Shown here: positions 1 to 64,000 of the stretch, piece after piece
Position numbering within the stretch: the stretch's first letter is position 1
How the letters are laid out: every line of letters begins with the position of its first letter
Assembly: GCA_035390885.1 (NCBI GenBank)
Contig: DAOOUW010000007.1
Span: 84 to 64,083 of the forward strand
From: Bacteroidota bacterium
GTDB taxonomy: Bacteria; Bacteroidota; Ignavibacteria; UBA10030
DNA length: 64,000 bases
Direction: 5' to 3'
Program-made: the position numbers and the translations under genes
Notes under the pieces: model-generated
Databases searched by the model: none
What the model was told of the DNA's origin: nothing
The model's input: the letters and a program-made list of their open reading frames with translations, nothing else

Positions 1-332
1 TTTCATCCCTGTGGCAAGCCACAGGGAATCCCAAGTTAAAATTAGTACAATTAAAATGCAACGAGATATTTAAAATCCGCATCCCATAATCGTTTTTCAA
101 GAGCTTCGATTTTTTCCATCATTGTTATGAATTTATGCATAATTTTTGCCGTTTCCGATATGTCCAAGAAATGGACGCGTTATTTCAACGTGTCCAAATA
201 GTGATATAATATGGACACGTTATTTTATAAGTCAAGCATTCAGTTTCTTGTTTAATCCCAGAATATGTAATAGAGAAGAAAGAAGTAGTCCAAAGAGGAA
301 AATTTTGAGAAAAAAAGTAACTACAAGGCAGT

Positions 333-412
333 GGATTCAATGCGGACTATCGCTACCTCAGCCATCTTCAGGGGAACAGTTGCTGAGATGCCGTAAGGCA
401 AATCAAAGCAAC
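333..412 (+). repeat. Structured intergenic repeat, copy D (most diverged of four copies)
   Basis: About 80 nt aligns with 44399-44478, 55899-55980 and the reverse complement of 48115-48196. Shared blocks are ACTATCGCT, CTCAGCC and GTTGCYGAG..GCCGTAAGGC..RAGCAAC. The 146..421 ORF is just a translation of this element. Confidence 0.6.
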
Positions 413-537
413 CATTTTTGAAGGCATTGCATATAGAAACAGGATTAAAATTTTTCCCTTTCAACAGCGAGCTCATAGGTTTCAAGGCCGCTTTTACCTT
501 TGCTATTTTCTACTTTATATAATGAGGCAATCTAAAT

Positions 538-1230
538 TTATCTCGCAGGAGATTCTTTATCGGCGTCTGGCATTTCAGTTCCATGGTGCTTCACAATTCG
601 CGCTTTCGTCAGAAAAATAATTTCTTCTGCAATATTTGTTGATAGATCCGCCACACGTTCGACATTTCTGCTGATACGAATAAACTCCAGCGCCGCTTCG
701 ATGCACGACGGATTTTCTTTGACAAGTTGAATGACTCTTCGCGTTACCGCTCTATTCATTTCATCGATTGTATCATCGGCAACTAAGACGTTGTTGGCAA
801 GGACTGCATCCAGTAAAATAAAACCATCGAGAGCGTCTTTAAGCATGGTTCGCGTCAATTTTGCCATTTCGATGATTTCCGGGAATAATTCAACTTGCTC
901 AAATTTTTCGAGATTGAGCGCCGATTGGGCAATGTTGACAGCGTGGTCGCTAATACGCTCGAGATCATTGTTAATCTTTTGTGCGGCAATAATCAATCGT
1001 AAATCACGCGCGACTGGTTGTTGAAGCGCCAGCAAATCCAAGATGGTATTATCAATTTCAATTTCAAGCGCATCAACTCGCTTATCGGTTGTAATGACAG
1101 ACATCGCTAATTCTTCATCCCGATTTTCTACTGACTTCATTCCTGAAGAAAAATTTTCTTCAACCATGCTTCCCATTTTAATTAGCAAGGTTTTCAAAGT
1201 TTCTAATTCCTTTTGAAAGTGTCGTTCCAT
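538..1230 (-). CDS. phoU: Phosphate signalling/transport regulator PhoU
   Basis: 230 aa with two-repeat PhoU helical architecture (DxxVD.., ERIxDHAxNIA / ERVADLSTNIAE). Last gene after pstSCAB. Confidence 0.9.
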   Translation of the reverse strand: MERHFQKELETLKTLLIKMGSMVEENFSSGMKSVENRDEELAMSVITTDKRVDALEIEIDNTILDLLALQQPVARDLRLIIAAQKINNDLERISDHAVNIAQSALNLEKFEQVELFPEIIEMAKLTRTMLKDALDGFILLDAVLANNVLVADDTIDEMNRAVTRRVIQLVKENPSCIEAALEFIRISRNVERVADLSTNIAEEIIFLTKARIVKHHGTEMPDADKESPAR

Positions 1231-1238
1231 CTCATCTC

Positions 1239-2066
1239 CTATCCGAATCTTCCCGTAATATATTCTTCTGTTTCTTTTTTGTTTGGATTCGTAAATATTG
1301 TTCGCGTCGCATCGTACTCAATTAACTCTCCCATATAGAGGAATGCTGTAAAGTCGCTGACTCGTGCAGCTTGCTGCATATTGTGCGTAACAATTACGAT
1401 TGTGTAGTTTTTCTTTAATTCATAGATCAATTCTTCGATTTTAGCAGTCGAGATCGGATCGAGAGCGCTTGCTGGTTCATCCATTAGCAGTACTTCCGGA
1501 TTTACCGCAAGGGCTCGCGCAATGCAGAGGCGCTGTTGCTGTCCACCCGAGAGACTCATGCCGCTTTTCGAGAGCGAATCTTTCACTTCATTCCACAACG
1601 CCGCCTGTCGCAAACTTTGTTCTACAATTTCTTCGATATTCTTTTTGCTATGGACGCCATTCATCCGCAAACCTGCCGCAACATTATCGAACACAGACAT
1701 TGTCGGAAATGGATTTGGCTTCTGAAAAACCATTCCAATACGGCGGCGAACAAGTACCGCATCCATTTCGTAAACATCCTTTCCATCGAGTAATATTTTA
1801 CCGCTTACACGCGCCTTCGGAATAGTCTCATGCATGCGATTGATGGTTCGAAGGAACGTTGATTTACCGCATCCCGATGGACCAATAATTGCAACAACAG
1901 AATGTTCTGGGATTTCCATAGAAATATTTTTAATCGCCTGAACATTTCCAAACCATGCCGAAACATCGCTTGCAATTATTTTACTTTCGTGAACGGAAAT
2001 ATCTTTCTTCATTGATATGAGCTCTGAATCAATTTTTATTTGTGGCACATATTCCTCTGCTATCAT
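1239..2066 (-). CDS. pstB: Phosphate ABC transporter ATP-binding protein PstB
   Basis: Walker [10 protein letters not shown], signature LSGGQQQR, Walker B LLMDEP. The start is taken at the internal ATG (2066), which forms an ATGA overlap with the pstA stop. The track ORF runs to 2171 but that extension overlaps pstA. Confidence 0.9.
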
Positions 2067-2914
2067 TGATTTCCTTTCATCCGATTGAGTGTAATAGTTC
2101 GCATTCCAATATTGACAAGAAGAATCATTACTATCAATACTAACGCTCCTCCCCACGCTTGTTGAACCCATTCCTCGAAAGGCGAAACACCATAGTTGTA
2201 AATGAATACCGTCAGTGAAGCAATGGGCTGATTAAGCGATGTATGCCAAAACCGATTATTCAATGCAGTGAACAGGAGCGGAGCGGTTTCCCCGGCTGCA
2301 CGTGCAATCGAAAGGAGAATGCCTGTAACGACTCCTGGTAATGCAGTACGAAGAACGATCCGCAACGTCATTTTCCATCGAGAGATTCCTAATGCAAGCG
2401 CTGCTTCACGGAGAGATGTTGGCACAAGTTTGAGCATTTCTTCTGTTGTACGAGTTACTGTGGGAATCATTAGAATTCCGAGCGCAACGCCGCCTGCATA
2501 AGCTGAGAAATGTTTCATTGGAATTACAATGAGCGTGTAGGCAACTACTCCAGCCACGATGGATGGAATTCCACTGAGCACGTCGGTCAAAAAGCGAACT
2601 ATCTGTCCAACAAAATTATTTCCATATTCAGATAAAAATATTCCTGCAAAGATTCCAATCGGGAGACTGATGCAACTCCCAATTCCAACAAGAATAAGCG
2701 TTCCGATGATTGCATTTGCTAAACCACCGCCCGACTCGCCTACTGGCTTTGGAAGTTTTGTAAAAAAATCGACGTTCACTGCGCTTATTCCTAAAGATAC
2801 GGTATGATAGAAGATCAAGAATAACGGAATGAGTGCGATAACGACACTGAAAGCACATAAGATAAACATGAAGGAGCTGAAATAACGCCGAAGATAATAT
2901 CGAATCATACTCAT
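2063..2914 (-). CDS. pstA: Phosphate ABC transporter permease PstA
   Basis: 283-aa multi-TM permease with an EAA-type loop ([13 protein letters not shown]). Lies between pstC and pstB with overlapping stops and starts. Confidence 0.9.
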
Positions 2915-3864
2915 AATCGTACATCCTTTGAATTTCTTGTCATACTCCAGAGCAACAACCGAGCTATTGAATTGATAATAAGTGTGATCACAAATAGAAC
3001 AAGTGCAATTTCAATTAGGGCGCTGATGTACATTTCCGATGTTGCTTCAGTAAATTCATTTGCGAGTACGCTTGCCATTGTGTAGCCTGGTTCGAAAAGC
3101 GAAATCGAAATAGTCGGGCGATTCCCGATTACCATTGTAACCGCCATTGTTTCGCCAAGCGCGCGACCAATGCCAAGAATGATGGCGCCAAGGATTCCTG
3201 AGCGTCCATATGAAAGTGCGATACGAGTTGCCTGCCATCGCGTTGCGCCAAGCGCAAGAGCGGCTTCATACTGAGTACGAGGAACTGCTCGAAGTACATC
3301 TCGCGAAATAGACGCAATGATTGGCAAAATCATGATTGCTAAAATAAATCCTGCCGCCAACATTCCAATACCATAAGGCGGTCCTTCGAAGAATGGAAGA
3401 AAATTCCAATGTTCGGAAAGCCACGGTTGGAACGATGTTCGCAACCATGGAACCATTACAAAGAATCCCCACAAACCATACACAATACTCGGAATCGCTG
3501 CAAGTAATTCCACAAAGAACGACAGCGGCTGTTCCAACCAGCCTGGCGCGACTTCTGAAAGAAAAATTGCGATTCCAAGACTTAGTGGAACCGCAAGAAT
3601 AACTGCAAGAGCTGTTGAAACAACCGTTCCGTAAATAAATGGCAAAGCGCCATATTCATCAAGCACTGGATCCCAAACACTATGAAGAAAAAATCCAAAC
3701 CCAAATTTTTCTCGCGTCAATGTTGATGACCTGTACATTTCATAAAACATTACAACAACCAAAACAAGAATGAGAAGCGCAAAGAACAAAGTGATGACAT
3801 AAAAAATACTGTCGCCAAGGTTTCGATTTCTGCTTAATCTTTTTGTACGAAGAGATAAATCCAT
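2911..3864 (-). CDS. pstC: Phosphate ABC transporter permease PstC
   Basis: 317-aa permease with EAALALGATRWQ loop. 4-nt overlap with pstA. Confidence 0.9.
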   Translation of the reverse strand: MDLSLRTKRLSRNRNLGDSIFYVITLFFALLILVLVVVMFYEMYRSSTLTREKFGFGFFLHSVWDPVLDEYGALPFIYGTVVSTALAVILAVPLSLGIAIFLSEVAPGWLEQPLSFFVELLAAIPSIVYGLWGFFVMVPWLRTSFQPWLSEHWNFLPFFEGPPYGIGMLAAGFILAIMILPIIASISRDVLRAVPRTQYEAALALGATRWQATRIALSYGRSGILGAIILGIGRALGETMAVTMVIGNRPTISISLFEPGYTMASVLANEFTEATSEMYISALIEIALVLFVITLIINSIARLLLWSMTRNSKDVRL

Positions 3865-3944
3865 TCTTCAATTCCTCTATTACAAATCAACAGGGCAGAC
3901 ATTGACGATGCACAATCAATGCCTGCCAAGCAATTTTTCTACGA

Positions 3945-4970
3945 CTACTTTGTTCCTAATGGTTTAATTTTTTCAAGACATAACTTTGAAACTTCTTTTG
4001 GCAAAGGGGCATAGTATAAATCCGCAGCATACATTTGGCCTTCTGTCAATGCCCACTGCAAGAACTCTTTTAGAATTTTTGCTTTCGCCTTGTCCTTATT
4101 ATTTTCGTACACAAGCAACCACGTATATCCGCTAATTGGATAGGAATCTTTTCCCGAAGAGTTTGTAATCGAAACCCGAAAATCTTCTGGCATGGATTTC
4201 GATTCATACATTGCTGCTTTTGTGACAGACTCAAGCGATGGTTTCACAAAATTTCCTTCTTTATTTTTTATCGTTGCATAGGGCAATGAATTTTTCACGG
4301 CATAAGCAAGTTCGACATAACCAATTGAACCATCCATTTGTTTTACCGTTCCTGTAACGCCTTCATTTCCTTTTCCACCAAGCCCTACAGGCCAGTTTAC
4401 CGATGTTCCTTTGCCAACTTTTGTATTCCACTCGCTGCTGACTTTGCAAAGGTAATCAACGAATATGTACGTCGTTCCACTTCCATCCGAACGATGCACA
4501 ACAATAATCGGCTTCGATGGCAAAGAGACGTTTGGATTGAGACTTTTAATACGAGGATCATCCCATTTAGTAATTTTTCCCAAAAATATATCGGCAATGA
4601 CATCGGACGTTAGTTTAAGATCGGCGCCAACTTCAGGAAGATTATATGTAGCAACAACAGCTCCAAGCACTGTTGGAATATGAAGTATGTTCGAACCTTG
4701 TTTGCGCTGTGCTTCTGCAAGTTGTTCGTCGGTCATTGGTCCATCCGTCGCTCCAAAATCAACAGTTCCTTCGATCATCTGTCGGATACCGCCGCCGCTT
4801 CCAATTGATTGATAGTTAATTTGAATTCCTGTTTTCTGCTTATAGACATCGAACCACTTTGAATAAATTACGTACGGAAATGTTGCGCCTGCGCCATTAA
4901 GTTGCATTTGGGCAAGGCTTGTTCCAAAAATCATTCCGCAGAGTAAAAGTGAACTTAGAATCTTTTTCAT
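3945..4970 (-). CDS. pstS: Phosphate-binding protein PstS
   Basis: PstS-type periplasmic binding protein (GAGATFPYVIYSKW.., SDGSGTTYIF). Signal peptide MKKILSSLLLCGMIFGTSLAQ. The start at 4970 follows AAGGAGAAAATAACA; the track ORF extends to 4997. Confidence 0.85.
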   Translation of the reverse strand: MKKILSSLLLCGMIFGTSLAQMQLNGAGATFPYVIYSKWFDVYKQKTGIQINYQSIGSGGGIRQMIEGTVDFGATDGPMTDEQLAEAQRKQGSNILHIPTVLGAVVATYNLPEVGADLKLTSDVIADIFLGKITKWDDPRIKSLNPNVSLPSKPIIVVHRSDGSGTTYIFVDYLCKVSSEWNTKVGKGTSVNWPVGLGGKGNEGVTGTVKQMDGSIGYVELAYAVKNSLPYATIKNKEGNFVKPSLESVTKAAMYESKSMPEDFRVSITNSSGKDSYPISGYTWLLVYENNKDKAKAKILKEFLQWALTEGQMYAADLYYAPLPKEVSKLCLEKIKPLGTK

Positions 4971-4996
4971 TGTTATTTTCTCCTTGGTTGTTTTCA

Positions 4997-6067
4997 TTAT
5001 AGAAAAATGTAATAGAATGTTGCACGCAGCGTCAGCGCCGATTTCGGCGTAACGCCAGAAGGAAGTTTTTCATAGGTTTCATAAATAACGTTCGGCGTCA
5101 TCGAAAAATTCTTATCGGCTTTGTATGATAGTCCGGCAAGGAAATACATTCGTTTATCTCCCTTTGCCGATGATGCTGTATTTGGATCATAATAATCATA
5201 TCGCGCAACAGCTTCTAACGAAGTCGAAATTGTGGCTGCGCCAAAGAGCGAAAAACCTTCAGCATCTTTCGACACAAGCGATGAACCATTATTGTACTCG
5301 TGCGCTATTGATTGCAGAAACACTTCGCCTCCAACACGGAATTTATCTTTCTGCGAATATCCTGCAAAGAGAGCGTAAGTCGTTAAATCATTTGATACAG
5401 ACGATATTGTGTTATAGGGATTCGTTTTTTTAGCGCGTGCATTATAATCGACATACGCAGTAGCAGTTAAACCTTTCATTGGCTGAGTTGCGAGTGAAAG
5501 GTACATTCTTTTGAACTTATCATTTTCTGGTTTATTCCCGTTTCCATTTCCAAGCATAATCCAATATGAAAGAACTTTATTGGGAAGAATCGAGCCGCGA
5601 AGCGACATTGCAATATCTCTTGAGCTTACAATACCACGCAAATCAAGAATTGTTTTTTCAAGAGAGCGATAGCCCCAAAAATTTTCTGAAACCTCAAAAG
5701 CTGGCGTCGGTTGAATTCCAAAATAAAAATCACTTCCAGTAAAAATATTCGACCATTTGATTGATGCATCTTTGACCATTACTCCTACAGCGCCGTTCGA
5801 TGCATTTGCAGATTGGTCGGCTTCCAGCCGAAATCGTGCAGAAAATTTTTGACTTATCGTATTATCGTAGGTAAAATAGATTCTACGAAACTGGAAAGCC
5901 TGAAATGAAGTTCCGCCAGCTGGGCTTGCAACATTCGATAATGAATTACCATCTCGGGTAACATTGTAGTAGTAATCGCCAAACATATATCCAGAAAATT
6001 TTCCTTGCGAATATCCAACTATCGCAAAAAGAACTAAAGCGCCTGTTAAAATTACCATTCTCTTCAT
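4997..6067 (-). CDS. Outer-membrane beta-barrel porin, probably phosphate-selective (OprO/P-like)
   Basis: Signal peptide MKRMVILTGALVLFAIVGYSQ, alternating beta-strand pattern and C-terminal aromatic (..TFYYIFL). First gene of the pst operon. The start at 6067 follows AAGGAGAATAATTTT. Confidence 0.55.
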   Translation of the reverse strand: MKRMVILTGALVLFAIVGYSQGKFSGYMFGDYYYNVTRDGNSLSNVASPAGGTSFQAFQFRRIYFTYDNTISQKFSARFRLEADQSANASNGAVGVMVKDASIKWSNIFTGSDFYFGIQPTPAFEVSENFWGYRSLEKTILDLRGIVSSRDIAMSLRGSILPNKVLSYWIMLGNGNGNKPENDKFKRMYLSLATQPMKGLTATAYVDYNARAKKTNPYNTISSVSNDLTTYALFAGYSQKDKFRVGGEVFLQSIAHEYNNGSSLVSKDAEGFSLFGAATISTSLEAVARYDYYDPNTASSAKGDKRMYFLAGLSYKADKNFSMTPNVIYETYEKLPSGVTPKSALTLRATFYYIFL

Positions 6068-6120
6068 AAAATTATTCTCCTTATGAATTGTTAAATAATA
6101 TGAATTAGACATTACTTGAC

Positions 6121-6149
6121 TGTTAATGCTGTGTTAAGAAATTGTTAAG
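6121..6149 (-). promoter_or_regulatory. Putative Pho box: three TTAACA direct repeats at exact 11-bp spacing
   Basis: On the plus strand, TGTTAA occurs at 6121, 6132 and 6143 (TGTTAATgctgTGTTAAGaaatTGTTAAG). On the coding strand this reads TTAACA-N5 three times. It lies 54-82 nt upstream of the porin ATG, with a TAATGT -10-like hexamer just downstream. Confidence 0.5.
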
Positions 6150-6150
6150 A

Positions 6151-6315
6151 CTACAACACTACATAGAGAAAAGCCACAATGATACACGAACCAAAGAGCA
6201 AGAAGAAGAACTCGGCATTCGAAATTGGCTTAGTAACATCAGAGCTTTCATTCTCAGGAATGCATCGTTCCACCAGATGGAAGATAAAATTGTGTAATGA
6301 TTCGCGGCGTTTCAC
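6151..6315 (-). CDS. Candidate small membrane protein (54 aa, GTG start), below the ORF-track cutoff
   Basis: Hand translation: (M)KRRESLHNFIFHLVERCIPENESSDVTKPISNAEFFFLLFGSCIIVAFLYVVL*. AAGGA lies 6 nt upstream and the C-terminus is a hydrophobic helix. Confidence 0.2.
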   Translation of the reverse strand: MKRRESLHNFIFHLVERCIPENESSDVTKPISNAEFFFLLFGSCIIVAFLYVVL

Positions 6316-6342
6316 ACTTCATTCCTTTATTCTCTAAACAGT

Positions 6343-6492
6343 TCACTGACTCAATCGGATGATGAGTCCAAATATGGAAAGAGCAAACAGAACCAGCGAT
6401 AGAAGAATTCCAAATTGTGGCTTGGTCAATTGTTTGTAATCTGGAACACTCAAATCATTGAATAAGAAACTTCTTACTAAAAATTGCAGCAT
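6343..6492 (-). CDS. Candidate small membrane protein (49 aa), below the ORF-track cutoff
   Basis: Hand translation: MLQFLVRSFLFNDLSVPDYKQLTKPQFGILLSLVLFALSIFGLIIRLSQ*. Preceded by AAAGGAGAAAATAT. C-terminal TM helix like the neighbouring small ORF. Confidence 0.3.
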   Translation of the reverse strand: MLQFLVRSFLFNDLSVPDYKQLTKPQFGILLSLVLFALSIFGLIIRLSQ

Positions 6493-6620
6493 ATATTTTC
6501 TCCTTTAATTTTGTTGAGAACAATGTACAGGAATGGTGTGAAGTAAGAATTAACGGAATGTAAAGAAACGGTAAACTGTTTCGTGTAGAACTAAAAGGAA
6601 GAAAAATTTAGAAATGGAAA

Positions 6621-8054
6621 CTACTTCTTAAGCGAAAAAGAGAACGTCGAACCTTTTCCAACTTCGCTCGTAACAATCACTTTGCTACTGTGCGCCTCGA
6701 TGATGTGCTTGACAATCGAAAGGCCGAGTCCGGTGCCGCCTGCTTCACGCGATCGTTCTTTATCAACACGATAGAATCGCTCGAAGATTCTCTCGATGTG
6801 TTCTTCTGGAATTCCAATGCCGGTATCGATCACCTCAATATTGACTGCATCCCCTTTATCACGACTAACGATGCGCACTGAACCATTTGGTTGCGTATAC
6901 TTAATAGCATTATCAACAAGATTTCTGAGCGCTTGCCCAAGTCGTTCTTTATCTCCATAAACTTCCTGATTCCTATCAACTCCATCGTAATCAACCGATA
7001 AGGAAATATTCTTCATTTGTGCCTGCGAGCGAAATTCCTCTGCAACGCTCTCGATTAAATCGCCAATTCGGAAATATCGAAAGCTCATCCTCATTTCACC
7101 AGATTCAATCCGTGAAATTTCAATTAAATCTCCTAAAAGAGTATTGAGTCGCAGAGCATTCCCATAGGCTTTCTCGATAAATTCACGGTTCACATTTGGA
7201 TCATCAAGAGCGCCATCGAGCAAAGTTTCCAGATATCCTTGAAGCATAAAAATTGGCGTACGAAGTTCGTGCGAGACATTTCCAAGAAATTCGCTCCGAA
7301 CTCTTTCAAGCTTCTTCAATCTTACGATATCATCTTTCAATTGGCTAACCATTGAATTGATCGCCTGAGCAACCTGTCCAATTTCATCTTTATTCGGTAT
7401 ATCAATTTTTTGGTCAAGATTTCCGTTTTGAATTTCACGAACAGCTTTATTGATATCGATCAATGGCTTTGAGATATTTCGAGAAATACCAATACTTGCC
7501 AATATCATCAGAATCATAACGGCAATTCCTACCAGCAAAATTTCTTTACTAATTTCCGAAATTGCCTTCTGCATTTCAGTCAATGGAATACTAAGTCGCA
7601 AATACTCAGCATTTTCTAATAAGCCATGTTTCTGTGCAGGTTCGATTCTCTGGGCAAAATAAAGGTAAGAGTGATGAACGGTATTACTAACGCGAATATC
7701 TGTTCCGCTTCCGAGCTTCGATGCTTTCTCAATTTCTGGTCGGTGTAAATGTGTTTCAACTTCTGAGAGATGTTCTGGCTGTACTTCTGAATCATAGAGA
7801 ACTTTACCATCGCGAGCAATGATAGTGATACGGAACTTCCCAGCGTCGGCTATAATTTTAGCAAAGGAAATGTCGCTTCCGCTTTCGCGTTCAAATGCAG
7901 CTAAAACTACTTTCAATTGAAGTTCCAGATGATTGACAAACCATTTCTGAAAATATGCCTCTATTTCGTATTGAACCAACCAGCCCATTACAAACAACGT
8001 TGCAAAAGTCAAAGCAAGGAACACAATTAAAAATTTTGTCCGAATATGCTTCAT
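6621..8054 (-). CDS. phoR: Phosphate regulon sensor histidine kinase PhoR-like
   Basis: Two TM segments, HAMP, H-box SEFLGNVSHELRTP, N/G boxes (DNAIKY, DTGIGI, GGTGLGLSIV). Overlaps phoB by 4 nt. Confidence 0.85.
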   Translation of the reverse strand: MKHIRTKFLIVFLALTFATLFVMGWLVQYEIEAYFQKWFVNHLELQLKVVLAAFERESGSDISFAKIIADAGKFRITIIARDGKVLYDSEVQPEHLSEVETHLHRPEIEKASKLGSGTDIRVSNTVHHSYLYFAQRIEPAQKHGLLENAEYLRLSIPLTEMQKAISEISKEILLVGIAVMILMILASIGISRNISKPLIDINKAVREIQNGNLDQKIDIPNKDEIGQVAQAINSMVSQLKDDIVRLKKLERVRSEFLGNVSHELRTPIFMLQGYLETLLDGALDDPNVNREFIEKAYGNALRLNTLLGDLIEISRIESGEMRMSFRYFRIGDLIESVAEEFRSQAQMKNISLSVDYDGVDRNQEVYGDKERLGQALRNLVDNAIKYTQPNGSVRIVSRDKGDAVNIEVIDTGIGIPEEHIERIFERFYRVDKERSREAGGTGLGLSIVKHIIEAHSSKVIVTSEVGKGSTFSFSLKK

Positions 8055-8743
8055 ACTTCTACCGCTAAACGATACCCGACGCCTTTGACGGTTTCTATCA
8101 TCGAGCTGTGTTTGCCAAGCTTCTCTCGAATCTTACGAATATGAACATCGATCGTTCTATCGACGACATATACATCTTTTCCCCAAATATTACTCAGAAG
8201 TTCTTCACGCATAACAACTCTATTTTGATTTCGCGCAAGATAGGCAAGTAATTCAAATTCCTTTTTAGGGAAGAAGATATCTTTTCCATCAATGGTTACG
8301 GTATAATTTGCAACATTTATTTTGATCGAAGGCAATGTTAGAATTTCTTCCTGATTATTTCTTTTACCGTTGTCTTCAGTACGTCGAAAGATGGCTTTGA
8401 TTCGAGCGACAAGTTTGCGGGGACTAATCGGCTTAACGATATAATCATCAGCGCCTAATTCAAGTCCCAACACTTCATCGACCTCCAACCCTTTCGCCGT
8501 TAAAAACAAAACTGGAATATGTTCCGTTTCTTTTGACCGCTTCAGTTCACGCAATACATCCCAACCATTCATCTCCGGCATCATGACATCGAGCACAATT
8601 AAATCAGGTTTGGATTTTGCTTTTTCCAGCGCCAATAATCCATTCTGAGCAACTTCTACTGTAAATCCTTCCTGTTCGAGGTTATATTTTAATAACTTTG
8701 TAATATCCGGTTCATCATCAACAACTAAAATTTTTTTCTCCAT
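8051..8743 (-). CDS. phoB: OmpR-family response regulator PhoB-like
   Basis: Receiver domain (DDEPDI.., LDVMMP, K in LTAKG) plus a winged-helix trans_reg_C domain (..VDVHIRKIREKL..VKGVGYRL). Confidence 0.9.
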   Translation of the reverse strand: MEKKILVVDDEPDITKLLKYNLEQEGFTVEVAQNGLLALEKAKSKPDLIVLDVMMPEMNGWDVLRELKRSKETEHIPVLFLTAKGLEVDEVLGLELGADDYIVKPISPRKLVARIKAIFRRTEDNGKRNNQEEILTLPSIKINVANYTVTIDGKDIFFPKKEFELLAYLARNQNRVVMREELLSNIWGKDVYVVDRTIDVHIRKIREKLGKHSSMIETVKGVGYRLAVEV

Positions 8744-8801
8744 AGAACCTCATTTCCTGATGGGACTCTTTTACAAGATAGGAAAAAATGTATTGAGAGA
8801 A

Positions 8802-8830
8802 AGTAATAAGGATATTAAGAAATTGTAAAA
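8802..8830 (-). promoter_or_regulatory. Degenerate Pho-box-like repeats upstream of phoB
   Basis: AGTAATA (8802), TATTAAG (8813) and TGTAAAA (8824) occur at 11-bp spacing, 59-87 nt upstream of the phoB ATG. The segment TTAAGAAATTGT is shared with the box at 6121-6149. Confidence 0.3.
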
Positions 8831-8847
8831 TATCGATTGGCAATAAA

Positions 8848-8916
8848 AACCCCACGGCCAGGGGAAAACCGTGGGGTTCGGGGGATTTAACCTACGGCCA
8901 CTACCAAACCGTAGGT
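8848..8916. repeat. Two tandem GC-rich hairpins with the same architecture
   Basis: AACCCCACGG-CCAGGGGAAAA-CCGTGGGGTT and AACCTACGG-CCACTACCAAA-CCGTAGGT. Stems differ by compensatory changes and the loops are both 11 nt (CCA..AAA). Located in the phoB/bshB divergent intergenic region. Confidence 0.5.
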
Positions 8917-9068
8917 GTGGGTATTACAATTATAACACATATCAATAATTTTGTCAAGGGTTTATTTATTTTCGCAAGAAATTCCACCAAATATTTTATC
9001 AATCACTTGCCTGAATAAAAAAGAATGTCTATTCTTACGTATCATTATTACAAAAAGAAAGGATAGCT

Positions 9069-9797
9069 ATGAGCATAGATGTACTGGCGTTCGGCGCGCA
9101 CCCCGACGACTTAGAATTAGGATGCGGCGGAACAATTGCAAAATTAGTTCAACAAGGTTATCGTGTTGTACTTTGCGAACTTACGAGAGGTGAAATGGGA
9201 ACACGGGGCTCAAAGGCAATTCGTACAAGAGAGGCTAAACTCGCTGCAGAAATTCTAGGCGTTGTCGATCGTAGAAATTTAGAGCTTCCTGATGGCAACA
9301 TAGAAGTATCACGGAAAAACATACTTAAGCTTGTTACACTCATCCGAGAGCTTCGTCCATCATTACTGCTCATTCCGTATGGCATCGAACGACATCCAGA
9401 CCACATTCACACACACCAACTTTGTAAAGAGGCATGGTACTATAGCGGTTTAGAAAAACTCAAAACAAAGGCGCACGGAATCGAACAGAAACGACATCGG
9501 CCTCATCACTATTTCGAATATCTCCAATGGTACGAATTTGAACCAAGTTTCATCGTTGATATTTCTGACACTTTCAAAATTAAGATGGATGCAATTCGCT
9601 CTCACAGCTCACAATTCTATAATCCAAAGAGCAAAGAACCTGAGACAAAATTGAGTAAACCGGAATTTCTTGAAATTATCGAGACGCGATGTCGCTACTA
9701 TGGCTCGAAAATCGGAGTTCAATACGGCGAACCAGTGATGTCGCCTTTTGCTCTTGGCATCGAAAATATTTTTAACATCAAAATAATTCAAGGATAA
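9069..9797 (+). CDS. bshB1: LmbE/PIG-L family N-acetylglucosaminyl deacetylase, BshB1-like (bacillithiol biosynthesis)
   Basis: N-terminal AHPDDLELGCGGTIAK motif, HPDH motif, 242 aa. Confidence 0.7.
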   Translation: MSIDVLAFGAHPDDLELGCGGTIAKLVQQGYRVVLCELTRGEMGTRGSKAIRTREAKLAAEILGVVDRRNLELPDGNIEVSRKNILKLVTLIRELRPSLLLIPYGIERHPDHIHTHQLCKEAWYYSGLEKLKTKAHGIEQKRHRPHHYFEYLQWYEFEPSFIVDISDTFKIKMDAIRSHSSQFYNPKSKEPETKLSKPEFLEIIETRCRYYGSKIGVQYGEPVMSPFALGIENIFNIKIIQG

Positions 9798-9800
9798 AAA

Positions 9801-9826
9801 AAGGCTCAGTTTTTGCACTGAGCCTT
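9801..9826. terminator. Bidirectional intrinsic terminator hairpin between convergent bshB and gnd
   Basis: AAGGCTCAGT-ttttgc-ACTGAGCCTT: 10-bp perfect stem preceded by an A-run and followed by a T-rich stretch. Confidence 0.65.
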
Positions 9827-9855
9827 AGAGTAATTTTAGCATCTTCACGAATTAC

Positions 9856-11313
9856 TTACACAATGTAAGTTGATGAGGCGGTACCTCCGCCATGACCAGT
9901 CCAATTCGTATGGAAGAACTCACCGCGTGGTTTATCAACTCGCTCATATTGGTGTGCGCCAAAGTAGTCGCGTTGAGCCTGAAGGAGGTTCGCTGGCAAC
10001 CATTTATGTCGATATCCATCGTAGAACATCAACGATGACGTCATTGCAGGGACTGGAATACCAAGTGTTGCTGCATTTGCGATAACTTTTCGCCATGAAT
10101 CCTGGCAATTTGCCATAATCTTTTTGAAGTACGGATCGAGCAACAAATTGCTGAGCTGCGGATTCTTATCGTACGCTTCTTTAATCTTGCCAAGGAATAC
10201 ACTTCGAATAATGCATCCACCGCGCCACAAAAGCGCAATACTGCCATAATTCAATTCCCATTTGTATTCCTTCGCTGCTTCTTTCATCAACATAAATCCC
10301 TGCGCATAGGATGTAATCTTAGAAGCATACAAGGCTTTTCTGATATCTTCGATAAATTTCTTTTTGCTGCCAGTAAATTTCTTCTTCGCAGGACCTTTGA
10401 GAATCTTCGATGCAATAACACGTTCATCTTTTAATGCAGAAAGACATCTGGCAAAGACAGCTTCCGAAACCATCGTCATCGGGATTCCTAAATCGAGAGC
10501 CGTTACGCTTGTCCATTTTCCGGTACCTTTTTGTCCTGCGGTATCGAGAATGAGGTCGAGGACGTATTTTCCATTTTCATCTTTATAATTAAGAATATCA
10601 CGTGTAATTTCGATAAGGTACGAGTTCAATTCTCCTTCATTCCATTCTGTGAAGACTTGGTGCATCTCTTTGTTACTCATTCCCAAACCTTCTTTCATAA
10701 TGTGGTACGCTTCGCAGATCAATTGCATATCGCCGTACTCAATACCATTATGAACCATTTTTACAAAATGTCCTGCTCCATCGGAACCAACCCAGTCGCA
10801 GCAAGGTGTGCCATCGGCTACCTTGGCAGCAATCGCTTGAAAGATCGGTTTTACATGAGGCCATGCAGATGGAGAACCGCCAGGCATAATTGATGGTCCT
10901 TTTAACGCGCCTTCTTCACCGCCGGAAACGCCTGTTCCAATAAAGAGAAGACCCTTGCTTTCAAGATATTTTGTTCGACGAATTGTATCCGGGAAGTGAG
11001 AGTTACCTCCATCGATAATAATGTCGCCGGGCTCAAGCAATGGAATAAGCATTTCAATAAAATCATCTACAGCCTTTCCTGCTTTGACCATCAACATTAT
11101 CCTGCGGGGCTTTTGAAGAAGCTGTACAAACTCCTGCAGCGAATGTGCGCCAAGAACTTTTTTCCCTTGTGCACGACCAGAGAGAAAGTTGTCGACTTTC
11201 TCAACGGTACGATTGAAGACAGCAACGGTAAATCCATGGCTCTCCATATTGAGAACCAAGTTTTCGCCCATGACTGCCAAACCTATCAACCCAATATCAG
11301 CTTTGTTATTCAT
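9856..11313 (-). CDS. gnd: 6-phosphogluconate dehydrogenase, decarboxylating
   Basis: 485 aa, [12 protein letters not shown] Rossmann motif, full-length similarity to Gnd (..KGTGKWT.., ..[15 protein letters not shown]). Confidence 0.9.
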
Positions 11314-11380
11314 ACTCTATCCTTTCTCTTAATTGACTTTTGTAATGATTCAATAAATTATTTTTCTTTCGATTTAGCTC

Positions 11381-12661
11381 TTACACTTTTCCTTCAAATC
11401 TATCTCGATGCGCCCAGAGTCCAAGCGCTGGATTAGAAATATAGAATATTTCTTCTCCATCCGAAAGAACATTCATTCCGTCATGCAACTTCTCTGGATT
11501 GTATCGTTTCATCATTGTGGCTAAATCCGCATAGCGGAAGTTCACGCCTTCAATTTCCTCTTTTGTCAAATTCCCCGGACAATAGGTAATTGTGAATCTT
11601 CCTTCTGATGAACCGTGAATAAGATGAGCTGCAGCGCTAAGATTATTTTGCAAATCTTCATTCTTCTCCACCAAATCAAGCACTTTCGGTGTGCCTACAT
11701 AACCGTATTTTCTTATAAGAGCGTCGATTTGTTTATCTTCTCCAAATTCCTTTAAAGCTGGCGCAAGTATAATCAGTTCTCCCGCATCGGCGATTGCCAT
11801 TCGAGTGCGATAGATACTCTTATTCCCCAACCAGGTGCTTTTGAATTCTGATGGATCAAGATAGACAACCACTTTTTTCAAGGGCGACTCAAGCATCTGG
11901 AAATTGACCTTCAATGACAGCTCGGCTGCACGATAGAAGCATTCGATATCATCTCCAATGTAGAGTCCACGAATCTTGAGTTTACCATCTTCGCCTTGCG
12001 ATACAACTGTTTGAACATAAAATATTGGCGGGAGCATCTTCCCAAAATGCTCAGATGCATAATTATAGACTCGTCGCACAAGGTTATCGGCGCGTCCCAT
12101 AATTCGTTCCATTCCGTAGACTGCACCAAGGAAGTGGCTTTTGTTTATTCCTTCTGGACCGCCAGTGCCAACAAAAATATTTTTGTTATAGCTTGCCATT
12201 CCAATAACTTCGTGAGGAACAACCTGTCCAATACTCAAAATAACATCGAAGCCGCCTTGAGCAAGCAACTTATTAACCTGCGCTTTCCAGCTATAGTGGA
12301 GTTTCCCTTCAGATTGTTCTTCGATAAATTCTTTCGGCACTTCGCCAAGCGTAAGTACATCCTTCCTCCAATCGTGATTGCGGAAGAGAGAACGCGGCAT
12401 TGCTCCAAACATTTTCTGAATTTCTTCGTCTGTCATAGGAGCGTGAGTGCCAAGCGCAGGGAGAACATCGGTAAGACGATCACGATAGTACTCCCAGATT
12501 AACCTTGTTAAGATTCCAGCCTGAGAATGGAATCGTGTAAAATCCGGTGGAATAGCGAGAATTTTTTTTCCTCCAATTTTTTCAAGCGCTTGATATAATC
12601 CTTCTCGCAAGTCATTTTCAGTAAGAACGTCATTTTCTGAACCGCGTGCAAAGAGAAGCAT
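11381..12661 (-). CDS. LarA-like (DUF2088) nickel-pincer-dependent hydroxyacid racemase/epimerase family protein
   Basis: 426 aa. N-terminal LarA-type domain. VVPHEVIGMASYNKNIFVG aligns with the LarA V.PH..GFSGGRK..PG segment, including the Lys that tethers the cofactor in LarA. Confidence 0.6.
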   Translation of the reverse strand: MLLFARGSENDVLTENDLREGLYQALEKIGGKKILAIPPDFTRFHSQAGILTRLIWEYYRDRLTDVLPALGTHAPMTDEEIQKMFGAMPRSLFRNHDWRKDVLTLGEVPKEFIEEQSEGKLHYSWKAQVNKLLAQGGFDVILSIGQVVPHEVIGMASYNKNIFVGTGGPEGINKSHFLGAVYGMERIMGRADNLVRRVYNYASEHFGKMLPPIFYVQTVVSQGEDGKLKIRGLYIGDDIECFYRAAELSLKVNFQMLESPLKKVVVYLDPSEFKSTWLGNKSIYRTRMAIADAGELIILAPALKEFGEDKQIDALIRKYGYVGTPKVLDLVEKNEDLQNNLSAAAHLIHGSSEGRFTITYCPGNLTKEEIEGVNFRYADLATMMKRYNPEKLHDGMNVLSDGEEIFYISNPALGLWAHRDRFEGKV

Positions 12662-12727
12662 TGTTACGTCCTTTCAATTTTTACAAAAGAATTTGAATCA
12701 TTGGAAATACTCATTCCAAATAATTGT

Positions 12728-12760
12728 GAGAGATGCTGCCATTTGACGCCAGCATCTCTC
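12728..12760 (-). terminator. Hairpin downstream of kdgK
   Basis: GAGAGATGCTG-(11 nt)-CAGCATCTCTC: 11-bp perfect stem starting 10 nt after the kdgK stop, followed on the minus strand by ACAATTATTTGG. Confidence 0.5.
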
Positions 12761-12770
12761 TAAATACCGA

Positions 12771-13853
12771 TTACCGCTGAATTCGAGCTGAACCGCCTTT
12801 AGCAAAGGAACGAACTTGTTCCAGCGTTACCATTGTTGTGTCGCCCGGTGTTGTTGTTAGCAAAGCGCCGTGAGCCCATCCAAGTTTAACAGCTTCTTCC
12901 GGCGATTCACCGGTAAGCAATCCATAGAAGAATCCAGCGGCATATCCATCACCGCCGCCAACCCGGTCGTAAACATCAAGATCACACTGTGGTGAAACAA
13001 ACGTTTTACCATTGACCCATGCAACAGCGCCCCAGCGATGTCGATTTGTGGAAAGCACTTCTCGCAGCGTTGTGGCTACAATTTTTACATTTGGATGCTG
13101 CTTAACAACTGTTTCGATCATCTTGAAAAAGACGGATGGATCAAGAGCAGATTGCTTTTCAACATCAACGCCTGGAATTCCCAATCCTTTTTGCAAATCC
13201 TCTTCGTTGCCAACAAGAACATCGACTTGCTCGACAATTCTTGCGATCACTTCAGCAGCTTTCTTTTCGCCGCCCCAGAGATTCCAGAGTTTTGCTCTGT
13301 AGTTCAAATCGAAGCTTGTAATAGCTCCAGCTTTCTTTGCGGCTTTCATTCCTTCAATAATAAGCTCACCGGTAGTTTCCGATAACGCCGCAAAAATTCC
13401 GCCGCTGTGGAACCAGCGAACACCCTGACTAAAAATTGCATCCCAATCGAAATCACCTGGTTTTAACAAAGCGCCTGCTTCATTTGACCTGTTGTAAAAC
13501 ACAACCGGTGGACGGACTCCATATCCACGATCGCTATACACCGTCGCCATATTAGGACCATTAACGCCATTATGCTTAAATCGTTTGTAGAATGGTTTTA
13601 CTCCCATCGCTCTCACGCGTTCTGCAACAAGATCGCCAATTGGATAATCAACCATTGCAGATGCAATTCCTGTATTCAATCCGAAACAATCGGCAAGATT
13701 TGCAGCGACATTAAATTCACCGCCGCTGACATGAATTTTACATTCGGTCGCTTTGCGGAATGGCACAATTCCCGGATCCAATCGATGGACAAGCGCGCCA
13801 AGTGAAAGCAAATCTAACGCTCCTTTTGATGGAATGTTTAATCCTGTACTCAT
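12771..13853 (-). CDS. kdgK: PfkB-family sugar kinase, 2-dehydro-3-deoxygluconokinase-like
   Basis: 360-aa ribokinase fold with C-terminal GGGDGYAAGFFYG and PGDTT motifs. Lies in a hexuronate/KDG context. Confidence 0.7.
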   Translation of the reverse strand: MSTGLNIPSKGALDLLSLGALVHRLDPGIVPFRKATECKIHVSGGEFNVAANLADCFGLNTGIASAMVDYPIGDLVAERVRAMGVKPFYKRFKHNGVNGPNMATVYSDRGYGVRPPVVFYNRSNEAGALLKPGDFDWDAIFSQGVRWFHSGGIFAALSETTGELIIEGMKAAKKAGAITSFDLNYRAKLWNLWGGEKKAAEVIARIVEQVDVLVGNEEDLQKGLGIPGVDVEKQSALDPSVFFKMIETVVKQHPNVKIVATTLREVLSTNRHRWGAVAWVNGKTFVSPQCDLDVYDRVGGGDGYAAGFFYGLLTGESPEEAVKLGWAHGALLTTTPGDTTMVTLEQVRSFAKGGSARIQR

Positions 13854-13887
13854 AATCGTTCTTCCTTTCTTTTATTAAAGTTTATAT

Positions 13888-14973
13888 CTATCGTTTTATT
13901 CGAGCGCTGCCGCCTTTTGCAACGTGAAGCACTTCATCAAGCGTAACCATACTGGTATCGCCGCGTGTCGTCATCAACATTGCACCATGAGCAACGCCAA
14001 GGTTGACGCACTCCTGTGGTGGTTTTCCTGTTAGGAATCCATAAATAAATCCAGAGGCGAATCCATCTCCACCTCCAACTCTATCTTCAATTTCCAATGA
14101 CGGCATCTGTAATCCATCGTAAAATGTTCCATCATACCACATAATTGCAGACCAGTCATTGACTCCGGCAGATTTTACACCACGGAGCGTTGTACCAACA
14201 ACTTTAATGTTAGGAAAATCTTTTACAACTTTCTCTACCATTTTCTTAAATGCGCTTGTATCAAGTTCGCCTTTTTCAACATCAACGCCTTCTACTTCAT
14301 ATCCAAGCACTTTTTGAAAATCTTCTTCATTGCCAATGAGACAATCAATGTATGGCACCAGAGGACGGGTTGTTTCGATTGCTTCTTTACTTGTCCATAA
14401 TTTCGAACGAAAGTTGAGATCGTAGGAAACAACGGTACCTGCGTCGTGTGCAGCTTTGATGGCTTCTGCAACGACAAGTCTGGTTGATTCTGAAAGTGCA
14501 GAGAAAATTCCTCCTGTATGGAACCACCGTACTCCTTTATCTTTAAATAATTTCTTCCAGTCAATTTCGCCTGGTTGAATACCAGCAGTTGCTGAGTACG
14601 CTCGGTCGTAGAGTGTTACAGAAGCTCGCGGACCAAAACCAACTTCAGTAAAATTTAATCCGATACGATCTTTGCGTCCCATACCATCGTACTTTCGAGT
14701 AATCGCAAAATCGACGTTGACGCCAACCGCCCGAGCATGGTTGCGTATAATTGCTCCAACTGGCGAATCATTGAGACCTCCAATCCAGCCTGTGCGAAGT
14801 CCAAGTCTAGAAAGCGCATAGGCTACATTGTATTCGCCACCGCCGCACCACACTTCGAGATTTGGCGCAAATTCAATTCGCTGATGACCCGGCGGACTGA
14901 GTCGCACCATACATTCGCCAAGTGAAAAGAGATCGAACGAGGTTTCATTTGTTTGTTTAAGATTTAATTTCAC
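13888..14973 (-). CDS. Second PfkB-family sugar kinase, KdgK paralog
   Basis: 361 aa, colinear with the neighbouring kinase (VRWFHTGGIFSALSES.., GGGDGFASGFIYG, RGDTS). Confidence 0.7.
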   Translation of the reverse strand: MKLNLKQTNETSFDLFSLGECMVRLSPPGHQRIEFAPNLEVWCGGGEYNVAYALSRLGLRTGWIGGLNDSPVGAIIRNHARAVGVNVDFAITRKYDGMGRKDRIGLNFTEVGFGPRASVTLYDRAYSATAGIQPGEIDWKKLFKDKGVRWFHTGGIFSALSESTRLVVAEAIKAAHDAGTVVSYDLNFRSKLWTSKEAIETTRPLVPYIDCLIGNEEDFQKVLGYEVEGVDVEKGELDTSAFKKMVEKVVKDFPNIKVVGTTLRGVKSAGVNDWSAIMWYDGTFYDGLQMPSLEIEDRVGGGDGFASGFIYGFLTGKPPQECVNLGVAHGAMLMTTRGDTSMVTLDEVLHVAKGGSARIKR

Positions 14974-15067
14974 TGTAGCACCCTTTCAAGTAAATTTACA
15001 GTAAGAAGTGATAATAAACTACTACTTCAGCCAACGCTAATGTACAAAAACCTTACTTCAAGAACAG

Positions 15068-16222
15068 CTAATGAACAGACGCTATTTGAAACCCTAATCC
15101 TTTGAGAATCGTTTCGGCAGAGCGCTGCGATGGATATAAAATAACAGTCCGGTTAAAAAATTCTCTACGAATTCTATACTCTGCCCTCAACTTCATAAAA
15201 TATGCTTTATGATGAGCGGCATCCATTGTCAGGATTTGACGTAACAATCGATCATCCATTTCAATATCGTACGCTTGCTGCACAGCAGTACGAACGACAT
15301 CGATCGGTTCTGTGATTGATGAAGGAATAATAATTCTGGCATCATCGGGCGACATCGAGTAATCGACGTTCCACTTTGGCTCGACATTGAGAAATCGACA
15401 AGCTGCTTCATACACCATACGACATGCGTTTAATTTTCCATCAAGCGAGTAGCCAGCAATATGTGGTGTGCCAATTAATACCAATCGAAGCAAGTCCGTA
15501 TTGATAATTGGCTCACCTTCCCAAACATCAAGTATTGAGTTCGAAAGATGTTGTTCACGTAAAGCGCTTATCAACGCTTGCGTTTCAACCACAGGACCTC
15601 GCGAAGAATTGATCAAGACAGCGCCTTTTTTCATGCGACGAATTTTTTCTTCATCGAAGAGATGGAATGTCGCATCAATTCCAGATTTCGTTAAAGGAAC
15701 ATGGATCGTGATGATATCTGCATCATACAGTTCTTCTAGAGGGCGATATTTTGGATCGCCTGTTGCACGAGCTAACGGCGGATCGTTCAATATCACATTC
15801 ATGCCTAATGTTCGTGCTACCCGCTCGACTTTGCTTCCAACGTTTCCAACGCCAACAATTCCAATTGTTTTTCCAGCAATTGAATTCCCTGTTCGATGCG
15901 ACCATGTTAGCAAAGCAGCAGCAATGTATTCGGCAACTGAATTTGAATTGCTTCCTGGCGCGCTAACAAAAGTAATCCCTTTCGATGCTAAATATGCTTC
16001 GTCGACATGGTCGGTACCAATTGTAACAGTTCCAACGAATCGTACTTTACTACCTTCTAATAGTTGTGCGTTCACTTTTGTTTCGGAACGCACAATTAAA
16101 AGATCGGCATCACGAACATTTTCGGCAGTTACCTCGAGCGTATCGAGAGGTATAACTTTCCCAAGATGGGAAAAAGCTTCTACGACTGCAGGCGTATGTT
16201 TATTTACAACAATTGTAGGCAT
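15068..16222 (-). CDS. pdxB: D-2-hydroxyacid dehydrogenase, 4-phosphoerythronate dehydrogenase (PdxB)-like
   Basis: 384 aa. N-terminus resembles PdxB (..DLLIVRSETKVNAQLLEGSKVRFVGTVTIGTDHVD), NAD motif GIVGVGNVG, and a PdxB-type C-terminal extension. Confidence 0.65.
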   Translation of the reverse strand: MPTIVVNKHTPAVVEAFSHLGKVIPLDTLEVTAENVRDADLLIVRSETKVNAQLLEGSKVRFVGTVTIGTDHVDEAYLASKGITFVSAPGSNSNSVAEYIAAALLTWSHRTGNSIAGKTIGIVGVGNVGSKVERVARTLGMNVILNDPPLARATGDPKYRPLEELYDADIITIHVPLTKSGIDATFHLFDEEKIRRMKKGAVLINSSRGPVVETQALISALREQHLSNSILDVWEGEPIINTDLLRLVLIGTPHIAGYSLDGKLNACRMVYEAACRFLNVEPKWNVDYSMSPDDARIIIPSSITEPIDVVRTAVQQAYDIEMDDRLLRQILTMDAAHHKAYFMKLRAEYRIRREFFNRTVILYPSQRSAETILKGLGFQIASVH

Positions 16223-16231
16223 AGAAATCGC

Positions 16232-17065
16232 TTAGACGCCAGAGAATGCTGAGAATCCTCCATCAATCGGGAGTACAATTCCAGTAACAAAATTCGATGC
16301 GGGAGACAGCAACCAGAGAGTAGCTCCCAACAAATCTTCAGGCACGCCAAAGCGAGCCATTGGCGTATGGTCAAGAATTCTCTTGCCGCGTGCAGTCAAT
16401 TCGCCTGTTTCTTTATCGGTGAGCAAAAATCTATTCTGTCCAGTGATGAAAAATCCTGGAGCAATGGCATTGACCCGAATGTTTGGCGAGTATTCCTGCG
16501 CAATGTGCACTGCTAACCATTGAGTGAAATTGCTTACCGCTGCTTTTGCTGCAGAGTACGCTGGTATTCGCGTTAATGGACGAAAAGCGTTCATCGAAGA
16601 AATATTTAAAATTACTCCTTCTTTCTGTTCCACCATTAATTTACCGAACACCTGAGTCGGTAATAAAGCGCCAAGTAAATTCAGATCGGAGACAAACTTA
16701 AATCCTTCTTCTGGCAAATCAAAAAATGTTTGCGTCGCATCCGTTGTGGCTTTTGGACTGTTACCGCCTGCTCCGTTGATAAGGATATCAACTTTGCCAA
16801 AAGTTTGCAAAACTTCTTCAGCAGCTTTCTGAATTGTATCTCGCTTGAGTACATCGACATAAATTGCAGCTCCCTTTCCTTTTGTATCTTTAATTCGGTC
16901 CACAACTTTATTGGCAAGATTTAGATCACGGTCGAGAACAGCAACGTTAGCACCGCACTCGGCAAGAGCAACCGACATTTCACTGCACAGCACTCCGCCA
17001 GCACCGGTAACTACAGCCGTTTTACCGGCAAAATCATACATTTGAAGATATGGTTTCTTTTCCAT
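16232..17065 (-). CDS. SDR-family oxidoreductase, candidate fructuronate/D-mannonate oxidoreductase (UxuB-type) or KduD-like
   Basis: TGAGGVLC cofactor motif and catalytic YSAAK. Lies next to a hexuronate transporter. The start at 17065 follows AAGGAGTGTGTTGT; the track ORF extends to 17074. Confidence 0.6.
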   Translation of the reverse strand: MEKKPYLQMYDFAGKTAVVTGAGGVLCSEMSVALAECGANVAVLDRDLNLANKVVDRIKDTKGKGAAIYVDVLKRDTIQKAAEEVLQTFGKVDILINGAGGNSPKATTDATQTFFDLPEEGFKFVSDLNLLGALLPTQVFGKLMVEQKEGVILNISSMNAFRPLTRIPAYSAAKAAVSNFTQWLAVHIAQEYSPNIRVNAIAPGFFITGQNRFLLTDKETGELTARGKRILDHTPMARFGVPEDLLGATLWLLSPASNFVTGIVLPIDGGFSAFSGV

Positions 17066-17130
17066 ACAACACACTCCTTAATTTATGTGTTAATTTTGTT
17101 TCAGTCTTTGATACGTACATATCATATTGA

Positions 17131-18588
17131 TTATTCATAATCTGTTATGGGTTTATACTTCGGCACTAACGATTTCATTACAACCCATGCAATGAGATAC
17201 GCAACCGCACAAATACAAAATATAATAAAATAGCCAGATTCGAGGCCTTCAAATCCCAGAAGTTTCATTTTCGTAGCGTCAGCGTAATCGAACAACATTC
17301 CAGAACCTTTGTTAATCAAAAATGAGCCTATGCCTCCAGCCATCCCTCCGATTCCTGTGATTGTAGCAACCGCTGATTTCGGAAACATATCGCTCACCGT
17401 AGTAAAAATATTTGCAGACCACGATTGATGTGCAGCGCCAGCAATACCAATAATAATTATCGGGAACCAATAGGAATAACCGCCCAGGAATTGTGCAAGG
17501 ATTGCTAAAAGTGGGAAAAATGCAAAAATCAGCATCGCCAGCATTCTTCCTTCATAGGGATTCATTTTTTTCTTATCGACAAAGTATGTTGGCAACCATC
17601 CGCCAATAATTGACAGCATGGTAATCATATACAAAACGAACAAGAGCAATTGAGCTGTTCCGCTATCGGACCTCAAACCATAGACCGAACTTAAATACGC
17701 TGGCGCCCAGAACAGATAGAACCACCATACGCCATCGGTCATAAATTTCCCAAACGCAAAAGCCCATGTTTGTTTATATTTGAAGCATTGTAGAAATGTC
17801 ATTTTTTTAGTTTGTTGACCAGCAGTATCTTTGGCCCCATGTTCTTTGTTGTCTTGAAGGATGTATTCCAATTCTGCTTTATTTACCCAGGGGTGAGCTT
17901 CCGGCTTCTTATATAAAAAGACCCAAAAGCCCATCCACAAAAAACCTGCGGCTCCAATAATCACAAAGGACATTTCCCATCCGTATGCGGCTGCAATCCT
18001 TGGAATTGTTAGCGGCGCTATCAACGCTCCGATCGTTGCGCCTGAATTAAAAATACTCGTAGCGAAAGCGCGATCCTTTTTGGGGAAATATTCAGCCGTT
18101 GTTTTGATTGCAGCAGGAAAATTACCCGCTTCACCTAATGCAAGGACAAACCGTGCAAAGATAAACATCGTTACACTTACGCTTGTAATTTTTCCGATAT
18201 CATCGACCGTCTTAATTATTTGTCTCGCTTCTTCAAATCCAACGAACCAATGACCCGTCAACACGCCAGATGTGGCTATTCCGCACAACGCATGGAGACA
18301 GGCGCCGAACGACCAAACACCTATTGCCCACAGGAAACCTTTCTTCGTATCTAACCAATCAACTAAGCGACCTGCGAATAATAAACATATTGCATAAAAG
18401 ATGGAAAAGAAGCCTGTAATTGTTCCATAGTCATTGTTAGTCCAGTGAAACTCAGGAGCGATAAAATCTTTCCACGATAATGATAAGACCTGACGATCCA
18501 GATAGTTTATCGCCACACTAAAAAAAAGTAACGTACAAATAACCCAGCGGTACTTCCCAATTTTTTGTGTCTCAGAATTGCCATCCAT
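17131..18588 (-). CDS. MFS transporter, hexuronate (ExuT)-like
   Basis: 485 aa with about 12 TM helices and an N-terminal YRWVICTLLFFSVAINYLDRQ motif typical of the ExuT/anion:cation symporter group. Confidence 0.65.
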   Translation of the reverse strand: MDGNSETQKIGKYRWVICTLLFFSVAINYLDRQVLSLSWKDFIAPEFHWTNNDYGTITGFFSIFYAICLLFAGRLVDWLDTKKGFLWAIGVWSFGACLHALCGIATSGVLTGHWFVGFEEARQIIKTVDDIGKITSVSVTMFIFARFVLALGEAGNFPAAIKTTAEYFPKKDRAFATSIFNSGATIGALIAPLTIPRIAAAYGWEMSFVIIGAAGFLWMGFWVFLYKKPEAHPWVNKAELEYILQDNKEHGAKDTAGQQTKKMTFLQCFKYKQTWAFAFGKFMTDGVWWFYLFWAPAYLSSVYGLRSDSGTAQLLLFVLYMITMLSIIGGWLPTYFVDKKKMNPYEGRMLAMLIFAFFPLLAILAQFLGGYSYWFPIIIIGIAGAAHQSWSANIFTTVSDMFPKSAVATITGIGGMAGGIGSFLINKGSGMLFDYADATKMKLLGFEGLESGYFIIFCICAVAYLIAWVVMKSLVPKYKPITDYE

Positions 18589-18624
18589 AACGCGCGTTCC
18601 TTTCGTTATTGGTGATTATTAATG

Positions 18625-20625
18625 TTATAATTGTAGCCACGATGTTACATTAGTTGCAACAGCGCTCCCTGTATATCCAAATTTTTCAGCTAAAACTTTT
18701 TCGGGTCCCGAAGCGCCAAAGCGTTCAATGCCCAGTACCAGCAATGGCTGACGAAATACATCCCCCCAGCCAAATCCTCGCGCTGCTTCTACGACTACTA
18801 CACGCGCCGAAGCTGGTACAATTTCTTCCTGTTTTTCTTTACTCTGTTTTAGAAATAATTCTCTGCTTGGCATTGAAACGACGCGCACACTATAGTTAGC
18901 TTCTAACAAGGGTGCCGCTTCCATTGCAACTGGCACTTCAGAACCGCTTGCAACTAAAACAACATCAGCTTTATTTCCTTTCTCTTTTTTAAGAATATAT
19001 CCGCCTTTTGCAAATTCTTCTTTCGTCAATGTTTTTTCGCGATTGACAGCTCCAACTTTTTGTCTTGTTAACATTAAAGCAGTCGGACCATCTTTCCGTC
19101 GCAGCGCATAAGCCCACGCTAATGCAACTTCTTGAGCATCACACGGACGAAGATTTACAAGATTCATAATCGCTCTTAAGGCTACAAGTTGTTCAACAGG
19201 CTGATGCGTTGGTCCATCTTCACCAACAAAAATACTATCGTGTGTAAAGACATAAACAACTGGAAGTTCCATTAACGCTGCAAGACGAATAGGCGGACGC
19301 ATGTAATCTGAAAATACAAAGAAGGTTGCACCAAACGGAATAAATCCGCCGTAGAGCGCAATACCATTCAGAATAGAGCCCATGCCATGTTCGCGAATTC
19401 CAAAGTGAAAATTATTTCCACTAAATGAATTTTTTGAGATAGAAGATTTATTTTTCAATAACGTGTTTGTGGAAGGATGCAAATCGGCTGAACCTCCGAC
19501 AAATTCCGGCAACAACGAAACTATCTTCTGCATTACTGTACCAGAAATAGAGCGGGTAGCCCCCGACGCCTGTGTTACACTTGCAAGAAGTTCTTCCTCA
19601 AGATTCTCGGGAAGTTCCCTTGCTTGTTGACGATGCCATTCCTTTGACAAATCAGGATTTGCTTTTTCCCAAGCCTGAAACTGAGCTTTCCAGCTATCGT
19701 ATTCTTTCTTCAGTTCGTTAATTCTATTTTGAAAAAGCGTCGTAACTTCATCTGGCACATAAAAATCTTGCTCAGGCCAATGGAGATTTCTCTTTGCAGC
19801 CTTAAGCTCTTCAACTCCTAATGGAGCGCCATGCGCTTCTGCTGTATCCTGTTTTTCTGGAGCTCCAAAACCAATATGTGTTTTAGCAAGAATTAAGGTA
19901 GGCTTCTCTTTTTCTTTTTGTCCAGCTTCGATTGCTTGTGCAATTTGACTATAATTGTGTCCATCAATTTCGATGGTCTGCCATCCCAATGCCTGAAATC
20001 GTTTGGCAACATCTTCTGAAAAGGCAAGCTCGGTTTTTCCTTCTATCGTAATTCCATTGTTATCATAGAAGACTATTAAATTACCAAGTCCAAGATGACC
20101 CGCCAGCGATGCCGCTTCCTGCGTAACGCCTTCCATCATATCGCCATCGCCCGCAAAAGCATAAACATAATGAGCTCCAAAAATATTGTGTTGAGCTGCA
20201 TTAAAACGAGCAGCCGACATTTTTGCCGCAATTGCCATACCAACCGCATTCGAAAATCCTTGTCCTAACGGACCGGTCGTTGTTTCGATTCCAGGAATCA
20301 ATCCGTATTCCGGATGCCCAGCTGTTTTACTTCCCCATTGGCGGAATGATTTAAGATCATCCATCGTTACATCAAAGCCAGCAAGGTAAAGCAACGAGTA
20401 CAACAACATCGAACCATGACCGCCGGAAAGCACAAAGCGATCGCGGTTAGGCCATTGCGGTTCTTGTGGATTAAATTTTAGATACTCCAACCAGAGAACA
20501 GCGGCACAATCCGCCATTCCCATTGGCATTCCGGGATGTCCGGAATTTGCTTTTTGAACGCCATCGGCAGATAAAAATCGAATTGTATTTGCAGCTGCTC
20601 GTAATTGTGCTTCATTCAACATCAT
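18625..20625 (-). CDS. tkt: Transketolase
   Basis: 666 aa with [13 protein letters not shown] (TPP-binding) and [16 protein letters not shown] motifs. Confidence 0.9.
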
Positions 20626-20660
20626 AACTACACCTCGTTTCCTATAATTTGTGTAACATA

Positions 20661-22091
20661 TTATTCTTCATTTGATGCAAATGGAAAGTATTCCTTTGCA
20701 TTATAGTAACAAATATTCGACACCATCGTTCCAATTAGTTCAATATCGTTCGGAATCAAGCCAGCTTCCATCTCACGTCCTAAAATTTTGCACAATAACC
20801 GTCGGAAATATTCATGGCGTGAGTACGATAAGAAACTCCGTGAGTCAGTAAGCATACCAACAAACTGTCCCAATATTCCCATATTCGAGAGAGCTTCAAT
20901 TTGCCTTTTCATTCCATCGAGTTGATCCAGAAACCACCAGGCAGCGCCATACTGAATCTTGCCAGGAATTTTTCCATCCTGAAAATTCCCTATCATTGTC
21001 GCCATCAACTCATTATCACGCGGATTAAGATTGTAGAGAATTGTTTTCGTAAGCTTATCCTGAGAATCGAGCCGATCTAAAAATTTTGCTAATGGTCGTG
21101 CAATTTCAAAATCGCCAATGGAATCGTATCCTGTATCGGGACCAAGAAGTTTTTTCATTCGGGAGTTATTATTCCGCAGCGCTCCTAAATGAAGCTGCTG
21201 AACCCATCCTCGCTCATAATCCATAATTCCAAATTCATACATCATTGCTGATTTGAATTTGCCAATTTCTTCTGGGGTCAGGGATTTGCCTTTCCGTGCA
21301 TTCTGAACAATTTTTTGAACTTCTTTTTCCGTGTAATCATCTGCATAGGCAGTTTCAATCCCATGGTCCGATAAGCGGCAGCCATTTTCGTGGAAATAGG
21401 AATGTCGAACACGAAGAGCATAGATGAGCGTTTCGAAATCTTTTATTTCACAATTTGCAGCAGCTTCTAATTTATCGATATATGCATTGAACGCATCGAT
21501 ATCTTCTACCGCCATTGCTTTATCAGGACGCCATGCTGGAATGAGTTTTGTCTTCGTTTTCTTTTTCGTGTTCTCTTTATATGCTTGATGATATTCCAAC
21601 GAATCAATCGGATCATCCGTCGTGCAGACAATTTCCACCTTCATTTTTTTAAGAATACCTTGAGTGGTAAAATCCTGCGTCGCTAATTTTGCATTACACT
21701 TTTCCCAAATTGTTTTCGCCGTGTCTTCGTTCAGCAACATTGTGTTGATGCCAAATGGCTTATTCAACTCAAGGTGAGTCCAGTGGAATAATGGATTGCG
21801 GATGGTCTTTGGAACTGTTCTTGCCCACATTTCGAATTTTTCCCAATCCGATGCAGCACCAGTAATATAGTATTCATCGACGCCACAGGTACGCATCGCA
21901 CGCCATTTGTAATGGTCGCCGGCTAACCAGATACGCATCATGTTTTCGAATTGTCGATCTTCAGCTACTTCTTTGGGAGGAATATGACAGTGATAATCAA
22001 TGATCGGCATCGGCTCGGCATACGTATGATAAAGTTGCGATGCTGTTTTTGTATCCAGCAAAAAATCAGGGTGCATAAATTGTTTCTTCAT
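20661..22091 (-). CDS. uxaC: Glucuronate isomerase
   Basis: [25 protein letters not shown], colinear with UxaC. The start is taken at the ATG at 22091; the track ORF extends to 22133. Confidence 0.9.
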
Positions 22092-22567
22092 AATATATCC
22101 CTTTATATTGTGGAAATTTCTATCTGCATTCAATCCTGTTACACAATTTGTTTTTTAGCTGCTTTCACCCGGCTCGCCGAATTGTTTCCAACCATCAGAT
22201 TGCCTTCAGAAGTGAATTATTACTTTCCAACAAATTATGATTTCAAAGCGCCATCGCTACATATTGCTCTATTCCATTGTGGAATATGCACGTCGTAAAG
22301 TATAACTATTTTTCTTTACCAATTCACATGGTAATATAAGTAATCGTCTGGAAAAATCGGCAACCAGTCCTTAGAAAATATTTGCAACTTGCTGGAGAAT
22401 AGAACATTCTTTTTCCTATTTTGGGATCGGCTAGAAATCTATTCTCGCTTCCGTTATAGAATTACTAAAGAGCGACAATTTACTTAAAGGACTGCTTCCT
22501 TCATCAACAACTGCAACACCGACATGATCGCGTGGATGAATTTGGATCACCTGACGACTCATAAGTA

Positions 22568-23527
22568 CTACACCTGAGCAAGATGAATTGCAAATCCGCC
22601 AATCTCGATATCGAGATAGACTGTCTGAAGCTTTCCGTCCTTCTCATTCTTTGTTTCAGGCTTGATACCGATGCCTTTACGACTGAGATATGCAACCGCT
22701 CGTTCAATCGAATTCGTTCCAATTGCAATGTGTCCGTGAGCTCCAAGATACTGCCGTTTTAATACTTCGAACTGAGCCCCGACAAAAATGGAACCTGTTG
22801 TAACATTCATCGGGAATCCAACTATGTTGAAAAGCTGTCCGGCAACATTCTCTGCTTCTTTTGCATCGGCTGTGTTAATACCTACATGGCGAAGTGAAAA
22901 GTTTAACATTTTGTTTATAGCTTGTGTTGCTCGACGAGTGATTTCATCATACTGATTATTTTTCAGTAAATCAGGTTTCACCATCCAGCTTCCGCCGCAT
23001 GCAAGAACACGAGAAAAACTTAAATAATTATTGAGATTGGTCTCATCGATACCACCCGTTGGAATAAATGAAACCGAACGGAATGGACCGCTGATCGCTT
23101 TTAGATATTCAATCCCGCCATTTGCTTCAGCAGGAAAAAATTTGACAACATCAAGACCATACTCAACTGCACGACTCAATTCCGACGACGTTGCAATCCC
23201 TGGCGTTATAGGAATATTTTCTTTCAGGCAATATTCTACAATTGTTGGGTTTAGACCTGGTGTAACAATAAATTGTGCACCGGCGCCCCGTGCAGCTTTA
23301 ACCTGCTCAATCGTCAATACCGTTCCAGCGCCTAATAACATCTCAGGGAATGTTTTTGCAATGCGCTCTATTGATTCACGCGCAGCTGTTGTACGAAATG
23401 TGACTTCTGCTGCCGGCAATCCGCCTTTCATCAACGCATCCGCAAGCGGTTCTGCATCATCGGCTCTTTCTAAAACAATAACCGGTAAAATTCCAATTTG
23501 CCCAATTCTTGTGAATATCTCTTTCAT
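22568..23527 (-). CDS. eda: KDPG/KHG aldolase (Eda) fused to a ~105-aa C-terminal VOC/glyoxalase-like domain
   Basis: Residues 1-~205 match Eda (ILPVIV.., EVTFRT, GAGTVL, VKFFPA, TGGI). Residues ~210-319 (LRHVGINTAD...GHIAIGTN..IHLAQV) are an extra domain that most Eda proteins lack. Confidence 0.8.
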   Translation of the reverse strand: MKEIFTRIGQIGILPVIVLERADDAEPLADALMKGGLPAAEVTFRTTAARESIERIAKTFPEMLLGAGTVLTIEQVKAARGAGAQFIVTPGLNPTIVEYCLKENIPITPGIATSSELSRAVEYGLDVVKFFPAEANGGIEYLKAISGPFRSVSFIPTGGIDETNLNNYLSFSRVLACGGSWMVKPDLLKNNQYDEITRRATQAINKMLNFSLRHVGINTADAKEAENVAGQLFNIVGFPMNVTTGSIFVGAQFEVLKRQYLGAHGHIAIGTNSIERAVAYLSRKGIGIKPETKNEKDGKLQTVYLDIEIGGFAIHLAQV

Positions 23528-23550
23528 ACTTTTCCCTTCATAATAAAATG

Positions 23551-24384
23551 CTACAGCAACTCTTTCATCGAGAATCCATCCATATCTTCGAATACTTGAT
23601 TCTCACCGCCCATAGCCCAGATAAAACTATAATTTTTCGTACCAGCGCCAGCATGGATTGACCAAATAGGGGAAAGCACTGCTTGTTCATTTCTCATAAT
23701 TATATGCTTTGTTTCAGAAGGTTTTCCCATCAAATGAACAACGAGCGAATCTGGATCGAGATTAAAATACATATACACTTCCGAACGTCGCTGGTGCGTA
23801 TGCGGCGGCATTGTATTCCAAACGCTTCCTTCCGCAAGCTCTGTCAATCCCATCACCAATTGGCAACTTTTGACTCCGCGAACATGGAAGTAGCGATTGA
23901 TCACTCTATCATTTGCTGTTGCAAGACTTCCTAAATGTTCGTGTTCAGCTTGTTCTATTGTAACATGGGTCGTCGGATATTCTCTATGGGCAGGATAGCT
24001 TACAAAATAGAATTTTGCCGGCTGTTCCTTACTTGCGCTTGCAAATATTATTTCTCGTGAACCACGCGAAATATACAAGCCATCTTTATGAGCCATTGAG
24101 TACGATGTTCCATCGACTGTGATTGTACCTTTGCCGCCAATGTTGATAACTCCAATTTCTCGGCGTTCTGTAAAATACTCCGCAGCCATTTCTTTCTTAC
24201 TGCTCTGTAACTGAAGAGAACTTTTTACCGGAACCGCTGAGCCAGTGATAGAACGATCGATATCGGAATAAACCATTGGAATTGTATCCGGTGCAAATAA
24301 TGTATCGATGACAAAAAGTTTCCGTACCTCTTCGGTTGACATATGCCGAAGACTGTTTGGATCAGTTGAAAAACGTACTTCCAT
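23551..24384 (-). CDS. kduI: 5-dehydro-4-deoxy-D-glucuronate isomerase
   Basis: Near full-length colinearity with KduI (GVINIGG.GTITVDG, MGLTEL..G.WNTMPPHTH.RR.EVY.YF). Alternative start at 24393. Confidence 0.9.
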   Translation of the reverse strand: MEVRFSTDPNSLRHMSTEEVRKLFVIDTLFAPDTIPMVYSDIDRSITGSAVPVKSSLQLQSSKKEMAAEYFTERREIGVINIGGKGTITVDGTSYSMAHKDGLYISRGSREIIFASASKEQPAKFYFVSYPAHREYPTTHVTIEQAEHEHLGSLATANDRVINRYFHVRGVKSCQLVMGLTELAEGSVWNTMPPHTHQRRSEVYMYFNLDPDSLVVHLMGKPSETKHIIMRNEQAVLSPIWSIHAGAGTKNYSFIWAMGGENQVFEDMDGFSMKELL

Positions 24385-24399
24385 CGTTACCATCCTTTC

Positions 24400-25665
24400 T
24401 TACTTATTCCCAATGAATAGCGGCTTTATATGACGATCGAACAAATTCTCTATTACATTCGATTCAATAACCTGGCGCGCAGATTTAAGCGCCGAGATGT
24501 ACTCATCTCCCATTTCTGCCGCTACACGGAATGAAATATGAACAAGTTGACGAAAATCTTTGTTGAACTTTGGATCCTTTTGATTGTGCTTCAACGTACT
24601 CACAAACTCTTCTGAACTCCATTTGGCAACATCTGCGGGCTTCGGTAAATTGCTAACATTGATATCAACAACGGTTTCATAAGGTTTTCTGAGTTCTTCG
24701 ATTCGCTCATACGCCTGACTATAAATTTTCTTCGCAATCTGCAAACCTTGAGCATCCGCCGCAAGTCCAATCACTTCTTCCAGCCAGGTCGTGCCTGCCG
24801 TTTTCAAATGCACGCCGGCATTATATTTCATAAGATGTTCGTGGATATGTGGATAGAGTGAAAATTTATCGCTGCCAGAGTGGACTGAGAGTTTCAATTC
24901 TTCCGGCAAATAGAATTTTTCTTTTGCAATATCGATAACAGCGATATCGCTACGGAATTCGCGCGAGAATGCATTCACATCGCCAACATAATCAATGCCT
25001 TTGAGAAATTCTCCTGAAAATTTCGGAGCAACTGTCTGCACTTTTACTCCGTAATGCGCAAGTCCCGCCAGGAAAAGATACAATTCAGGCGGCGTTTGAG
25101 GCTGTGTTGCTTCATCGACAGATACTTCTGTAATAAATTTCCCATCGCCTTTGCGATCTTTGATATATTCATAAATTCTTACAGCTTCAAGTAGTCCAGC
25201 AAGGTACTTTTGTGTAAACCGATGTAAATCCTCATTTGTAAGAGTGATCTCAGCATCCAGCGCAGGATGTTTCAATGCGCCTAATGCAGGCTGGAGAATC
25301 TCGATAAATTTTTTGCTTTCGCCTTCGCTTGCCGGTCTTCCAATAAAATCCGCAACATCGAGAGTAAAGAAATTGCAATCGGCAAGAAAACGGTCAACTG
25401 TTTTAATCCCAATATGATCGGCATCGACAAAATATGGCAATTTCCAATTCTCGGATTTTACAGCTTCATCGGCTTCAGTCCGCGTCGATGATGGCTCGGT
25501 GCCAATAATTGTATGCTCTCGATTGGATTTGTTCCAGACAGGAATCACTTCAACGCCATAATCTAAGGCTTTTTTCATCGCTCTTACTTGAGCTTTCCCT
25601 TCCATACCAAACCGATCGCCAATTCCCATCGAAAAACGTCCTAATTTCAATCTTGCATTGTCCAT
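24400..25665 (-). CDS. uxaE: Tagaturonate/fructuronate epimerase (UxaE)-like protein
   Basis: 421 aa. N-terminal GIGDRFG motif and DADH motif resemble the UxaE family. Lies next to kduI and uxaC. Assignment made from memory of family motifs only. Confidence 0.5.
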   Translation of the reverse strand: MDNARLKLGRFSMGIGDRFGMEGKAQVRAMKKALDYGVEVIPVWNKSNREHTIIGTEPSSTRTEADEAVKSENWKLPYFVDADHIGIKTVDRFLADCNFFTLDVADFIGRPASEGESKKFIEILQPALGALKHPALDAEITLTNEDLHRFTQKYLAGLLEAVRIYEYIKDRKGDGKFITEVSVDEATQPQTPPELYLFLAGLAHYGVKVQTVAPKFSGEFLKGIDYVGDVNAFSREFRSDIAVIDIAKEKFYLPEELKLSVHSGSDKFSLYPHIHEHLMKYNAGVHLKTAGTTWLEEVIGLAADAQGLQIAKKIYSQAYERIEELRKPYETVVDINVSNLPKPADVAKWSSEEFVSTLKHNQKDPKFNKDFRQLVHISFRVAAEMGDEYISALKSARQVIESNVIENLFDRHIKPLFIGNK

Positions 25666-25964
25666 ATTCTTTACCCTTTCATTTTAAGATGAATAGAATG
25701 CGAATAACAAAGTAATTTATTCGCTGGTAATTACAGCAAAAATTTTTGTTGCATTGATTATGAAAATATTTCCAGAAAAACACAGCGCCAATAATGCTAC
25801 TGCCACTAACGTGTGTTTAAGATACAACTAAATAGTGTTTTTTTCTACAAAAATTAGAAAAATATTTACACTTCTTTTATGATTTGAGGGATTACTCTGG
25901 AAGAAATTTAGATACCAAATCTTACTCTCACAAATGGATGATACTTCGATGGAACGAAGTAAAC

Positions 25965-27668
25965 TTATTTGAGTATCATAATGCGATGAGTAGTACGAGC
26001 GCCATTCCATTCCATTACACAATAATATACGCCCGATGGAAAACGACTGCCATCGAATGGAATAGTTACTACTCCTTGTGCATTGACATTGCCTTCGAAT
26101 AAAGTACACACTTTTTGACCAATTGTGTTGTATAAATTCAAAGTCGCGCGACCGCTAAGTGGAACCACAAACTCAATTTTTGTACTTGGATTGCAGGGAT
26201 TGGGATAATTTGAAATAATTGGGTTCTCGACATTTCGTTCTATTTTTACTTCAATAACATTCGAGTAGTTGATGCTTCCATCTCCATCTATTTGCCGAAG
26301 CCGATATTGAAAACTTCCTGAAGTTACATCTTTATCAACAAATGAATAAGAATGAGGAATAGCAGAGGTTCCCGATCCTTGCGCAAAGCCAATTTTCTCC
26401 CACTCATCATTCCTTTCTTTCTTTCGCTCGATGTCAAATCCAATACAGAATGTTTCAGTGGCTGTTTTCCATTCAATAAGTACTCCGCCGCTTTGCACAG
26501 TAGCGTGGAATGTCGTAAGCTCGACCGGTAAAACTCCTTTTCCATCTTCTGTTCCATAAGAGACATCGTGCGGCAATCGTGTCGAGACGAGACGATATTT
26601 TGGATCTCCAATCACAACATCCATCCAGGAAATCGAAGGCGCTGATGCAAAGAATGATTCCGCTACCGTGTAACCATCCCCATACATCTGAAAGAGAATG
26701 CTTACATCCGTCATTGCGCTGGAATATGGTTCATACACATATCCTTTAACGGCAGAAGCTCCCTCAGCAATCAAATCCGCTACAAGAGATTGTCCGTACG
26801 TTGGGGGATAATTAAATGTGCGCCCAGAGGTTGATACATACGTTTCCGCAATTGCCCCCGGAAGCCATGTAAAATGTGGAATTGCATTAGTTGTGTACAA
26901 AGATTGATTCCGATCGTTACTTCCCCAGCTTACATAACCAAGCACATTTGTTATATTCGTCAGGAACTGTGTTGTTGTATCCAACACCGTTGAACATTGA
27001 CGACTTTGTAATTGAAGAGCCGCTTTTTGCATGTTAGTATTTAAGTACAGAATCGACGAATTCCATGTTGGATCTTGATCAAACACAAATTGAGCATTCG
27101 ATGGAATTGTAGCTGGAATGTTAGCGGTAGCCTCGACGTATCGAAGGATATCCTCTGCGCTATATCCATCCAAACGAGTAACAAGATAAATTCCATACTT
27201 CGCTCTGGAAAAGTCATCGCTCTTTTTATAGTATGGCGAAATACTTCTGCCCACCGTTCCTATCATCGTTGCATATTGACCAAGGATAAGCATAAGCTCG
27301 CTTTCCACTGAAGCATTTGCAGAGCTATTAGTATGAGACACTTTAAGAGGCATTCCTTTAGTTGTTACAAGATAATTTATGCTGTCCTTTAAATTCCGAC
27401 TGATAAGAATTGCCTCTACCTGTTGACGCAAATTTTCAAAGGTAATACTATCGATTTCTTCATTCGTCGAAGTTGCAATACGAATAATGTTGTTTTCTGG
27501 AATCCCTCGATGCTCTGCGAAGTAAGTTCCAATTTGTTCCGATATCTCACTATTTTGATTTATGATAACAGCTACATCTCGATACGTTGCAGTTTGACCA
27601 TTGCAAACATTCCATAGTGCAACGAGCGTCAACAATAATACAAATTTCTGTTTCCAAAGCGCTAACAT
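25965..27668 (-). CDS. Secreted protein (TIGR03790-like N-domain) with T9SS C-terminal sorting domain
   Basis: Signal peptide MLALWKQKFVLLLTLVALWNVCNGQ. The C-terminal ~80 aa (NYPNPCNPSTKIEF...LNLYNTIGQKV...GVYYCVME...ILK) match the Por/T9SS CTD pattern. Confidence 0.7.
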   Translation of the reverse strand: MLALWKQKFVLLLTLVALWNVCNGQTATYRDVAVIINQNSEISEQIGTYFAEHRGIPENNIIRIATSTNEEIDSITFENLRQQVEAILISRNLKDSINYLVTTKGMPLKVSHTNSSANASVESELMLILGQYATMIGTVGRSISPYYKKSDDFSRAKYGIYLVTRLDGYSAEDILRYVEATANIPATIPSNAQFVFDQDPTWNSSILYLNTNMQKAALQLQSRQCSTVLDTTTQFLTNITNVLGYVSWGSNDRNQSLYTTNAIPHFTWLPGAIAETYVSTSGRTFNYPPTYGQSLVADLIAEGASAVKGYVYEPYSSAMTDVSILFQMYGDGYTVAESFFASAPSISWMDVVIGDPKYRLVSTRLPHDVSYGTEDGKGVLPVELTTFHATVQSGGVLIEWKTATETFCIGFDIERKKERNDEWEKIGFAQGSGTSAIPHSYSFVDKDVTSGSFQYRLRQIDGDGSINYSNVIEVKIERNVENPIISNYPNPCNPSTKIEFVVPLSGRATLNLYNTIGQKVCTLFEGNVNAQGVVTIPFDGSRFPSGVYYCVMEWNGARTTHRIMILK

Positions 27669-27949
27669 AACTTTTCATTCCCTTTCGGAATGAGAATTCT
27701 TCAAGCGCTTTGCCAAATTATGCGCAAAGTGGAATTTGAACGGATGCTTATAGAATTTCTATTTTTAGCACAAAATCAAAAGAAAAGGATGAGTTATGAA
27801 GACAAGATGGCACTCGATAAATCCGTAGAATTTGTATTTTCTACAATCTATTGCACTTCAAAATTGGAAGATGAGATAGGAAGTTGAAACAGAGATGTTC
27901 TTAAGAATATTTTCGAGAAAAATTTTGCTTCCACTTGTTTGAGAGACGG

Positions 27950-28284
27950 AGAGTTACAATGTGACTGTCGCTACACCTTCTACTGTCTCTGTTATCTGAG
28001 TTATGCGTCCAAGCGAGTCTCGCTCATACGCCGTCTGAAAGACGACGCTACTATTACTTCGCTGTATAACCGCGAAGCTCGCCAGGTGTATTATAACTCT
28101 TACTCGTGGTTACATTCCCGTATTCATCATAATCAAAACGAGAGATTATCTCTCCGCTAGTTGCATTTATGACCATCCTTGGACTCCCTAAATGATCCGT
28201 CGCTACTCGGTAGATAGCGCCTGATTTTACTATATACTCAGATACATTCTCCTTCGTTGCATAGACGAAAACTGATGACATCAT
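27950..28284 (-). pseudogene. Chimeric, decayed RHS core relic at the distal end of the array
   Basis: ..[25 protein letters not shown] is joined directly to TSKSYNTPGELRGYTAK, followed by TAA-TAG-TAG. After a frameshift it reads ..ERDSLGRITQITETVEGVATV. In the main gene the second segment lies upstream of the first. Confidence 0.6.
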
Positions 28285-28799
28285 TATCTCAAATTTATAG
28301 GATTTTCCTCATCTGTACACCATCGCATCGGATTGTTTACAATATAGTCCCGTATATTCTCCAATTCCTTATCACTGCGAATTATCCGATCATAAAACCG
28401 TGTCTGCCAACGAAAATAATTCCATCCATTACGTCTGCATATTGTTGTAACTGCTGCCTTATATGTTCTGATAATTACAGATATTGTTCCCTTCCGGGGC
28501 GATAACCTTGTAGGGACGTTCAATTGAACGTCCCTACCTGATTCCTTGATTATTATTATTCCGTGAACATGGTTCGGCATAATTGCATATTCATCTAATT
28601 CTACATTCGAGAAATGTTTAGGTATATCTAACCAGCATTGCTGTGCTATCTCTCCCATGAATGTTAATTTCACCTCTCCCTCTCTGACATCCCCCAGAAA
28701 ACATTCACGATTATATGTACATATTGTTACAAAATATTCACCAGGATTTGCATAATCGTAATCTCTTAAGCGTATTATTTTCCGTTGTCGTGCTATCAT
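28284..28799 (-). CDS. REP-associated tyrosine transposase (RAYT) / IS200-like Y1 HUH transposase family protein
   Basis: 171 aa. GEYFVTICTYNRE.., HUH motif NHVHGIIII, C-terminal ..RFYDRIIR.. helix region. Inserted between two RHS fragments. Confidence 0.75.
   Translation of the reverse strand: MIARQRKIIRLRDYDYANPGEYFVTICTYNRECFLGDVREGEVKLTFMGEIAQQCWLDIPKHFSNVELDEYAIMPNHVHGIIIIKESGRDVQLNVPTRLSPRKGTISVIIRTYKAAVTTICRRNGWNYFRWQTRFYDRIIRSDKELENIRDYIVNNPMRWCTDEENPINLR
28510..28537. repeat. Perfect 28-nt palindrome GTAGGGACGTTCAATTGAACGTCCCTAC inside the RAYT coding sequence
   Basis: Read directly from the sequence. The arms are 14 nt with no mismatch and start with GTAG. It encodes the GRDVQLNVPT segment just after the HUH motif. 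Confidence 0.9.
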
Positions 28800-28830
28800 C
28801 CTTTGCCTTTAAACACCTATCCACCTTTTT

Positions 28831-29557
28831 TCAATCGTAATCCCTCGCACCAAATCTTGTTAGCTTTGTCTGGCTGTCATACAAACCACCTGTCCCGCTA
28901 AAAAACAGCGGGATTTCGGTCTTGTTATAGTTTATAATTGTGACCTCAACATAACCAAATGGCTGGAAATCGGGGTTGGTATTGTAAGTTACGTTTCCAT
29001 ATTCATCGTAGTCAATCCGTTGTGAAACACTTCCATTAGAGGCATTCACAACAAGTCTAATACTTCCTAAGTGATCAGTAATCAACCTATAGATTGTATT
29101 ACTCTTTATCATATATCCGCCTGCAAATCTTGCTGTGATGTTTCCTGTGCTATCGAGTTCGGCTACCGGCGTTAGCTGTCCTGAGTATATCCACTTCTTA
29201 ACTATCTGTCCGTTGAGCTTCTTGCCTATCCTCCGATTCTGGCCATCTATAATGTAATCAATTCTGTCTTTGTTCGGTAGAATGACTGTTATCAAATTTC
29301 CAAAGTAATCGTAGGTGTATCGTGTCGTGTCGCTTCCTTCTACTTTCATCCTCAACTCAACGTTTGGTGTGTAGAGATATTGAGTAGATGAGATGTTGAG
29401 ATTTTGAGTAGTTGAGATTGAGAGAAGCCGATCTTGCGCGTCATAAACACCAGAGTCAACCTTGGTTGGTGTCCAATGACTCAATCTGTTCCCATTGGCA
29501 TCCTAGGTATATTCAGATAATAGCGTGGCGTTCTTCCAAAATATCTCTAACTCGCCA
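28831..29557 (-). pseudogene. Orphan RHS core cassette 5, toxin tip lost
   Basis: Homologous to the main gene from ..FWKNATLLSEYT to ..TRFGARDYD. There is an in-frame TAG at 29500-29502 (EYT*DANGNRLSHWTP). The cassette is cut off at RDYD, 31 nt before the RAYT start. It carries the 63-nt hairpin segment at 28891-28953. Confidence 0.7.
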
Positions 29558-29603
29558 ACTTTGGTGCAACAATATTTATTTATTGAAGAAAAACAAGCAT
29601 TTT

Positions 29604-29843
29604 CTAATAAAAACTTATTATAAACATTATCATTGATATTAATCCACAAAATAAAGTTATAATAATGCCTCTTTTCCAATATTTCCAACCTTTTTCAGTA
29701 AAATATTCCCTCTTTGCAAATGGTCCCATAACTAATACTTGTGAAATAGTTATATTTTCAGATAGGAAAGAAAAAGATCTAAACTGTAAGAAAATTCCAA
29801 ATCCTCCGCCAATTATCAAAACCATAAAACTTACTATCTCCAT
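29604..29843 (-). CDS. Small multi-TM protein, candidate immunity for cassette 4
   Basis: 79 aa from the ATG at 29843 (GGAG upstream), with 2-3 TM helices. Lies immediately downstream of the glycine-rich toxin ORF. Confidence 0.45.
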   Translation of the reverse strand: MEIVSFMVLIIGGGFGIFLQFRSFSFLSENITISQVLVMGPFAKREYFTEKGWKYWKRGIIITLFCGLISMIMFIISFY

Positions 29844-29868
29844 ATTAATCTCCAATTTTTTTCTCAAT

Positions 29869-30684
29869 TCATGGTATTTTAATCATGGTCAAAACTACAG
29901 GTAATGGTAAAGCTGGTGTAGCTATAGCATCTGCCGTAAAATTAAATGAACCACCTGCACCAAAGCCAGCATTAAAACCTGCACCTATTGGAACCCAATT
30001 ATTTTTTGGACTATCGAATACAATATTTGCTCCAACAGCTGCACCTACTTCTAATTCAACTGTGTTTTGATTACCATCTTTGCAAGGATACGGTTGAAAC
30101 GATTCTAAAGAACCTTTTTGTACTGATGCTTCTACACCAATACTTGCGTTAAATCCAACACTTGGACCTACACGAGCAAATGCCATTGTTGTGCTTAAAT
30201 CTGATAAACTTATTGCAAAACCAAATTCCCAATTGATTCCTAAATGTGCAAATGCAACTGCACCAGAAAATGCAATTGATAGCACACCTCCATTACTTTG
30301 TTTTCCATTACTATTTATTTGTTGAAATCCTAAAATATCAAAATAGTTCACCGGCTCATTCAAACAATATTCATACAAATTACTTTGCATTCCTTTAAAC
30401 CCAATCGGGTCCTTACTCGTCCACCTGCCGATTGTTGCATCGTAATCCCTCGCACCAAATCTTGTTAGCTTAGTTTTAGTTTCATACAATCCACCACAGA
30501 AGCCAAACGGGGTAAAGTCAGGGTTGCTGTCGTAGGATACATTCCCATACTCATCGTAATCTAGTCTCTGCATCACTGTTCCTGTTGCAACATCTATCAC
30601 CAAGCGCACTGAGCCAAGGTGGTCGGTAATGAGCTGATATTTGCTGCCGTCTTTTCGCGTTTGCAGCATAATCCCTAAACCCAA
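29869..30684 (-). CDS. Orphan RHS cassette 4: core end plus glycine-rich C-terminal domain of unknown family
   Basis: Homology starts at ..[14 protein letters not shown] and runs through ..GRWTSKDPIGF..EPVNYFDILGFQ. A ~150-aa Gly/Ala/Ser-rich tail follows (29872-30320). No proper N-terminus (TTG or internal ATG). Confidence 0.7.
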   Translation of the reverse strand: MGLGIMLQTRKDGSKYQLITDHLGSVRLVIDVATGTVMQRLDYDEYGNVSYDSNPDFTPFGFCGGLYETKTKLTRFGARDYDATIGRWTSKDPIGFKGMQSNLYEYCLNEPVNYFDILGFQQINSNGKQSNGGVLSIAFSGAVAFAHLGINWEFGFAISLSDLSTTMAFARVGPSVGFNASIGVEASVQKGSLESFQPYPCKDGNQNTVELEVGAAVGANIVFDSPKNNWVPIGAGFNAGFGAGGSFNFTADAIATPALPLPVVLTMIKIP

Positions 30685-30727
30685 AACGCAAATATATAAA
30701 TAAGCACATTAACTACTTACACAACAA

Positions 30728-31123
30728 TCATTTTCCGTGCGATATATTTATTATCTCTCCATTCTTTTTCCTAACCACAATCTCAGCAACTCCTCCCCAA
30801 AAAGAATCTCTAGGTAAACTTCCATATACAACCCAATAGCCATTTCTTTCTACTGCTGTAAATGGCCTCTCCCTCTCTATGACATCCTTCCCATATACTC
30901 GCGACAAAATAATAATAGCAATCTCCACTGCAGTTATGGAATCAGGTATTACCCCTTCTGTAGGTATGTAATTATATTCTTTCTTCTCCAAAACTCTCGT
31001 AAGGTAATAATTTAGATAGTAATCTCTAAACCAAGCTCTTTTTGTACTATCAACTTGTGCAATTGAAATACTAAACCAAAAATTAACAAATAATACGATC
31101 ACAATTACATAATATCTACACAT
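30728..31123 (-). CDS. NTF2-fold immunity protein (Imm-NTF2-like) with signal peptide
   Basis: Signal peptide MCRYYVIVIVLFVNFWFSISIAQ. ..AVEIAIIILSRVYG...RPF.AVERNGYWVVYGSLP...GGVAEIVVRKKNGEIINISHGK matches the Imm-NTF2 pattern. The start at 31123 follows GAGGAGGAATATA. Confidence 0.6.
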   Translation of the reverse strand: MCRYYVIVIVLFVNFWFSISIAQVDSTKRAWFRDYYLNYYLTRVLEKKEYNYIPTEGVIPDSITAVEIAIIILSRVYGKDVIERERPFTAVERNGYWVVYGSLPRDSFWGGVAEIVVRKKNGEIINISHGK

Positions 31124-31140
31124 TATATTCCTCCTCTCTA

Positions 31141-32268
31141 CTATAAGCAATCACAAGGTACTTCTCCTTCCTTCTTTTTAGGATATGGAAGATTTCTTAC
31201 TTCCCACGTCTTTGGATTAAACATCTTGATTATTCCTTTCGGTGTCCCCAAATATGAATTTCCCTTTATCACTTCAACTGAAACGTAAATATCCGAACCA
31301 GAAAAGTTCTCATTATTCCAACCAACTGTTCTCCTGCCATGCGTATGATATATCGCAACTGCATTAATAGGTCGCCTTATTGCACCACCACTCTCTGATA
31401 ACTGTATAGGCTCTGTATATGAATATGTCCCATTCTTATTTTTTATAATGAATCCCCCATACTCACGCCCTTCTTTTATTGATTGGTAATTGATAGCATT
31501 TATGGCTTGAGCACCAGCAATCTCTTCATTCGAATAACATCTCTTCTTTAATCCAGTAGGATCAATGAAGTTTATTGGATCATTGAGACAATAAACATAT
31601 ACGTTACTCACTCCCCCTCCAAACCCTATCGGGTCTTTTGCTGTCCATCTTCCTGTCTCCGCATCGTAATCTCTTGCACCAAATCTTGTTAGCTTTGTCT
31701 GGTTATCATATAAACCTCCACAGAAACCAAACGGGGTAAAGTCAGGGTTGCTGTCGTAGGATACATTTCCATACTCATCGTAATCCAGACGCTGCATTAC
31801 TGTTCCTGTTGCAACATCCACTACCAAGCGCACTGAGCCAAGATGATCTGTAATGAATTGATATGTTGCGCCGCCTTTTATCATATAGTTGCCTGCAAAT
31901 CTTGCAACGATGTTGCCTGCGCTATCGAGCTCCGCTACCGGCGTTAATTGTCCTGAGTATATCCACTTCTTAACTATCTGCCCGTTAAGCTTCTTGCCGA
32001 TCCTGCGATTCTGTCCATCTATAATGTAATCAATACGGTCTTTGTTCGGTAGAATGACTGTTATCAAATTTCCAAAGTAATCGTAGGTGTATCGTGTCGT
32101 GTCAGTTCCTTCCACTTTCATCCTTAACTCACCGTTTGGTGTGTAAAAGTATTGTGCATCTCCATAACTCAGCATTCTATCCTGTGCATCGTAACTGCCA
32201 CTATCTACTCTGCTCGGTGTCCAATGGCTTATACGATTACCATTGGCATCATAACTACAATCGGACAT
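31141..32268 (-). CDS. Orphan RHS cassette 3: core end plus DUF4329-like C-terminal toxin
   Basis: Homology starts at YDANGNRISHWTP and runs through DPINFIDPTGL. The tail (31144-31550) contains EYGGFIIKNKNGTYSYTEP and IYHTHG...FSGSD. Confidence 0.75.
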   Translation of the reverse strand: MSDCSYDANGNRISHWTPSRVDSGSYDAQDRMLSYGDAQYFYTPNGELRMKVEGTDTTRYTYDYFGNLITVILPNKDRIDYIIDGQNRRIGKKLNGQIVKKWIYSGQLTPVAELDSAGNIVARFAGNYMIKGGATYQFITDHLGSVRLVVDVATGTVMQRLDYDEYGNVSYDSNPDFTPFGFCGGLYDNQTKLTRFGARDYDAETGRWTAKDPIGFGGGVSNVYVYCLNDPINFIDPTGLKKRCYSNEEIAGAQAINAINYQSIKEGREYGGFIIKNKNGTYSYTEPIQLSESGGAIRRPINAVAIYHTHGRRTVGWNNENFSGSDIYVSVEVIKGNSYLGTPKGIIKMFNPKTWEVRNLPYPKKKEGEVPCDCL

Positions 32269-32367
32269 TTATCCAAATCGGTCATTGCATGACTATAGGA
32301 ATATCGAAGTCAGCTTACGAGTTTTCCACATCTTTCTATTACACTGATACAATATTTTTCTTATTCT

Positions 32368-32829
32368 CTATCGAATAATTTGAGCTAATATAACCCCAGC
32401 TAAGCAAGATACAACAATCAATATTGTAATTATAATCTTAATATATTTGGGCTTTAATTGAGAAGATGTTACCGGTAGAAATTTGGAAAGATATTCAGCT
32501 CCATCACGGCACCAAATCCACCAAAGTAAAAGCCCATAACACGCAATTACAACTATTAACCATCCAATCTTCGAAATATTAAACCCACCCTCTTCAAAAA
32601 CATAAAATGGCGTTTCATAGCCGCCACATAGTTGAATGATCTGTAGCAGGATAGACGGTATTCCAATAGCAACTGCTACACGAAATTTGAACTTCTTAAT
32701 CTCATCTTTTGTTACTTTGATCCATTCGAGCTTATATTCACTAATATCAGGATATGCTAAATACATAATAAAAAACCATAATACCGCATGCAAAAACCAG
32801 AAATATTTCAGTATAATCATATTACTCAT
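32368..32829 (-). CDS. Multi-TM membrane protein, candidate (orphan) immunity protein
   Basis: 153 aa with 4-5 hydrophobic helices. AT-rich. Sits between two cassettes with no toxin of its own. Confidence 0.4.
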   Translation of the reverse strand: MSNMIILKYFWFLHAVLWFFIMYLAYPDISEYKLEWIKVTKDEIKKFKFRVAVAIGIPSILLQIIQLCGGYETPFYVFEEGGFNISKIGWLIVVIACYGLLLWWIWCRDGAEYLSKFLPVTSSQLKPKYIKIIITILIVVSCLAGVILAQIIR

Positions 32830-32887
32830 TTCTCATATTGAATTTGAGATCTTGAAATAACAACTTTCGTTAAAAGATTACCGAATG

Positions 32888-33163
32888 CTAAACAAATGGC
32901 TCACCACAAAAATCACATTTTTTTCTTGTACAAGCTGTTCTCATAGCAAATTTGAACTTCCCCCACTTATATTTATGCAATCCTACAGGCCTGTTACATT
33001 TTGGACATTTGAATTTTGAATCAAGATATTCAATAAGAATAGTAAATGGAAGTGCCAACAAACCAAATATTACGTGAACAGTTCCTCCAAGAATACCTAA
33101 TGCAAACACACCAAATGGAAAAAAAACAAACCACAACAAATTCCTTCTTGTTCGAATACGCAT
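32888..33163 (-). CDS. Small membrane protein with C-terminal zinc-ribbon, candidate immunity for cassette 2
   Basis: 91 aa with two TM helices, then CPKC..(31 aa)..CDFC. Starts 14 nt after the toxin stop, with AAGGA upstream. Confidence 0.45.
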   Translation of the reverse strand: MRIRTRRNLLWFVFFPFGVFALGILGGTVHVIFGLLALPFTILIEYLDSKFKCPKCNRPVGLHKYKWGKFKFAMRTACTRKKCDFCGEPFV

Positions 33164-33176
33164 AGGAAAAATCCTT

Positions 33177-33935
33177 TTATTTATGGCACGGGTCTTTTTT
33201 GCCTATTCCAAATAATTCACTCAGACTTCGGAAAGCGTTTTTTAGTGCTTTTCCAATGTCGGCAAAAGTGAACGTACCAGTCGTTGTAACAGATGATGAT
33301 GCTCCAAGACCAGGACCAAAAGATACAAATGCACCATTAAAGCCATTAACATCAGATGATATTGTTCCCGATCCTTGTAATGCATTTATATCTAAATTTA
33401 AACTTGTACCCTCAAGTTCTCTTAATGCAAATCCTGCTCCGATACCAACCCCAACATTTGCACCTCCAGACAAACCAATTGTACCATAAAACCCTGATTC
33501 TGAGAGATTACCCATATCAACAACAATTCCAATACCAGCCTCTATCCCAAAGATCCCAGTCAAATCACCTTCTAAACCGATGTAAATATCTTGTGTCCCA
33601 AGTAAATCGAGTTTGTTTATCGGATCATTTACTACATACTCATACAAATTACTCTGTTTCCCTGCAAAAAGAATTGGGTCTTTACTCATCCATCTTCCCG
33701 TTTCAGCCTCATAATCCCTCGCACCAAATCTTGTTAGCTTCGTCTGGCTGTCATACAAACCACCTGTCCCGCTAAAAAACAGCGGGATTTCGGTTTTGTT
33801 ATAGCTTATAATTGTGACCTCAACATAACCAAACGGCTGGAAATCGGGGTTGGTATCGTAAGTTACGTTTCCATACTCATCATAATCTATCCTCTGCATT
33901 ATTGTTCCTGTTGTAACATCCACCACCAAGCGCAC
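33177..33935 (-). CDS. Orphan RHS cassette 2: core end plus glycine-zipper-rich C-terminal domain
   Basis: Homology begins at (L)[14 protein letters not shown]; the ORF as drawn starts at a GTG. It runs through [12 protein letters not shown], and the tail (33180-33600) is rich in GxxxG/GIGxG repeats. Carries the 63-nt hairpin segment at 33765-33827. Confidence 0.7.
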
Positions 33936-33978
33936 TGAGCCAAGATGATCTGTGATGAGGTGAAAGAAATTAATTTTT

Positions 33979-34362
33979 TCAATCCCAATAACTTCGACCG
34001 CGCTTTAATTCTAATTCAATTCTATTACCATTCTTCAAAGTTAATACACCAACTAATTTCTCCTTCGATATTTTTCCTATAAACCTTCCTTCATCTAACG
34101 AAGGTGACGGAATTGAAAATTTGACTGTATCGTTCTCGATTATTGGTTCTATAAGGATTAAACTATCAGGCTCGCCTTCCGCTGCTTGAAACGTTCCTTC
34201 ATACCCATATCTTGTATAAACAATTCTGATTTCAAATCCAGATAAATCTCCCGACTCATCAAAATATTGCAAATTAGTAAATGTGCCTGTTGCTTTATTT
34301 TGAGCTAAACAAAAGTTAACACAAAAAAATGCATAGGCTAAAATAACAATATAAGTTTTCAT
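33979..34362 (-). CDS. Secreted small protein, candidate immunity for the M15-like toxin
   Basis: 127 aa with signal peptide [21 protein letters not shown]. Begins 16 nt after the cassette 1 stop, with AAGGGAAG upstream. Confidence 0.5.
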
Positions 34363-34377
34363 AGATTTCTTCCCTTT

Positions 34378-35619
34378 TTATGGACAATTACAATTCACTC
34401 CTTGCTGATATTCTTGTTGTGCTTGACGTATTCGTGCCGTTCTATCTCCAGGATCAAAATAAAAATGCCAGTTTTCCGGACGAGTATGCCAATTACCACC
34501 CCAACTAATTCCAGCGTGATACGCATTTTGAACAACAGTATTTTGTTGCTGTGCGGTTAATTGACCCCATTTAATATCCACAGCAAATCCTGCTTCATGT
34601 AAACTGGATCCAGCAGGTGCAGGGGCGATAGCATTAGGATCGTTCTGGAGATCCCGTTGTCTTGCCGTTGTCCTAAATCCACTTGTGAAAGAGACATTTA
34701 TTCCCGCTGCAGCATTTGCATTAATCCAATTCCTGATTAAGGCACCAAATGCTTCATCAAGATAGGTATTTCCCATTCCCGGAAGATTAATTCTACAGAG
34801 CCTTAACCCTGAAGGATCAACAAAGTTTATCGGATCATTGAGACAATAAACATATACGTTACTCACTCCCCCTCCAAACCCTATCGGATCCTTACTCGTC
34901 CATCTTCCGGTCTCCGCATCGTAATCTCTATATCCAAACCGCACAAGTTTGGTTTGTGCATCATACAATCCACCACAGAAGCCAAATGGCTGGAAGTCGG
35001 GGTTGGTATCGTAAGTTACGTTTCCATATTCATCGTAATCCAGGCGTTGCATCACTGTCCCTGTTGCAATATTTATTACAAGCCTTACACTGCCTAAATG
35101 ATCTGTTATGAGTTGATATGTTGCGCCGTCTTTTATCATATAGCTGCCTGCAAATCTTGCGGTGATGTTCCCTGCGCTATCGAGCTCCGCCACTGGCGTC
35201 AGTTGTCCTGAGTATATCCACTTCTTAACTATCTGTCCGTTGAGCTTCTTGCCTATCCTCCGATTCTGGCCATCTATAATGTAATCAATTCTGTCTTTGT
35301 TCGGTAGAATGACTGTTATCAAATTTCCAAAGTAATCGTAAGTGTAGAAAGTTGTGTCGCTTCCTTCCACTTTCATCCTCAACTCACCGTTTGGTGTGTA
35401 GAAATATTGCGCATTGCCGTAGCTCAGCATTCTATCCTGTGCATCGTAACTGCCACTATCTACTTCGCTCGGTGTCCAATGGCTTATACGATTTCCATTG
35501 GCATCGTAGGTATACTCGGATATCAATGTGTCGTTTCTCCATACTTTCCAGAGTCTTCCAGCGATATCGTATGCATAGCTCTTCTTTACCTGCTTCCCTT
35601 GTAATATCCATTGCTCCAA
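34378..35619 (-). CDS. Orphan RHS cassette 1: core end plus LAS/M15 (VanY-like) peptidoglycan peptidase toxin
   Basis: Core runs from SYAYDIAGRLWKVW to DPINFVDPSGL. The tail (34381-34800) has SGFRT..RQ, SSLHEAGFAVDI (SxHxxGxAxD) and NWHFYFD. The 5' end is a TTG in a frame shifted relative to upstream homology (35620-35690). Confidence 0.75.
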   Translation of the reverse strand: MEQWILQGKQVKKSYAYDIAGRLWKVWRNDTLISEYTYDANGNRISHWTPSEVDSGSYDAQDRMLSYGNAQYFYTPNGELRMKVEGSDTTFYTYDYFGNLITVILPNKDRIDYIIDGQNRRIGKKLNGQIVKKWIYSGQLTPVAELDSAGNITARFAGSYMIKDGATYQLITDHLGSVRLVINIATGTVMQRLDYDEYGNVTYDTNPDFQPFGFCGGLYDAQTKLVRFGYRDYDAETGRWTSKDPIGFGGGVSNVYVYCLNDPINFVDPSGLRLCRINLPGMGNTYLDEAFGALIRNWINANAAAGINVSFTSGFRTTARQRDLQNDPNAIAPAPAGSSLHEAGFAVDIKWGQLTAQQQNTVVQNAYHAGISWGGNWHTRPENWHFYFDPGDRTARIRQAQQEYQQGVNCNCP

Positions 35620-35712
35620 CTTTCGTTAGCAAGCCATCATTATCATACGCAAAATCTATTGTATGACTTATTTAATCTTAGAGAGATTACCAAATGTTGT
35701 TATGAAACATTA

Positions 35713-36261
35713 TTAATTATCCTCTTTTACCAACATTGTCCTAACAGAAGCATTATCAATAATTAACCACTGAGCTTTATACCTGCCTGCACCGTCAGAA
35801 AATATTCCAGATATTAAAAATCCCCCTTCGACTTGAATTACCGAAAAATCCTTTTCATCTGGTTGATTAAACCAAGGATCATACATACAAGAGACATCTA
35901 GTGGTATTATTTCCCCATTAACCTTAGCTTGAGCTTCCAATAGAATGTATTTTGGCATTTCCCAATCCGTACCAAAAACAGGTTTATCATCGATCAATAT
36001 TACTCCCTCCCATTTATCAAAAGGTGATGCTGGCCTTCCACGTTTAATGGTATGTTGCGTTGAATCAAACGGCATGGCTTTAAGAGAAAGTATAATATTA
36101 CATCCTAAGTTTAGATCGGCTCTCTCAATAAAATTATCAACCGAATCGCAACTAACATTATTTTGATTAGGTTTTGAAAACTGCGATAAAGCTGTTGAAC
36201 TAACATAAATAAATAAGCACACGAATAATGATTGTTTAATGATTATTAAATTTGTTCGCAT
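35713..36261 (-). CDS. Secreted protein, candidate cognate immunity for the main RHS toxin
   Basis: 182 aa with signal peptide ..FVCLFIYVSSTALSQ. Starts 10 nt after the main RHS stop and is preceded by AGGAGAAAAGT. Confidence 0.55.
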   Translation of the reverse strand: MRTNLIIIKQSLFVCLFIYVSSTALSQFSKPNQNNVSCDSVDNFIERADLNLGCNIILSLKAMPFDSTQHTIKRGRPASPFDKWEGVILIDDKPVFGTDWEMPKYILLEAQAKVNGEIIPLDVSCMYDPWFNQPDEKDFSVIQVEGGFLISGIFSDGAGRYKAQWLIIDNASVRTMLVKEDN

Positions 36262-36270
36262 ACTTTTCTC

Positions 36271-39200
36271 CTAATATTGTACATACAAATATACCATGGG
36301 GGTTCCAGCTTCAAAATATGGCTTTACCTGATTATAAAAATCTTCTGATACAGAGCATAAAACACCAATGCAGCCTTCGGTACCTTCAGGTGGGGCATCT
36401 GGATGAATTCTTAAATAATCTCTTCCAGGTGCATCACTTAAATCAATACTCCATCCCATTTCTTCACCAGGACAAACCATCCCTTTCATTGTTCTTCGTC
36501 TCAGATTAGTAGCTTCATATATACCTTCTGGTAACCGACCTTTTCCATATGGTCCAGATATTGCTGGATACATTCCAATAATAATTCCATTCCCAACATT
36601 TGTTTTAATAGTTAAAGTATTGCCATTAAATGTCATTACAATGTTTGAAGGACTTTCTTGACCATATATAACTTGAAAGCCCTTTCTATCGAACAGGTTA
36701 ATCGGATCATTCAAACAATATTCGTACAAATTTGAAACGCCGCCTCCAAATCCTATCGGGTCTTTCGCTGTCCATCTTCCCGTTTCAGCATCATAATCCC
36801 TCGCACCAAATCTTGTTAGCTTTGTCTGGTTATCATATAAACCTCCACAGAAACCAAACGGGGTAAAGTCAGGGTTGCTATCGTAGGATACATTTCCATG
36901 CTCATCGTAATCCAGGCGCTGCATCACGGTTCCTGTTGCAACATCCACTACAAGTCGTACGCTTCCTAAATGATCTGTTATGAGTTGATATGTGTTGCCA
37001 TCTTTTATCATATAACTACCTGCAAATCTTGCTGTGATGTTCCCTGTGCTATCGAGTTCTGCCACTGGCGTTAATTGTCCAGAGTATATCCACTTCTTAA
37101 CTATCTGTCCGTTAACCTTCTTGCCAATCTTGCGATTCTGTCCATCTATAATGTAATCAATTCTGTCTTTGTTCGGTAAGATGACTGTTTTTAAGTTTCC
37201 AAAGTAATCGTAGGTGTAGAAAGTTGTGTCAGTCCCTTCCACTTTCATTTTTAACTCACCATTTGGTGTGTAGAAGTATTGCGCATTACCATAACTCAGC
37301 ATTCTATCCTGTGCATCGTAACTGCCACTATCTACTCTGCTCGATGTCCAATGGCTTATACGATTTCCATTGGCATCATAAATATAGACAGAAACTAATG
37401 TATCATTTCGCCAGACTTTCTCTAACCTGCCTGCGATATCATAACTATACCTCTTGACTGTTGCTACACCTTCTACTGCCTCTGTTATCTGAGTTATGCG
37501 TCCAAGCGAGTCTCGCTGGTAATTTGTACCGAAGATTGTGTTTGTGCCATATTTTGCATGGTAACTTGCAAGTTCTCCAAGTGTACTATAACTCTGACTC
37601 GTTGTTACATTGCCTAAAGTTGTTCCACTGATTCTGCCTGTTGCTGCTTCCCTTGTAATATCCATTGCTCCAACTTTCGTTAGCAAGCCATCATTGTCAT
37701 ACGCAAAGTCTATTGTATTATTGCCATTGATACTCTGGCTCGTTACTCTCAGGTTTTCATCGTAGGTTACCGAGACTGTGCCAACAACTCCACCTCGCCA
37801 CGTTACACTCGTCGGTAATGTGCCATCGTAGCTGTAAAGCAACGTATCTTCTGGCGAAATTAGTGTATCCAGAGTGCCTGTTATTGGATTATAGCCAAAG
37901 GTTAATGCTCCTCTGTCGAATAGTATCTTCTTCGGTCTGCCAACAGGTCCGCAACTACCACAGCCTGTACTATCATAGAGTGTCTCTATTACTCCTCCAT
38001 CCGGTCGAATGACTCGCACTACATCTCTATCCTTGTTATACTCATAGCGTGTGTTCAATGTATCCGTTCCTAATACTGGCGGCGCATAGAGTGTTGTCAA
38101 ATCTACTTTGTTATACTCAAAACCATGGGCTGGTCTTGCAGGCGGTATGAGCGTTGTCAGGTTCCCATTTGCATCGTAGGTGTAAAGTATCTCGTGCCCA
38201 TCGGGCAATACTTGCCGGGTTATTCTGCCTACCGAGTCGTATTCAAATCTCGATACTCTTTGAATCGGATCTGTTGCTGTGGCAAGCCAGCCTCTATTGT
38301 CGTAAGTATAGCTTGCCGTGCGTCCAGCTTGTGTTACAGTGATAAGTTGTCCTTTTGGATTGTAGCTGTAATAGGTAGCTTCTATACCAGGAATCGAGTC
38401 TTTGATTACTCTGCCTTTCTCATTTATCCAGCTAAAGGTTTCTCTGCCTTCAGGGGAAATAGATCTGAAGAGCTTATTTGCTCCATCCCAGATTGTTTTA
38501 TACACCCTGTCATTAACAACAACCGAGTCTGTTAGTCCAGTTACTTCCATGCCGGTCATTTGAGAGATAGTACGGTATTGTTCAACTCTTGATTCTAAAC
38601 CGCTTGGTAATGTGGTAATTGTTGTTGTAAGTGGGGCTTGCATACCAAAGCGTGGGTCGGGTGAGTACTCAGTCTTTATTGTTGTACCATCGGACAAAAT
38701 ACTAGTTATTGTGCCATCACCTGGAATTATGTCAACAGTTGTTCGACCAGCTTCATCTGTTGAAGTTCTTTTTATTCCGCCTATTGGTAAATTCTCCAAT
38801 CTGTATTTGCTCTGTCTGCCTTCAGCAGTTTTCACAGATATTTCAAAACCAGTGGAAAACTGAGACCGATCAAGTGCTGTAAAACCGCCTGCTGGATCCA
38901 TATCCAGAACTAATCTTCCAACAGAATCGTAGAGGAAAGAATGAACATTACCATTCGCATCTGTAAAACTTGTCATTAAACCATCTTGTGTAAATGTGTA
39001 ACGAAATAATTCACCAGCTGGATTACGTATCGAAGAAATCAGTCCAACGCTATCAAGCACGATGTCCGTTTTTTGTCCATATGGTGAAATGAATGATTGC
39101 AGTCTCCCTTGCCCATCCCATTTTATTGTAGTAGCAAGGCTGTCTACATCCAAAATGGATTGTAGATGTCCGGTCGTATCGTATATAAATGAGTATAAAC

Positions 39201-42200
39201 GAATACCTGTTAGTGCATCAAATGTCTTCATATGCCTTCCGTTTTCATCAAAGAAATATAGTTCGCTCCCATCTGAAGATGGAATGAATTTTTCAGTTAG
39301 CGTTGTACCCTGAAAAACCGGCTCAATACGAACTATCCAATGATAAAATTCTTCATCATAAAATGATGTTAATGATGTTATTGACGCATCACAAACAGTG
39401 TTGTTATCCGTGGATACGTATACAACTCCATCATTGCTAACTGCAATATCTTCAAGCCTGCCAAGGCTTGTTCGTTTAGCTGACCCACCCTCTACATACT
39501 CAAAACCTTTAATACTGCCTGCTAGTGTTCCAGTCCTTCCGTTTGGCTTGACATAGCGTACAACATTATAATCTACATCACAAATATAAACAATACCATC
39601 ACGACCTATTGCAACATCAAAAGGACCACCCATTTGAACTTCACTTGCTCTGCCACCATCTTCTGAAAATCCGAATTCTCCATTTCCTGCAAATCTTATA
39701 ATGACACCGCTTTGGTTCACAAGACGTACACAATTATTCCAATAATCCGCAATATAGACTTTACCATCACAGCTAACTGCAATACCTTCAATATCTCCCA
39801 ACTGAGCCAATGTCGCTAATCCACCATCGCCGGAATATCCAAATTCACCTGTCCCTGCTACAGTTGCAATATAACCATTTACATCTATCCGACGAACACG
39901 ATAATTACCAGCATCAGCAATAAATATCGCTCCATCAGGACCAAGCTCTACATCAGTTGGATAAGATAATTGAGCCTGCGTTGCCAATATGTTATCCCCA
40001 TTGTATCCACTTGAACCGGTACCTGCTATTGTTGTAATAATACCGTAAGGATCAACTTTGCGAATAACATGATTATTTTGATCAGCAATATATACTGTTC
40101 CATCTTCATCGACTACCAACCCTGTAGGTGAGTTTAACTCTGCATTTACAGCAGGACCCCCATCACCTGAATAACCGCTATTACCGTTTCCTGCAAGAAC
40201 AGAAACATAGCCTGTTGTACAACGTCTGTAGACCCTATTATCGAAACTATGTGTAAAGTAAATGGTTCCATCATTCCCAATAGCAACTTTTTGAATACCA
40301 TTCCCTTCTGTTCCATTTACTTTGGTAATCTTAGGACCGTAATAATCAGCCGATTCTATTCCTCCACTTCCATAGTAGATTGTCCTACTATTCGGATCGT
40401 ATATGTGATGAATACCTATTGAAAATCCTCCAAGATTGAAAGGCAATGCACTATTTCTCCCTACCATTCCAGTAGATATCTTTTTGGTTCCTCTAATGAA
40501 ACTAAAAGTAGATGTATCAGGATAACATTCCTCCGAAGTTACATATCCAGCAAATTCAGCATCGCTACCAATAATAATATAGAAAAATCGGTCATAACAC
40601 TTTTTATGAAGACGATAAAAAATCTTTGTATAGTATGTTATTTCAACTGTATATGGTTGCTCACCCTGTATTTCCCGACCATATGCATCCTTTCCATCCC
40701 ATAAATAATCACAAATAATGTTTTCCCCCGGTTGGTACCTATAATTGCTGGTTTGACCTGCAATTTGAATTTTCACATCTATCCATTGAAGATTTTGAGA
40801 AACATTCTCCTGCGTTAATGGAATGCTGATTCTATTTGCCTCTTTGTATCCATCCGTTCGTTTGCTATCATAACATAGGTCAATGGGGGTGCCATTGATA
40901 GAAACGATCTCACCAAGTAATTGATCCTGGACGCGAATAATGGAACCACCTTTACAATTGCCTTTTGGATCTTTCGGTTTATTTGAATTTGCATCTGGAA
41001 GCCCACTGGTAGTTTGGTCTTGCGAAATTTCATACTGACTAACCCATAATGCATAATTTAAATCGCAAGGTGAGAAATGCTCAATCTGAGCACGCCATAG
41101 CGTTTGTCCAACAGAATACATTTCCGTGAGTTTTTCGAGCTCTTTACGATCAAAAAGTGCTGCTAAAAGAGAATCTTGAGGCTCGGCAATATCATCTCCA
41201 TTGAGATCAATTTGTGCCAAACCATCCACTATGCCTACGATTTTCATAATAAAACCATTTGGTGATGGAATCCACATACCGCTCTCTCTATCATAAAACC
41301 CTACAGGAATAATTGTACCGACAGGAAATCCAAGAAAATTTTCTAAATATAAAGAAACGGGTTTATCAAATATAACTTCTCCTGCTTTCGCTGCAATCGC
41401 TTCATCTACGCTTAGCTCGACACAATAAGTATAAGCACTTGTCGGTGGAAGCTCTGCAGGCATAGAAGCCGGACCTGCCTCACCAACAGTATATTCTGTT
41501 GCACGGACAGACATCAATGGCAATTCCTGCACCGTACTGTCATCTAAAACTCTGACTTTCCTGCAAATACATCCATCTAAAACTGAATCAATTCGATATG
41601 CTTTTTTAATCATCTTCGCCGTCGTCCCTTGACGGAAGTACAAGGTTGCACGCCGCGTCCCTCTTTCATCAATAACTATACTTCCCTGAACAATCTGAGC
41701 TGAATCTGATGTATTTACTATAGTAACATTCGGATCAAGTTTTACCATTATTACACTATCAACTACAAAATAATCAAGCAAAGGTGTATTGACTTTACGC
41801 TGGACTGTTAAGTATCCATCTTTTGAATAATTGAGAACTATTGTACCTCCTCCATTGACTGCTATATCGAACATTCCATCTGTTCTTGTCAGTGTATGTC
41901 CATACTCTGGATGATTCAAAATTGTAATCCGTACTCCTGAGAGTGGACTTAAATTTCGCTCCATTACTTTACCGCGCAACACTGCTACTCTTATCGGATC
42001 GATTGTGCCTGAATCAACTCCACGCTGTATCGGATTATCTCCTGTGTATAAGAACGATGTCGAATTAAATACCGTCGTTGGTACAGTCAAGTCTATTGGC
42101 GGCGCTACTGTCGCTGGATCCGGCGGTAATGCTTCTCCTTCTCGTTTTACTTTCCTTATTTCACTCGTCGTTTGTCCAAATGTATCTACTGCAGAAATTG

Positions 42201-44106
42201 TAATCGTGTTTTGTCCAATTGCTAACGGCAAGCGATAACTAAACGTCCCATCTCCTTCTACCACTACAGCATTTCCATTGACGGTTAACTCTACAGATGT
42301 TAAGTCCGAGACCGTTCCACTTACCGTTACCACACTATCTGCCGTAACAGCTCCATTTGCTGGACTCGTTATCGTTAATATTGGCGCTTGCGTATCTTTT
42401 GTGACTGTCCGCACTACTATACTCTGATTCCCTACTGCATCCGTCGCCCTTATCTCAAATTCATTCTTCCCTTCAACTAATTCAAACGTCCCTCCAAATG
42501 TACCATCTCCTGCAACCGCTAACTCAGCGCCATTGACCGTTACTTTAACTCCTGTCGAATCATGAACCTCGCCCCCAACTACTACATCAGGCTGATTCGT
42601 GATATAATTCTCCGGCGGTAACGATACTCGCAACTCCGGCGATTCTGTGTCTAATCGCACCATTCGCTCTACCGTCGTACTGATCCCCCCTCGATCTATC
42701 GCTGTAACTACTATTCTATTTTTGCCTTCCTTCAACGTCAGTACTTTATTGAATGAACCATCCATCTCTACCGCTGTTGTATCGCCGTTGACGGTTACTA
42801 CCACATCTGTGATATCTTCTACCATACCACTGACTGTTACTGCTACTTCCCTTGTAATATATCCATCCTCTGGTTCGGTTATCGTAAGCTCTGGCGCTCT
42901 TGTATCTCTGATAACAACTCGTGCTTCTGTCAGTGTCTTTGAACCACTTGTGGCTACAATCGTGATAATATTCTCGCCTTCGCTCAGTTTTACCGGAACT
43001 GTAAATGAGCCGTCGCTGGTTGTCTGTACATCGATCCCATTGACTTTCACTGTCGCTGGCGCTGTAACCTTTCCTTTGACTACAACTGTTGTATCTCCTG
43101 TAATTACTCCATTGGCAGGTTCTTCTACGATTAACTTTAACTCCTGCTCTCCCTGCCGTGTTACCGTTCGTGTCTTCGTCGTACTATTCCCAGCCGCATC
43201 GTCTGCTGTTACCTTTATTATGTTCTTACCAATTCCTATTGGAACTTCTTGTTTGAAAAATCCATTGCATCCGTTATTGACTCTTATCTCTCTCCCTTCA
43301 TTGACTCTTATGGTTACTTTCGTTCGCGTCTGGTCTTCCACTCTTCCGCTTACCGTAACGATGCTATCTGTCGTTATTGTATTATTTGCTGGTGTGAATA
43401 TCGCTAATCTCGGCGGTAGGATGTCTCGTATCACTGTCCGCATTACCGTCGCTGTATTCTGTGCGCCATCTTTCGCCACAACAACAATGAGGTTCTTCCC
43501 TTCATGTAAATAGATCTTCCCGCTGAAATTACCGCCTCTATCTACTGGGAATACTATTCCATTGACTATCACCGAGACTATTTTCCCATTATCGGGATCG
43601 TAGACATTCCCGCTTACTCTAATGGTCTTCTCTTTTGTAATCGTCCGGTCTTCTGGTTCGGTCACTGTCAATACCGGCTTCTTTGTGTCCAGTACTACCT
43701 GTCGTGTCAGTGTTGTCTTCATTTGCCTGCTATCGGTGGCTTCGACTGTTATCGTGTTCTTCCCTTCTTTTAACATTATCCATGTCCCAAATTCACCTTT
43801 CCTATCAACTCCAACTTCTATGGCGTTCACCCGCACTCTCACAGGAACTCTTCCTTCCACTCGTCCATTTACAAGGATTCTCGGATATCTTGTTACCAAT
43901 CCTTCCGAAGGATTGTAGAGGATGATCTTAGGTTCTACCACTGCTGGCTTTACCGGCTTTGATTGCGCTTCTTGTCCGTTGTGCATCAAGAGTAGAGCGC
44001 TCTCTTTCGATTGAGAGATGACTTCTGCATTCGGTACTAATAAACCTAGAATGACAAGAATACCGAGTACAAAAAACGATAGTACAACATAGATTGATGG
44101 CTTCAT
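36271..44106 (-). CDS. Giant teneurin-like RHS/YD-repeat polymorphic toxin with Tlde1/YkuD-like C-terminal toxin
   Basis: 2611 aa. Elements in order: N-terminal signal/anchor helix; seven ~95-aa Ig-like repeats; CarboxypepD_reg/TTR-like segment (VRITILNHPEYGHTLTRTDGMFD); NHL repeats (GNGxxGYSGDGGxA..L..P.G.AVD..G..YIAD); many YD repeats; core end DPIGFGGG..DPINLFDRKGFQ; 133-aa tail with GKGRLPEGIY and LRIHPDAPPEGTEGCIGV. Confidence 0.9.
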   Translation of the reverse strand: MKPSIYVVLSFFVLGILVILGLLVPNAEVISQSKESALLLMHNGQEAQSKPVKPAVVEPKIILYNPSEGLVTRYPRILVNGRVEGRVPVRVRVNAIEVGVDRKGEFGTWIMLKEGKNTITVEATDSRQMKTTLTRQVVLDTKKPVLTVTEPEDRTITKEKTIRVSGNVYDPDNGKIVSVIVNGIVFPVDRGGNFSGKIYLHEGKNLIVVVAKDGAQNTATVMRTVIRDILPPRLAIFTPANNTITTDSIVTVSGRVEDQTRTKVTIRVNEGREIRVNNGCNGFFKQEVPIGIGKNIIKVTADDAAGNSTTKTRTVTRQGEQELKLIVEEPANGVITGDTTVVVKGKVTAPATVKVNGIDVQTTSDGSFTVPVKLSEGENIITIVATSGSKTLTEARVVIRDTRAPELTITEPEDGYITREVAVTVSGMVEDITDVVVTVNGDTTAVEMDGSFNKVLTLKEGKNRIVVTAIDRGGISTTVERMVRLDTESPELRVSLPPENYITNQPDVVVGGEVHDSTGVKVTVNGAELAVAGDGTFGGTFELVEGKNEFEIRATDAVGNQSIVVRTVTKDTQAPILTITSPANGAVTADSVVTVSGTVSDLTSVELTVNGNAVVVEGDGTFSYRLPLAIGQNTITISAVDTFGQTTSEIRKVKREGEALPPDPATVAPPIDLTVPTTVFNSTSFLYTGDNPIQRGVDSGTIDPIRVAVLRGKVMERNLSPLSGVRITILNHPEYGHTLTRTDGMFDIAVNGGGTIVLNYSKDGYLTVQRKVNTPLLDYFVVDSVIMVKLDPNVTIVNTSDSAQIVQGSIVIDERGTRRATLYFRQGTTAKMIKKAYRIDSVLDGCICRKVRVLDDSTVQELPLMSVRATEYTVGEAGPASMPAELPPTSAYTYCVELSVDEAIAAKAGEVIFDKPVSLYLENFLGFPVGTIIPVGFYDRESGMWIPSPNGFIMKIVGIVDGLAQIDLNGDDIAEPQDSLLAALFDRKELEKLTEMYSVGQTLWRAQIEHFSPCDLNYALWVSQYEISQDQTTSGLPDANSNKPKDPKGNCKGGSIIRVQDQLLGEIVSINGTPIDLCYDSKRTDGYKEANRISIPLTQENVSQNLQWIDVKIQIAGQTSNYRYQPGENIICDYLWDGKDAYGREIQGEQPYTVEITYYTKIFYRLHKKCYDRFFYIIIGSDAEFAGYVTSEECYPDTSTFSFIRGTKKISTGMVGRNSALPFNLGGFSIGIHHIYDPNSRTIYYGSGGIESADYYGPKITKVNGTEGNGIQKVAIGNDGTIYFTHSFDNRVYRRCTTGYVSVLAGNGNSGYSGDGGPAVNAELNSPTGLVVDEDGTVYIADQNNHVIRKVDPYGIITTIAGTGSSGYNGDNILATQAQLSYPTDVELGPDGAIFIADAGNYRVRRIDVNGYIATVAGTGEFGYSGDGGLATLAQLGDIEGIAVSCDGKVYIADYWNNCVRLVNQSGVIIRFAGNGEFGFSEDGGRASEVQMGGPFDVAIGRDGIVYICDVDYNVVRYVKPNGRTGTLAGSIKGFEYVEGGSAKRTSLGRLEDIAVSNDGVVYVSTDNNTVCDASITSLTSFYDEEFYHWIVRIEPVFQGTTLTEKFIPSSDGSELYFFDENGRHMKTFDALTGIRLYSFIYDTTGHLQSILDVDSLATTIKWDGQGRLQSFISPYGQKTDIVLDSVGLISSIRNPAGELFRYTFTQDGLMTSFTDANGNVHSFLYDSVGRLVLDMDPAGGFTALDRSQFSTGFEISVKTAEGRQSKYRLENLPIGGIKRTSTDEAGRTTVDIIPGDGTITSILSDGTTIKTEYSPDPRFGMQAPLTTTITTLPSGLESRVEQYRTISQMTGMEVTGLTDSVVVNDRVYKTIWDGANKLFRSISPEGRETFSWINEKGRVIKDSIPGIEATYYSYNPKGQLITVTQAGRTASYTYDNRGWLATATDPIQRVSRFEYDSVGRITRQVLPDGHEILYTYDANGNLTTLIPPARPAHGFEYNKVDLTTLYAPPVLGTDTLNTRYEYNKDRDVVRVIRPDGGVIETLYDSTGCGSCGPVGRPKKILFDRGALTFGYNPITGTLDTLISPEDTLLYSYDGTLPTSVTWRGGVVGTVSVTYDENLRVTSQSINGNNTIDFAYDNDGLLTKVGAMDITREAATGRISGTTLGNVTTSQSYSTLGELASYHAKYGTNTIFGTNYQRDSLGRITQITEAVEGVATVKRYSYDIAGRLEKVWRNDTLVSVYIYDANGNRISHWTSSRVDSGSYDAQDRMLSYGNAQYFYTPNGELKMKVEGTDTTFYTYDYFGNLKTVILPNKDRIDYIIDGQNRKIGKKVNGQIVKKWIYSGQLTPVAELDSTGNITARFAGSYMIKDGNTYQLITDHLGSVRLVVDVATGTVMQRLDYDEHGNVSYDSNPDFTPFGFCGGLYDNQTKLTRFGARDYDAETGRWTAKDPIGFGGGVSNLYEYCLNDPINLFDRKGFQVIYGQESPSNIVMTFNGNTLTIKTNVGNGIIIGMYPAISGPYGKGRLPEGIYEATNLRRRTMKGMVCPGEEMGWSIDLSDAPGRDYLRIHPDAPPEGTEGCIGVLCSVSEDFYNQVKPYFEAGTPMVYLYVQY
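42150..43930 (-). repeat. Seven tandem Ig-like domain repeats within the main RHS gene (protein-level periodicity ~285 nt)
   Basis: Recurrent pattern P.L.(I/V)T.P.....T....V.VSG.V.D......V.VNG......DG.F......L.EG.N.I.V.A.D..GN. Confidence 0.7.
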
Positions 44107-44349
44107 GGCTTTCCCTTTGGTTTATAGTGATTAGTACTATGGATTTATTTTCGTATCCAAGGCTGGAATTCTTTGAGCCTCTTTTTGAACACTATTGAAA
44201 ATTTATTTCCCCACCCGTTGCCTTCCCTCCCACCGTAGTCCGTCTAACCTCACAACTCCGAAACGACTACTTGCAAACCTTCAACTATATTTTACTTATT
44301 GGTATTTTTGGAAAAAAGCAAGAAGTTTTTTTAGAAATTTTTTTGGAAA

Positions 44350-44527
44350 CACCCCGTCCTTCGGACACCCCTCTACAAGAGGGGAATTTTGTAGAGGTGA
44401 CTTCGATCAGGATTATCACTCTACTCAGCCGCCGTCAGGGAATCGGTTGCCGAGGTGCCGTAGGCGTATCGAGGCAACGGACTACTCTGGTTTTCTCACC
44501 CACGGGTGAACCCGTGGGTTACAAGTG
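44350..44527 (+). repeat. Structured intergenic repeat, copy A (core 44399-44478) with flanking GC hairpins
   Basis: The core aligns with copies B, C and D. 5' hairpins: GTCCttcgGAC and CCTCTACAA-(10 nt)-TTGTAGAGG. 3' hairpin: CCCACGGGtgaaCCCGTGGG (44498-44519). Lies between the rhs start and the gspF stop. ORFs 44195..44509 and 44271..44696 are translations of it. Confidence 0.7.
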
Positions 44528-44548
44528 GTTGTACCGTCTTCCCAACAT

Positions 44549-45649
44549 CTATCCTCCAACGGCACCTACCACTTCGAACATTGGCATATACATCGAAATA
44601 AGAATGAATGCAACTACCAAACCTAAGAATAGAATGATAACAGGTTCAATAATTGATGAGAGAGTATCCACAGTTAAATCTATTTCTTTTTCATAATAGT
44701 CGGCTACTTTCAATAGCATTGTATCGAGTTCGCTGGTCTCTTCACCCACTGTAATCATTTGCGCGACCATCGGTGGAAAAAGCTTCGATTCTACTAATGG
44801 CTCCGCTACTGCTTTCCCTTGTTTGACCGCACGAATGATTATTCCAATTTCATTTTTAATTTCCTCTATCGTAAACATCTTTTGCACTACTTCAAGCGCT
44901 TCAACTAATGACACTTGCGCTTCCAATAATGTGCCTAATGTTCTGCAAAATTGCGCTACGTAGTGTTTGAGAATCGTGCTTCCAAAAAATGGAAGACGAA
45001 TCAAATAGGATTGTAACTTAGCTTTTACAGCGGGATTCTTCAGAAAATTTCTGAATGCAAATCCTAACACTATCAACAAAATAACTGCATAAATTCCGTA
45101 TGCCTTCACACCATCGCTTAACTCCACCACAAATTTCGTCATAGCTGGCATTTCAACTTGAGAAGTCTTGAACATCTCAGCAAATGCAGGAATAATGAAC
45201 AAGAGCAAAAACAACACCGCCGCAATTGCAACCGTTAAGACTAACGCTGGATATGTTAATGCTTGCCGGAATTTCTTCTTCAATGCATTGATCTTTTCAA
45301 GATGCGTTGCAAGCTGTGCAAGGACAGACGGCAATCTCCCGCTCTCCTGTCCAACTTCAACTGTAACCACAAATAAATTATCGAATACTTCTGGATAAGC
45401 GTTCAAAGCTTTTGCAAAGGATTCGCCGCGCTGAATTCTACTTAAAAGACCTTCGATAACTTCCTTCATCCTTTCATTTTTAGTTTGCCGGGCAAGCACT
45501 TCTAACGAACGATGCAGCGATACTCCTGCCTGTAACATAACAGCTAATTGAGTTGAGAACTCAACTTTATTCTTCTCGGTAACTTGCGTCCGCTTCAGAA
45601 AAGTAAAAGAATCTTTTTTCGTAACTTCTTTTTTATTTTTTTTATCCAT
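44549..45649 (-). CDS. gspF: Type II secretion / type IV pilus platform protein (GspF/PilC family)
   Basis: 366 aa with two T2SSF repeats and three TM segments. Confidence 0.85.
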   Translation of the reverse strand: MDKKNKKEVTKKDSFTFLKRTQVTEKNKVEFSTQLAVMLQAGVSLHRSLEVLARQTKNERMKEVIEGLLSRIQRGESFAKALNAYPEVFDNLFVVTVEVGQESGRLPSVLAQLATHLEKINALKKKFRQALTYPALVLTVAIAAVLFLLLFIIPAFAEMFKTSQVEMPAMTKFVVELSDGVKAYGIYAVILLIVLGFAFRNFLKNPAVKAKLQSYLIRLPFFGSTILKHYVAQFCRTLGTLLEAQVSLVEALEVVQKMFTIEEIKNEIGIIIRAVKQGKAVAEPLVESKLFPPMVAQMITVGEETSELDTMLLKVADYYEKEIDLTVDTLSSIIEPVIILFLGLVVAFILISMYMPMFEVVGAVGG

Positions 45650-45678
45650 AATGAAATGTTAATGAAATTTATAGTTTT

Positions 45679-46185
45679 CTATCTCTTTACATAAAAATCC
45701 GATTTCGAACTTGGTGTTGTCGTTGCAACTATTTCATATTGACAATTTGCCCATCTCGATTCCGCCAAAATGCTTATTCGATATTGCACGGAATTCATTC
45801 CTCTAACTTCTTCTCTTACCTTCACTAAAAATACTTTTGCCTTCTGAGGCGTAATATCCACTCCATTTCTACTTATTCTCCATCTCTTGTCCAAATCTGA
45901 GCTCTTCACAAAATCATATCGAATCTCTTTATCGAATTCCCTTGTCAATACAAGCGACGTATCCGTCAAGCTCACTCCTGAACTGGTCTTCTGAATATCC
46001 ATCGCCATAAGCGTCAAGATACGCCGAACATCGCCTTTCATTTCTGTAGAACCGTTCCACCTCTGAAACAATTCATTCGTAAACTGAAAGAGAGCAAAAC
46101 TCATGCTTACTAAAATTGAGCCTACGATGAGAACTACTAAAATTTCCTGAATCGTAAATCCATCTGTTTCCTTCAGTACTTTCAT
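45679..46185 (-). CDS. Minor pseudopilin (prepilin-type N-terminal cleavage/methylation domain)
   Basis: N-terminus ..TDG/FTIQEILVVLIVGSILV. Confidence 0.7.
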   Translation of the reverse strand: MKVLKETDGFTIQEILVVLIVGSILVSMSFALFQFTNELFQRWNGSTEMKGDVRRILTLMAMDIQKTSSGVSLTDTSLVLTREFDKEIRYDFVKSSDLDKRWRISRNGVDITPQKAKVFLVKVREEVRGMNSVQYRISILAESRWANCQYEIVATTTPSSKSDFYVKR

Positions 46186-46547
46186 TCATACTCCAGAAAA
46201 GTTCTAAACAATTCCACTAATAATTCCTTATCCTTATTTCCACTCCAGACCAACACTCTCACTTCGACAAGCGATTCCGACTTTGTAACGATTCGCTGAA
46301 TAACGAGGCCATGGTCAGCCGGTTTTACCGCCGCAGTAAAATCTTTATTGCTTGAAATTTCATTCATTTCAGAAATAGCCAAGAGAAAAGCTTTATTCTT
46401 AAGTTCAACTCCTCTATCGAACATCAAGTTCCCCATCATTGTTATCATTGGAATAAGAACGCTCAAGAATAGAGCCATTGCAACAAGCGTTTCGATAAGA
46501 GTATAGCCAGACTCCTTCTTAAAAATATTTTTAAGATTTAATACCAT
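46182..46547 (-). CDS. Minor pseudopilin (GspI/J-like)
   Basis: N-terminus ..ESG/YTLIETLVAMALFL. 4-nt overlap with the next gene. Confidence 0.7.
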   Translation of the reverse strand: MVLNLKNIFKKESGYTLIETLVAMALFLSVLIPMITMMGNLMFDRGVELKNKAFLLAISEMNEISSNKDFTAAVKPADHGLVIQRIVTKSESLVEVRVLVWSGNKDKELLVELFRTFLEYE

Positions 46548-47953
46548 TCTAACACATCCAGTTTATTCGATTTGCCAAAACCTGTTGGAACAAGATATGA
46601 AAGAGGAAGTTCCTCCCTGTTAATATGTCCAGTTCTAATCCAACCCATATACACTGTTGGCGCTTCATAGAAATAAAATTCTTTCGTCAAGACAGTGCCA
46701 GCGACAGAACCATCAAGAGTTATAGCGCCTTCGCACACAACAGCGCCAGTAACTTTAGCGCCTGGCTCGATATTGATAAGAGTATTTTGAATCGGCAAAT
46801 TCCCTTCTGTTAACAAAGCAAGAGCCCCTTCCACCAGACTTCCATTCCTTAATGTAATTCCTTGCCCTGCGATCTTCGAATCGTCCGATTGAAATGATAC
46901 AACGGTTGAGGGATAATCGAGTCTTGCTCCCGATGAAATCTCTACCGCAGGCGCAAGGATTTGTCCGCTGAAAGTACAATTGCTGTCAACTTGAACTAAT
47001 GTACTACTGAAAAGAATTGCAGATTGTATCGAGACATTATGAGGAACGACTATTTCCTCCCGCGACAATATTGCAACAAGTCCCTTGAGTTCAGCGCCTT
47101 GCTCGAAGATTACTCTATTGCATAAAATATACAATGGCTTGGGTCGTCTCTTGACATAATTATTGATAACAAGATTTCCATTTACAACAATGGAATTCAA
47201 CTCATCTGTAACAGAATTATTATCAAGGATAAAGGATGAACCAACATACTTGCTGTTTCCCCAGCTCGATGATATTTGTGCCTCACCTTTCTGAATCTTT
47301 GCGAAATATTCGACTTGCTGTTTCCATCCCCCAAGCGACAACGACGGCGAAATTTCTCTTTTGATGTTTCCTTCAATTGGCTTCTTTAGAGGCGCAGGGA
47401 AATTAGCAATAGTTCCAGTAGTAACTCCGCTTATTCCCGTAATAACATTTCCTTTTATTTGAGCAGACCCGGTCATTACAAGCTGATGTTCGGTATTTGC
47501 AAAGTAAAGTGCATTTTCAAATTGACTCGTTGGCATATTCGCAATAACAGCATGCCGTTGAGTTCTTACACGACCGACCCAACCTTCTGAGAATATTGCG
47601 TAGTACAATCCCCAATGTTGGATTTTAACAACAGCTTTTCCATTTTGTCCAAAATCATACTCTCTCGCAATCTCCATTCCAAATTGAGGCGATATTGCAT
47701 GGGAATTCAATTCCACAATAGCTCGATTGACTCCGTCAATCGCCGCATAATCTGATTTGACTTGAGCAACGCTCAACAACGCATTCTGTTGATAGAAATA
47801 TTTAAGCATCACTATGGAAAGAATAAGAAGAGAGAGAATAGTAATCATATAAAGTACAGAAGGTAGTGCAAATCCCTCCTGTTTCTTAAGGATTATTTTT
47901 CTGCCAAATAAAATCAACTTAGAAAACAATTGATGTTCTCCCTTTTTCTTCAA
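46538..47953 (-). CDS. Large GspK-like minor pseudopilin with predicted beta-helical body
   Basis: N-terminal QEGFALPSVLYMITILSLLILSIV has the GspK-type helix without Glu5. The remainder has repetitive (V/I)xGx(V/I) segments (IKGNVITGISGVTTG; KVTGAVVCEGAITLDGSVAGTV). Confidence 0.45.
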   Translation of the reverse strand: MKKKGEHQLFSKLILFGRKIILKKQEGFALPSVLYMITILSLLILSIVMLKYFYQQNALLSVAQVKSDYAAIDGVNRAIVELNSHAISPQFGMEIAREYDFGQNGKAVVKIQHWGLYYAIFSEGWVGRVRTQRHAVIANMPTSQFENALYFANTEHQLVMTGSAQIKGNVITGISGVTTGTIANFPAPLKKPIEGNIKREISPSLSLGGWKQQVEYFAKIQKGEAQISSSWGNSKYVGSSFILDNNSVTDELNSIVVNGNLVINNYVKRRPKPLYILCNRVIFEQGAELKGLVAILSREEIVVPHNVSIQSAILFSSTLVQVDSNCTFSGQILAPAVEISSGARLDYPSTVVSFQSDDSKIAGQGITLRNGSLVEGALALLTEGNLPIQNTLINIEPGAKVTGAVVCEGAITLDGSVAGTVLTKEFYFYEAPTVYMGWIRTGHINREELPLSYLVPTGFGKSNKLDVLEWY

Positions 47954-48114
47954 TATAGCGCTAATCCAAGAATAAAATATAGATTCTTGTAATTCAACTC
48001 TTTCCTTGAATTTTTATTATTGGAATCTTAAGGGACGTTGCAGAATTATTGGACTATTTAGCCTTTCTCAATTTTATTATTTCCCAGTTTATACATTAGA
48101 AATTTGCAAAGACT

Positions 48115-48196
48115 GTTGCCTCGATACGCCTTACGGGACCTCGGCAACCAATCTACCGACAGTGGCTGAGCAGAGCGATGGCACGTATCAATGCCC
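48115..48196 (-). repeat. Structured intergenic repeat, copy C (inverted orientation)
   Basis: Its reverse complement aligns with the cores of copies A and B. Lies in the divergent promoter region of the secretion cluster, in sense orientation to the minus-strand pseudopilin operon leader. Confidence 0.7.
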
Positions 48197-48413
48197 ATTT
48201 TAGTTCCTTTTCTCTACTTCTTCATTTCTATAGTCCATTCTTCCCCTAGTACATCTAATTTACTATACCCAACATTTTTATTGGACATAATACCTGCCAT
48301 TCTTAATGAGCTATTACATATTACACGATTTTTTCCATACTTGAGAAATATTTGTAATAATTGTATAATAGGTAGAAGGTAATTCAAAGTGCAATAGTAA
48401 AGGAGGTTTTTCC

Positions 48414-48833
48414 ATGAAGAAAAGAAATATTAACTTTTATTATTCTTCATCTGGATTTTCTTTAACCGAGCTGATGGTTGTACTTGTCATCATCGGTGTT
48501 TTGGTTCTTCTGGCGATGCCGAAACTTCTTCCAATTGTTACAAAGGCAAAAACAACCGAGGCAAAACTCATGCTCAAACAGGTAATAACGCTAGAGCAAA
48601 GTTATAAATTCGAGAACGATCGATATTCGAACTCACTTGCCGAAATCGGCTTCGAGCAGTCGAAACTTATATCAGAGGGAGGTCAAGCACGATATAAAAT
48701 CGAAATTACTTCTGCTGATGAAAAAAGTTTTGTTGCACGAGCTATTTCGACGGTAGATTTCAATAATAACGGTGTATACAATGTATGGGTTGCCGATGAA
48801 ACAGGAGCTATAAAAGAGGAAGTCCCAGATTGA
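48414..48833 (+). CDS. gspG: Major pseudopilin/pilin (GspG/PilA-like)
   Basis: 139 aa, SSG/FSLTELMVVLVIIGVLVLLAMP. AAGGAGG ribosome-binding site upstream. Confidence 0.8.
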   Translation: MKKRNINFYYSSSGFSLTELMVVLVIIGVLVLLAMPKLLPIVTKAKTTEAKLMLKQVITLEQSYKFENDRYSNSLAEIGFEQSKLISEGGQARYKIEITSADEKSFVARAISTVDFNNNGVYNVWVADETGAIKEEVPD

Positions 48834-48839
48834 CAAATC

Positions 48840-49631
48840 ATGCCAGAATATATTTTTATATTATCCTTGTTAGGACTCTCCTTAGGTAGTTTTCTTACCA
48901 GTTGCACTTATCGAATACCACGGAAAATATCAATAATGCTTAGCTCGTTCTGCCCACGCTGTCATAAAAAATTACAATGGTATGAATTAATTCCCGTTAT
49001 TAGTTATGTTATTTCCAACGGTAGATGCCGAGGGTGTAAACAAAGGATTAGTTTTTTATATCCACTTACCGAACTTATTGCAGCAGGAATTACAGTTACC
49101 ATTTTTTTAAAATATGGAATCACGTGGATAACATTTGAGTTGTTGTTTTTTTTCTTGATATCATTTACAATTGCCGTTATCGATTGGAATTTTTTGAGCA
49201 TCCCTAACATTATTCTTCTTGCCGGGCTAATGATTGGAATATTCTTGAAAGCTGTTCAAGGGAAAGATGTAGTTGTTACTTCACTCATTTCCTCATTGAG
49301 TGCATTTGCTACTCTATTGGCGGTGATGATCGTTGGAAATGCATCTTTCAAAAAACAAACAATGGGCAGCGGCGATGTAAAGTTAGCAGGAATTATTGGA
49401 CTTTTCCTCGGATACACAAATTTTCTGATTTCACTTTGGATTTCTGCAATTATAGGCTCTCTCTTTGGTGTCATCATGAAAAATAAAAAAATAGATATCG
49501 ACGATAGCGGTGACAATTTGGAACTTAAAATTCCTTTTGGAGCTTTTTTCTCAATTACTTCTTTCTTTATCTTATTATTTCAGAACAATGTAAAAGAAAT
49601 TGTAAATCTATGTCTAATAGCGCATCTTTAA
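48840..49631 (+). CDS. pilD: Prepilin peptidase (A24 family, PilD/GspO)
   Basis: CPRC..CRGC zinc motif, multi-TM body, and the GSGDVKL aspartate motif. Confidence 0.85.
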   Translation: MPEYIFILSLLGLSLGSFLTSCTYRIPRKISIMLSSFCPRCHKKLQWYELIPVISYVISNGRCRGCKQRISFLYPLTELIAAGITVTIFLKYGITWITFELLFFFLISFTIAVIDWNFLSIPNIILLAGLMIGIFLKAVQGKDVVVTSLISSLSAFATLLAVMIVGNASFKKQTMGSGDVKLAGIIGLFLGYTNFLISLWISAIIGSLFGVIMKNKKIDIDDSGDNLELKIPFGAFFSITSFFILLFQNNVKEIVNLCLIAHL

Positions 49632-51103
49632 AAATTGATCAAGAGGTATTGAAGCTCATTCCAAAGCAAATGGCTGTGGATTTGTGTGTATTGCCGCTTT
49701 CAAAAGATGATGGAGCCATCCACATTGCAATGGTTGAAAACTACGACAGAAAAATCTTGAATGAACTTTCCTTTGTATTGGGCAAAAAAATAGTGGTAGA
49801 GATTTTTCCACAGGATGTTCTGGTTGAAGCTATAAAGCAGCACTATGGTTTCTCGAATTTTGAAACAATAAAATCGGAACCCGAAGAACTAAATTCCGAA
49901 TTTGTTTCATTAAAGGAAGAGGAAAAGAAAGTAGAATTTTCATCGGATGGCTCAGTAGTATCGTTAGTGAATAGAATTATTACTGATGCAATCGATATGG
50001 GAGCAAGCGATATTCATGTCGAGCCTTATGAAAAACAACTGCGGATTCGATATCGTCTGGATGGAGTCTTGCATGAAATACATCAGCTATCGGTAAATAA
50101 AGCAAAGCCTATTATTTCTCGTTTGAAAATTATGGCAGATTTAGATATTGCGGAAAAGAGAAGGCCTCAGGACGGCCGTATAAGAGTAAAACAAAAAAAT
50201 CGTGTCATCGATATACGTGTATCAACACTACCAACCGATTTCGGTGAAAAGGTGGTACTTAGGATTCTCGATAAATCTCAACTTCAACTTGATTTATCGA
50301 AATTAGGATTCGAAGAAAATGATTTGAATAAATTCAAACGAGTGTTGCACCTGCCGTATGGTATGGTGCTTGTAACAGGTCCAACTGGAAGCGGAAAAAC
50401 TACAACGCTCTACGCAGCGCTCAATTATATTAGTAGTCCAGAAATCAATATCACAACCATCGAGGATCCCGTTGAATATAATTTACCAGGGATCAATCAA
50501 ACTCAGGTACGATCCGATATCGGCGTAACCTTTGCAACAGCATTACGAGCAATTTTACGACAGGATCCAAATGTTATTATGGTTGGAGAAATCAGAGATG
50601 GTGAAACTGCCGAAATTGCAATACGATCGGCATTAACCGGACATCTTGTGCTTTCTACTTTACATACAAACGATGCTCCTTCTGCAGTAACGCGTCTTGT
50701 GGATATGGGAGTCGAACCATTTTTAGTAGCGTCTTCTTTAAAGATGATCCTTGCGCAAAGACTCTTACGGCGATTGTGTAACAAATGCAAAATGCCGGTA
50801 AAGCCATCTCAAGATATTATTCAGGAAATTGGCGCCAAAAATATTAAAGATAATGTAGTATATTACGAACCAGCCGGTTGCCCTGAATGTAATCATCTGG
50901 GATATAGAGGTCGTACCGCTGCTTATGAAGTTCTGCTTCTAGAGGAAGGATTACTGGAGCATATTGGGAAAAATGTAACTGCGACTGAGGTGCGCACTAT
51001 TGCAAAGAAGGAAGGTATGCTCACTTTGAGGCAATCTGCACTGTTAAAAGCTGAACGTGGGGAAACTTCTTTAACGGAAGTAGTAAGAGAGACCACTCAA
51101 TAA
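49610..51103 (+). CDS. gspE: Secretion ATPase GspE/PilB family
   Basis: T2SSE_N domain, Walker A GPTGSGKTTT, Asp box, Walker B, His box, and a tetracysteine CNKC..CPEC motif. Confidence 0.9.
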   Translation: MSNSASLKIDQEVLKLIPKQMAVDLCVLPLSKDDGAIHIAMVENYDRKILNELSFVLGKKIVVEIFPQDVLVEAIKQHYGFSNFETIKSEPEELNSEFVSLKEEEKKVEFSSDGSVVSLVNRIITDAIDMGASDIHVEPYEKQLRIRYRLDGVLHEIHQLSVNKAKPIISRLKIMADLDIAEKRRPQDGRIRVKQKNRVIDIRVSTLPTDFGEKVVLRILDKSQLQLDLSKLGFEENDLNKFKRVLHLPYGMVLVTGPTGSGKTTTLYAALNYISSPEINITTIEDPVEYNLPGINQTQVRSDIGVTFATALRAILRQDPNVIMVGEIRDGETAEIAIRSALTGHLVLSTLHTNDAPSAVTRLVDMGVEPFLVASSLKMILAQRLLRRLCNKCKMPVKPSQDIIQEIGAKNIKDNVVYYEPAGCPECNHLGYRGRTAAYEVLLLEEGLLEHIGKNVTATEVRTIAKKEGMLTLRQSALLKAERGETSLTEVVRETTQ

Positions 51104-51184
51104 GAGAGGAGATGTTTTTCAAATAAAATCAATTACTGATTTTAATGAAATTTGAAGAAAGTTTGCCATTTCAAGGAGGTTTAT

Positions 51185-53311
51185 ATGAAAATTAAAATAA
51201 TATTCTTAATCACTTTCATTATTACAAATTCCATAAATCTATTTTGCCAGCAAGCCGATACCCTGCAACAGAGATTTCGTAAAATGCCTCAAAGACAGCC
51301 GTTCCCTCAACAGGTTCAGGATAAAACAATCCAAAGTCAATTAATGGGAAAGGGTACCGAACAGTCGATACCTACCGATGTTTCAAGTGAGTCTACTGAA
51401 ATGCAAAATGCCGATTCTTCACTTATCGTACCTACACCGGTTGATACAACAATGATAGAATCTGAAAGTATGTCAAAGGAAGGAAAAGGTCCCGAAATAA
51501 AAAAAGAAATCGAATTACCGCAGGGCGCAAAAGATAGTACCACACTAAGTTTTCGAGATACAGATATAAGAGATATTTTTCGAGGATTAGCGCTCCAGCA
51601 TAAGTTGAACATCTTTGTAGATAACAGCATTAATAAAAGAGTAACGATATCGCTTAATCAAGTGCAAGTCTATGAAGCTATTAAATTTATTTGTGAGCAA
51701 AACAATTTAAGACTCGAAATCGAAGGTGGAATCTTCAAAGTATTGCCCCCTCTTCCACTTCCAAAGCCCGTCCCTCCTCCACCAAAAGTACCAATGGTTT
51801 ATTATGAAAATGGCCTTTTATCCGTCTGGCTTAAAAATGATGATCTAGAATCTGTTATTACAGAAATACAGAAGAAGTCCGGGAAAAATATTCTCATCCT
51901 GAGCGGAACTACAGGGTCATTGAGTGGAAATTTGAAGGACGTAGATTTCGATATAGGCTTTACGCAGTTATTGAATAATAATGGTTTTGCCGTTCAGAAG
52001 AAAAATGGAATTTACATCGTTAGTCGTCTGGATTATTTTGTTGGTCAACAACAAGCACCTCAAGGACAAAAAGCTGGTCCATACTGGATTAGCGTTAAAG
52101 ATTCAGTTGTTACGTTAGATGTTACCAATGCGCCACTGGAGCGAGTCATTGCGGATATGATCCGTCAGTTGAATACGGATGTGGTGTTCTATAATACAGT
52201 TACAGGCACCGTTACAGCAAGGGCAACAAACGTTAATCTTGATAAGGCTCTTGATATCATTTTGAGAAATACGAATTATGGATATCGTGAATCAGAAGGA
52301 ATCTATTTTATTGGCGAGAAGACGAATAAAGCTTTGATGGCTACAAAGCTTATAAAGCTGAAGTACCTTAGAGCAGATAAAATTATAGAAAGTGTACCTC
52401 AATCAATTTCTTCTCAAGCAACAATTAAAGTAATGAACGAACATAATGGAATTGTCATCATTGCACCAAACGATGTTATCTCTGAAGCAGAAGAATTTAT
52501 TCAACAAATAGATAAACCAGTCGCACAGGTATTGATCGAAGCGATTGTTGTAGATTTTGATAGAACAAAAGCTCTTGATTTAGGGGTGAAGGCAGGGTAT
52601 CTAAGTTCAGGCGATTCTACGGTTTCTTTTTCAAGAACAGATATGGTTGTCCCGAATGTTGATATGATGTTTTCTGCAAATCAACTTAATAATGCTTTAC
52701 AAAACGTTGGCGCAGTAAACATCGGTAAGCTCCCCAATAATTTCTTTGTACAATTAAAAGCCATGGAGCAACGCGGCGTCGCAAATATTCAATCTCGACC
52801 ATTGCTTGCGACTCTCAATGGGCATCCTGCAACATTGAGTGTTGGTACAACTTTCTATTTCAAGCTTTTGACAACCACCTCTCTATATAATGTTGGGCAG
52901 GGCTATTTACCTCAAACGAGCGAACAATTTACAACAGTCGAAGCTGATACCAAATTGGAAATTACACCCTACGTAGGTTCTGATGGACAAATAACTGTCG
53001 AGTTGAAGCCAGATTTTAAGACCCCGATTGGAACACCAAGTAATGGAATTCCGCCAACGATCAATCGACGAGCTCTTTCTTCAACATTGGTTGTTCGGGA
53101 AGGCGAAACAATTGTCGTCGGTGGATTGATTCAAGAAGTAGAGAATGTATCGAAAACACAAGTGCCCATTCTCGGCTCGATTCCTTTATTAGGGTATCTC
53201 TTCTCTTCCACCAATAAGAGTACTAACAAAACTGAATTGTTAATTTACATAACTCCTCATATTTCATTTGGTGAAGAGTTTCAGAATGTGAGCTTACCTA
53301 CACAGAAATAA
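51185..53311 (+). CDS. gspD: Outer-membrane secretin (GspD/PilQ family)
   Basis: Signal peptide, proline-rich linker PLPLPKPVPPPPKVP, N-domains, and a C-terminal secretin domain (..VVREGETIVVGGLI...VPILGSIPLLGYLF). The start at 51185 follows AAGGAGGTTTAT; the track ORF begins at a TTG at 51152. Confidence 0.85.
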   Translation: MKIKIIFLITFIITNSINLFCQQADTLQQRFRKMPQRQPFPQQVQDKTIQSQLMGKGTEQSIPTDVSSESTEMQNADSSLIVPTPVDTTMIESESMSKEGKGPEIKKEIELPQGAKDSTTLSFRDTDIRDIFRGLALQHKLNIFVDNSINKRVTISLNQVQVYEAIKFICEQNNLRLEIEGGIFKVLPPLPLPKPVPPPPKVPMVYYENGLLSVWLKNDDLESVITEIQKKSGKNILILSGTTGSLSGNLKDVDFDIGFTQLLNNNGFAVQKKNGIYIVSRLDYFVGQQQAPQGQKAGPYWISVKDSVVTLDVTNAPLERVIADMIRQLNTDVVFYNTVTGTVTARATNVNLDKALDIILRNTNYGYRESEGIYFIGEKTNKALMATKLIKLKYLRADKIIESVPQSISSQATIKVMNEHNGIVIIAPNDVISEAEEFIQQIDKPVAQVLIEAIVVDFDRTKALDLGVKAGYLSSGDSTVSFSRTDMVVPNVDMMFSANQLNNALQNVGAVNIGKLPNNFFVQLKAMEQRGVANIQSRPLLATLNGHPATLSVGTTFYFKLLTTTSLYNVGQGYLPQTSEQFTTVEADTKLEITPYVGSDGQITVELKPDFKTPIGTPSNGIPPTINRRALSSTLVVREGETIVVGGLIQEVENVSKTQVPILGSIPLLGYLFSSTNKSTNKTELLIYITPHISFGEEFQNVSLPTQK

Positions 53312-53319
53312 TCTGGTTG

Positions 53320-54747
53320 ATGAAGAATCCACTGCAACAAATCGACGTCAAGAAAATTGCCGGTGTAAAGAAAATTCTGGGAATAAATTTCGATGAACAT
53401 CGCGCTCGGATTGTCGAAGTTCAGCAATCTATAAAATATTCAAAAAAGAATGCATCAACGTATAAAGCGCTAAACTCTTTTACAGTTAATTTCAATGAAA
53501 ATTCTTCCTGGTCTGAAAAAGGAGAGGCAATTAAAGTAGCCCTTGCTCAACGAGGTATCACTACTCCCTACGCTGTTACAAGCATTCAATCGCTAGGAAT
53601 AAAAATAGTTGAAGTGAATATCCCACCTGGTACCCAGGATTTCGATGAATGGATCATGGAGAACCAAGAGAAACTCTTAAAGTATACAAATTCATCGGCG
53701 AAAATAGTTTATGTCTATAAAATATTAGAAGAAACGGATCAAGGATACCGAACAGAAATTTGTTTTGTGCGACAAGAACAAATCGAAAATTATACAATTG
53801 CACTAGAGAAAGCTGGATTGAAGATCCTTTTCATGGATGTAGGAATATCGGATGCACTCTATGCTTTGGAAGTTGAAAAAAATGCACTAAATGTAAAATT
53901 AGAGAAAACGATTTTTGTTTATGTCCAGGAACATCAATTCATTATAATGAAAATACAAAATGGGAAAAGGATATCTCTGTCCGTACAAGACGCTCCTGAA
54001 AATAGTAACATTTCGGATGAATTATCAAATATACTTCCAAACGAAGATGATGTTGAGGTCATTTTAACAGGCGATGTCGTTCAAACACAATCATATCGAG
54101 TTCTGAATCCGTTGGGATGCACTCCAGAGTATGCGCTTGCTGTGGGTTTGGCAATCCGAGGGTTTTCATCATCAGCGAATGAAAAATCACTTTTGCCCGA
54201 TTCAGAGAGAGAACAATTAGAAACTTCTTTAATGAAGTCGGTTTTCCAGAGAGTAACAATTTTATTGGGCTCGATAGTTTTACTCGCCTTGCTTTTGCAA
54301 TATGTGACAGATTATATCATTACCTCTAAAATGGAAGGAATGGAAGAACAGTTATTGCAGAATGGCAGTTCTTATGCTGAAGTACAATTACTCGAGAAAC
54401 AAGTACAAGAACTTAAACAGCAGTTACAAGGGAAAGGAGCGTTGGTTAAATCTTCTCAATATGCAAAATTCCTTCACGATATTGCAGCGGCTATTCCTGA
54501 AGGCTCATGGCTCTATAGATTAAAAGGTGGAGAGAATACAAATGGCTCGTCGGCGTTTTCACTTTGTGGATATGCCGAGAATACTGAAAAAGTTACAGAA
54601 TTACTACGCTCATTATATGAGAAAAAATTCGATGTAAAGCTCATTCGCTCTGGCAATCAATTGCCGGCTGAAAGTCTTGTGCCTATTCCTTCAGGAAAGA
54701 AATTCATCACTTTTGAAATTCAGGTATCTTACCGTTCAATAGAATGA
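53320..54747 (+). CDS. PilM-PilN fusion / GspL-like assembly protein
   Basis: Has a cytoplasmic actin-like N-domain, one TM helix (VTILLGSIVLLALLLQYV) and a coiled-coil periplasmic domain. Confidence 0.55.
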   Translation: MKNPLQQIDVKKIAGVKKILGINFDEHRARIVEVQQSIKYSKKNASTYKALNSFTVNFNENSSWSEKGEAIKVALAQRGITTPYAVTSIQSLGIKIVEVNIPPGTQDFDEWIMENQEKLLKYTNSSAKIVYVYKILEETDQGYRTEICFVRQEQIENYTIALEKAGLKILFMDVGISDALYALEVEKNALNVKLEKTIFVYVQEHQFIIMKIQNGKRISLSVQDAPENSNISDELSNILPNEDDVEVILTGDVVQTQSYRVLNPLGCTPEYALAVGLAIRGFSSSANEKSLLPDSEREQLETSLMKSVFQRVTILLGSIVLLALLLQYVTDYIITSKMEGMEEQLLQNGSSYAEVQLLEKQVQELKQQLQGKGALVKSSQYAKFLHDIAAAIPEGSWLYRLKGGENTNGSSAFSLCGYAENTEKVTELLRSLYEKKFDVKLIRSGNQLPAESLVPIPSGKKFITFEIQVSYRSIE

Positions 54748-55280
54748 AAGAAACGAAAAAATATCGGTACCTCACGATTATCGTGATAATTTGCTGCATC
54801 TATGTATTTGCAACAGAAGTCGTTAATCGTTGGAGTGCAACGCTAAAAAATCATGATGCCCTTATGGAGCGAAGGAAAACCGTCCTTACCCCCGAAGAAC
54901 TGATGAACAAAAAAATGGACTTGATTGCCAGAAAACGCATGCTTACAGCTCAATTGACGCAGGGAGAAACAGGATACGAGCAGAATCAGATTGGCATTGT
55001 AAAACATATCAATACTTGCGCAGAGAAATCGAATATCCTACTGCGTTCATTGACGCCTCTCGAAGCAAAGCGCCTTGGACAGATTGTTGAGCACAGTTTT
55101 AAATTAGAAATGAACGGTACCTACCATCACATAGGTCAGTTTATCAATAAACTCGAGACAGGGGGAATTCCTGTTAAGATCACGCAAATAGATATCGTTC
55201 TTCAAAACTCCCATTCCCAAGTACTAGAAGCAACTTTAGAAGGGAAAGCGTATGTACTATCGAAAGAATCAGCAAAATGA
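54744..55280 (+). CDS. PilO/GspM-like bitopic assembly protein
   Basis: 178 aa with an N-terminal TM helix, a coiled coil and a ferredoxin-like tail. Its start overlaps the upstream gene's stop. Confidence 0.45.
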   Translation: MKETKKYRYLTIIVIICCIYVFATEVVNRWSATLKNHDALMERRKTVLTPEELMNKKMDLIARKRMLTAQLTQGETGYEQNQIGIVKHINTCAEKSNILLRSLTPLEAKRLGQIVEHSFKLEMNGTYHHIGQFINKLETGGIPVKITQIDIVLQNSHSQVLEATLEGKAYVLSKESAK

Positions 55281-55741
55281 GAGCAAATAAGAAAATTACA
55301 TACTTCCTTGCTGTCGTTCTGCTCATTGTGTGGGGAGCTATCGGATATCAGATTATCACTGCTTTGAGTCAAAAAGATGATGACGAAGGAACGATTGCGA
55401 CCACTTTCGATGTTGAGAAAGATTTTAAGAAATCAAGTTATCTCTATATTGATGACGTACGTGATCCTTTCAAATTTAGTTCTTCAGTAAAAGCGGAGTC
55501 AACGAGTAGAGTGAGGAAACCCGCTATTGCTTCCCCTATCAATGTGCCGCCGCCGTTCCGATTGACCGGCATAGTATTGGATAAAAATAAAAAAACAGCG
55601 ATGCTCGAAGGCTATAATGGAAGCGTTTACTTCTTGCACGAAAATGATACAATCGATGGCTTAAAAATTCTAAAGATTACCGAGAACGAAGTAAATTATT
55701 TTTGGCGTAAACAAAAAGGGAAATGGGAATTGACAGAATAA
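55277..55741 (+). CDS. PilP/GspC-like protein
   Basis: 154 aa with an N-terminal TM helix and a C-terminal beta domain (LTGIVLDKNKKTAMLEGYNGSVYFLHENDTIDGLKILKI). Confidence 0.45.
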   Translation: MRANKKITYFLAVVLLIVWGAIGYQIITALSQKDDDEGTIATTFDVEKDFKKSSYLYIDDVRDPFKFSSSVKAESTSRVRKPAIASPINVPPPFRLTGIVLDKNKKTAMLEGYNGSVYFLHENDTIDGLKILKITENEVNYFWRKQKGKWELTE

Positions 55742-55814
55742 AGTGAAATTATTTATTTCACGCAGATAGTACAATTTGGCGCATATATTTTTCAATAGAA
55801 AAGAACAACAATTA

Positions 55815-55980
55815 CCCCCCCCTCTTCAAGAGGGGAATAATTCCCCTTCTCAGAAGGGGTGTCAACCGAAGGTTGACGGGGTAGTCTATCATGGCGGTGG
55901 CTTCGATACAGACTATCGCTCACCTCAGCCACCGTCAGGAAATCGGTTGCCGAGGTGCACGAATTGCATATCGAATCAAC
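55815..55980 (+). repeat. Structured intergenic repeat, copy B (core 55899-55980) with three 5' GC hairpins
   Basis: 5' hairpins: CCCCTCttcaaGAGGGG, CCCCTTCtcaGAAGGGG and GTCAACCgaaGGTTGAC, followed by the core. Lies between the secretion operon and rhs2, in sense orientation to rhs2. ORFs 55776..56021 and 55891..56085 are translations of it. Confidence 0.7.
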
Positions 55981-56278
55981 AGGTTATATTATCGCCGGAA
56001 CTCAAGAGATATTTCCTTTAGAAACACACCTCAATGCTTCTATTGCAAAAATTGGAATGAGTCGAAGTATAGGATTTTTGCGTAAAAAGTACTCGACAAA
56101 GGAATAAAATAATGATACAATTTTTTCAAGCTAAATTTTCACAAAGGAGACTGTAACAGAATTATTCCATTGAGCATAAATAACTAGAAGGCTTGACTGA
56201 CTCAATATGGTTTCAGAGAGGCTCTATAAAGGCTAGAGGAGAGAAAATAAGCAGTGGGGCTTTACCAACCTCTAAATA

Positions 56279-56297
56279 AGAGAGAAAGTTTCTCTCT
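56279..56297. promoter_or_regulatory. 19-nt palindrome AGAGAGAAAGTTTCTCTCT upstream of rhs2
   Basis: Perfect 9-bp arms around one central base, 100 nt upstream of the rhs2 ATG. Could be an operator or a hairpin. Confidence 0.3.
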
Positions 56298-56396
56298 ATT
56301 ACATACATTTTTTAGTTTGTCATATTGCCTATATAAGAATTTACTATAGCTGAAAATCAAATTAATTAATTTAATAAATTTAATGGGAGTTATATC

Positions 56397-59300
56397 ATGA
56401 AAATAATAGCTCGGTCTATCTTGTTTTTAATTATCATTATATCTAATGCATATGGTCAAACATTAGGAGTTGTAGGTGATTCTTATAAAGGTAAATATAA
56501 GAGTGTTAAAGTTGGATTAGAATGTGAACGTAATTTTGGTGGTGAAAATTTATTTACAGGAGATGTTGGTTTTTCACTACCAATTGCTCAAATAGGTGGG
56601 TTAGATGTTGAATTGGCATATAGTAGCAATGTTCATCATCTTATTTCAGCTCCTAATTGGAAACAGCAGTCTGGTTGGGTAGGAATTGGGTGGGAGTTGA
56701 AAGTTGGGTCGATCGTTGGGGAAATTAATGAGACAGTTGATCCTACAGATGACCGGTATTTTTACCAAGGTCCAGAAGCATCTACAGAATTAATCTATCT
56801 AAGAGATAACGAATTTATATTGAAGGACTATAAATTTTGGAAAATAAAACGAATTGTCGATGAATCACACATTCCAGCAAGAGTATTGGGTTGGGAAATA
56901 ATTCGCGAGGATGGGACTAAATACAGATATGGTAACTATAATTATATCGCAGAGCGTGAAGATCCTAAATTTGTTCTAGATTATGAGCCGACCAACGCTA
57001 CACAATTTAAATTAGCATGGGGAAATCTTGTTAGTAATCCACCGTCGACTTGCTACGAATCAGCTTCATATGCACCTCATAGATGGGATCTATCGGATAT
57101 AGAAGATATTTTTGGCAACCATACAACAATTCTTTATCAACAGGTAAAGGATTCTTTGAGGGCTAACTATACCGATCCAAATACTGGGAAATTGCGTTCT
57201 ACAAAACCGTATACGCGTGAGTCATATATGTATAAAATAATTGATCGTGTAGGTAACAGTGTAAAATTTATTATTGGTCCAACAGCATCAGAAGAATACA
57301 CATATTTTTATGGAATCAATATTCAACAACAATATCAGACACAGCAATTAAATCGAGTTGAAAGGTTTAATCAAAAAGGAGAGCTTATTAATCGAATTGA
57401 ATTTGGATATACCGACGCTGGTGTTTATGACGCAGCAACAGTAAAACGATTCCTTACTTCACTTACGACGAAAAATGCACTGGGTGAAGCGTTACCCGGG
57501 GATGTATTTGAATACTACAAAGTAGGAGGAGTAGAAGATGGTCCCAATCATGGTGCGTTAAAAAAACAGATCATATCTACTGGAGGTGAAGTTGAATATC
57601 AATATACGACACAACAACTGACTAATGTAAAGTTAGACACAACATTTCTTTGCCAAAATCTTAACAATTCATCATTGCAACAACAATTTGCGTCATATGC
57701 GTATTCGATAAATGTCTTGGGTATGTCTGGCAAAGATTTCTTTTTATTACAAAATCGGAATATTACTGGAACGCAATTAAATTGCTATAGATTTGGACCA
57801 AACGGCTGGAAAACAGATCCAGAATTTCCAATGATAAATACATATAGTAAAGTATGGGTTCGTGGTGATTATGTACTTGCCAGGTCTATTGAGGGTAATA
57901 ATCTTTCAATATTAAAACGAGTCGGCGATTCTTGGCACTGTAGGCATGGATTCAGATTGTCTAAAATAACAATTCAATATGATATAGGAGGTACTGTTAC
58001 CAAGTATCCGGATGATATAATATTGCTAGGCATGGGAAACGATTTTTTCGTTGTAGAAGCACATTATAATAATGGTTCGAAATCATGTTTCGAAGTTCGG
58101 CAATATGTAATATGGTGGGACAATGAAATTGGAGATTGGAATTTTCAAGAATTGGGTGATTATGGAATGCGAAATTCCTATCCTGACGATGATCTAAGCC
58201 CTTGGAGAGAAAAAGATGACCCGAGATTTGCTGCGTGTGGCAATCGATTTTTCGTTATTAATTCCCTCCATAAAGTATGGTGTTGGAATGGCATAAACTG
58301 GCAAAGCTATGAAATACAAAATGAAGATATAAATGGTAATATCTATAGCGACAACTGTTTTAAACCATTCGTTGGCGAAGACTATATTGTTCTTTTATAT
58401 TATGGCGTTAAGGAACAAGATTACATTCGGCGTTTACAGCTTGGGCAAAAAACATACCCTTGCCGTGGTAGTAGTGTGTATAGTTGGAATGGCCAAAATT
58501 GGAGTAGATCAAGTGAGCATTATATGGCTGTTCATCCAATGACAACATTTGGTAATTATTTTTGTGTAAAACGCCAATATGACGAGAATATACCACCAGA
58601 TCTAGCAATATTTTACAAGAAAGTACCAGACTTTCCCCTGGATAACACTTGGATCCAATATAATCTGACTGATACGCACGTTGGAAACTTACCTGTAACC
58701 CAATGTGCTTTCCGAGGAGACTTAATTGCGTTCAACTTCGATCAGCAGTTATACATATCAAGATTTCAGGAAAAACCTGTGCAGATAAAGCTGAATGGTT
58801 TTCCTGAATATATTGACGGAGATTGGAGTCAATATGAATTGGCGCAACCCTTGGTAAACAATAATTCGATTTTTGCCTCTTTTGTGAGGGGGAATTCTAC
58901 ACCACCTTCAATGTTCGGATATGGATTGTTTAAATTTCAATTTAAAGATCAGCAGTGGACAAAAGAAGAATTATTAACTTATTCGATAGGTAATGGTTAC
59001 GGAAAAGGAGCATGTATCCAACCGGGTAGTAATTTTCTTGCTGCAGTTTATAGCGTTAACTCTAATCATGTTGATGGTTTATGTAGTGCTTTTAAACAAG
59101 GATTTGATCAGAACTTTTCTGATATATTTAAAAATTATCCGTATGATTTTCCCGTAATAAAAAAGATATTGCGGGACCAAAATGGGCATGAATACATAAC
59201 AACTATGCAATATGAAAATGGTACATTTGATGAGGATATGATATCTGCCAAATACAATAAAGTCATTGTATCATTACCTGAAAGTAACGGGAAAATAGTT

Positions 59301-62300
59301 ACATATTATTATAATAAACTTTCTCGTGCACAATTATTGGATTATAATGATTGCCTAAATCCGAGTGGAGTTGAACAAAATTTATCAGGACTATCTTATC
59401 AGATACGATATCTTGATGACGCAAATAATGAGATTATGTCGTCAAAGATATATAATGAAAGCCTCTTTGAGCGTTGGGGTACTCCTACTAACAAGATGTA
59501 TATGTATTATTGCAAACCTATAATGATTGATACTATCAAATATGGCGTTGTAAGCAGAACAGCTATAGATTATTCGGAATCAAATGGTGAATTGTGTCGT
59601 TTAATAAGAAAAACAGATGTGGACAATGGGGAAGAGAACAAACGTGGTTCAGTTCGAGAGGTGATATATGCTTATCAGGAATATGCATCAATGGGAGCTG
59701 AACAAAAACATATGTTAAATCAAATTTATGAAGATAAGATTAATTCTGCTTACATAGAAAATCTTTCCACAGAGGAAGTATCATTATCTTCTGAAAAGAT
59801 GGAAGCAGGATGGAGAACTATATATGAAAATGATCTACCTAAGCAACAACAAGTTTGGATCGGTCCTGGCATCAAGGACTGGCAAATTGTGCAATCAATT
59901 ATTAACCGTGATGCAGTAGGGAATATTATTGAGACAGAGGATGCGAATGGAATACGATCTCAATATTACTATGGACATAATAAAAGTCTTAAAATTGCTG
60001 AGTTCTTCAATACCTCAAATGAAAAAGTATGGGCAGATAACTTTGATGATGGAAGCATTGATGATAGTGATCCAATGATTTGGTCTAAATCTGGAATGTG
60101 GACAATTAATCATGGAATATTAAAATCGACTAATACAGCTTACTTGGGTAATCACAATGCTGAAGTCCAAAATTTCAAGTTTGATATTGCTTTGCGCATA
60201 GTTAATGATTATAGTAATATAGCTAATTGGGCAGGGGTGCATTTTGGAAGTACATCGAACAATATTTTTAATTCAGGTTACCTTATTTATTATAGGGAAA
60301 ATGGCGAGATCAATCTATATCATGAGGGCTCAAATCTATTTTCTGTGTTTACAGGCTTAGTACCCAACGTGTGGCGCCACTTATCTATTTCTGTGGATGG
60401 AACAAAAATTGAAGTATTTATCGATGGGCAACGTTTCATTGATTATTCACTTTCGGAGCCAGTTCCAAGTGGCTTCGTTAGCCTTAATTCTTATCAAGCA
60501 GATACAGAATATGATGATTTTAGGTGTTATCCGGTTAGGGCGATAGCGCAATCACATGCTTATGATTCCCTATGGAGTAAGGAAAATATATTTTCTGATC
60601 CTAATGGAAGAGCTCTTTCAATAAAATATGATTCATTCGGAAGAATACAATCTATACAGGATTTGTATTCTGAAAATATGTTTTCTAACTATTTGTATTA
60701 TTATTCTCGTAGTGGAAACCTTTCATATAATCAACTCGACCCTAATTATGTATTGACTCAAACATGGTTGAAACCTGGTGTATATATAAATTCTAAAAAT
60801 TTCTATGATGGATTAAATAGAATGCTTCAAAGTCAGATTTTAGTTTCTGAAGGTAAGATTATTACCCCAAAAGAGTATGAAGCATTAGGACGAATTGTTA
60901 GGGTTTATAAACCATATTTTATGGCAAATACAACATTAGGTTTCGATCCCAATTATTTAAACAATGATATTGGATATTATCTGAATATTGGTTTATTTAA
61001 CGTCAGTAATTATCCATATGCTGAAAATGAATTTTATCGAGACCCATTAAATAGGTTGAAACTTGCAGCTTTTCCAGGGTTAACTTTTAAAAAGGGTGGT
61101 AAAAATATACTATATACTTATGGTAGTGATCGAATAAATGAATTGTTTTATGTGACAAAGACCGATGAAAATGGCATTAAAGAAACTATCTTTACCGACA
61201 AGTCTGGAAATCATATAAAAACTATCGCTGATTCAACGGCATTAAGATTAACAACGGCCTTCAAGTATGATATTCTTGGAAGAATAGTAAAATCAATTCC
61301 TCCAAGAGGTGATCTTCTTGCATCAGCTTATGTTTATAATCCTAAAAGCCAGTTAGTTCAGAAGACCACACCCGATGCTGGTACCGTACAATACTTATAT
61401 GATAAAGTTGGTAATCTGAGATTGATTAAAGATGCAGGTCATACGGGAACAGTGAACAACATATCAATTTCAGGGGTGAAAGAGCCGACAAATTCGCCAG
61501 AAGGTTCGTTTATTTTGACTTTACCTGGCAAAGTAAATCTTTCTTTACTACGAGCCTATCTTATTTCAGGCTCACCAGTAGGTAATCTTATAATATTAAG
61601 CAATGGGGTTGAAGTGTGCAGAGTTACAGTAAATTCATCTACGGCAGCATCTCTTTCAATAGTGCTACCAAAGGGCAGCTATACTTATACCAGCACTGTC
61701 AGTGGAGGCAGTGGTGTCTATCCTTATACTATAACATGCAATACTGGTTGCGAATTTATTTATAACAAGTATGATTCATTTAACCGAATAACTGAAAATG
61801 GAGAATACGAATCTAATTCCACGGGTAATTTTACACAAGCGAATGCAAATAATCCCTCCTTCCCTACCTCTGGCACAATTGTAACGAAGAAATTCTTTTA
61901 TGATACCCCCAGTACTAATTCTATAGCTTCAGGTCAACGAAACTTAAGAGGACAGCTCTCCTATTCTTATACTTATCAACTGGGGAGTATTTGTGAAGAA
62001 ATGTATTATTCTTACGATAATTTTGGAAACGTAGAATGGATTATTCAAAAAACTGCAGGCACACCGATTGGGAAAAAGATCCAATATAAATATGACTTGC
62101 AAGGTAATATTACTCAGAAGAATTATTATGATCTGGACAATAGTTCGAATAACATATCGTTCTTTTACGAGTATGATTTGGCTGGAAGATTATCAAAGGT
62201 TTATTCGGATCAAAATGCCAATGGAACATCTCGAGTTCTCGAAGCCATATATACATACAATGCCGATGGTAGTGTTAAGCGACTGCAGTTGGGCAATGCT

Positions 62301-63149
62301 CAGGGAGTGGATTATACATACAACGAGCGCGGATGGCTGACCATGATTAACCACCAGAATCTTGGAGGTGTTGATAATAATGGACAACCGCAGGACCCTG
62401 GCAGGGATGGATTCGATTCTGGATTGCCGGCAGATAAATTCGGCGAGGTTATCGGATATAATAATATTGATTATCATATCGGTGCGCCACAATATCAAAA
62501 TACAACGCCTCAATTCAACGGTAATATCAGCTGGTTAATGTATGCAATTCAGAATGTCAAATTCAATGGTACGCAGTTGTGCGGTTGGACATACAGTTAC
62601 GATGGTGCAAATCGTCTAACGAAGGCTGATTTTGGTTATTACACAAATGCATGGCTTCAGAGTAATGCTTACGATTTACCTGCAATATCCTACGACCCGA
62701 ATGGCAATATTCTCTCGTTAAATCGGTTGAGCTATTCAGGCATTAGATTAGATAATCTAAGTTATACATATCAAGTGAATACAAATAGATTAACTTCTGT
62801 TTTTAATCAGGTTAACAATCGGAAACAAACCTATACCTATACTTATGATTCCAATGGAAATATGACGAGCGATTCATATCGTGGATTAAGCATCATACTT
62901 TATAATACACAAAACCTGCCTGAGCAAATTACCAAATCCAACGGTAATATTGTCCGATATTGGTACGACGCAAATGGAAATCGTTTACGCAAGCAGGAAC
63001 AAGCAAGCAACGGTTCAATTCTGATGGATGAAACGTATGTCCTCGGTATAGATGGACAGACGGAAGCGGTATATAATACCACAACAGGAGCATTGAAGTT
63101 CTGGAACATAAATGCAGGTGGACAAATGATTGGGAGGATAGAGCCATGA
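56397..63149 (+). CDS. Giant secreted YD/RHS-repeat protein with SpvB-like N-terminus and LamG-like domain, without a toxin tip
   Basis: 2250 aa with signal peptide MKIIARSILFLIIIISNAYGQ. SpvB/TcB-like N-terminus: TGDVGFSLPI..GGLDVELAYSS...GIGWELKVGSI. LamG/concanavalin-like domain at ~60030-60535. YD repeats from ~60540 (YxYDxxGR/N..). The protein ends at ..YWYDANGNRLRK..GGQMIGRIEP, before any DHLGS / DPxGL core end. Confidence 0.85.
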   Translation: MKIIARSILFLIIIISNAYGQTLGVVGDSYKGKYKSVKVGLECERNFGGENLFTGDVGFSLPIAQIGGLDVELAYSSNVHHLISAPNWKQQSGWVGIGWELKVGSIVGEINETVDPTDDRYFYQGPEASTELIYLRDNEFILKDYKFWKIKRIVDESHIPARVLGWEIIREDGTKYRYGNYNYIAEREDPKFVLDYEPTNATQFKLAWGNLVSNPPSTCYESASYAPHRWDLSDIEDIFGNHTTILYQQVKDSLRANYTDPNTGKLRSTKPYTRESYMYKIIDRVGNSVKFIIGPTASEEYTYFYGINIQQQYQTQQLNRVERFNQKGELINRIEFGYTDAGVYDAATVKRFLTSLTTKNALGEALPGDVFEYYKVGGVEDGPNHGALKKQIISTGGEVEYQYTTQQLTNVKLDTTFLCQNLNNSSLQQQFASYAYSINVLGMSGKDFFLLQNRNITGTQLNCYRFGPNGWKTDPEFPMINTYSKVWVRGDYVLARSIEGNNLSILKRVGDSWHCRHGFRLSKITIQYDIGGTVTKYPDDIILLGMGNDFFVVEAHYNNGSKSCFEVRQYVIWWDNEIGDWNFQELGDYGMRNSYPDDDLSPWREKDDPRFAACGNRFFVINSLHKVWCWNGINWQSYEIQNEDINGNIYSDNCFKPFVGEDYIVLLYYGVKEQDYIRRLQLGQKTYPCRGSSVYSWNGQNWSRSSEHYMAVHPMTTFGNYFCVKRQYDENIPPDLAIFYKKVPDFPLDNTWIQYNLTDTHVGNLPVTQCAFRGDLIAFNFDQQLYISRFQEKPVQIKLNGFPEYIDGDWSQYELAQPLVNNNSIFASFVRGNSTPPSMFGYGLFKFQFKDQQWTKEELLTYSIGNGYGKGACIQPGSNFLAAVYSVNSNHVDGLCSAFKQGFDQNFSDIFKNYPYDFPVIKKILRDQNGHEYITTMQYENGTFDEDMISAKYNKVIVSLPESNGKIVTYYYNKLSRAQLLDYNDCLNPSGVEQNLSGLSYQIRYLDDANNEIMSSKIYNESLFERWGTPTNKMYMYYCKPIMIDTIKYGVVSRTAIDYSESNGELCRLIRKTDVDNGEENKRGSVREVIYAYQEYASMGAEQKHMLNQIYEDKINSAYIENLSTEEVSLSSEKMEAGWRTIYENDLPKQQQVWIGPGIKDWQIVQSIINRDAVGNIIETEDANGIRSQYYYGHNKSLKIAEFFNTSNEKVWADNFDDGSIDDSDPMIWSKSGMWTINHGILKSTNTAYLGNHNAEVQNFKFDIALRIVNDYSNIANWAGVHFGSTSNNIFNSGYLIYYRENGEINLYHEGSNLFSVFTGLVPNVWRHLSISVDGTKIEVFIDGQRFIDYSLSEPVPSGFVSLNSYQADTEYDDFRCYPVRAIAQSHAYDSLWSKENIFSDPNGRALSIKYDSFGRIQSIQDLYSENMFSNYLYYYSRSGNLSYNQLDPNYVLTQTWLKPGVYINSKNFYDGLNRMLQSQILVSEGKIITPKEYEALGRIVRVYKPYFMANTTLGFDPNYLNNDIGYYLNIGLFNVSNYPYAENEFYRDPLNRLKLAAFPGLTFKKGGKNILYTYGSDRINELFYVTKTDENGIKETIFTDKSGNHIKTIADSTALRLTTAFKYDILGRIVKSIPPRGDLLASAYVYNPKSQLVQKTTPDAGTVQYLYDKVGNLRLIKDAGHTGTVNNISISGVKEPTNSPEGSFILTLPGKVNLSLLRAYLISGSPVGNLIILSNGVEVCRVTVNSSTAASLSIVLPKGSYTYTSTVSGGSGVYPYTITCNTGCEFIYNKYDSFNRITENGEYESNSTGNFTQANANNPSFPTSGTIVTKKFFYDTPSTNSIASGQRNLRGQLSYSYTYQLGSICEEMYYSYDNFGNVEWIIQKTAGTPIGKKIQYKYDLQGNITQKNYYDLDNSSNNISFFYEYDLAGRLSKVYSDQNANGTSRVLEAIYTYNADGSVKRLQLGNAQGVDYTYNERGWLTMINHQNLGGVDNNGQPQDPGRDGFDSGLPADKFGEVIGYNNIDYHIGAPQYQNTTPQFNGNISWLMYAIQNVKFNGTQLCGWTYSYDGANRLTKADFGYYTNAWLQSNAYDLPAISYDPNGNILSLNRLSYSGIRLDNLSYTYQVNTNRLTSVFNQVNNRKQTYTYTYDSNGNMTSDSYRGLSIILYNTQNLPEQITKSNGNIVRYWYDANGNRLRKQEQASNGSILMDETYVLGIDGQTEAVYNTTTGALKFWNINAGGQMIGRIEP

Positions 63150-64000
63150 AAACAGTATTGAGTAAGCAAGATGCAATTGACAAATCAAAGAAACCGATAG
63201 ATGGGATGAATATGAAAAAAATAAAAATGAGTTTCATACTCTGTCTTGTCAGTTTGCCGATAATGATGCAAGCACAGACACTAAGCCCGGCAGATACGCT
63301 TGTGCTATTCAAAGCTCAAAATGATACAATGCAATTGCGTCGAATAGCTCGCAATCGTTTTGGAGACCGAGTAGGAGCAAAGGCGCAACATAGAATTGCA
63401 CAAATTGCGTACGATAAAGGAGATTATAAAAAAGCTGAAGAAGAATATCTCTCGATACGTAAGCAATATTTAAATTTCCCTGAATCAAATTCGGCAATGT
63501 ATTGGTTGGGAAGAGCTAAATTTAAGCAAGGAGAATATTCAAAAGCACAAGAATATTTGAAGGAATATATCAAAGCAGAGCCGACTGGCGAAGGGGCGGA
63601 GAAAGCAAAATTTTACTATCTACAAGGAATGGAAGAGACAAAAGATCCTGCGTATGTAGATTCTGTTCGTTCTTACTTTACAAGCCCTCGCAGAGTGATG
63701 GGAGATAAGGATCCGATGGTACATTATGGACTGGTTCGATATTATGGGAGGCAGGGGAACATTGGACAGGCGCTTGAAGAATCGAAAACCTTGATAACAA
63801 AATATCCAAAGTCGAAATATGCAAATTTTGCAGAATCGAGAGTAGTAGATTACTACTGCATCATGGGGAAGTCCGAAGAAGCGATCAAGTTTTGTCAATC
63901 GTTATTGAAGAAATATCCGCCAAACAGTGAAGAAGCAGCTCGAGCGCATCGAATGTTAGGCTCGATGTATATGAACACGAATCAATTTGAGCGAGCGCGA
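63146..64000 (+). CDS. TPR-repeat protein (YbgF-like), partial at window end
   Basis: Open frame to the window end, absent from the ORF track because it has no stop. The ATG at 63146 forms an ATGA overlap with the rhs2 stop. Alternative starts at 63206 and 63212 precede the signal peptide MKKIKMSFILCLVSLPIMMQAQ. Repeated TPR-like helices. Confidence 0.7.
   Translation, partial: MKTVLSKQDAIDKSKKPIDGMNMKKIKMSFILCLVSLPIMMQAQTLSPADTLVLFKAQNDTMQLRRIARNRFGDRVGAKAQHRIAQIAYDKGDYKKAEEEYLSIRKQYLNFPESNSAMYWLGRAKFKQGEYSKAQEYLKEYIKAEPTGEGAEKAKFYYLQGMEETKDPAYVDSVRSYFTSPRRVMGDKDPMVHYGLVRYYGRQGNIGQALEESKTLITKYPKSKYANFAESRVVDYYCIMGKSEEAIKFCQSLLKKYPPNSEEAARAHRMLGSMYMNTNQFERAR

Follow-up and report, generated by a model that had tools for sequence, protein, structure and literature searches.

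The locus and its four core copies

The stretch of 64,000 nt analysed here (the window) holds a T2SS/T4P-like secretion cluster with Rhs operons, and four homologous cores of about 85 nt are found in it (Table 1). Copy 2 occupies the gap from the stop of gspF to the start of rhs1, antisense to the two genes. Copy 3 occupies the divergent region between a 471-aa gene and a pilin gene, in sense orientation to the 471-aa operon, and copy 4 lies between a 154-aa gene and rhs2, sense to both. These gene contexts agree with those given in a preliminary description of the same DNA, as do the sites of the four copies. A degenerate 33-nt pattern matches the window only at 357-389 (+), 44424-44456 (+), 48138-48170 (-) and 55924-55956 (+), where 0.02 matches are expected by chance. 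A MAFFT alignment of the four copies spans about 85 nt, and a covariance model run over the whole window with filters off, a type of model that the preliminary description had proposed to build, returned exactly four matches. The core of copy 1 is the most diverged of the four, and that of copy 3 is identical in six other assemblies.

Table 1. Coordinates of the element copies and their associated features in the window.
Copy	Feature	Position	Strand	Remark
1	TTAAT directly outside the 5' TIR	252-256		sequence reading
1	degenerate 5' TIR CCAGAATATGTAATAGAG	258..275	+	3 mismatches to family 5' TIR CCAGATTATGCAATAAAG
1	purine-rich spacer, 5' TIR to core	276..327	+	homologous to spacers of full-length units L022, L015 and L010
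1	core, GUUGCU/AGCAAC variant	328..415	+	CM R1 67.2-67.3 bits, E about 1e-18
1	degenerate 3' inverted-repeat arm TTGCATATAGAAACAGGA	427..444	+	followed by TTAAA at 445-449
2	GC-rich hairpin modules CCCCGTCCTTCGGAC, CCCCTCTACAAGAGGGG	44352..44393	+	5' of core
2	core	44394..44481	+	CM R1 90.5 bits
2	3' hairpin module CCCACGGGTGAACCCGTGGG	44499..44518	+	'tail type 2'
3	3' TIR TTTCTAATGTATAAACTGG	48084..48102	-	3 mismatches to family 3' TIR
3	core	48112..48200	-	CM R1 84.5 bits
3	5' inverted-repeat remnant GTAATATGTAATAG	48311..48324	-	aligns with CAGATTATGCAATAA of full-length units
4	three GC-rich hairpin modules CCCCTCTTCAAGAGGGG, CCCCTTCTCAGAAGGGG, GTCAACCGAAGGTTGAC and GGGGTAGTCTATCA linker	55815..55893	+	
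4	core, P4 variant GCA-CGAAU-UGC	55894..55983	+	CM R1 90.9 bits
4	degenerate 3' inverted-repeat arm CTTCTATTGCAAAAATTGG	56037..56055	+	4 mismatches to family 3' TIR

The cores are surrounded by further modules that recur elsewhere. GC-rich hairpins had been noted 5' of copies 2 and 4, and both sets are present. Hairpins of the copy 2 type occur in the window beside cores only, and also inside the TIR-bounded units L020 and L019c. The 3' module of copy 2 likewise follows the cores of L017 and L004; in L015 and L010b it abuts cores or splits them. The hairpin block of copy 4 recurs 5' of the cores in L013, L018, L019 and L021.

The inverted repeats in the window are degenerate remnants, with both arms left in copies 1 and 3, only the 3' arm in copy 4, and none in copy 2. 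None of the four copies combines intact inverted repeats with a clean duplication, and copy 2 has neither. The pentanucleotides TTAAT and TTAAA that flank copy 1, the only such pair seen around a window copy, match at 4 of 5 positions, which is consistent with an aged target duplication. The spacer of copy 3 is about 75 nt longer than in full-length units. Since their own ends are degenerate, the membership of the window copies in the family described below rests on the homology of core and modules to TIR-bounded units. The window copies are old and degenerate.

The only reading frame through the core is an ATG-initiated frame of 34 codons, and the element is non-coding. A small peptide was rejected because several copies carry stops or frameshifts: the frame meets a stop in L008 and is shifted by the length variants of P4, and copy 3 lacks 1 nt. 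The compensatory changes in the stems, moreover, ignore codon position. A six-frame peptide query found no long protein. A Bacteroidota-type promoter, TTTG...TAnnTTTG, was considered by reading in the tail and set aside, the spacing being 15 nt against about 19-21 and the -7 box imperfect. The earlier failure to match the element to a known RNA family holds for Rfam: Rfam 15 gave no match in the whole window at the gathering threshold, and nothing overlapping the core at E <= 10 and E <= 5 for one window copy and the consensus-like copies. ARAGORN found no tRNA genes in the window or in six loci with consensus-like copies.

Inverted ends, target duplications and distribution of the family

The best-preserved unit is 197 nt long: CCAGATTATGCAATA is followed by about 65 nt of purine-rich spacer, then by the core, a short tail and TAATGCATAATTTGG(A). 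Two such units, L022:442-638 and L015:7544-7740, both of 197 nt, are 96% identical, although they lie in unrelated loci whose flanks are similar only at the random level. Other units range up to 243 nt, and one copy of 441 nt carries an insertion. The TIRs CCAGATTATGCAATA/TAATGCATAATTTGG are imperfect: in L022 and L015, 14 of the 15 positions pair, and in some copies the TIRs extend to about 22 nt. The fold of a whole unit has a z of -4.5.

In L015/L125 one unit has inserted into the core of another copy. The plus strand there reads ...GGTTGCCAAAATGCT-GTAAA-[unit]-GTAAA-CGTATCGAGGCAAT, and once the unit and one GTAAA are taken out, what remains runs colinear with the core consensus for about 75 nt. 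The nested arrangement recurs in three independent assemblies. It proves that an empty site existed and that 5 bp of target were duplicated there. The other flanking repeats of 5 bp, likewise AT-rich, are TTAAA (L020, L022), ATTAA (L025) and TAAAC (a 59-nt mini element in L018), with the limits that the exact register of the duplication is ambiguous by 1 nt between units and that AT-rich flanks raise the chance level of such matches. The 59-nt derivative has inverted ends only and no core.

About 25 further distinct copies, the number counted overall by the covariance model in about 220 kb, lie elsewhere, on contigs that belong to the same uncultured Bacteroidota/Ignavibacteria-like organism or to close strains of it. 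The pattern itself matches 19 metagenome stretches, one of which (L014) is a chance match. The preliminary description had asked how many copies the genome carries and how they are oriented: on the contigs covered they are many, dispersed over unrelated intergenic sites and of mixed orientation. Behind co-directional upstream genes, 9 are sense and 3 antisense. Assemblies break at the cores (at 412, 44437-44483, 48133 and 55856 of the window), and breaks inside cores are a usual sign of a multi-copy repeat. The similarity of L004 to the window ends inside the repeat. Recombination inside copy 2 was considered as the origin of this strain variant and set aside, since L004 is a low-coverage contig and a possible assembly chimera. 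No presence/absence polymorphism was seen when the window sites were compared between strains.

The family is confined to one uncultured Bacteroidota/Ignavibacteria-like lineage of sludge and digesters. No copy was found in the syntenic pho/6PGD region of relatives whose 6PGD is 86-91% identical (75 kb searched), in 1.3 Mb from other phyla, or in GTDB loci of other phyla collected through T2SSE (42-60% identical). The exact-pattern scan of GTDB genomes gave no match, which implies that the organism is absent from, or masked in, that collection. A viral contig scan was also without matches, and no description of the family was found in the literature on Ignavibacteria repeats and MITEs.

MITEs are defined as elements below 500 bp with TIRs and with flanking direct repeats that fade with age; they target AT-rich intergenic sites and give structured transcripts (PMC10969869 section 2.1). 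The element is non-coding and under 500 bp, has TIRs and a target duplication with its empty site, and is present in multiple copies with sharp boundaries at unrelated loci. Because of the TIRs, the target duplications and the nested insertion with its reconstructed empty site, we regard it as a new non-coding MITE family dispersed over the genome of a single uncultured bacterium from sludge, with a probability of about 0.78. The preliminary description had left the choice among a regulatory RNA, an sRNA and a mobile element of the MITE or REP type; the last of these suggestions is supported by these features together with the dispersed copies and their absence in relatives.

Prokaryotic MITEs such as the Correia elements of Neisseria, QMITE1/2 of Coxiella and, within Bacteroidota, those of Porphyromonas gingivalis and Cardinium share the size class below 500 bp and the non-coding character. 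They also share imperfect TIRs of 15-22 nt, short target duplications, AT-rich intergenic sites, many copies, restriction to a lineage, and transcripts predicted to fold stably. In contrast to them, the new element has no sequence similarity to the plasmid and phage collections, where blastn gave no matches. Its interior is a purine-rich spacer with a GC-rich core rather than one long palindrome; the core has four-way-junction potential with some compensatory variation, and extra GC hairpin modules are nested in the copies.

Folding of the core and competing explanations

The consensus of the core folds as a four-way junction of P1 (GCUUCGAU/AUCGAGGC), P2, P3 (CUCAGCCACCG/CGGUUGCCGAG) and P4, a GNRA hairpin. 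The shared fold proposed earlier was a hairpin of 34 nt. Its outer helix GUUGCC/GGCAAC, with GUUGCU/AGCAAC in copy 1, and its apical hairpin GCC-GUAA-GGC, replaced by GCA-CGAAU-UGC in copy 4, were verified by direct reading. The tandem G.A/A.G pairs are as described save in copy 1, where the second pair is A.A, and the apical loop of copy 2 is not GUAA but has 3 nt (GUA). The apical compensatory changes are real and family-wide; the hairpin as a whole, however, is only one of two folds, and in the predicted structures it is a competing sub-fold mutually exclusive with the four-way junction. The competing helix CAGCCR/YGGUUG that had been suggested contains an A.C mismatch in most family members, and the register of P3 given above fits the family better. 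The four-way junction is preferred by consensus-like copies, which in shuffle tests give z = -3.4 (L010, with its core at 7369-7457) and z = -4.6 (L008). The minimum free energy fold of copy 1 is the 34-nt hairpin (z = -1.0), and that of copy 4 uses P1 and P3 (z = -2.1).

Variation in the stems is partly compensatory. P2 occurs as GAGC/GCUC or GGAC/GUCC, which amounts to two double changes, and P4 is closed by C-G, A-U, U-A or G.U around unrelated loops, with U.G changing to U-A or C-G. Changes on both sides of a pair fill 21 cells against 7.4 expected, a number reached by none of 500 shuffles. A plain neutral MITE alone does not account for the compensatory changes in P2 and P4 or for the 9:3 sense excess. 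Both would suit a core that works as a structured RNA, either as a multi-copy sRNA or as a 3'-UTR or leader element switching between the two folds, with its fold under selection and its spread as a MITE secondary, as would the strong folding of L010 and L008 and the confinement of GNRA-type loops to the sense strand. Nevertheless, the compensatory changes represent only about 5-6 independent events, and they may have arisen by template switching at quasi-palindromes. G.U outnumbers A.C by 68 to 49 with neither strand favoured, the folding of the window copies does not exceed that of shuffles (z = -1.0, +0.4 and -0.6), and truncated, interrupted and P2-less copies persist. The element is limited to one species-level lineage and missing at the orthologous sites of relatives, its neighbour genes and orientation are mixed, several copies lie between convergent terminators, and Rfam offers no match. 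We therefore consider selection on an RNA fold unlikely as the primary explanation.

A more specific form of this idea also seems decidedly unlikely: the core, as MITE cargo, would be a functional RNA that switches from the four-way junction to a domain-V-like hairpin and would seed a new regulatory, stability or processing module behind many operons of this lineage. The 34-nt hairpin resembles group II intron domain V in outline, which we treat as a lead only. In both, the lower helix is long, the 3' strand has a bulge of 2 nt, the upper helix has 3 bp and the loop is of the GNRA type. Unlike domain V, the element lacks the AGC/CGC catalytic triad at the helix base, comes with neither the remaining intron domains nor a nearby reverse transcriptase, is not matched by the Rfam intron models, and prefers another fold in the family consensus.

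Alternatively, the element could be REP/BIME-like or of the IS200 type (Y1/HUH transposase). It would then move in folded, single-stranded form through an IS200-family TnpA whose gene lies about 270 nt from copy 1. Just past the left window edge there is indeed a gene for a Y1 transposase of 144 aa (L111 11249-11683), with a second copy, 99% identical, in L019; cores are surrounded by hairpin-rich modules, and maintenance of hairpins would suit recognition of single-stranded DNA. The IS200 copy, however, has different end hairpins of its own (CCCTGYGGCTTGCCRCAGGG), its shared boundary begins at L111 11191 and the element lies well outside it. IS200/IS605 elements are not known to make terminal inverted repeats or target duplications, whereas the MITE units show both. 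A REP/RAYT system was rejected because the Y1 gene is flanked by hairpins unlike any module of the element, and because its product is a match to the IS200 equivalog NF033573 and not a RAYT. The likeness to the REP/BIME elements of enterobacteria and pseudomonads lies in short GC-rich hairpins, variable intergenic mosaics and copies often placed behind genes or between convergent genes; the difference lies in the TIRs and target duplications, and no RAYT was found in the loci examined. Movement by the Y1 enzyme is thus very improbable.

A role of the element as dedicated cis-regulator of the T2SS/T4P-like and Rhs operons, with its sites at the borders of the cluster and in the divergent promoter, is barely credible: three of the four window copies do flank or divide the cluster and two are sense to downstream operons, but copy 2 is antisense to both neighbours, most family members adjoin unrelated genes (a TonB receptor, DsbD and phoU among them), and the covariance model found no copy in the homologous clusters of relatives (L107-L110; 471-aa homologues 37-67% identical). 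The marking of secretion-cluster borders suggested earlier is thus incidental.

Proposed movement of the MITE and its significance

The MITE would be moved in trans by a putative DDE-type transposase recognising the inverted ends. IS1380-type elements, which have CC ends and duplications of 4-5 bp, are a lead only for its family. In the loci examined, no autonomous parent IS with matching ends was found, nor any matching TIR pair 0.8-2.5 kb apart as for an autonomous IS. The core would be carried as cargo and have no part in the machinery of transposition, given that a duplication also bounds the 59-nt derivative made of the ends only. Insertion of small GC hairpin modules and other units into existing copies, or recombination with them, would account for the mosaic flanks of the window copies. 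In a transcript shared with neighbour genes, the core could fold in either of the two ways, as four-way junction or as 34-nt hairpin. Any effect on the flanking T2SS-like and Rhs genes would be a side effect, through structure at mRNA 3' ends or as a recombination substrate, and not dedicated control.

For annotation, regulation of the secretion or Rhs genes should not be ascribed to the four structured elements. The MITE copies explain the fragmentation of the organism's assemblies at these points, and the flanking regions are flagged as rearrangement-prone, because the T2SS-like cluster is split differently from that of relatives and Rhs cassettes lie nearby. The biological gain is a MITE family of an uncultured Ignavibacteria-like bacterium in which the GC-rich, junction-forming core is unusual and hairpin modules are nested. 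The family is of modest interest for the biology of bacterial repeats, and of more only if the core acts as RNA; a functional core would be a previously undescribed class of RNA spread by transposition.

Anatomy and mobility of the unit

The four intergenic cores that the preliminary description placed in the window are exactly positioned. A 33-nt degenerate pattern built from them matches the window at these four places only, against a chance expectation of 0.02 matches, and an unfiltered covariance model search of the 64 kb returned the four cores and no others. The copies can be aligned over about 85 nt. Direct reading bore out most of the sequence details, including GUUGCU/AGCAAC in the 333 copy, the swapped apical hairpin in the 55899 copy and the GC hairpins 5′ of the core, and called for small corrections; the gene contexts are correct.

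In the best-preserved copies the core forms the interior of a larger discrete unit (see table), the ends of which are inverted repeats with 14 of 15 positions paired. Two such units, L022:442-638 and L015:7544-7740 in other retrieved contigs, are both exactly 197 nt long and 96% identical, with unrelated flanks. Other copies carry GC hairpins between spacer and core (CCCCTCTnnnAGAGGGG, CCCCTTCTCAGAAGGGG and GTCAACCGAAGGTTGAC), and 3′ of the core either a CCCACGGGTGAACCCGTGGG hairpin or a long hairpin of about 170 nt, a second repeat module that comes after some cores and is common to several loci. The short GC-rich hairpin families are confined to the interior or vicinity of MITE copies; within the window the GC hairpins of the element are found beside cores only, and at L010 11983-12067 one splits a core. 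The families resemble mini-modules that insert independently.

Features of the element and its surroundings
Feature	Sequence or size	Location	Remark
Unit part 1, 5′ end	CCAGATTATGCAATAAAG		
Unit part 2, purine-rich spacer	~65 nt		
Unit part 3, core			
Unit part 4, tail	AGTCTTTACAAGTTTC		
Unit part 5, 3′ end	TAATGCATAATTTGG(A)		
33-nt pattern		window 357-389(+), 44424-44456(+), 48138-48170(-), 55924-55956(+)	
Direct repeat	TTAAA, 5 bp	L020, L022	flanks units
Direct repeat	ATTAA, 5 bp	L025	flanks unit
Mini element	59 nt	L018 7615-7673; L019 1723-1781; L021 11177-11235	two MITE inverted repeats only
GC-rich hairpin families	CCCCTCTnnnAGAGGGG, GTCAACCGAAGGTTGAC, CCCACGGGTGAACCCGTGGG; 17-21 nt	window 44352-44384, 44499-44518, 55819-55877	also L018, L019, L020, L021, L026
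Long-hairpin module	AAGAAAAATATGG...CCATATTTTTCTT, ~170 nt	L018 7425-7600; L019 1800-1940 (-); L025 1482-1600	imperfect
IS200-family element	CCCTGYGGCTTGCCRCAGGG hairpin flanks	L111 11191-11710; L019 10683-11200 (second copy)	144-aa Y1 transposase; L111 copy just left of window position 1
P1	GCUUCGAU/AUCGAGGC		
P2	4-bp hairpin		
P3	CUCAGCCACCG/CGGUUGCCGAG		conserved A.C and C.U mismatches
P4	hairpin		GNRA cap
139-aa prepilin gene		window 48414-48833(+)	
Tandem repeat segments	130-300 nt, 4-6 segments	window 28800-37300(-)	63-95% identical
Rhs gene	2611 aa	window 36271-44106	

Insertion can be followed in L015, where a full unit is nested within a second, diverged core copy. The plus strand reads ...CTCAGCCGCCATCAGGAAATCGGTTGCCAAAATGCT GTAAA, the unit TCCAAATTATGC...GCATAATCTGG, then GTAAA CGTATCGAGGCAATAGCCTGCAAGTTT..., and removal of the unit with one GTAAA leaves about 75 nt colinear with the family consensus (GGTTGCC-GAGGTGCCGTAGGC-GTATCGAGGCAAC-AGTCTTTACAAGTTT). 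The empty site is reconstructed in this way, and the 5-bp target duplication falls within the P4 loop. Three independent assemblies (L012, L015 and L125) share the nested arrangement, and L125 derives from the sample that also gave a contig of the window sequence, at similar coverage. Other units, too, have 5-bp direct repeats at their flanks, with a register that is uncertain by one base from unit to unit. The mini elements are flanked by TAAAC in L018 and by TGAAC/TAAAC in L019 and L021; all three share one larger composite repeat of about 700 nt carrying two cores. These features agree with the definition of prokaryotic MITEs in the literature (PMC10969869, section 2.1).

Just outside the window, about 270 nt from the first copy, is a gene for an IS200-family Y1 transposase. 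It belongs to a separate insertion: it has its own end hairpins, the boundary common to both IS200 copies lies outside the element, and IS200-type elements are not known to have inverted ends or to make duplications. At least two copies of this IS exist, 99% identical, and each is followed by some 2 kb of nearly the same sequence, which on reading resembles Rhs repeats.

Distribution and genomic surroundings

Scanning metagenome contigs with the exact pattern gave 19 stretches, of which one (L014) is a high-GC chance match; the others come from activated-sludge and digester assemblies. A covariance model of the family, based on 21 distinct copies, detected about 25 different ones across some 220 kb of these contigs plus the window; 1.3 Mb of T2SS-ATPase loci from other phyla contained none. 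The family is dispersed but restricted to one lineage, and its orientation is mixed: copies elsewhere have unrelated neighbour genes and lie in both orientations, 9 sense and 3 antisense behind a co-directional upstream gene, others between divergent or convergent genes. Contigs of other assemblies break inside cores (window 412, 44437-44483, 48133 and 55856), which is typical of multi-copy repeats. On one low-coverage contig, L004 5495-5702 is a hybrid copy 2 (compared with window 44393-44560): to the right of about window 44438 its 3′ part and the flank beyond match the window exactly, while the remaining core and upstream gene differ, either by recombination within the repeat or as an assembly chimera.

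The host is an uncultured Bacteroidota/Ignavibacteria-like bacterium; for its 6PGD the best matches that carry a name are 'Bacteroidetes bacterium' (99%) and 'Ignavibacteriales' (82%). Relatives with 86–91% identical 6PGD keep the pho-6PGD synteny, with phoU directly adjoining the next gene and no copy of the element in 75 kb; relatives with homologues of the 471-aa protein of the secretion cluster (37–67% identity) lack it both within and around that cluster. Hence the element is no conserved leader of these operons. A dedicated regulatory RNA, the other proposal, is unsupported, as relatives' operons do without the element and other copies lie beside unrelated genes. The element's lack of a known ncRNA family was upheld: Rfam 15 gave zero matches in the whole window at gathering thresholds and nothing on the element, tried with a window copy and with consensus-like copies, at permissive ones, and ARAGORN found no tRNA-like gene.

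The cluster of a distant relative is colinear (secretin, PilN-like, PilO-like, 153 aa, 461 aa, 119 aa), with secretin through the 461-aa and 119-aa genes in a single co-directional row. Compared with the relatives' clusters L109/L110, the T2SS/T4P-like cluster of the window (44549-55741) is split and partly inverted. Its block from the 471-aa gene to gspF is inverted and relocated upstream with cores at both junctions, and MITE copies 3 and 4 sit at the break points. This fits repeats that accumulate at, or promote, rearrangement points; as the order differs again in other relatives, the association is not put forward as causal.

Two further observations concern the neighbouring genes. The 139-aa prepilin matches PF16732, the ComP receptor domain for DNA uptake sequences, only weakly and below threshold (E = 1.5e-4; 23 bits, cut-off 27.3). 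The tandem segments lie downstream of the 2611-aa Rhs gene, spaced 1.2–3.3 kb apart among short ORFs, and resemble a series of Rhs C-terminal toxin-immunity cassettes that are orphaned or displaced.

Folding of the core

Consensus-like cores are predicted to fold into a four-way junction of helices P1 to P4 (L010, -36.8 kcal/mol, z = -3.4; L008, z = -4.6). The hairpin described earlier, GUUGCCGAGGU...AUCGAGGCAAC topped by P4, is built from strands that form the 3′ sides of P3 and P1 in the junction, and the two folds are therefore mutually exclusive. It is the MFE structure in three of the four window copies, with z-scores (-1.0, +0.4 and -0.6) no better than shuffled sequence. The alignment is compatible with either fold: 82–83% of its cells are paired under the junction and 90% under the hairpin.

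Two-sided changes cluster in two helices. P2 occurs as GAGC/GCUC or GGAC/GUCC; in P4 the closing pair is C-G, A-U, U-A or G.U, a U.G pair becomes U-A or C-G, and the loops are GUAA, CGAAU, CGAAG, CUAAG, AGACU and GAAA. In the model-fitted alignment 21 cells with two-sided changes were observed against 7.4 expected, a count reached in 0 of 500 shuffles, and they represent perhaps 5–6 independent events among related copies. Since these events are few, G.U and A.C counts single out neither strand, and truncated, P2-less and interrupted copies persist in the family, we regard the predicted structure as a genuine capacity to fold, for the maintenance of which there is some evidence. Such maintenance could come from a function as RNA or ssDNA, or from template-switch correction of quasi-palindromes.

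The inverted ends, 5-bp duplications, reconstructed empty site and dispersed copies support the MITE alternative raised at the outset, and with it a new MITE family of a known kind, the significance of which is modest unless the core proves to act as RNA.

Follow-up and report, generated by a model that had tools for sequence, protein, structure and literature searches.

Bacterial proteins with YD shells, and large proteins exported by machines encoded beside them, have been described in several settings. The B subunit of Tc (ABC) toxins (TcdB2, YenB) is released by the T10SS lysis system, and the Kil apparatus of Myxococcus, a Tad-like member of the type IV filament superfamily, serves contact-dependent prey killing. 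Bacterial teneurin-like proteins (TLPs) are typified by BiTLP of Bacillus inaquosorum (PDB 9pt5/9ifo), and Raoelijaona et al. (Nat Commun 2026, PMC13018210) state that no machinery for their delivery is apparent. In Escherichia coli, SslE is exported by a dedicated T2SS encoded next to its gene (PMC5012682, PMC3707838). Here, we analyzed a stretch of DNA of 64,000 nucleotides (the window) and consider it somewhat probable (roughly 55%) that its central locus is one functional unit, in which a T2SS-like machine of the type IV filament superfamily is coupled to two Sec-dependent YD-shell giants.

Organization of the locus

An earlier note, made from the sequence alone, had described a complete secretion apparatus at 44549-55741 with a giant YD protein on either side. 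All the ORFs it claimed are present at its coordinates, and the Pfam families of the components bear out a complete T2SS-like machine, arranged in two divergent operons (Table 1). Both giants are real, one per flank: G1 (36271-44106, minus strand) and G2 (56397-63149, plus strand). In each machine operon, the last gene, co-directional with the operon, encodes such a giant. Sec-type signals were found at both N-termini, where Sec signals or anchors had been proposed, and neither giant has a Pfam match to PAAR, VgrG-adaptor, T7SS (LXG/WXG) or T9SS C-terminal domains, as the note had also said. A T9SS cargo with the CTD tag is encoded at 25965-27668 of the window; neither giant has that tag. The absence of T6SS markers was confirmed among all window ORFs of at least 100 aa, every one of which was annotated. 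The interval considered earlier (36271-63149) leaves out an orphan toxin/immunity array of about 8 kb (28054-36261) that belongs to G1.

Table 1. Features of the machine locus, the two giants and the array behind G1
Feature	Position	Strand	Basis
Distal orphan rhs C-terminal cassette (parts 28831-29484 and 28054-28284)	28054..29484	-	YD-shell end and RHS core motifs in translations
Orphan rhs-CT cassette, glycine-rich hydrophobic toxin	29869..30684	-	Translation: DHLGS...DPIGF core, then Gly-rich tail
NTF2-fold immunity protein, signal peptide	30728..31150	-	Pfam Imm-NTF2-2, 73.9 bits
Orphan rhs-CT cassette, 375 aa	31141..32268	-	Translation; direct repeats with G1 3' end, 79-88% identity
Orphan rhs-CT cassette, glycine-rich toxin	33177..33935	-	Translation
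Candidate periplasmic immunity protein for VanY/M15 orphan toxin, 127 aa	33979..34362	-	Position and signal peptide; no Pfam match
Orphan rhs-CT cassette: YD-shell end, RHS core, VanY/Peptidase_M15 toxin	34378..35619	-	Pfam TEN_YD-shell 80.7, VanY 26.5, Peptidase_M15_4 26.2 bits
Candidate G1 immunity protein, 182 aa, Sec signal	35713..36261	-	Directly downstream of G1; no Pfam match
G1, 2611-aa bacterial teneurin-like protein	36271..44106	-	Pfam; PDB 9pt5/9ifo match
Element copy 1, gspF-G1 gap	44328..44495	+	Repeat family D9; nhmmer 140.8 bits
GspF/PilC platform protein	44549..45649	-	Pfam T2SSF 204 bits; NCBIfam GspF 317, PilC 307 bits, both under cut-offs
Minor pseudopilin, 168 aa, prepilin motif G/FTIQE	45679..46185	-	Sequence; weak ComGF match
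Minor pseudopilin, 121 aa, prepilin motif G/YTLIE	46182..46547	-	Pfam N_methyl; weak GspI, ComGE matches
Large pseudopilin-like protein, 471 aa, G/FALPSVL, Glu5 absent, beta-helix-like body	46538..47953	-	Sequence; weak Pfam bactofilin/LbH
Element copy 3, divergent promoter region between machine operons	48098..48263	-	Repeats I1/I2; nhmmer 137.3 bits
Major (pseudo)pilin, 139 aa, prepilin motif G/FSLTE	48414..48833	+	Pfam N_methyl, ComP_DUS; NCBIfam PilA 61, GspG 41 bits, both under cut-offs
Prepilin peptidase (GspO/PilD)	48840..49631	+	Pfam A24_N_bact 95, Peptidase_A24 49 bits
Assembly ATPase (GspE/PilB), MshEN N-terminal domain	49610..51103	+	Pfam T2SSE 474, MshEN 47.8 bits
Secretin	51152..53311	+	Pfam Secretin 139.8, STN 58.5, N0 30.3, Secretin_N 27.8 bits
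Fused PilM-PilN-like protein (GspL architecture)	53317..54747	+	Weak Pfam PilN match, residues 385-435
PilO/GspM-like protein	54744..55280	+	Pfam PilO 23.1 bits, cut-off 22
154-aa protein, PilP/GspC position, N-terminal TM segment	55277..55741	+	No Pfam match; kept after PilO in relatives
Element copy 2, gap between PilP-like gene and G2	55831..55995	+	Repeat family D9; nhmmer 135.4 bits
G2, 2250-aa Sec-signal TcB/SpvB-like YD protein	56397..63149	+	Pfam; Foldseek
TPR/YfiO(BamD)-like protein, signal peptide	63146..64000	+	Pfam YfiO 63.4 bits and TPR families; called gene on L001

The machine comprises one major and three minor pseudopilins, counting the 471-aa protein. The latter had been called a GspK-like pseudopilin, which holds for its N-terminal helix (62 N-terminal columns aligned with GspK at a probability of 65% by hhalign) and not for the rest of the protein, which has no GspK match; judged by its sequence, it is GspK-like solely by position and N-terminal helix. 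In NCBIfam, the assembly ATPase scored 619 bits with PilB and 591 bits with GspE, both under the equivalog cut-offs. The secretin, which source annotations give in a 708-aa form (P0001) with a start codon further downstream, scored higher with PilQ than with GspD, and its homologues are annotated as PilQ by JGI. In the fused PilM-PilN-like protein, one TM segment separates an N-terminal part of about 300 aa from the PilN-like part, and the orthologue in locus L103 matches both PilN and PilM_2. In addition, an intergenic repeat of about 160 nt is present in three copies at the machine locus, and an 81-aa ORF (55776-56021) overlapping the second copy is probably spurious.

The pilus-like scores raise the alternative that the machine is an adhesion or contact pilus, or a pseudopilus, which is co-regulated with the giants and transports nothing. 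The giants would then travel to the surface by a different route, for instance lysis, vesicles or a second secretion system, to act once cells are joined by the pilus, and this common behaviour would keep the genes linked. The secretin scores, an alignment subcomplex matching PilN/PilO and not GspL/GspM models, and the association of TLPs with social bacteria (PMC13018210) would all suit such a pilus, whereas the machine cluster of the window encodes no retraction ATPase, its minor pilins look like those of a T2SS tip, and neither giant has an alternative export module. We consider this alternative unlikely.

G1 is a teneurin-like protein followed by an orphan toxin/immunity array

Based on Pfam, G1 (~290 kDa) consists of a Sec signal or anchor, seven Glucodextran_B Ig domains, TTR, TIP, FN-plug, NHL, a YD shell, an RHS core (motif DPIGF...DPIN) and a weakly YkuD-like CTD, a YkuD/DUF5675-like toxin. 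It matches the 'Teneurin-like protein' entries PDB 9pt5/9ifo with ~1165 bits, and residues 661-1250 align with residues 359-915 of BiTLP (450 bits). Its N-terminus may be an uncleaved anchor, because the hydrophobic segment spans about 20 residues and Pro occupies position -3.

The distal orphan cassette of the array is interrupted by an IS200-like Y1 transposase ORF (28284-28799; Y1_Tnp 24.4 bits, cut-off 23) and is linked to the 3' end of G1 by repeat families D1-D7. The VanY/Peptidase_M15 orphan toxin is predicted to be peptidoglycan-directed, and the exchangeable C-terminal toxins of G1 are probably directed at the same target. Signal peptides on the immunity candidates fit with toxins that cross or act in the periplasm. 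From its domains and the genes behind it, G1 is a predicted teneurin-like polymorphic toxin whose immunity proteins are periplasmic and which is followed by an array of orphan cassettes. The earlier description of both giants as RHS proteins or toxins is right for G1, specifically as a teneurin-like protein, and fails for G2, in which neither an RHS core nor a toxin was found.

G2 is a TcB-like shell protein

G2 is composed of a TcB-like N-terminal part of about 1200 aa, a LamG-like domain, DUF6443 and RHS repeats, and its end falls before the RHS core. It cannot be called an Rhs toxin, since core and toxin are both absent. Foldseek searches with a low-confidence model of G2 returned TcB/BC chains as the top seven and nine of the ten best matches (E 1e-19 to 1e-22). 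We conclude that G2 is a TcB-like shell protein without a toxin of its own. The start of the TPR/YfiO-like gene overlaps the G2 stop; this gene leaves the window and encodes 484 aa on the source contig, and the same gene pair was also seen beside a related protein, P0121.

We also considered G2 as a truncated protein and rejected this, as P0121 ends at the same C-terminal position and the form is conserved.

Conservation of the linkage between machine and giants

Species-representative genomes with a close secretin were collected and the flanks were screened for G1-type or G2-type giants. A giant was found in the flanks of 14/32 Ignavibacteria/Kryptoniota species loci, in varied arrangements, so the rhs-gsp adjacency, whose absence from relatives the earlier note had named as a refutation, is present there. 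The count was 11/18 for loci of at least 15 kb and 0/29 for secretin loci of other phyla. Separate look-ups revealed the linkage in L006-L011 as well. The giant may lie upstream of the secretin gene (L013-15, L027, L044), between gspE and gspD (L010/L093, L167), straight after gspD in the slot occupied elsewhere by the PilMN gene (L026, L031), or upstream of the pilin gene (L018, L036), while giants on both sides of the machine were seen in L039 and the window. Not every machine has a giant as neighbour: L012/L023, L017 and L030 have a full machine and no giant within 10 kb.

For the reverse direction, 80 metagenomic TLP loci were sampled, and counts were made on those with at least 3 kb of flank. 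T2SS or pilus genes lie near TLPs carrying the Ig array of G1 in 10/13 loci and near TLPs with other N-termini (PKD/PASTA, Big_2, Big_9, CBM96 or beta-helix modules and no more than one Glucodextran_B domain) in 1/45 (Fisher p ~6e-8), a comparison in which some loci are non-independent (L104 and L110 are close, as are L142 and L143) and N-terminal type is confounded with lineage, because the Ig-array TLPs are drawn from a small number of lineages of the FCB group. Moreover, G2-type proteins, which belong to a different YD family, were found beside a T2SS-like machine in L022, L049, L174 and next to P0121.

It might be argued that the adjacency is meaningless, reflecting a mobile rhs hotspot or inherited synteny beside the machine genes, with the real exporter, such as a T6SS, encoded elsewhere. 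The proneness of rhs loci to recombination, the presence of an IS200-like transposase and a dispersed repeat, and the relatives that lack the adjacency would agree with this. However, the linkage occurs in many arrangements, some of them inside operons, spans two phyla with different machine architectures and two unrelated YD families, and is nearly confined to one N-terminal type; neither giant carries a PAAR or VgrG-binding module. Such an explanation appears very improbable.

In Gemmatimonadota, a canonical T2SS operon begins with the TLP, or with its YD-shell 3' part, in 3/3 loci (L129, L175, L176) and continues with gspG, gspF, minor pseudopilins, gspK, an L-like gene, gspM, a C-like gene, gspD and gspE; the TLP stop and the gspG start overlap in L175. 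No immunity gene lies between the TLP and gspG in these loci, which is unusual for an antibacterial toxin. In L103, the TLP precedes gspE, gspF, gspJ, gspK and a gspL-like gene. PilB-, PilT- and PilC-like genes adjoin the TLP in L143, which would suit a co-regulated pilus, whereas the Gemmatimonadota partner is a T2SS (GspG, K, M, D, E) and not a pilus, with the TLP as first gene of its operon.

Judging from gene content, the pairing of machine and giant recurs in two or three bacterial phyla. The linkage is kept through rearrangement, is specific to an N-terminal module and recurs with the Gemmatimonadota T2SS and with G2-type proteins, which together support a functional link; we consider functional coupling of giants and machine quite likely.

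Possible export route

For the giants, the earlier note had suggested export by Sec and then display or release that depends on the secretin. The linkage agrees with this, and the functional link is supported; transport through the secretin we infer from the linkage, and G2 brings no toxin to such a route. Each giant, having a signal peptide, would be taken to the periplasm by Sec and would fold there. The pseudopilus and secretin machine would then move it onto or off the cell surface, as the conserved gene linkage suggests, and the N-terminal Glucodextran_B Ig array of G1, which correlates with the machine, may be the module that goes with this route. A coupled machine would provide a possible export route for a class of toxins without known delivery machinery.

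It should be noted that gene linkage is a sign of coupling, not of transport. The TLP superfold (FN-plug, NHL and YD shell) is a rigid body of ~200 kDa, and the inner cavity of BiTLP measures ~44,000 cubic angstroms. Known secretins have a lumen of ~55-80 angstrom, and the folded superfold is probably as wide or wider. To our knowledge, G1 at its full mass would far exceed any known T2SS cargo in size. The folded superfold is at or past the size that secretins are known to pass, an objection that falls away for a co-regulated pilus. With the physical step uncertain, we give about even odds that the coupling amounts to transport through the secretin.

Alternatively, the giants could be filament- or channel-associated display proteins that are not released, with an Ig stalk of at least seven domains on the pseudopilus tip or through the secretin and the YD shell outside, comparable to PilY1 and other tip adhesins or to giant adhesins threaded through a pore. 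This would make sense of a multi-copy Ig array as the feature that correlates with the machine, of a possibly uncleaved N-terminal anchor on G1, and of the unusual beta-helix body of the 471-aa protein as a docking partner. Yet G2-type proteins have no Ig array and show the same linkage, and the shell would still need to cross the outer membrane. We consider display without release rather improbable.

Comparison with known systems

T6SS Rhs effectors (such as Tse15, RhsA and RhsP) resemble this locus in that a YD shell encloses a C-terminal toxin, the core carries an aspartyl-protease motif, and both immunity genes and orphan cassettes are present. Unlike them, the window giants lack PAAR, VgrG-binding and clade domains and carry Sec signals instead, and the window contains no T6SS gene. 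The Myxococcus Kil system likewise uses a type IV filament-superfamily machine in interbacterial killing, which is an analogy only; its machine is of the Tad type and has no identified YD cargo.

With Tc toxins, G2 shares the model-based best match of its N-terminal 1200 residues to TcB/BC chains and an end before the RHS core, as in TcB. A relative has a borderline SpvB match, and in relatives either a separate, TcC-like YD-shell gene lies downstream or the B and C parts are fused. In contrast to the Tc toxin, G2 has a Sec signal and additional LamG and DUF6443 modules, and TcA is missing; within the window, it is followed by the BamD-like TPR gene, not by a TcC-like partner, and adjoins a T2SS-like machine.

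The E. coli T2SS-beta and SslE/YghJ pair resembles the present arrangement in that a large Sec-dependent substrate has its gene next to, or at the start of, the operon for the T2SS by which it is exported and displayed on the surface, and the Gemmatimonadota TLP followed by gspG through gspE shows the same pattern. SslE, however, is a mucinase of ~170 kDa and not a toxin shell, whereas the window giants, at 250-290 kDa and with a rigid cocoon, are putative export substrates.

Finally, G1 has the whole architecture of the bacterial TLPs, namely BIG/Ig, TTR, TIP, FN-plug, NHL, YD shell and the RHS core cleavage motif, and it likewise ends in a short polymorphic CTD, with an immunity gene downstream. 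It differs from them in its host lineage, an Ignavibacteria-type Bacteroidota outside the six phyla of PMC13018210, and in its 7-copy Glucodextran_B array, its orphan toxin array and its conserved linkage to a T2SS-like machine.

The secretion machine between two giant YD proteins

The ORFs reported in the earlier note are all present where it had placed them. The features examined here comprise a T2SS-like gene set (the machine) and, on either side of it, a giant YD protein with a Sec signal, named G1 on the minus strand and G2 on the plus strand.

Features of the window discussed in this study
Feature	Coordinates	Strand	Description
Repeated element, fourth copy	327-422	plus	weaker copy at the start of the window
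T9SS-tagged protein	25965-27668	minus	567 aa; Por_Secre_tail 28.3 bits (cut-off 27)
Orphan array	28054-35619	minus	3' of G1; VanY/M15-toxin cassette, two glycine-rich-toxin cassettes, one further cassette, Imm-NTF2-2 immunity protein, split distal cassette
IS200-like Y1 transposase ORF	28284-28799	minus	171 aa; splits the most distal orphan rhs-CT cassette into 28831-29484 and 28054-28284
G1	36271-44106	minus	2611 aa
Repeated element	44328-44495	plus	about 100-160 nt; intergenic control region before G1
Machine	44549-55741		two divergent operons
Machine, minus-strand operon		minus	in order: 471-aa pseudopilin-like protein, pseudopilin G|YTLIE, pseudopilin G|FTIQE, GspF
Repeated element	48098-48263	minus	intergenic control region between the divergent operons
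Machine, plus-strand operon		plus	in order: major pilin (G|FSLTE), A24 prepilin peptidase, GspE/PilB ATPase with MshEN, secretin, PilM-PilN-like fusion, PilO-like protein, 154-aa protein in PilP/GspC position
81-aa ORF	55776-56021	plus	in the gap from the PilP-like gene to G2; low-complexity sequence, partly shared with the repeated element and a GC-rich hairpin
Repeated element	55831-55995	plus	intergenic control region before G2; with the other two main copies, covers all three such regions
G2	56397-63149	plus	2250 aa
TPR/YfiO(BamD)-like gene	63146-64000	plus	signal peptide; overlaps the G2 stop codon

The GspD, GspE, GspF and GspO core of the machine was matched by the Pfam models Secretin, T2SSE, T2SSF and Peptidase_A24. 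None of the machine proteins reached the cut-off of an NCBIfam equivalog: the ATPase scored 619 bits for PilB (cut-off 676) and 591 bits for GspE, the secretin 226 bits for PilQ (cut-off 284) and 194 bits for GspD, the platform protein 317 bits for GspF and 307 bits for PilC (cut-off 700), and the pilins 41 bits for GspG (cut-off 88.85) and 23 bits for GspI. By NCBIfam, the machine falls between the type IVa pilus (T4aP) and the T2SS. An exact look-up of the 719-aa secretin ORF gave no match; the databases use a later start codon, yielding the 708-aa protein P0001.

A total of four prepilin-type proteins are encoded, and the two small minus-strand pseudopilins have canonical prepilin motifs. 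The 471-aa protein had been described as GspK-like, and its N-terminal helix does match GspK; as only this helix aligned in a profile comparison, the reading of the protein as a GspK homologue was set aside. PilM and PilN are fused in one protein whose architecture resembles GspL, comparison of the PilO-like protein with T2SSM (GspM) gave an hhalign probability of 11%, and the 154-aa protein in the PilP position has no Pfam match. Only one T2SSE ATPase was present among the annotated window ORFs of at least 100 aa, with no second, PilT/PilU-like retraction ATPase. The machine differs from a type IVa pilus in that the PilB, PilC and PilQ equivalogs are below cut-off, PilM and PilN are not separate and PilT/PilU is absent from the window. 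Based on the NCBIfam scores and the lack of a PilT-like ATPase in the window, we refer to it as a T2SS-like member of the type IV filament superfamily that belongs to neither canonical family.

The repeated element in the control regions was not found in the loci of other species and has weak folding z-scores. It could be a regulatory site that the control regions share, or else a mobile repeat specific to the species. Evidence for co-transcription was sought in regulatory RNAs, for which Rfam gave no match, and in promoters, for which a scan was at chance level (39 sites vs 36.7 expected). The 81-aa ORF, which has no gene call on the source contigs, is probably not a gene.

G1 is a teneurin-like protein

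Pfam analysis of G1 revealed, in order, a Sec signal or anchor, seven Glucodextran_B Ig domains (the Ig array), TTR, an NHL propeller, a YD shell, an RHS core and a short C-terminal domain (CTD), with scores of 97 bits for TEN_NHL, 116 bits for TEN_YD-shell and 93 bits for TTR_TEN1-4. The closest solved structures are PDB 9pt5 and 9ifo ('Teneurin-like protein', the Bacillus inaquosorum protein BiTLP), with about 1165 bits spread over four stretches, against about 265 bits for animal teneurins. Residues 661-1250 align unbroken to BiTLP 359-915, a region covering TTR, TIP and FN-plug (450 bits). The TIP domain, which lies between TTR and FN-plug in 96% of bacterial teneurin-like proteins (TLPs; PMC13018210), was recognized in G1 by this alignment alone rather than by a TIP-specific model. 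The TLP superfold was defined by FN-plug, NHL and YD shell, corresponding to the three HMMs of PMC13018210. Given the BiTLP match and the unbroken TTR-TIP-FN-plug alignment, G1 is, as judged from its sequence, a complete TLP of the bacterial family that PMC13018210 describes.

The RHS core carries a putative autoproteolysis motif (DPIGF...DPIN), recognized as two DPxG-type motifs about 20 residues apart. The CTD of about 130 aa is a candidate toxin with weak YkuD and DUF5675 matches, and a 182-aa signal-peptide ORF located directly 3' of G1 on the same strand is the candidate immunity protein. The immunity candidates, as a group, carry signal peptides.

G2, a probable TcB-like shell protein

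G2 consists of a Sec signal, 1200 residues without any Pfam match, a LamG-like domain, DUF6443 and RHS repeats, and ends with '...GRIEP*' before any RHS core or toxin. The earlier description of two RHS giants with Sec signals holds for the presence of both proteins and both signals; having neither core nor toxin, G2 is not an Rhs toxin. A prepilin-type signal on the giants was also considered and rejected, both N-termini being ordinary Sec signals. Relatives with a full core and toxin (loci L022 and L039) had suggested that G2 is a recently truncated pseudogene; this was ruled out by its closest homologue, P0121 (39% identity), which stops at the same position and, like G2, has its stop codon overlapped by the start of a gene for a TPR protein. 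The recurrence of this pair beside P0121 suggests that the TPR gene is a conserved partner of the toxin-less G2.

AlphaFold modelled the N-terminal 1200 residues with low confidence (mean pLDDT 56), and the Foldseek matches of this model have a TMq of about 0.3. ABC-toxin TcB/BC chains made up the top seven of these matches and nine of the top ten (E 1e-19 to 1e-22). The same low-confidence model also matched the SpvB N-terminal domain (TMt 0.49), and Pfam SpvB was found only in the L039 relative, at a borderline 21.3 bits (cut-off 22). In the relatives at L173 and L174, a separate, TcC-like YD-shell gene lies downstream of the G2-type gene. In our window, neither a TcC partner after G2 nor a TcA-like gene was found, the next gene being the TPR/YfiO-like one. 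The most fitting description of G2 is that of a TcB-like shell protein which has no toxin of its own.

Giants are found beside the secretins of relatives

Conservation of the rhs-gsp neighbourhood, which had been proposed as a check, was examined in a scan of species-representative genomes that yielded 80 secretin loci, onto which the window components were mapped by tblastn. The secretin homologues came from Ignavibacteria-type Bacteroidota and related MAGs, and the window's own source contigs show the same layout. The adjacency is present in relatives, in varied arrangements. Among close-clade secretins (at least 500 bits), a giant was detected in 14/32 loci, or 11/18 when only loci of at least 15 kb were counted, compared with 3/19 more distant FCB loci (250-500 bits) and 0/29 loci from Proteobacteria and other phyla (below 250 bits; Fisher test, close clade vs other phyla, p = 2.4e-5). 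At L006-L011 (secretins 58-73% identical), a TLP lies directly upstream of the secretin-PilMN-PilO-PilP block on the same strand. Over the loci as a whole, the giant precedes the secretin or the pilin gene, separates gspE from gspD, follows the PilP-like gene, occurs on both sides, or comes directly after gspD, where other loci have the PilMN gene. Some relatives have the machine with no adjacent giant, which constitutes a second objection to export; at L012, for example, the entire machine forms one operon without a giant. A recombination hotspot is one of the rival explanations for the adjacency. Since the linkage has been kept through many rearrangements, it is hard to explain by inherited synteny alone.

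The N-terminal region of G2 has few detectable homologues, and three neighbourhoods of such proteins were inspected. The P0121 gene directly follows pilin, peptidase and gspE, the P0123 gene is 2 kb from a divergent machine operon, and P0122 is on a short contig with no machine genes. G2-type genes also adjoin the machine at L022 and L049, and RHS genes resembling the G2 repeat region are beside it at L026, L031, L032, L033, L039 and L042, their N-termini lying outside the fetched DNA. At L026 and L031, such a gene and a G1-type giant surround the machine as in the window. Because G2-type genes adjoin the machine as TLPs do, two unrelated YD-shell families are associated with the same machine.

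Some MAGs have two copies of the secretin locus (L032/L033 in BIN5, L029/L040 in WY2.bin60, and L053/L055), and in BIN5 a G2-like RHS gene is upstream in both copies. At L009 (7932-9008), L011 (8577-9668) and L013 (approximately 3889-4908), the TLP and the secretin are separated by a gene for a Peptidase_S26 protein (signal peptidase I-like, about 360 aa), which may be a signal peptidase dedicated to the giant. The window ORFs, as annotated, showed no counterpart.

Machines are found beside TLPs with the Ig array

For the reverse analysis, metagenomes were scanned with aligned G1-type proteins as the seed, which yielded 80 TLP loci with proteins 35-44% identical to G1. T2SS/pilus genes were present in the flanks of 11/20 loci whose TLPs share the G1 Ig array (10/13 with a flank of at least 3 kb), and in 1/60 loci whose TLPs match only from about residue 660 (1/45 with a flank of at least 3 kb; 432 kb of flank examined). 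The difference is significant (Fisher test, p about 6e-8) among loci that are partly non-independent (near-duplicates L104/L110 and L142/L143) and in which N-terminal module type is confounded with lineage. TLPs without machine neighbours begin with PKD/PASTA, Big_2, Big_9/He_PIG, CBM96 or beta-helix domains and at most one Glucodextran_B. As they have Sec or lipoprotein signals too, it is the N-terminal module, and not the mere Sec signal, that correlates with the machine. By analogy with other polymorphic toxins, such a correlation would be expected if the N-terminus specifies the trafficking route.

TLP N-termini at L011, L027, L129, L143 and L104 share a common module after the signal peptide ('..YGPxxF/Y..G...; ..L.V.NG......V..A.V.LNG..'), which G1 of the window does not have. 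At L143, PilB-, PilT- and PilC-like genes and the TLP are preceded, at a distance of a few kb, by a SprA_N (T9SS translocon-like) gene (1-2850).

TLPs in canonical T2SS operons of Gemmatimonadota

Several of the Ig-array TLP loci are GC-rich (0.60-0.70). The gene order at L129 is LuxR-type response regulator, TLP, GspG, GspF, pseudopilin, GspK, GspL-like, 485-aa protein, GspD and GspE, and that at L103 is TLP, GspE and GspF, followed by GspJ, GspK and a GspL-like gene. The names given to homologues of the L129 secretin are Gemmatimonadales, Longimicrobiaceae or Gemmatimonadota GspD. Another two secretins from Gemmatimonadota, at 63-65% identity, lie in compact gspG-to-gspE operons: that of L175 is headed by a TLP whose stop is overlapped by the gspG start, and that of L176 by YD-shell ORFs that are probably the 3' end of a TLP. 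Profile comparison showed that this canonical T2SS is clearly distinct from the Ignavibacteria machine. Distinct machines in two phyla therefore indicate that the partner of the TLP is a T2SS-like machine in general and not one syntenic block.

The Gemmatimonadota TLP CTDs are glycine-rich and hydrophobic (L175, 1-4282; L129, 16801-16914). No immunity gene is present between the TLP and gspG at L175 and L129, which is unusual for a polymorphic antibacterial toxin. The TLP is immediately preceded by a LuxR-type response regulator gene (Response_reg plus GerE) both at L129 (8389-9129) and at the Ignavibacteria-type L011 (1-288).

Possible export of the giants and comparison with known systems

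The gene linkage between the giants and the machine is conserved, module-specific and cross-phylum. As stated previously, no T6SS markers occur in the 64-kb window, and no T6SS, T7SS or T9SS targeting module was found on either giant; Pfam analysis of G1, G2 and their neighbours revealed no PAAR, no VgrG-binding or clade domain and no adjacent VgrG or EagR chaperone. The Por_Secre_tail protein of the window indicates that the organism uses T9SS for some cargo, and neither giant is so tagged. After Sec translocation, the machine would export or display the giants. We assign a probability of about 0.45, slightly short of even odds, to the reading that one T2SS-like branch is dedicated to the export or display of YD-shell proteins, teneurin-like toxins as well as TcB-like shells.

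The main objection to passage through the secretin is physical: the TLP superfold is rigid, has a mass of about 200 kDa and would be at or beyond the capacity of secretin lumens. The BiTLP cavity measures about 44,000 cubic angstroms. The giants could alternatively be displayed at the tip of the filament or threaded, or be co-regulated with a machine whose pilus mediates contact.

Should dedicated export be correct, the machine would be the missing delivery machinery for bacterial TLPs in Gram-negative bacteria, the giants would be by far the largest and most rigid cargo of any secretin, and a new class of polymorphic-toxin trafficking would be specified by the N-terminal Glucodextran_B Ig array. 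If transport is confirmed, a secretin-dependent route would join the known Rhs export modes (T6SS, T7SS and Tc/T10SS), the N-terminal module would predict the route, and current ideas on the cargo size limit of the T2SS would be challenged. The embedding of one TLP class in T2SS-like operons across phyla already provides a concrete, testable hypothesis for TLP delivery.

Bacterial TLPs are the ancestors of animal teneurin receptors and were first characterized structurally in 2026. They were reported in six phyla, with neither Bacteroidota/Ignavibacteriota nor Gemmatimonadota among them; no delivery machinery was evident, the mechanism was still to be found, and secretins and pili go unmentioned (PMC13018210). 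The present analysis extends the range of TLPs to Ignavibacteria-type Bacteroidota, Kryptoniota and Gemmatimonadota. The label 'T2SS' has been applied to polymorphic toxins of many lineages, including firmicutes and actinobacteria (Zhang et al. 2012), and in our reading it refers to toxins with a Sec signal, not to a demonstrated dependence on a secretin. The literature searched, the coverage of which is incomplete, gave no description of Rhs or TLP proteins linked to a T2SS or pilus. Taken by itself, G1 adds a new member to a known family, TLP; what appears to be undescribed is the conserved coupling between T2SS-like machines and YD-shell giants. The closest precedent is SslE of E. coli, a large protein that is exported by a dedicated T2SS encoded beside it (PMC5012682, PMC3707838).
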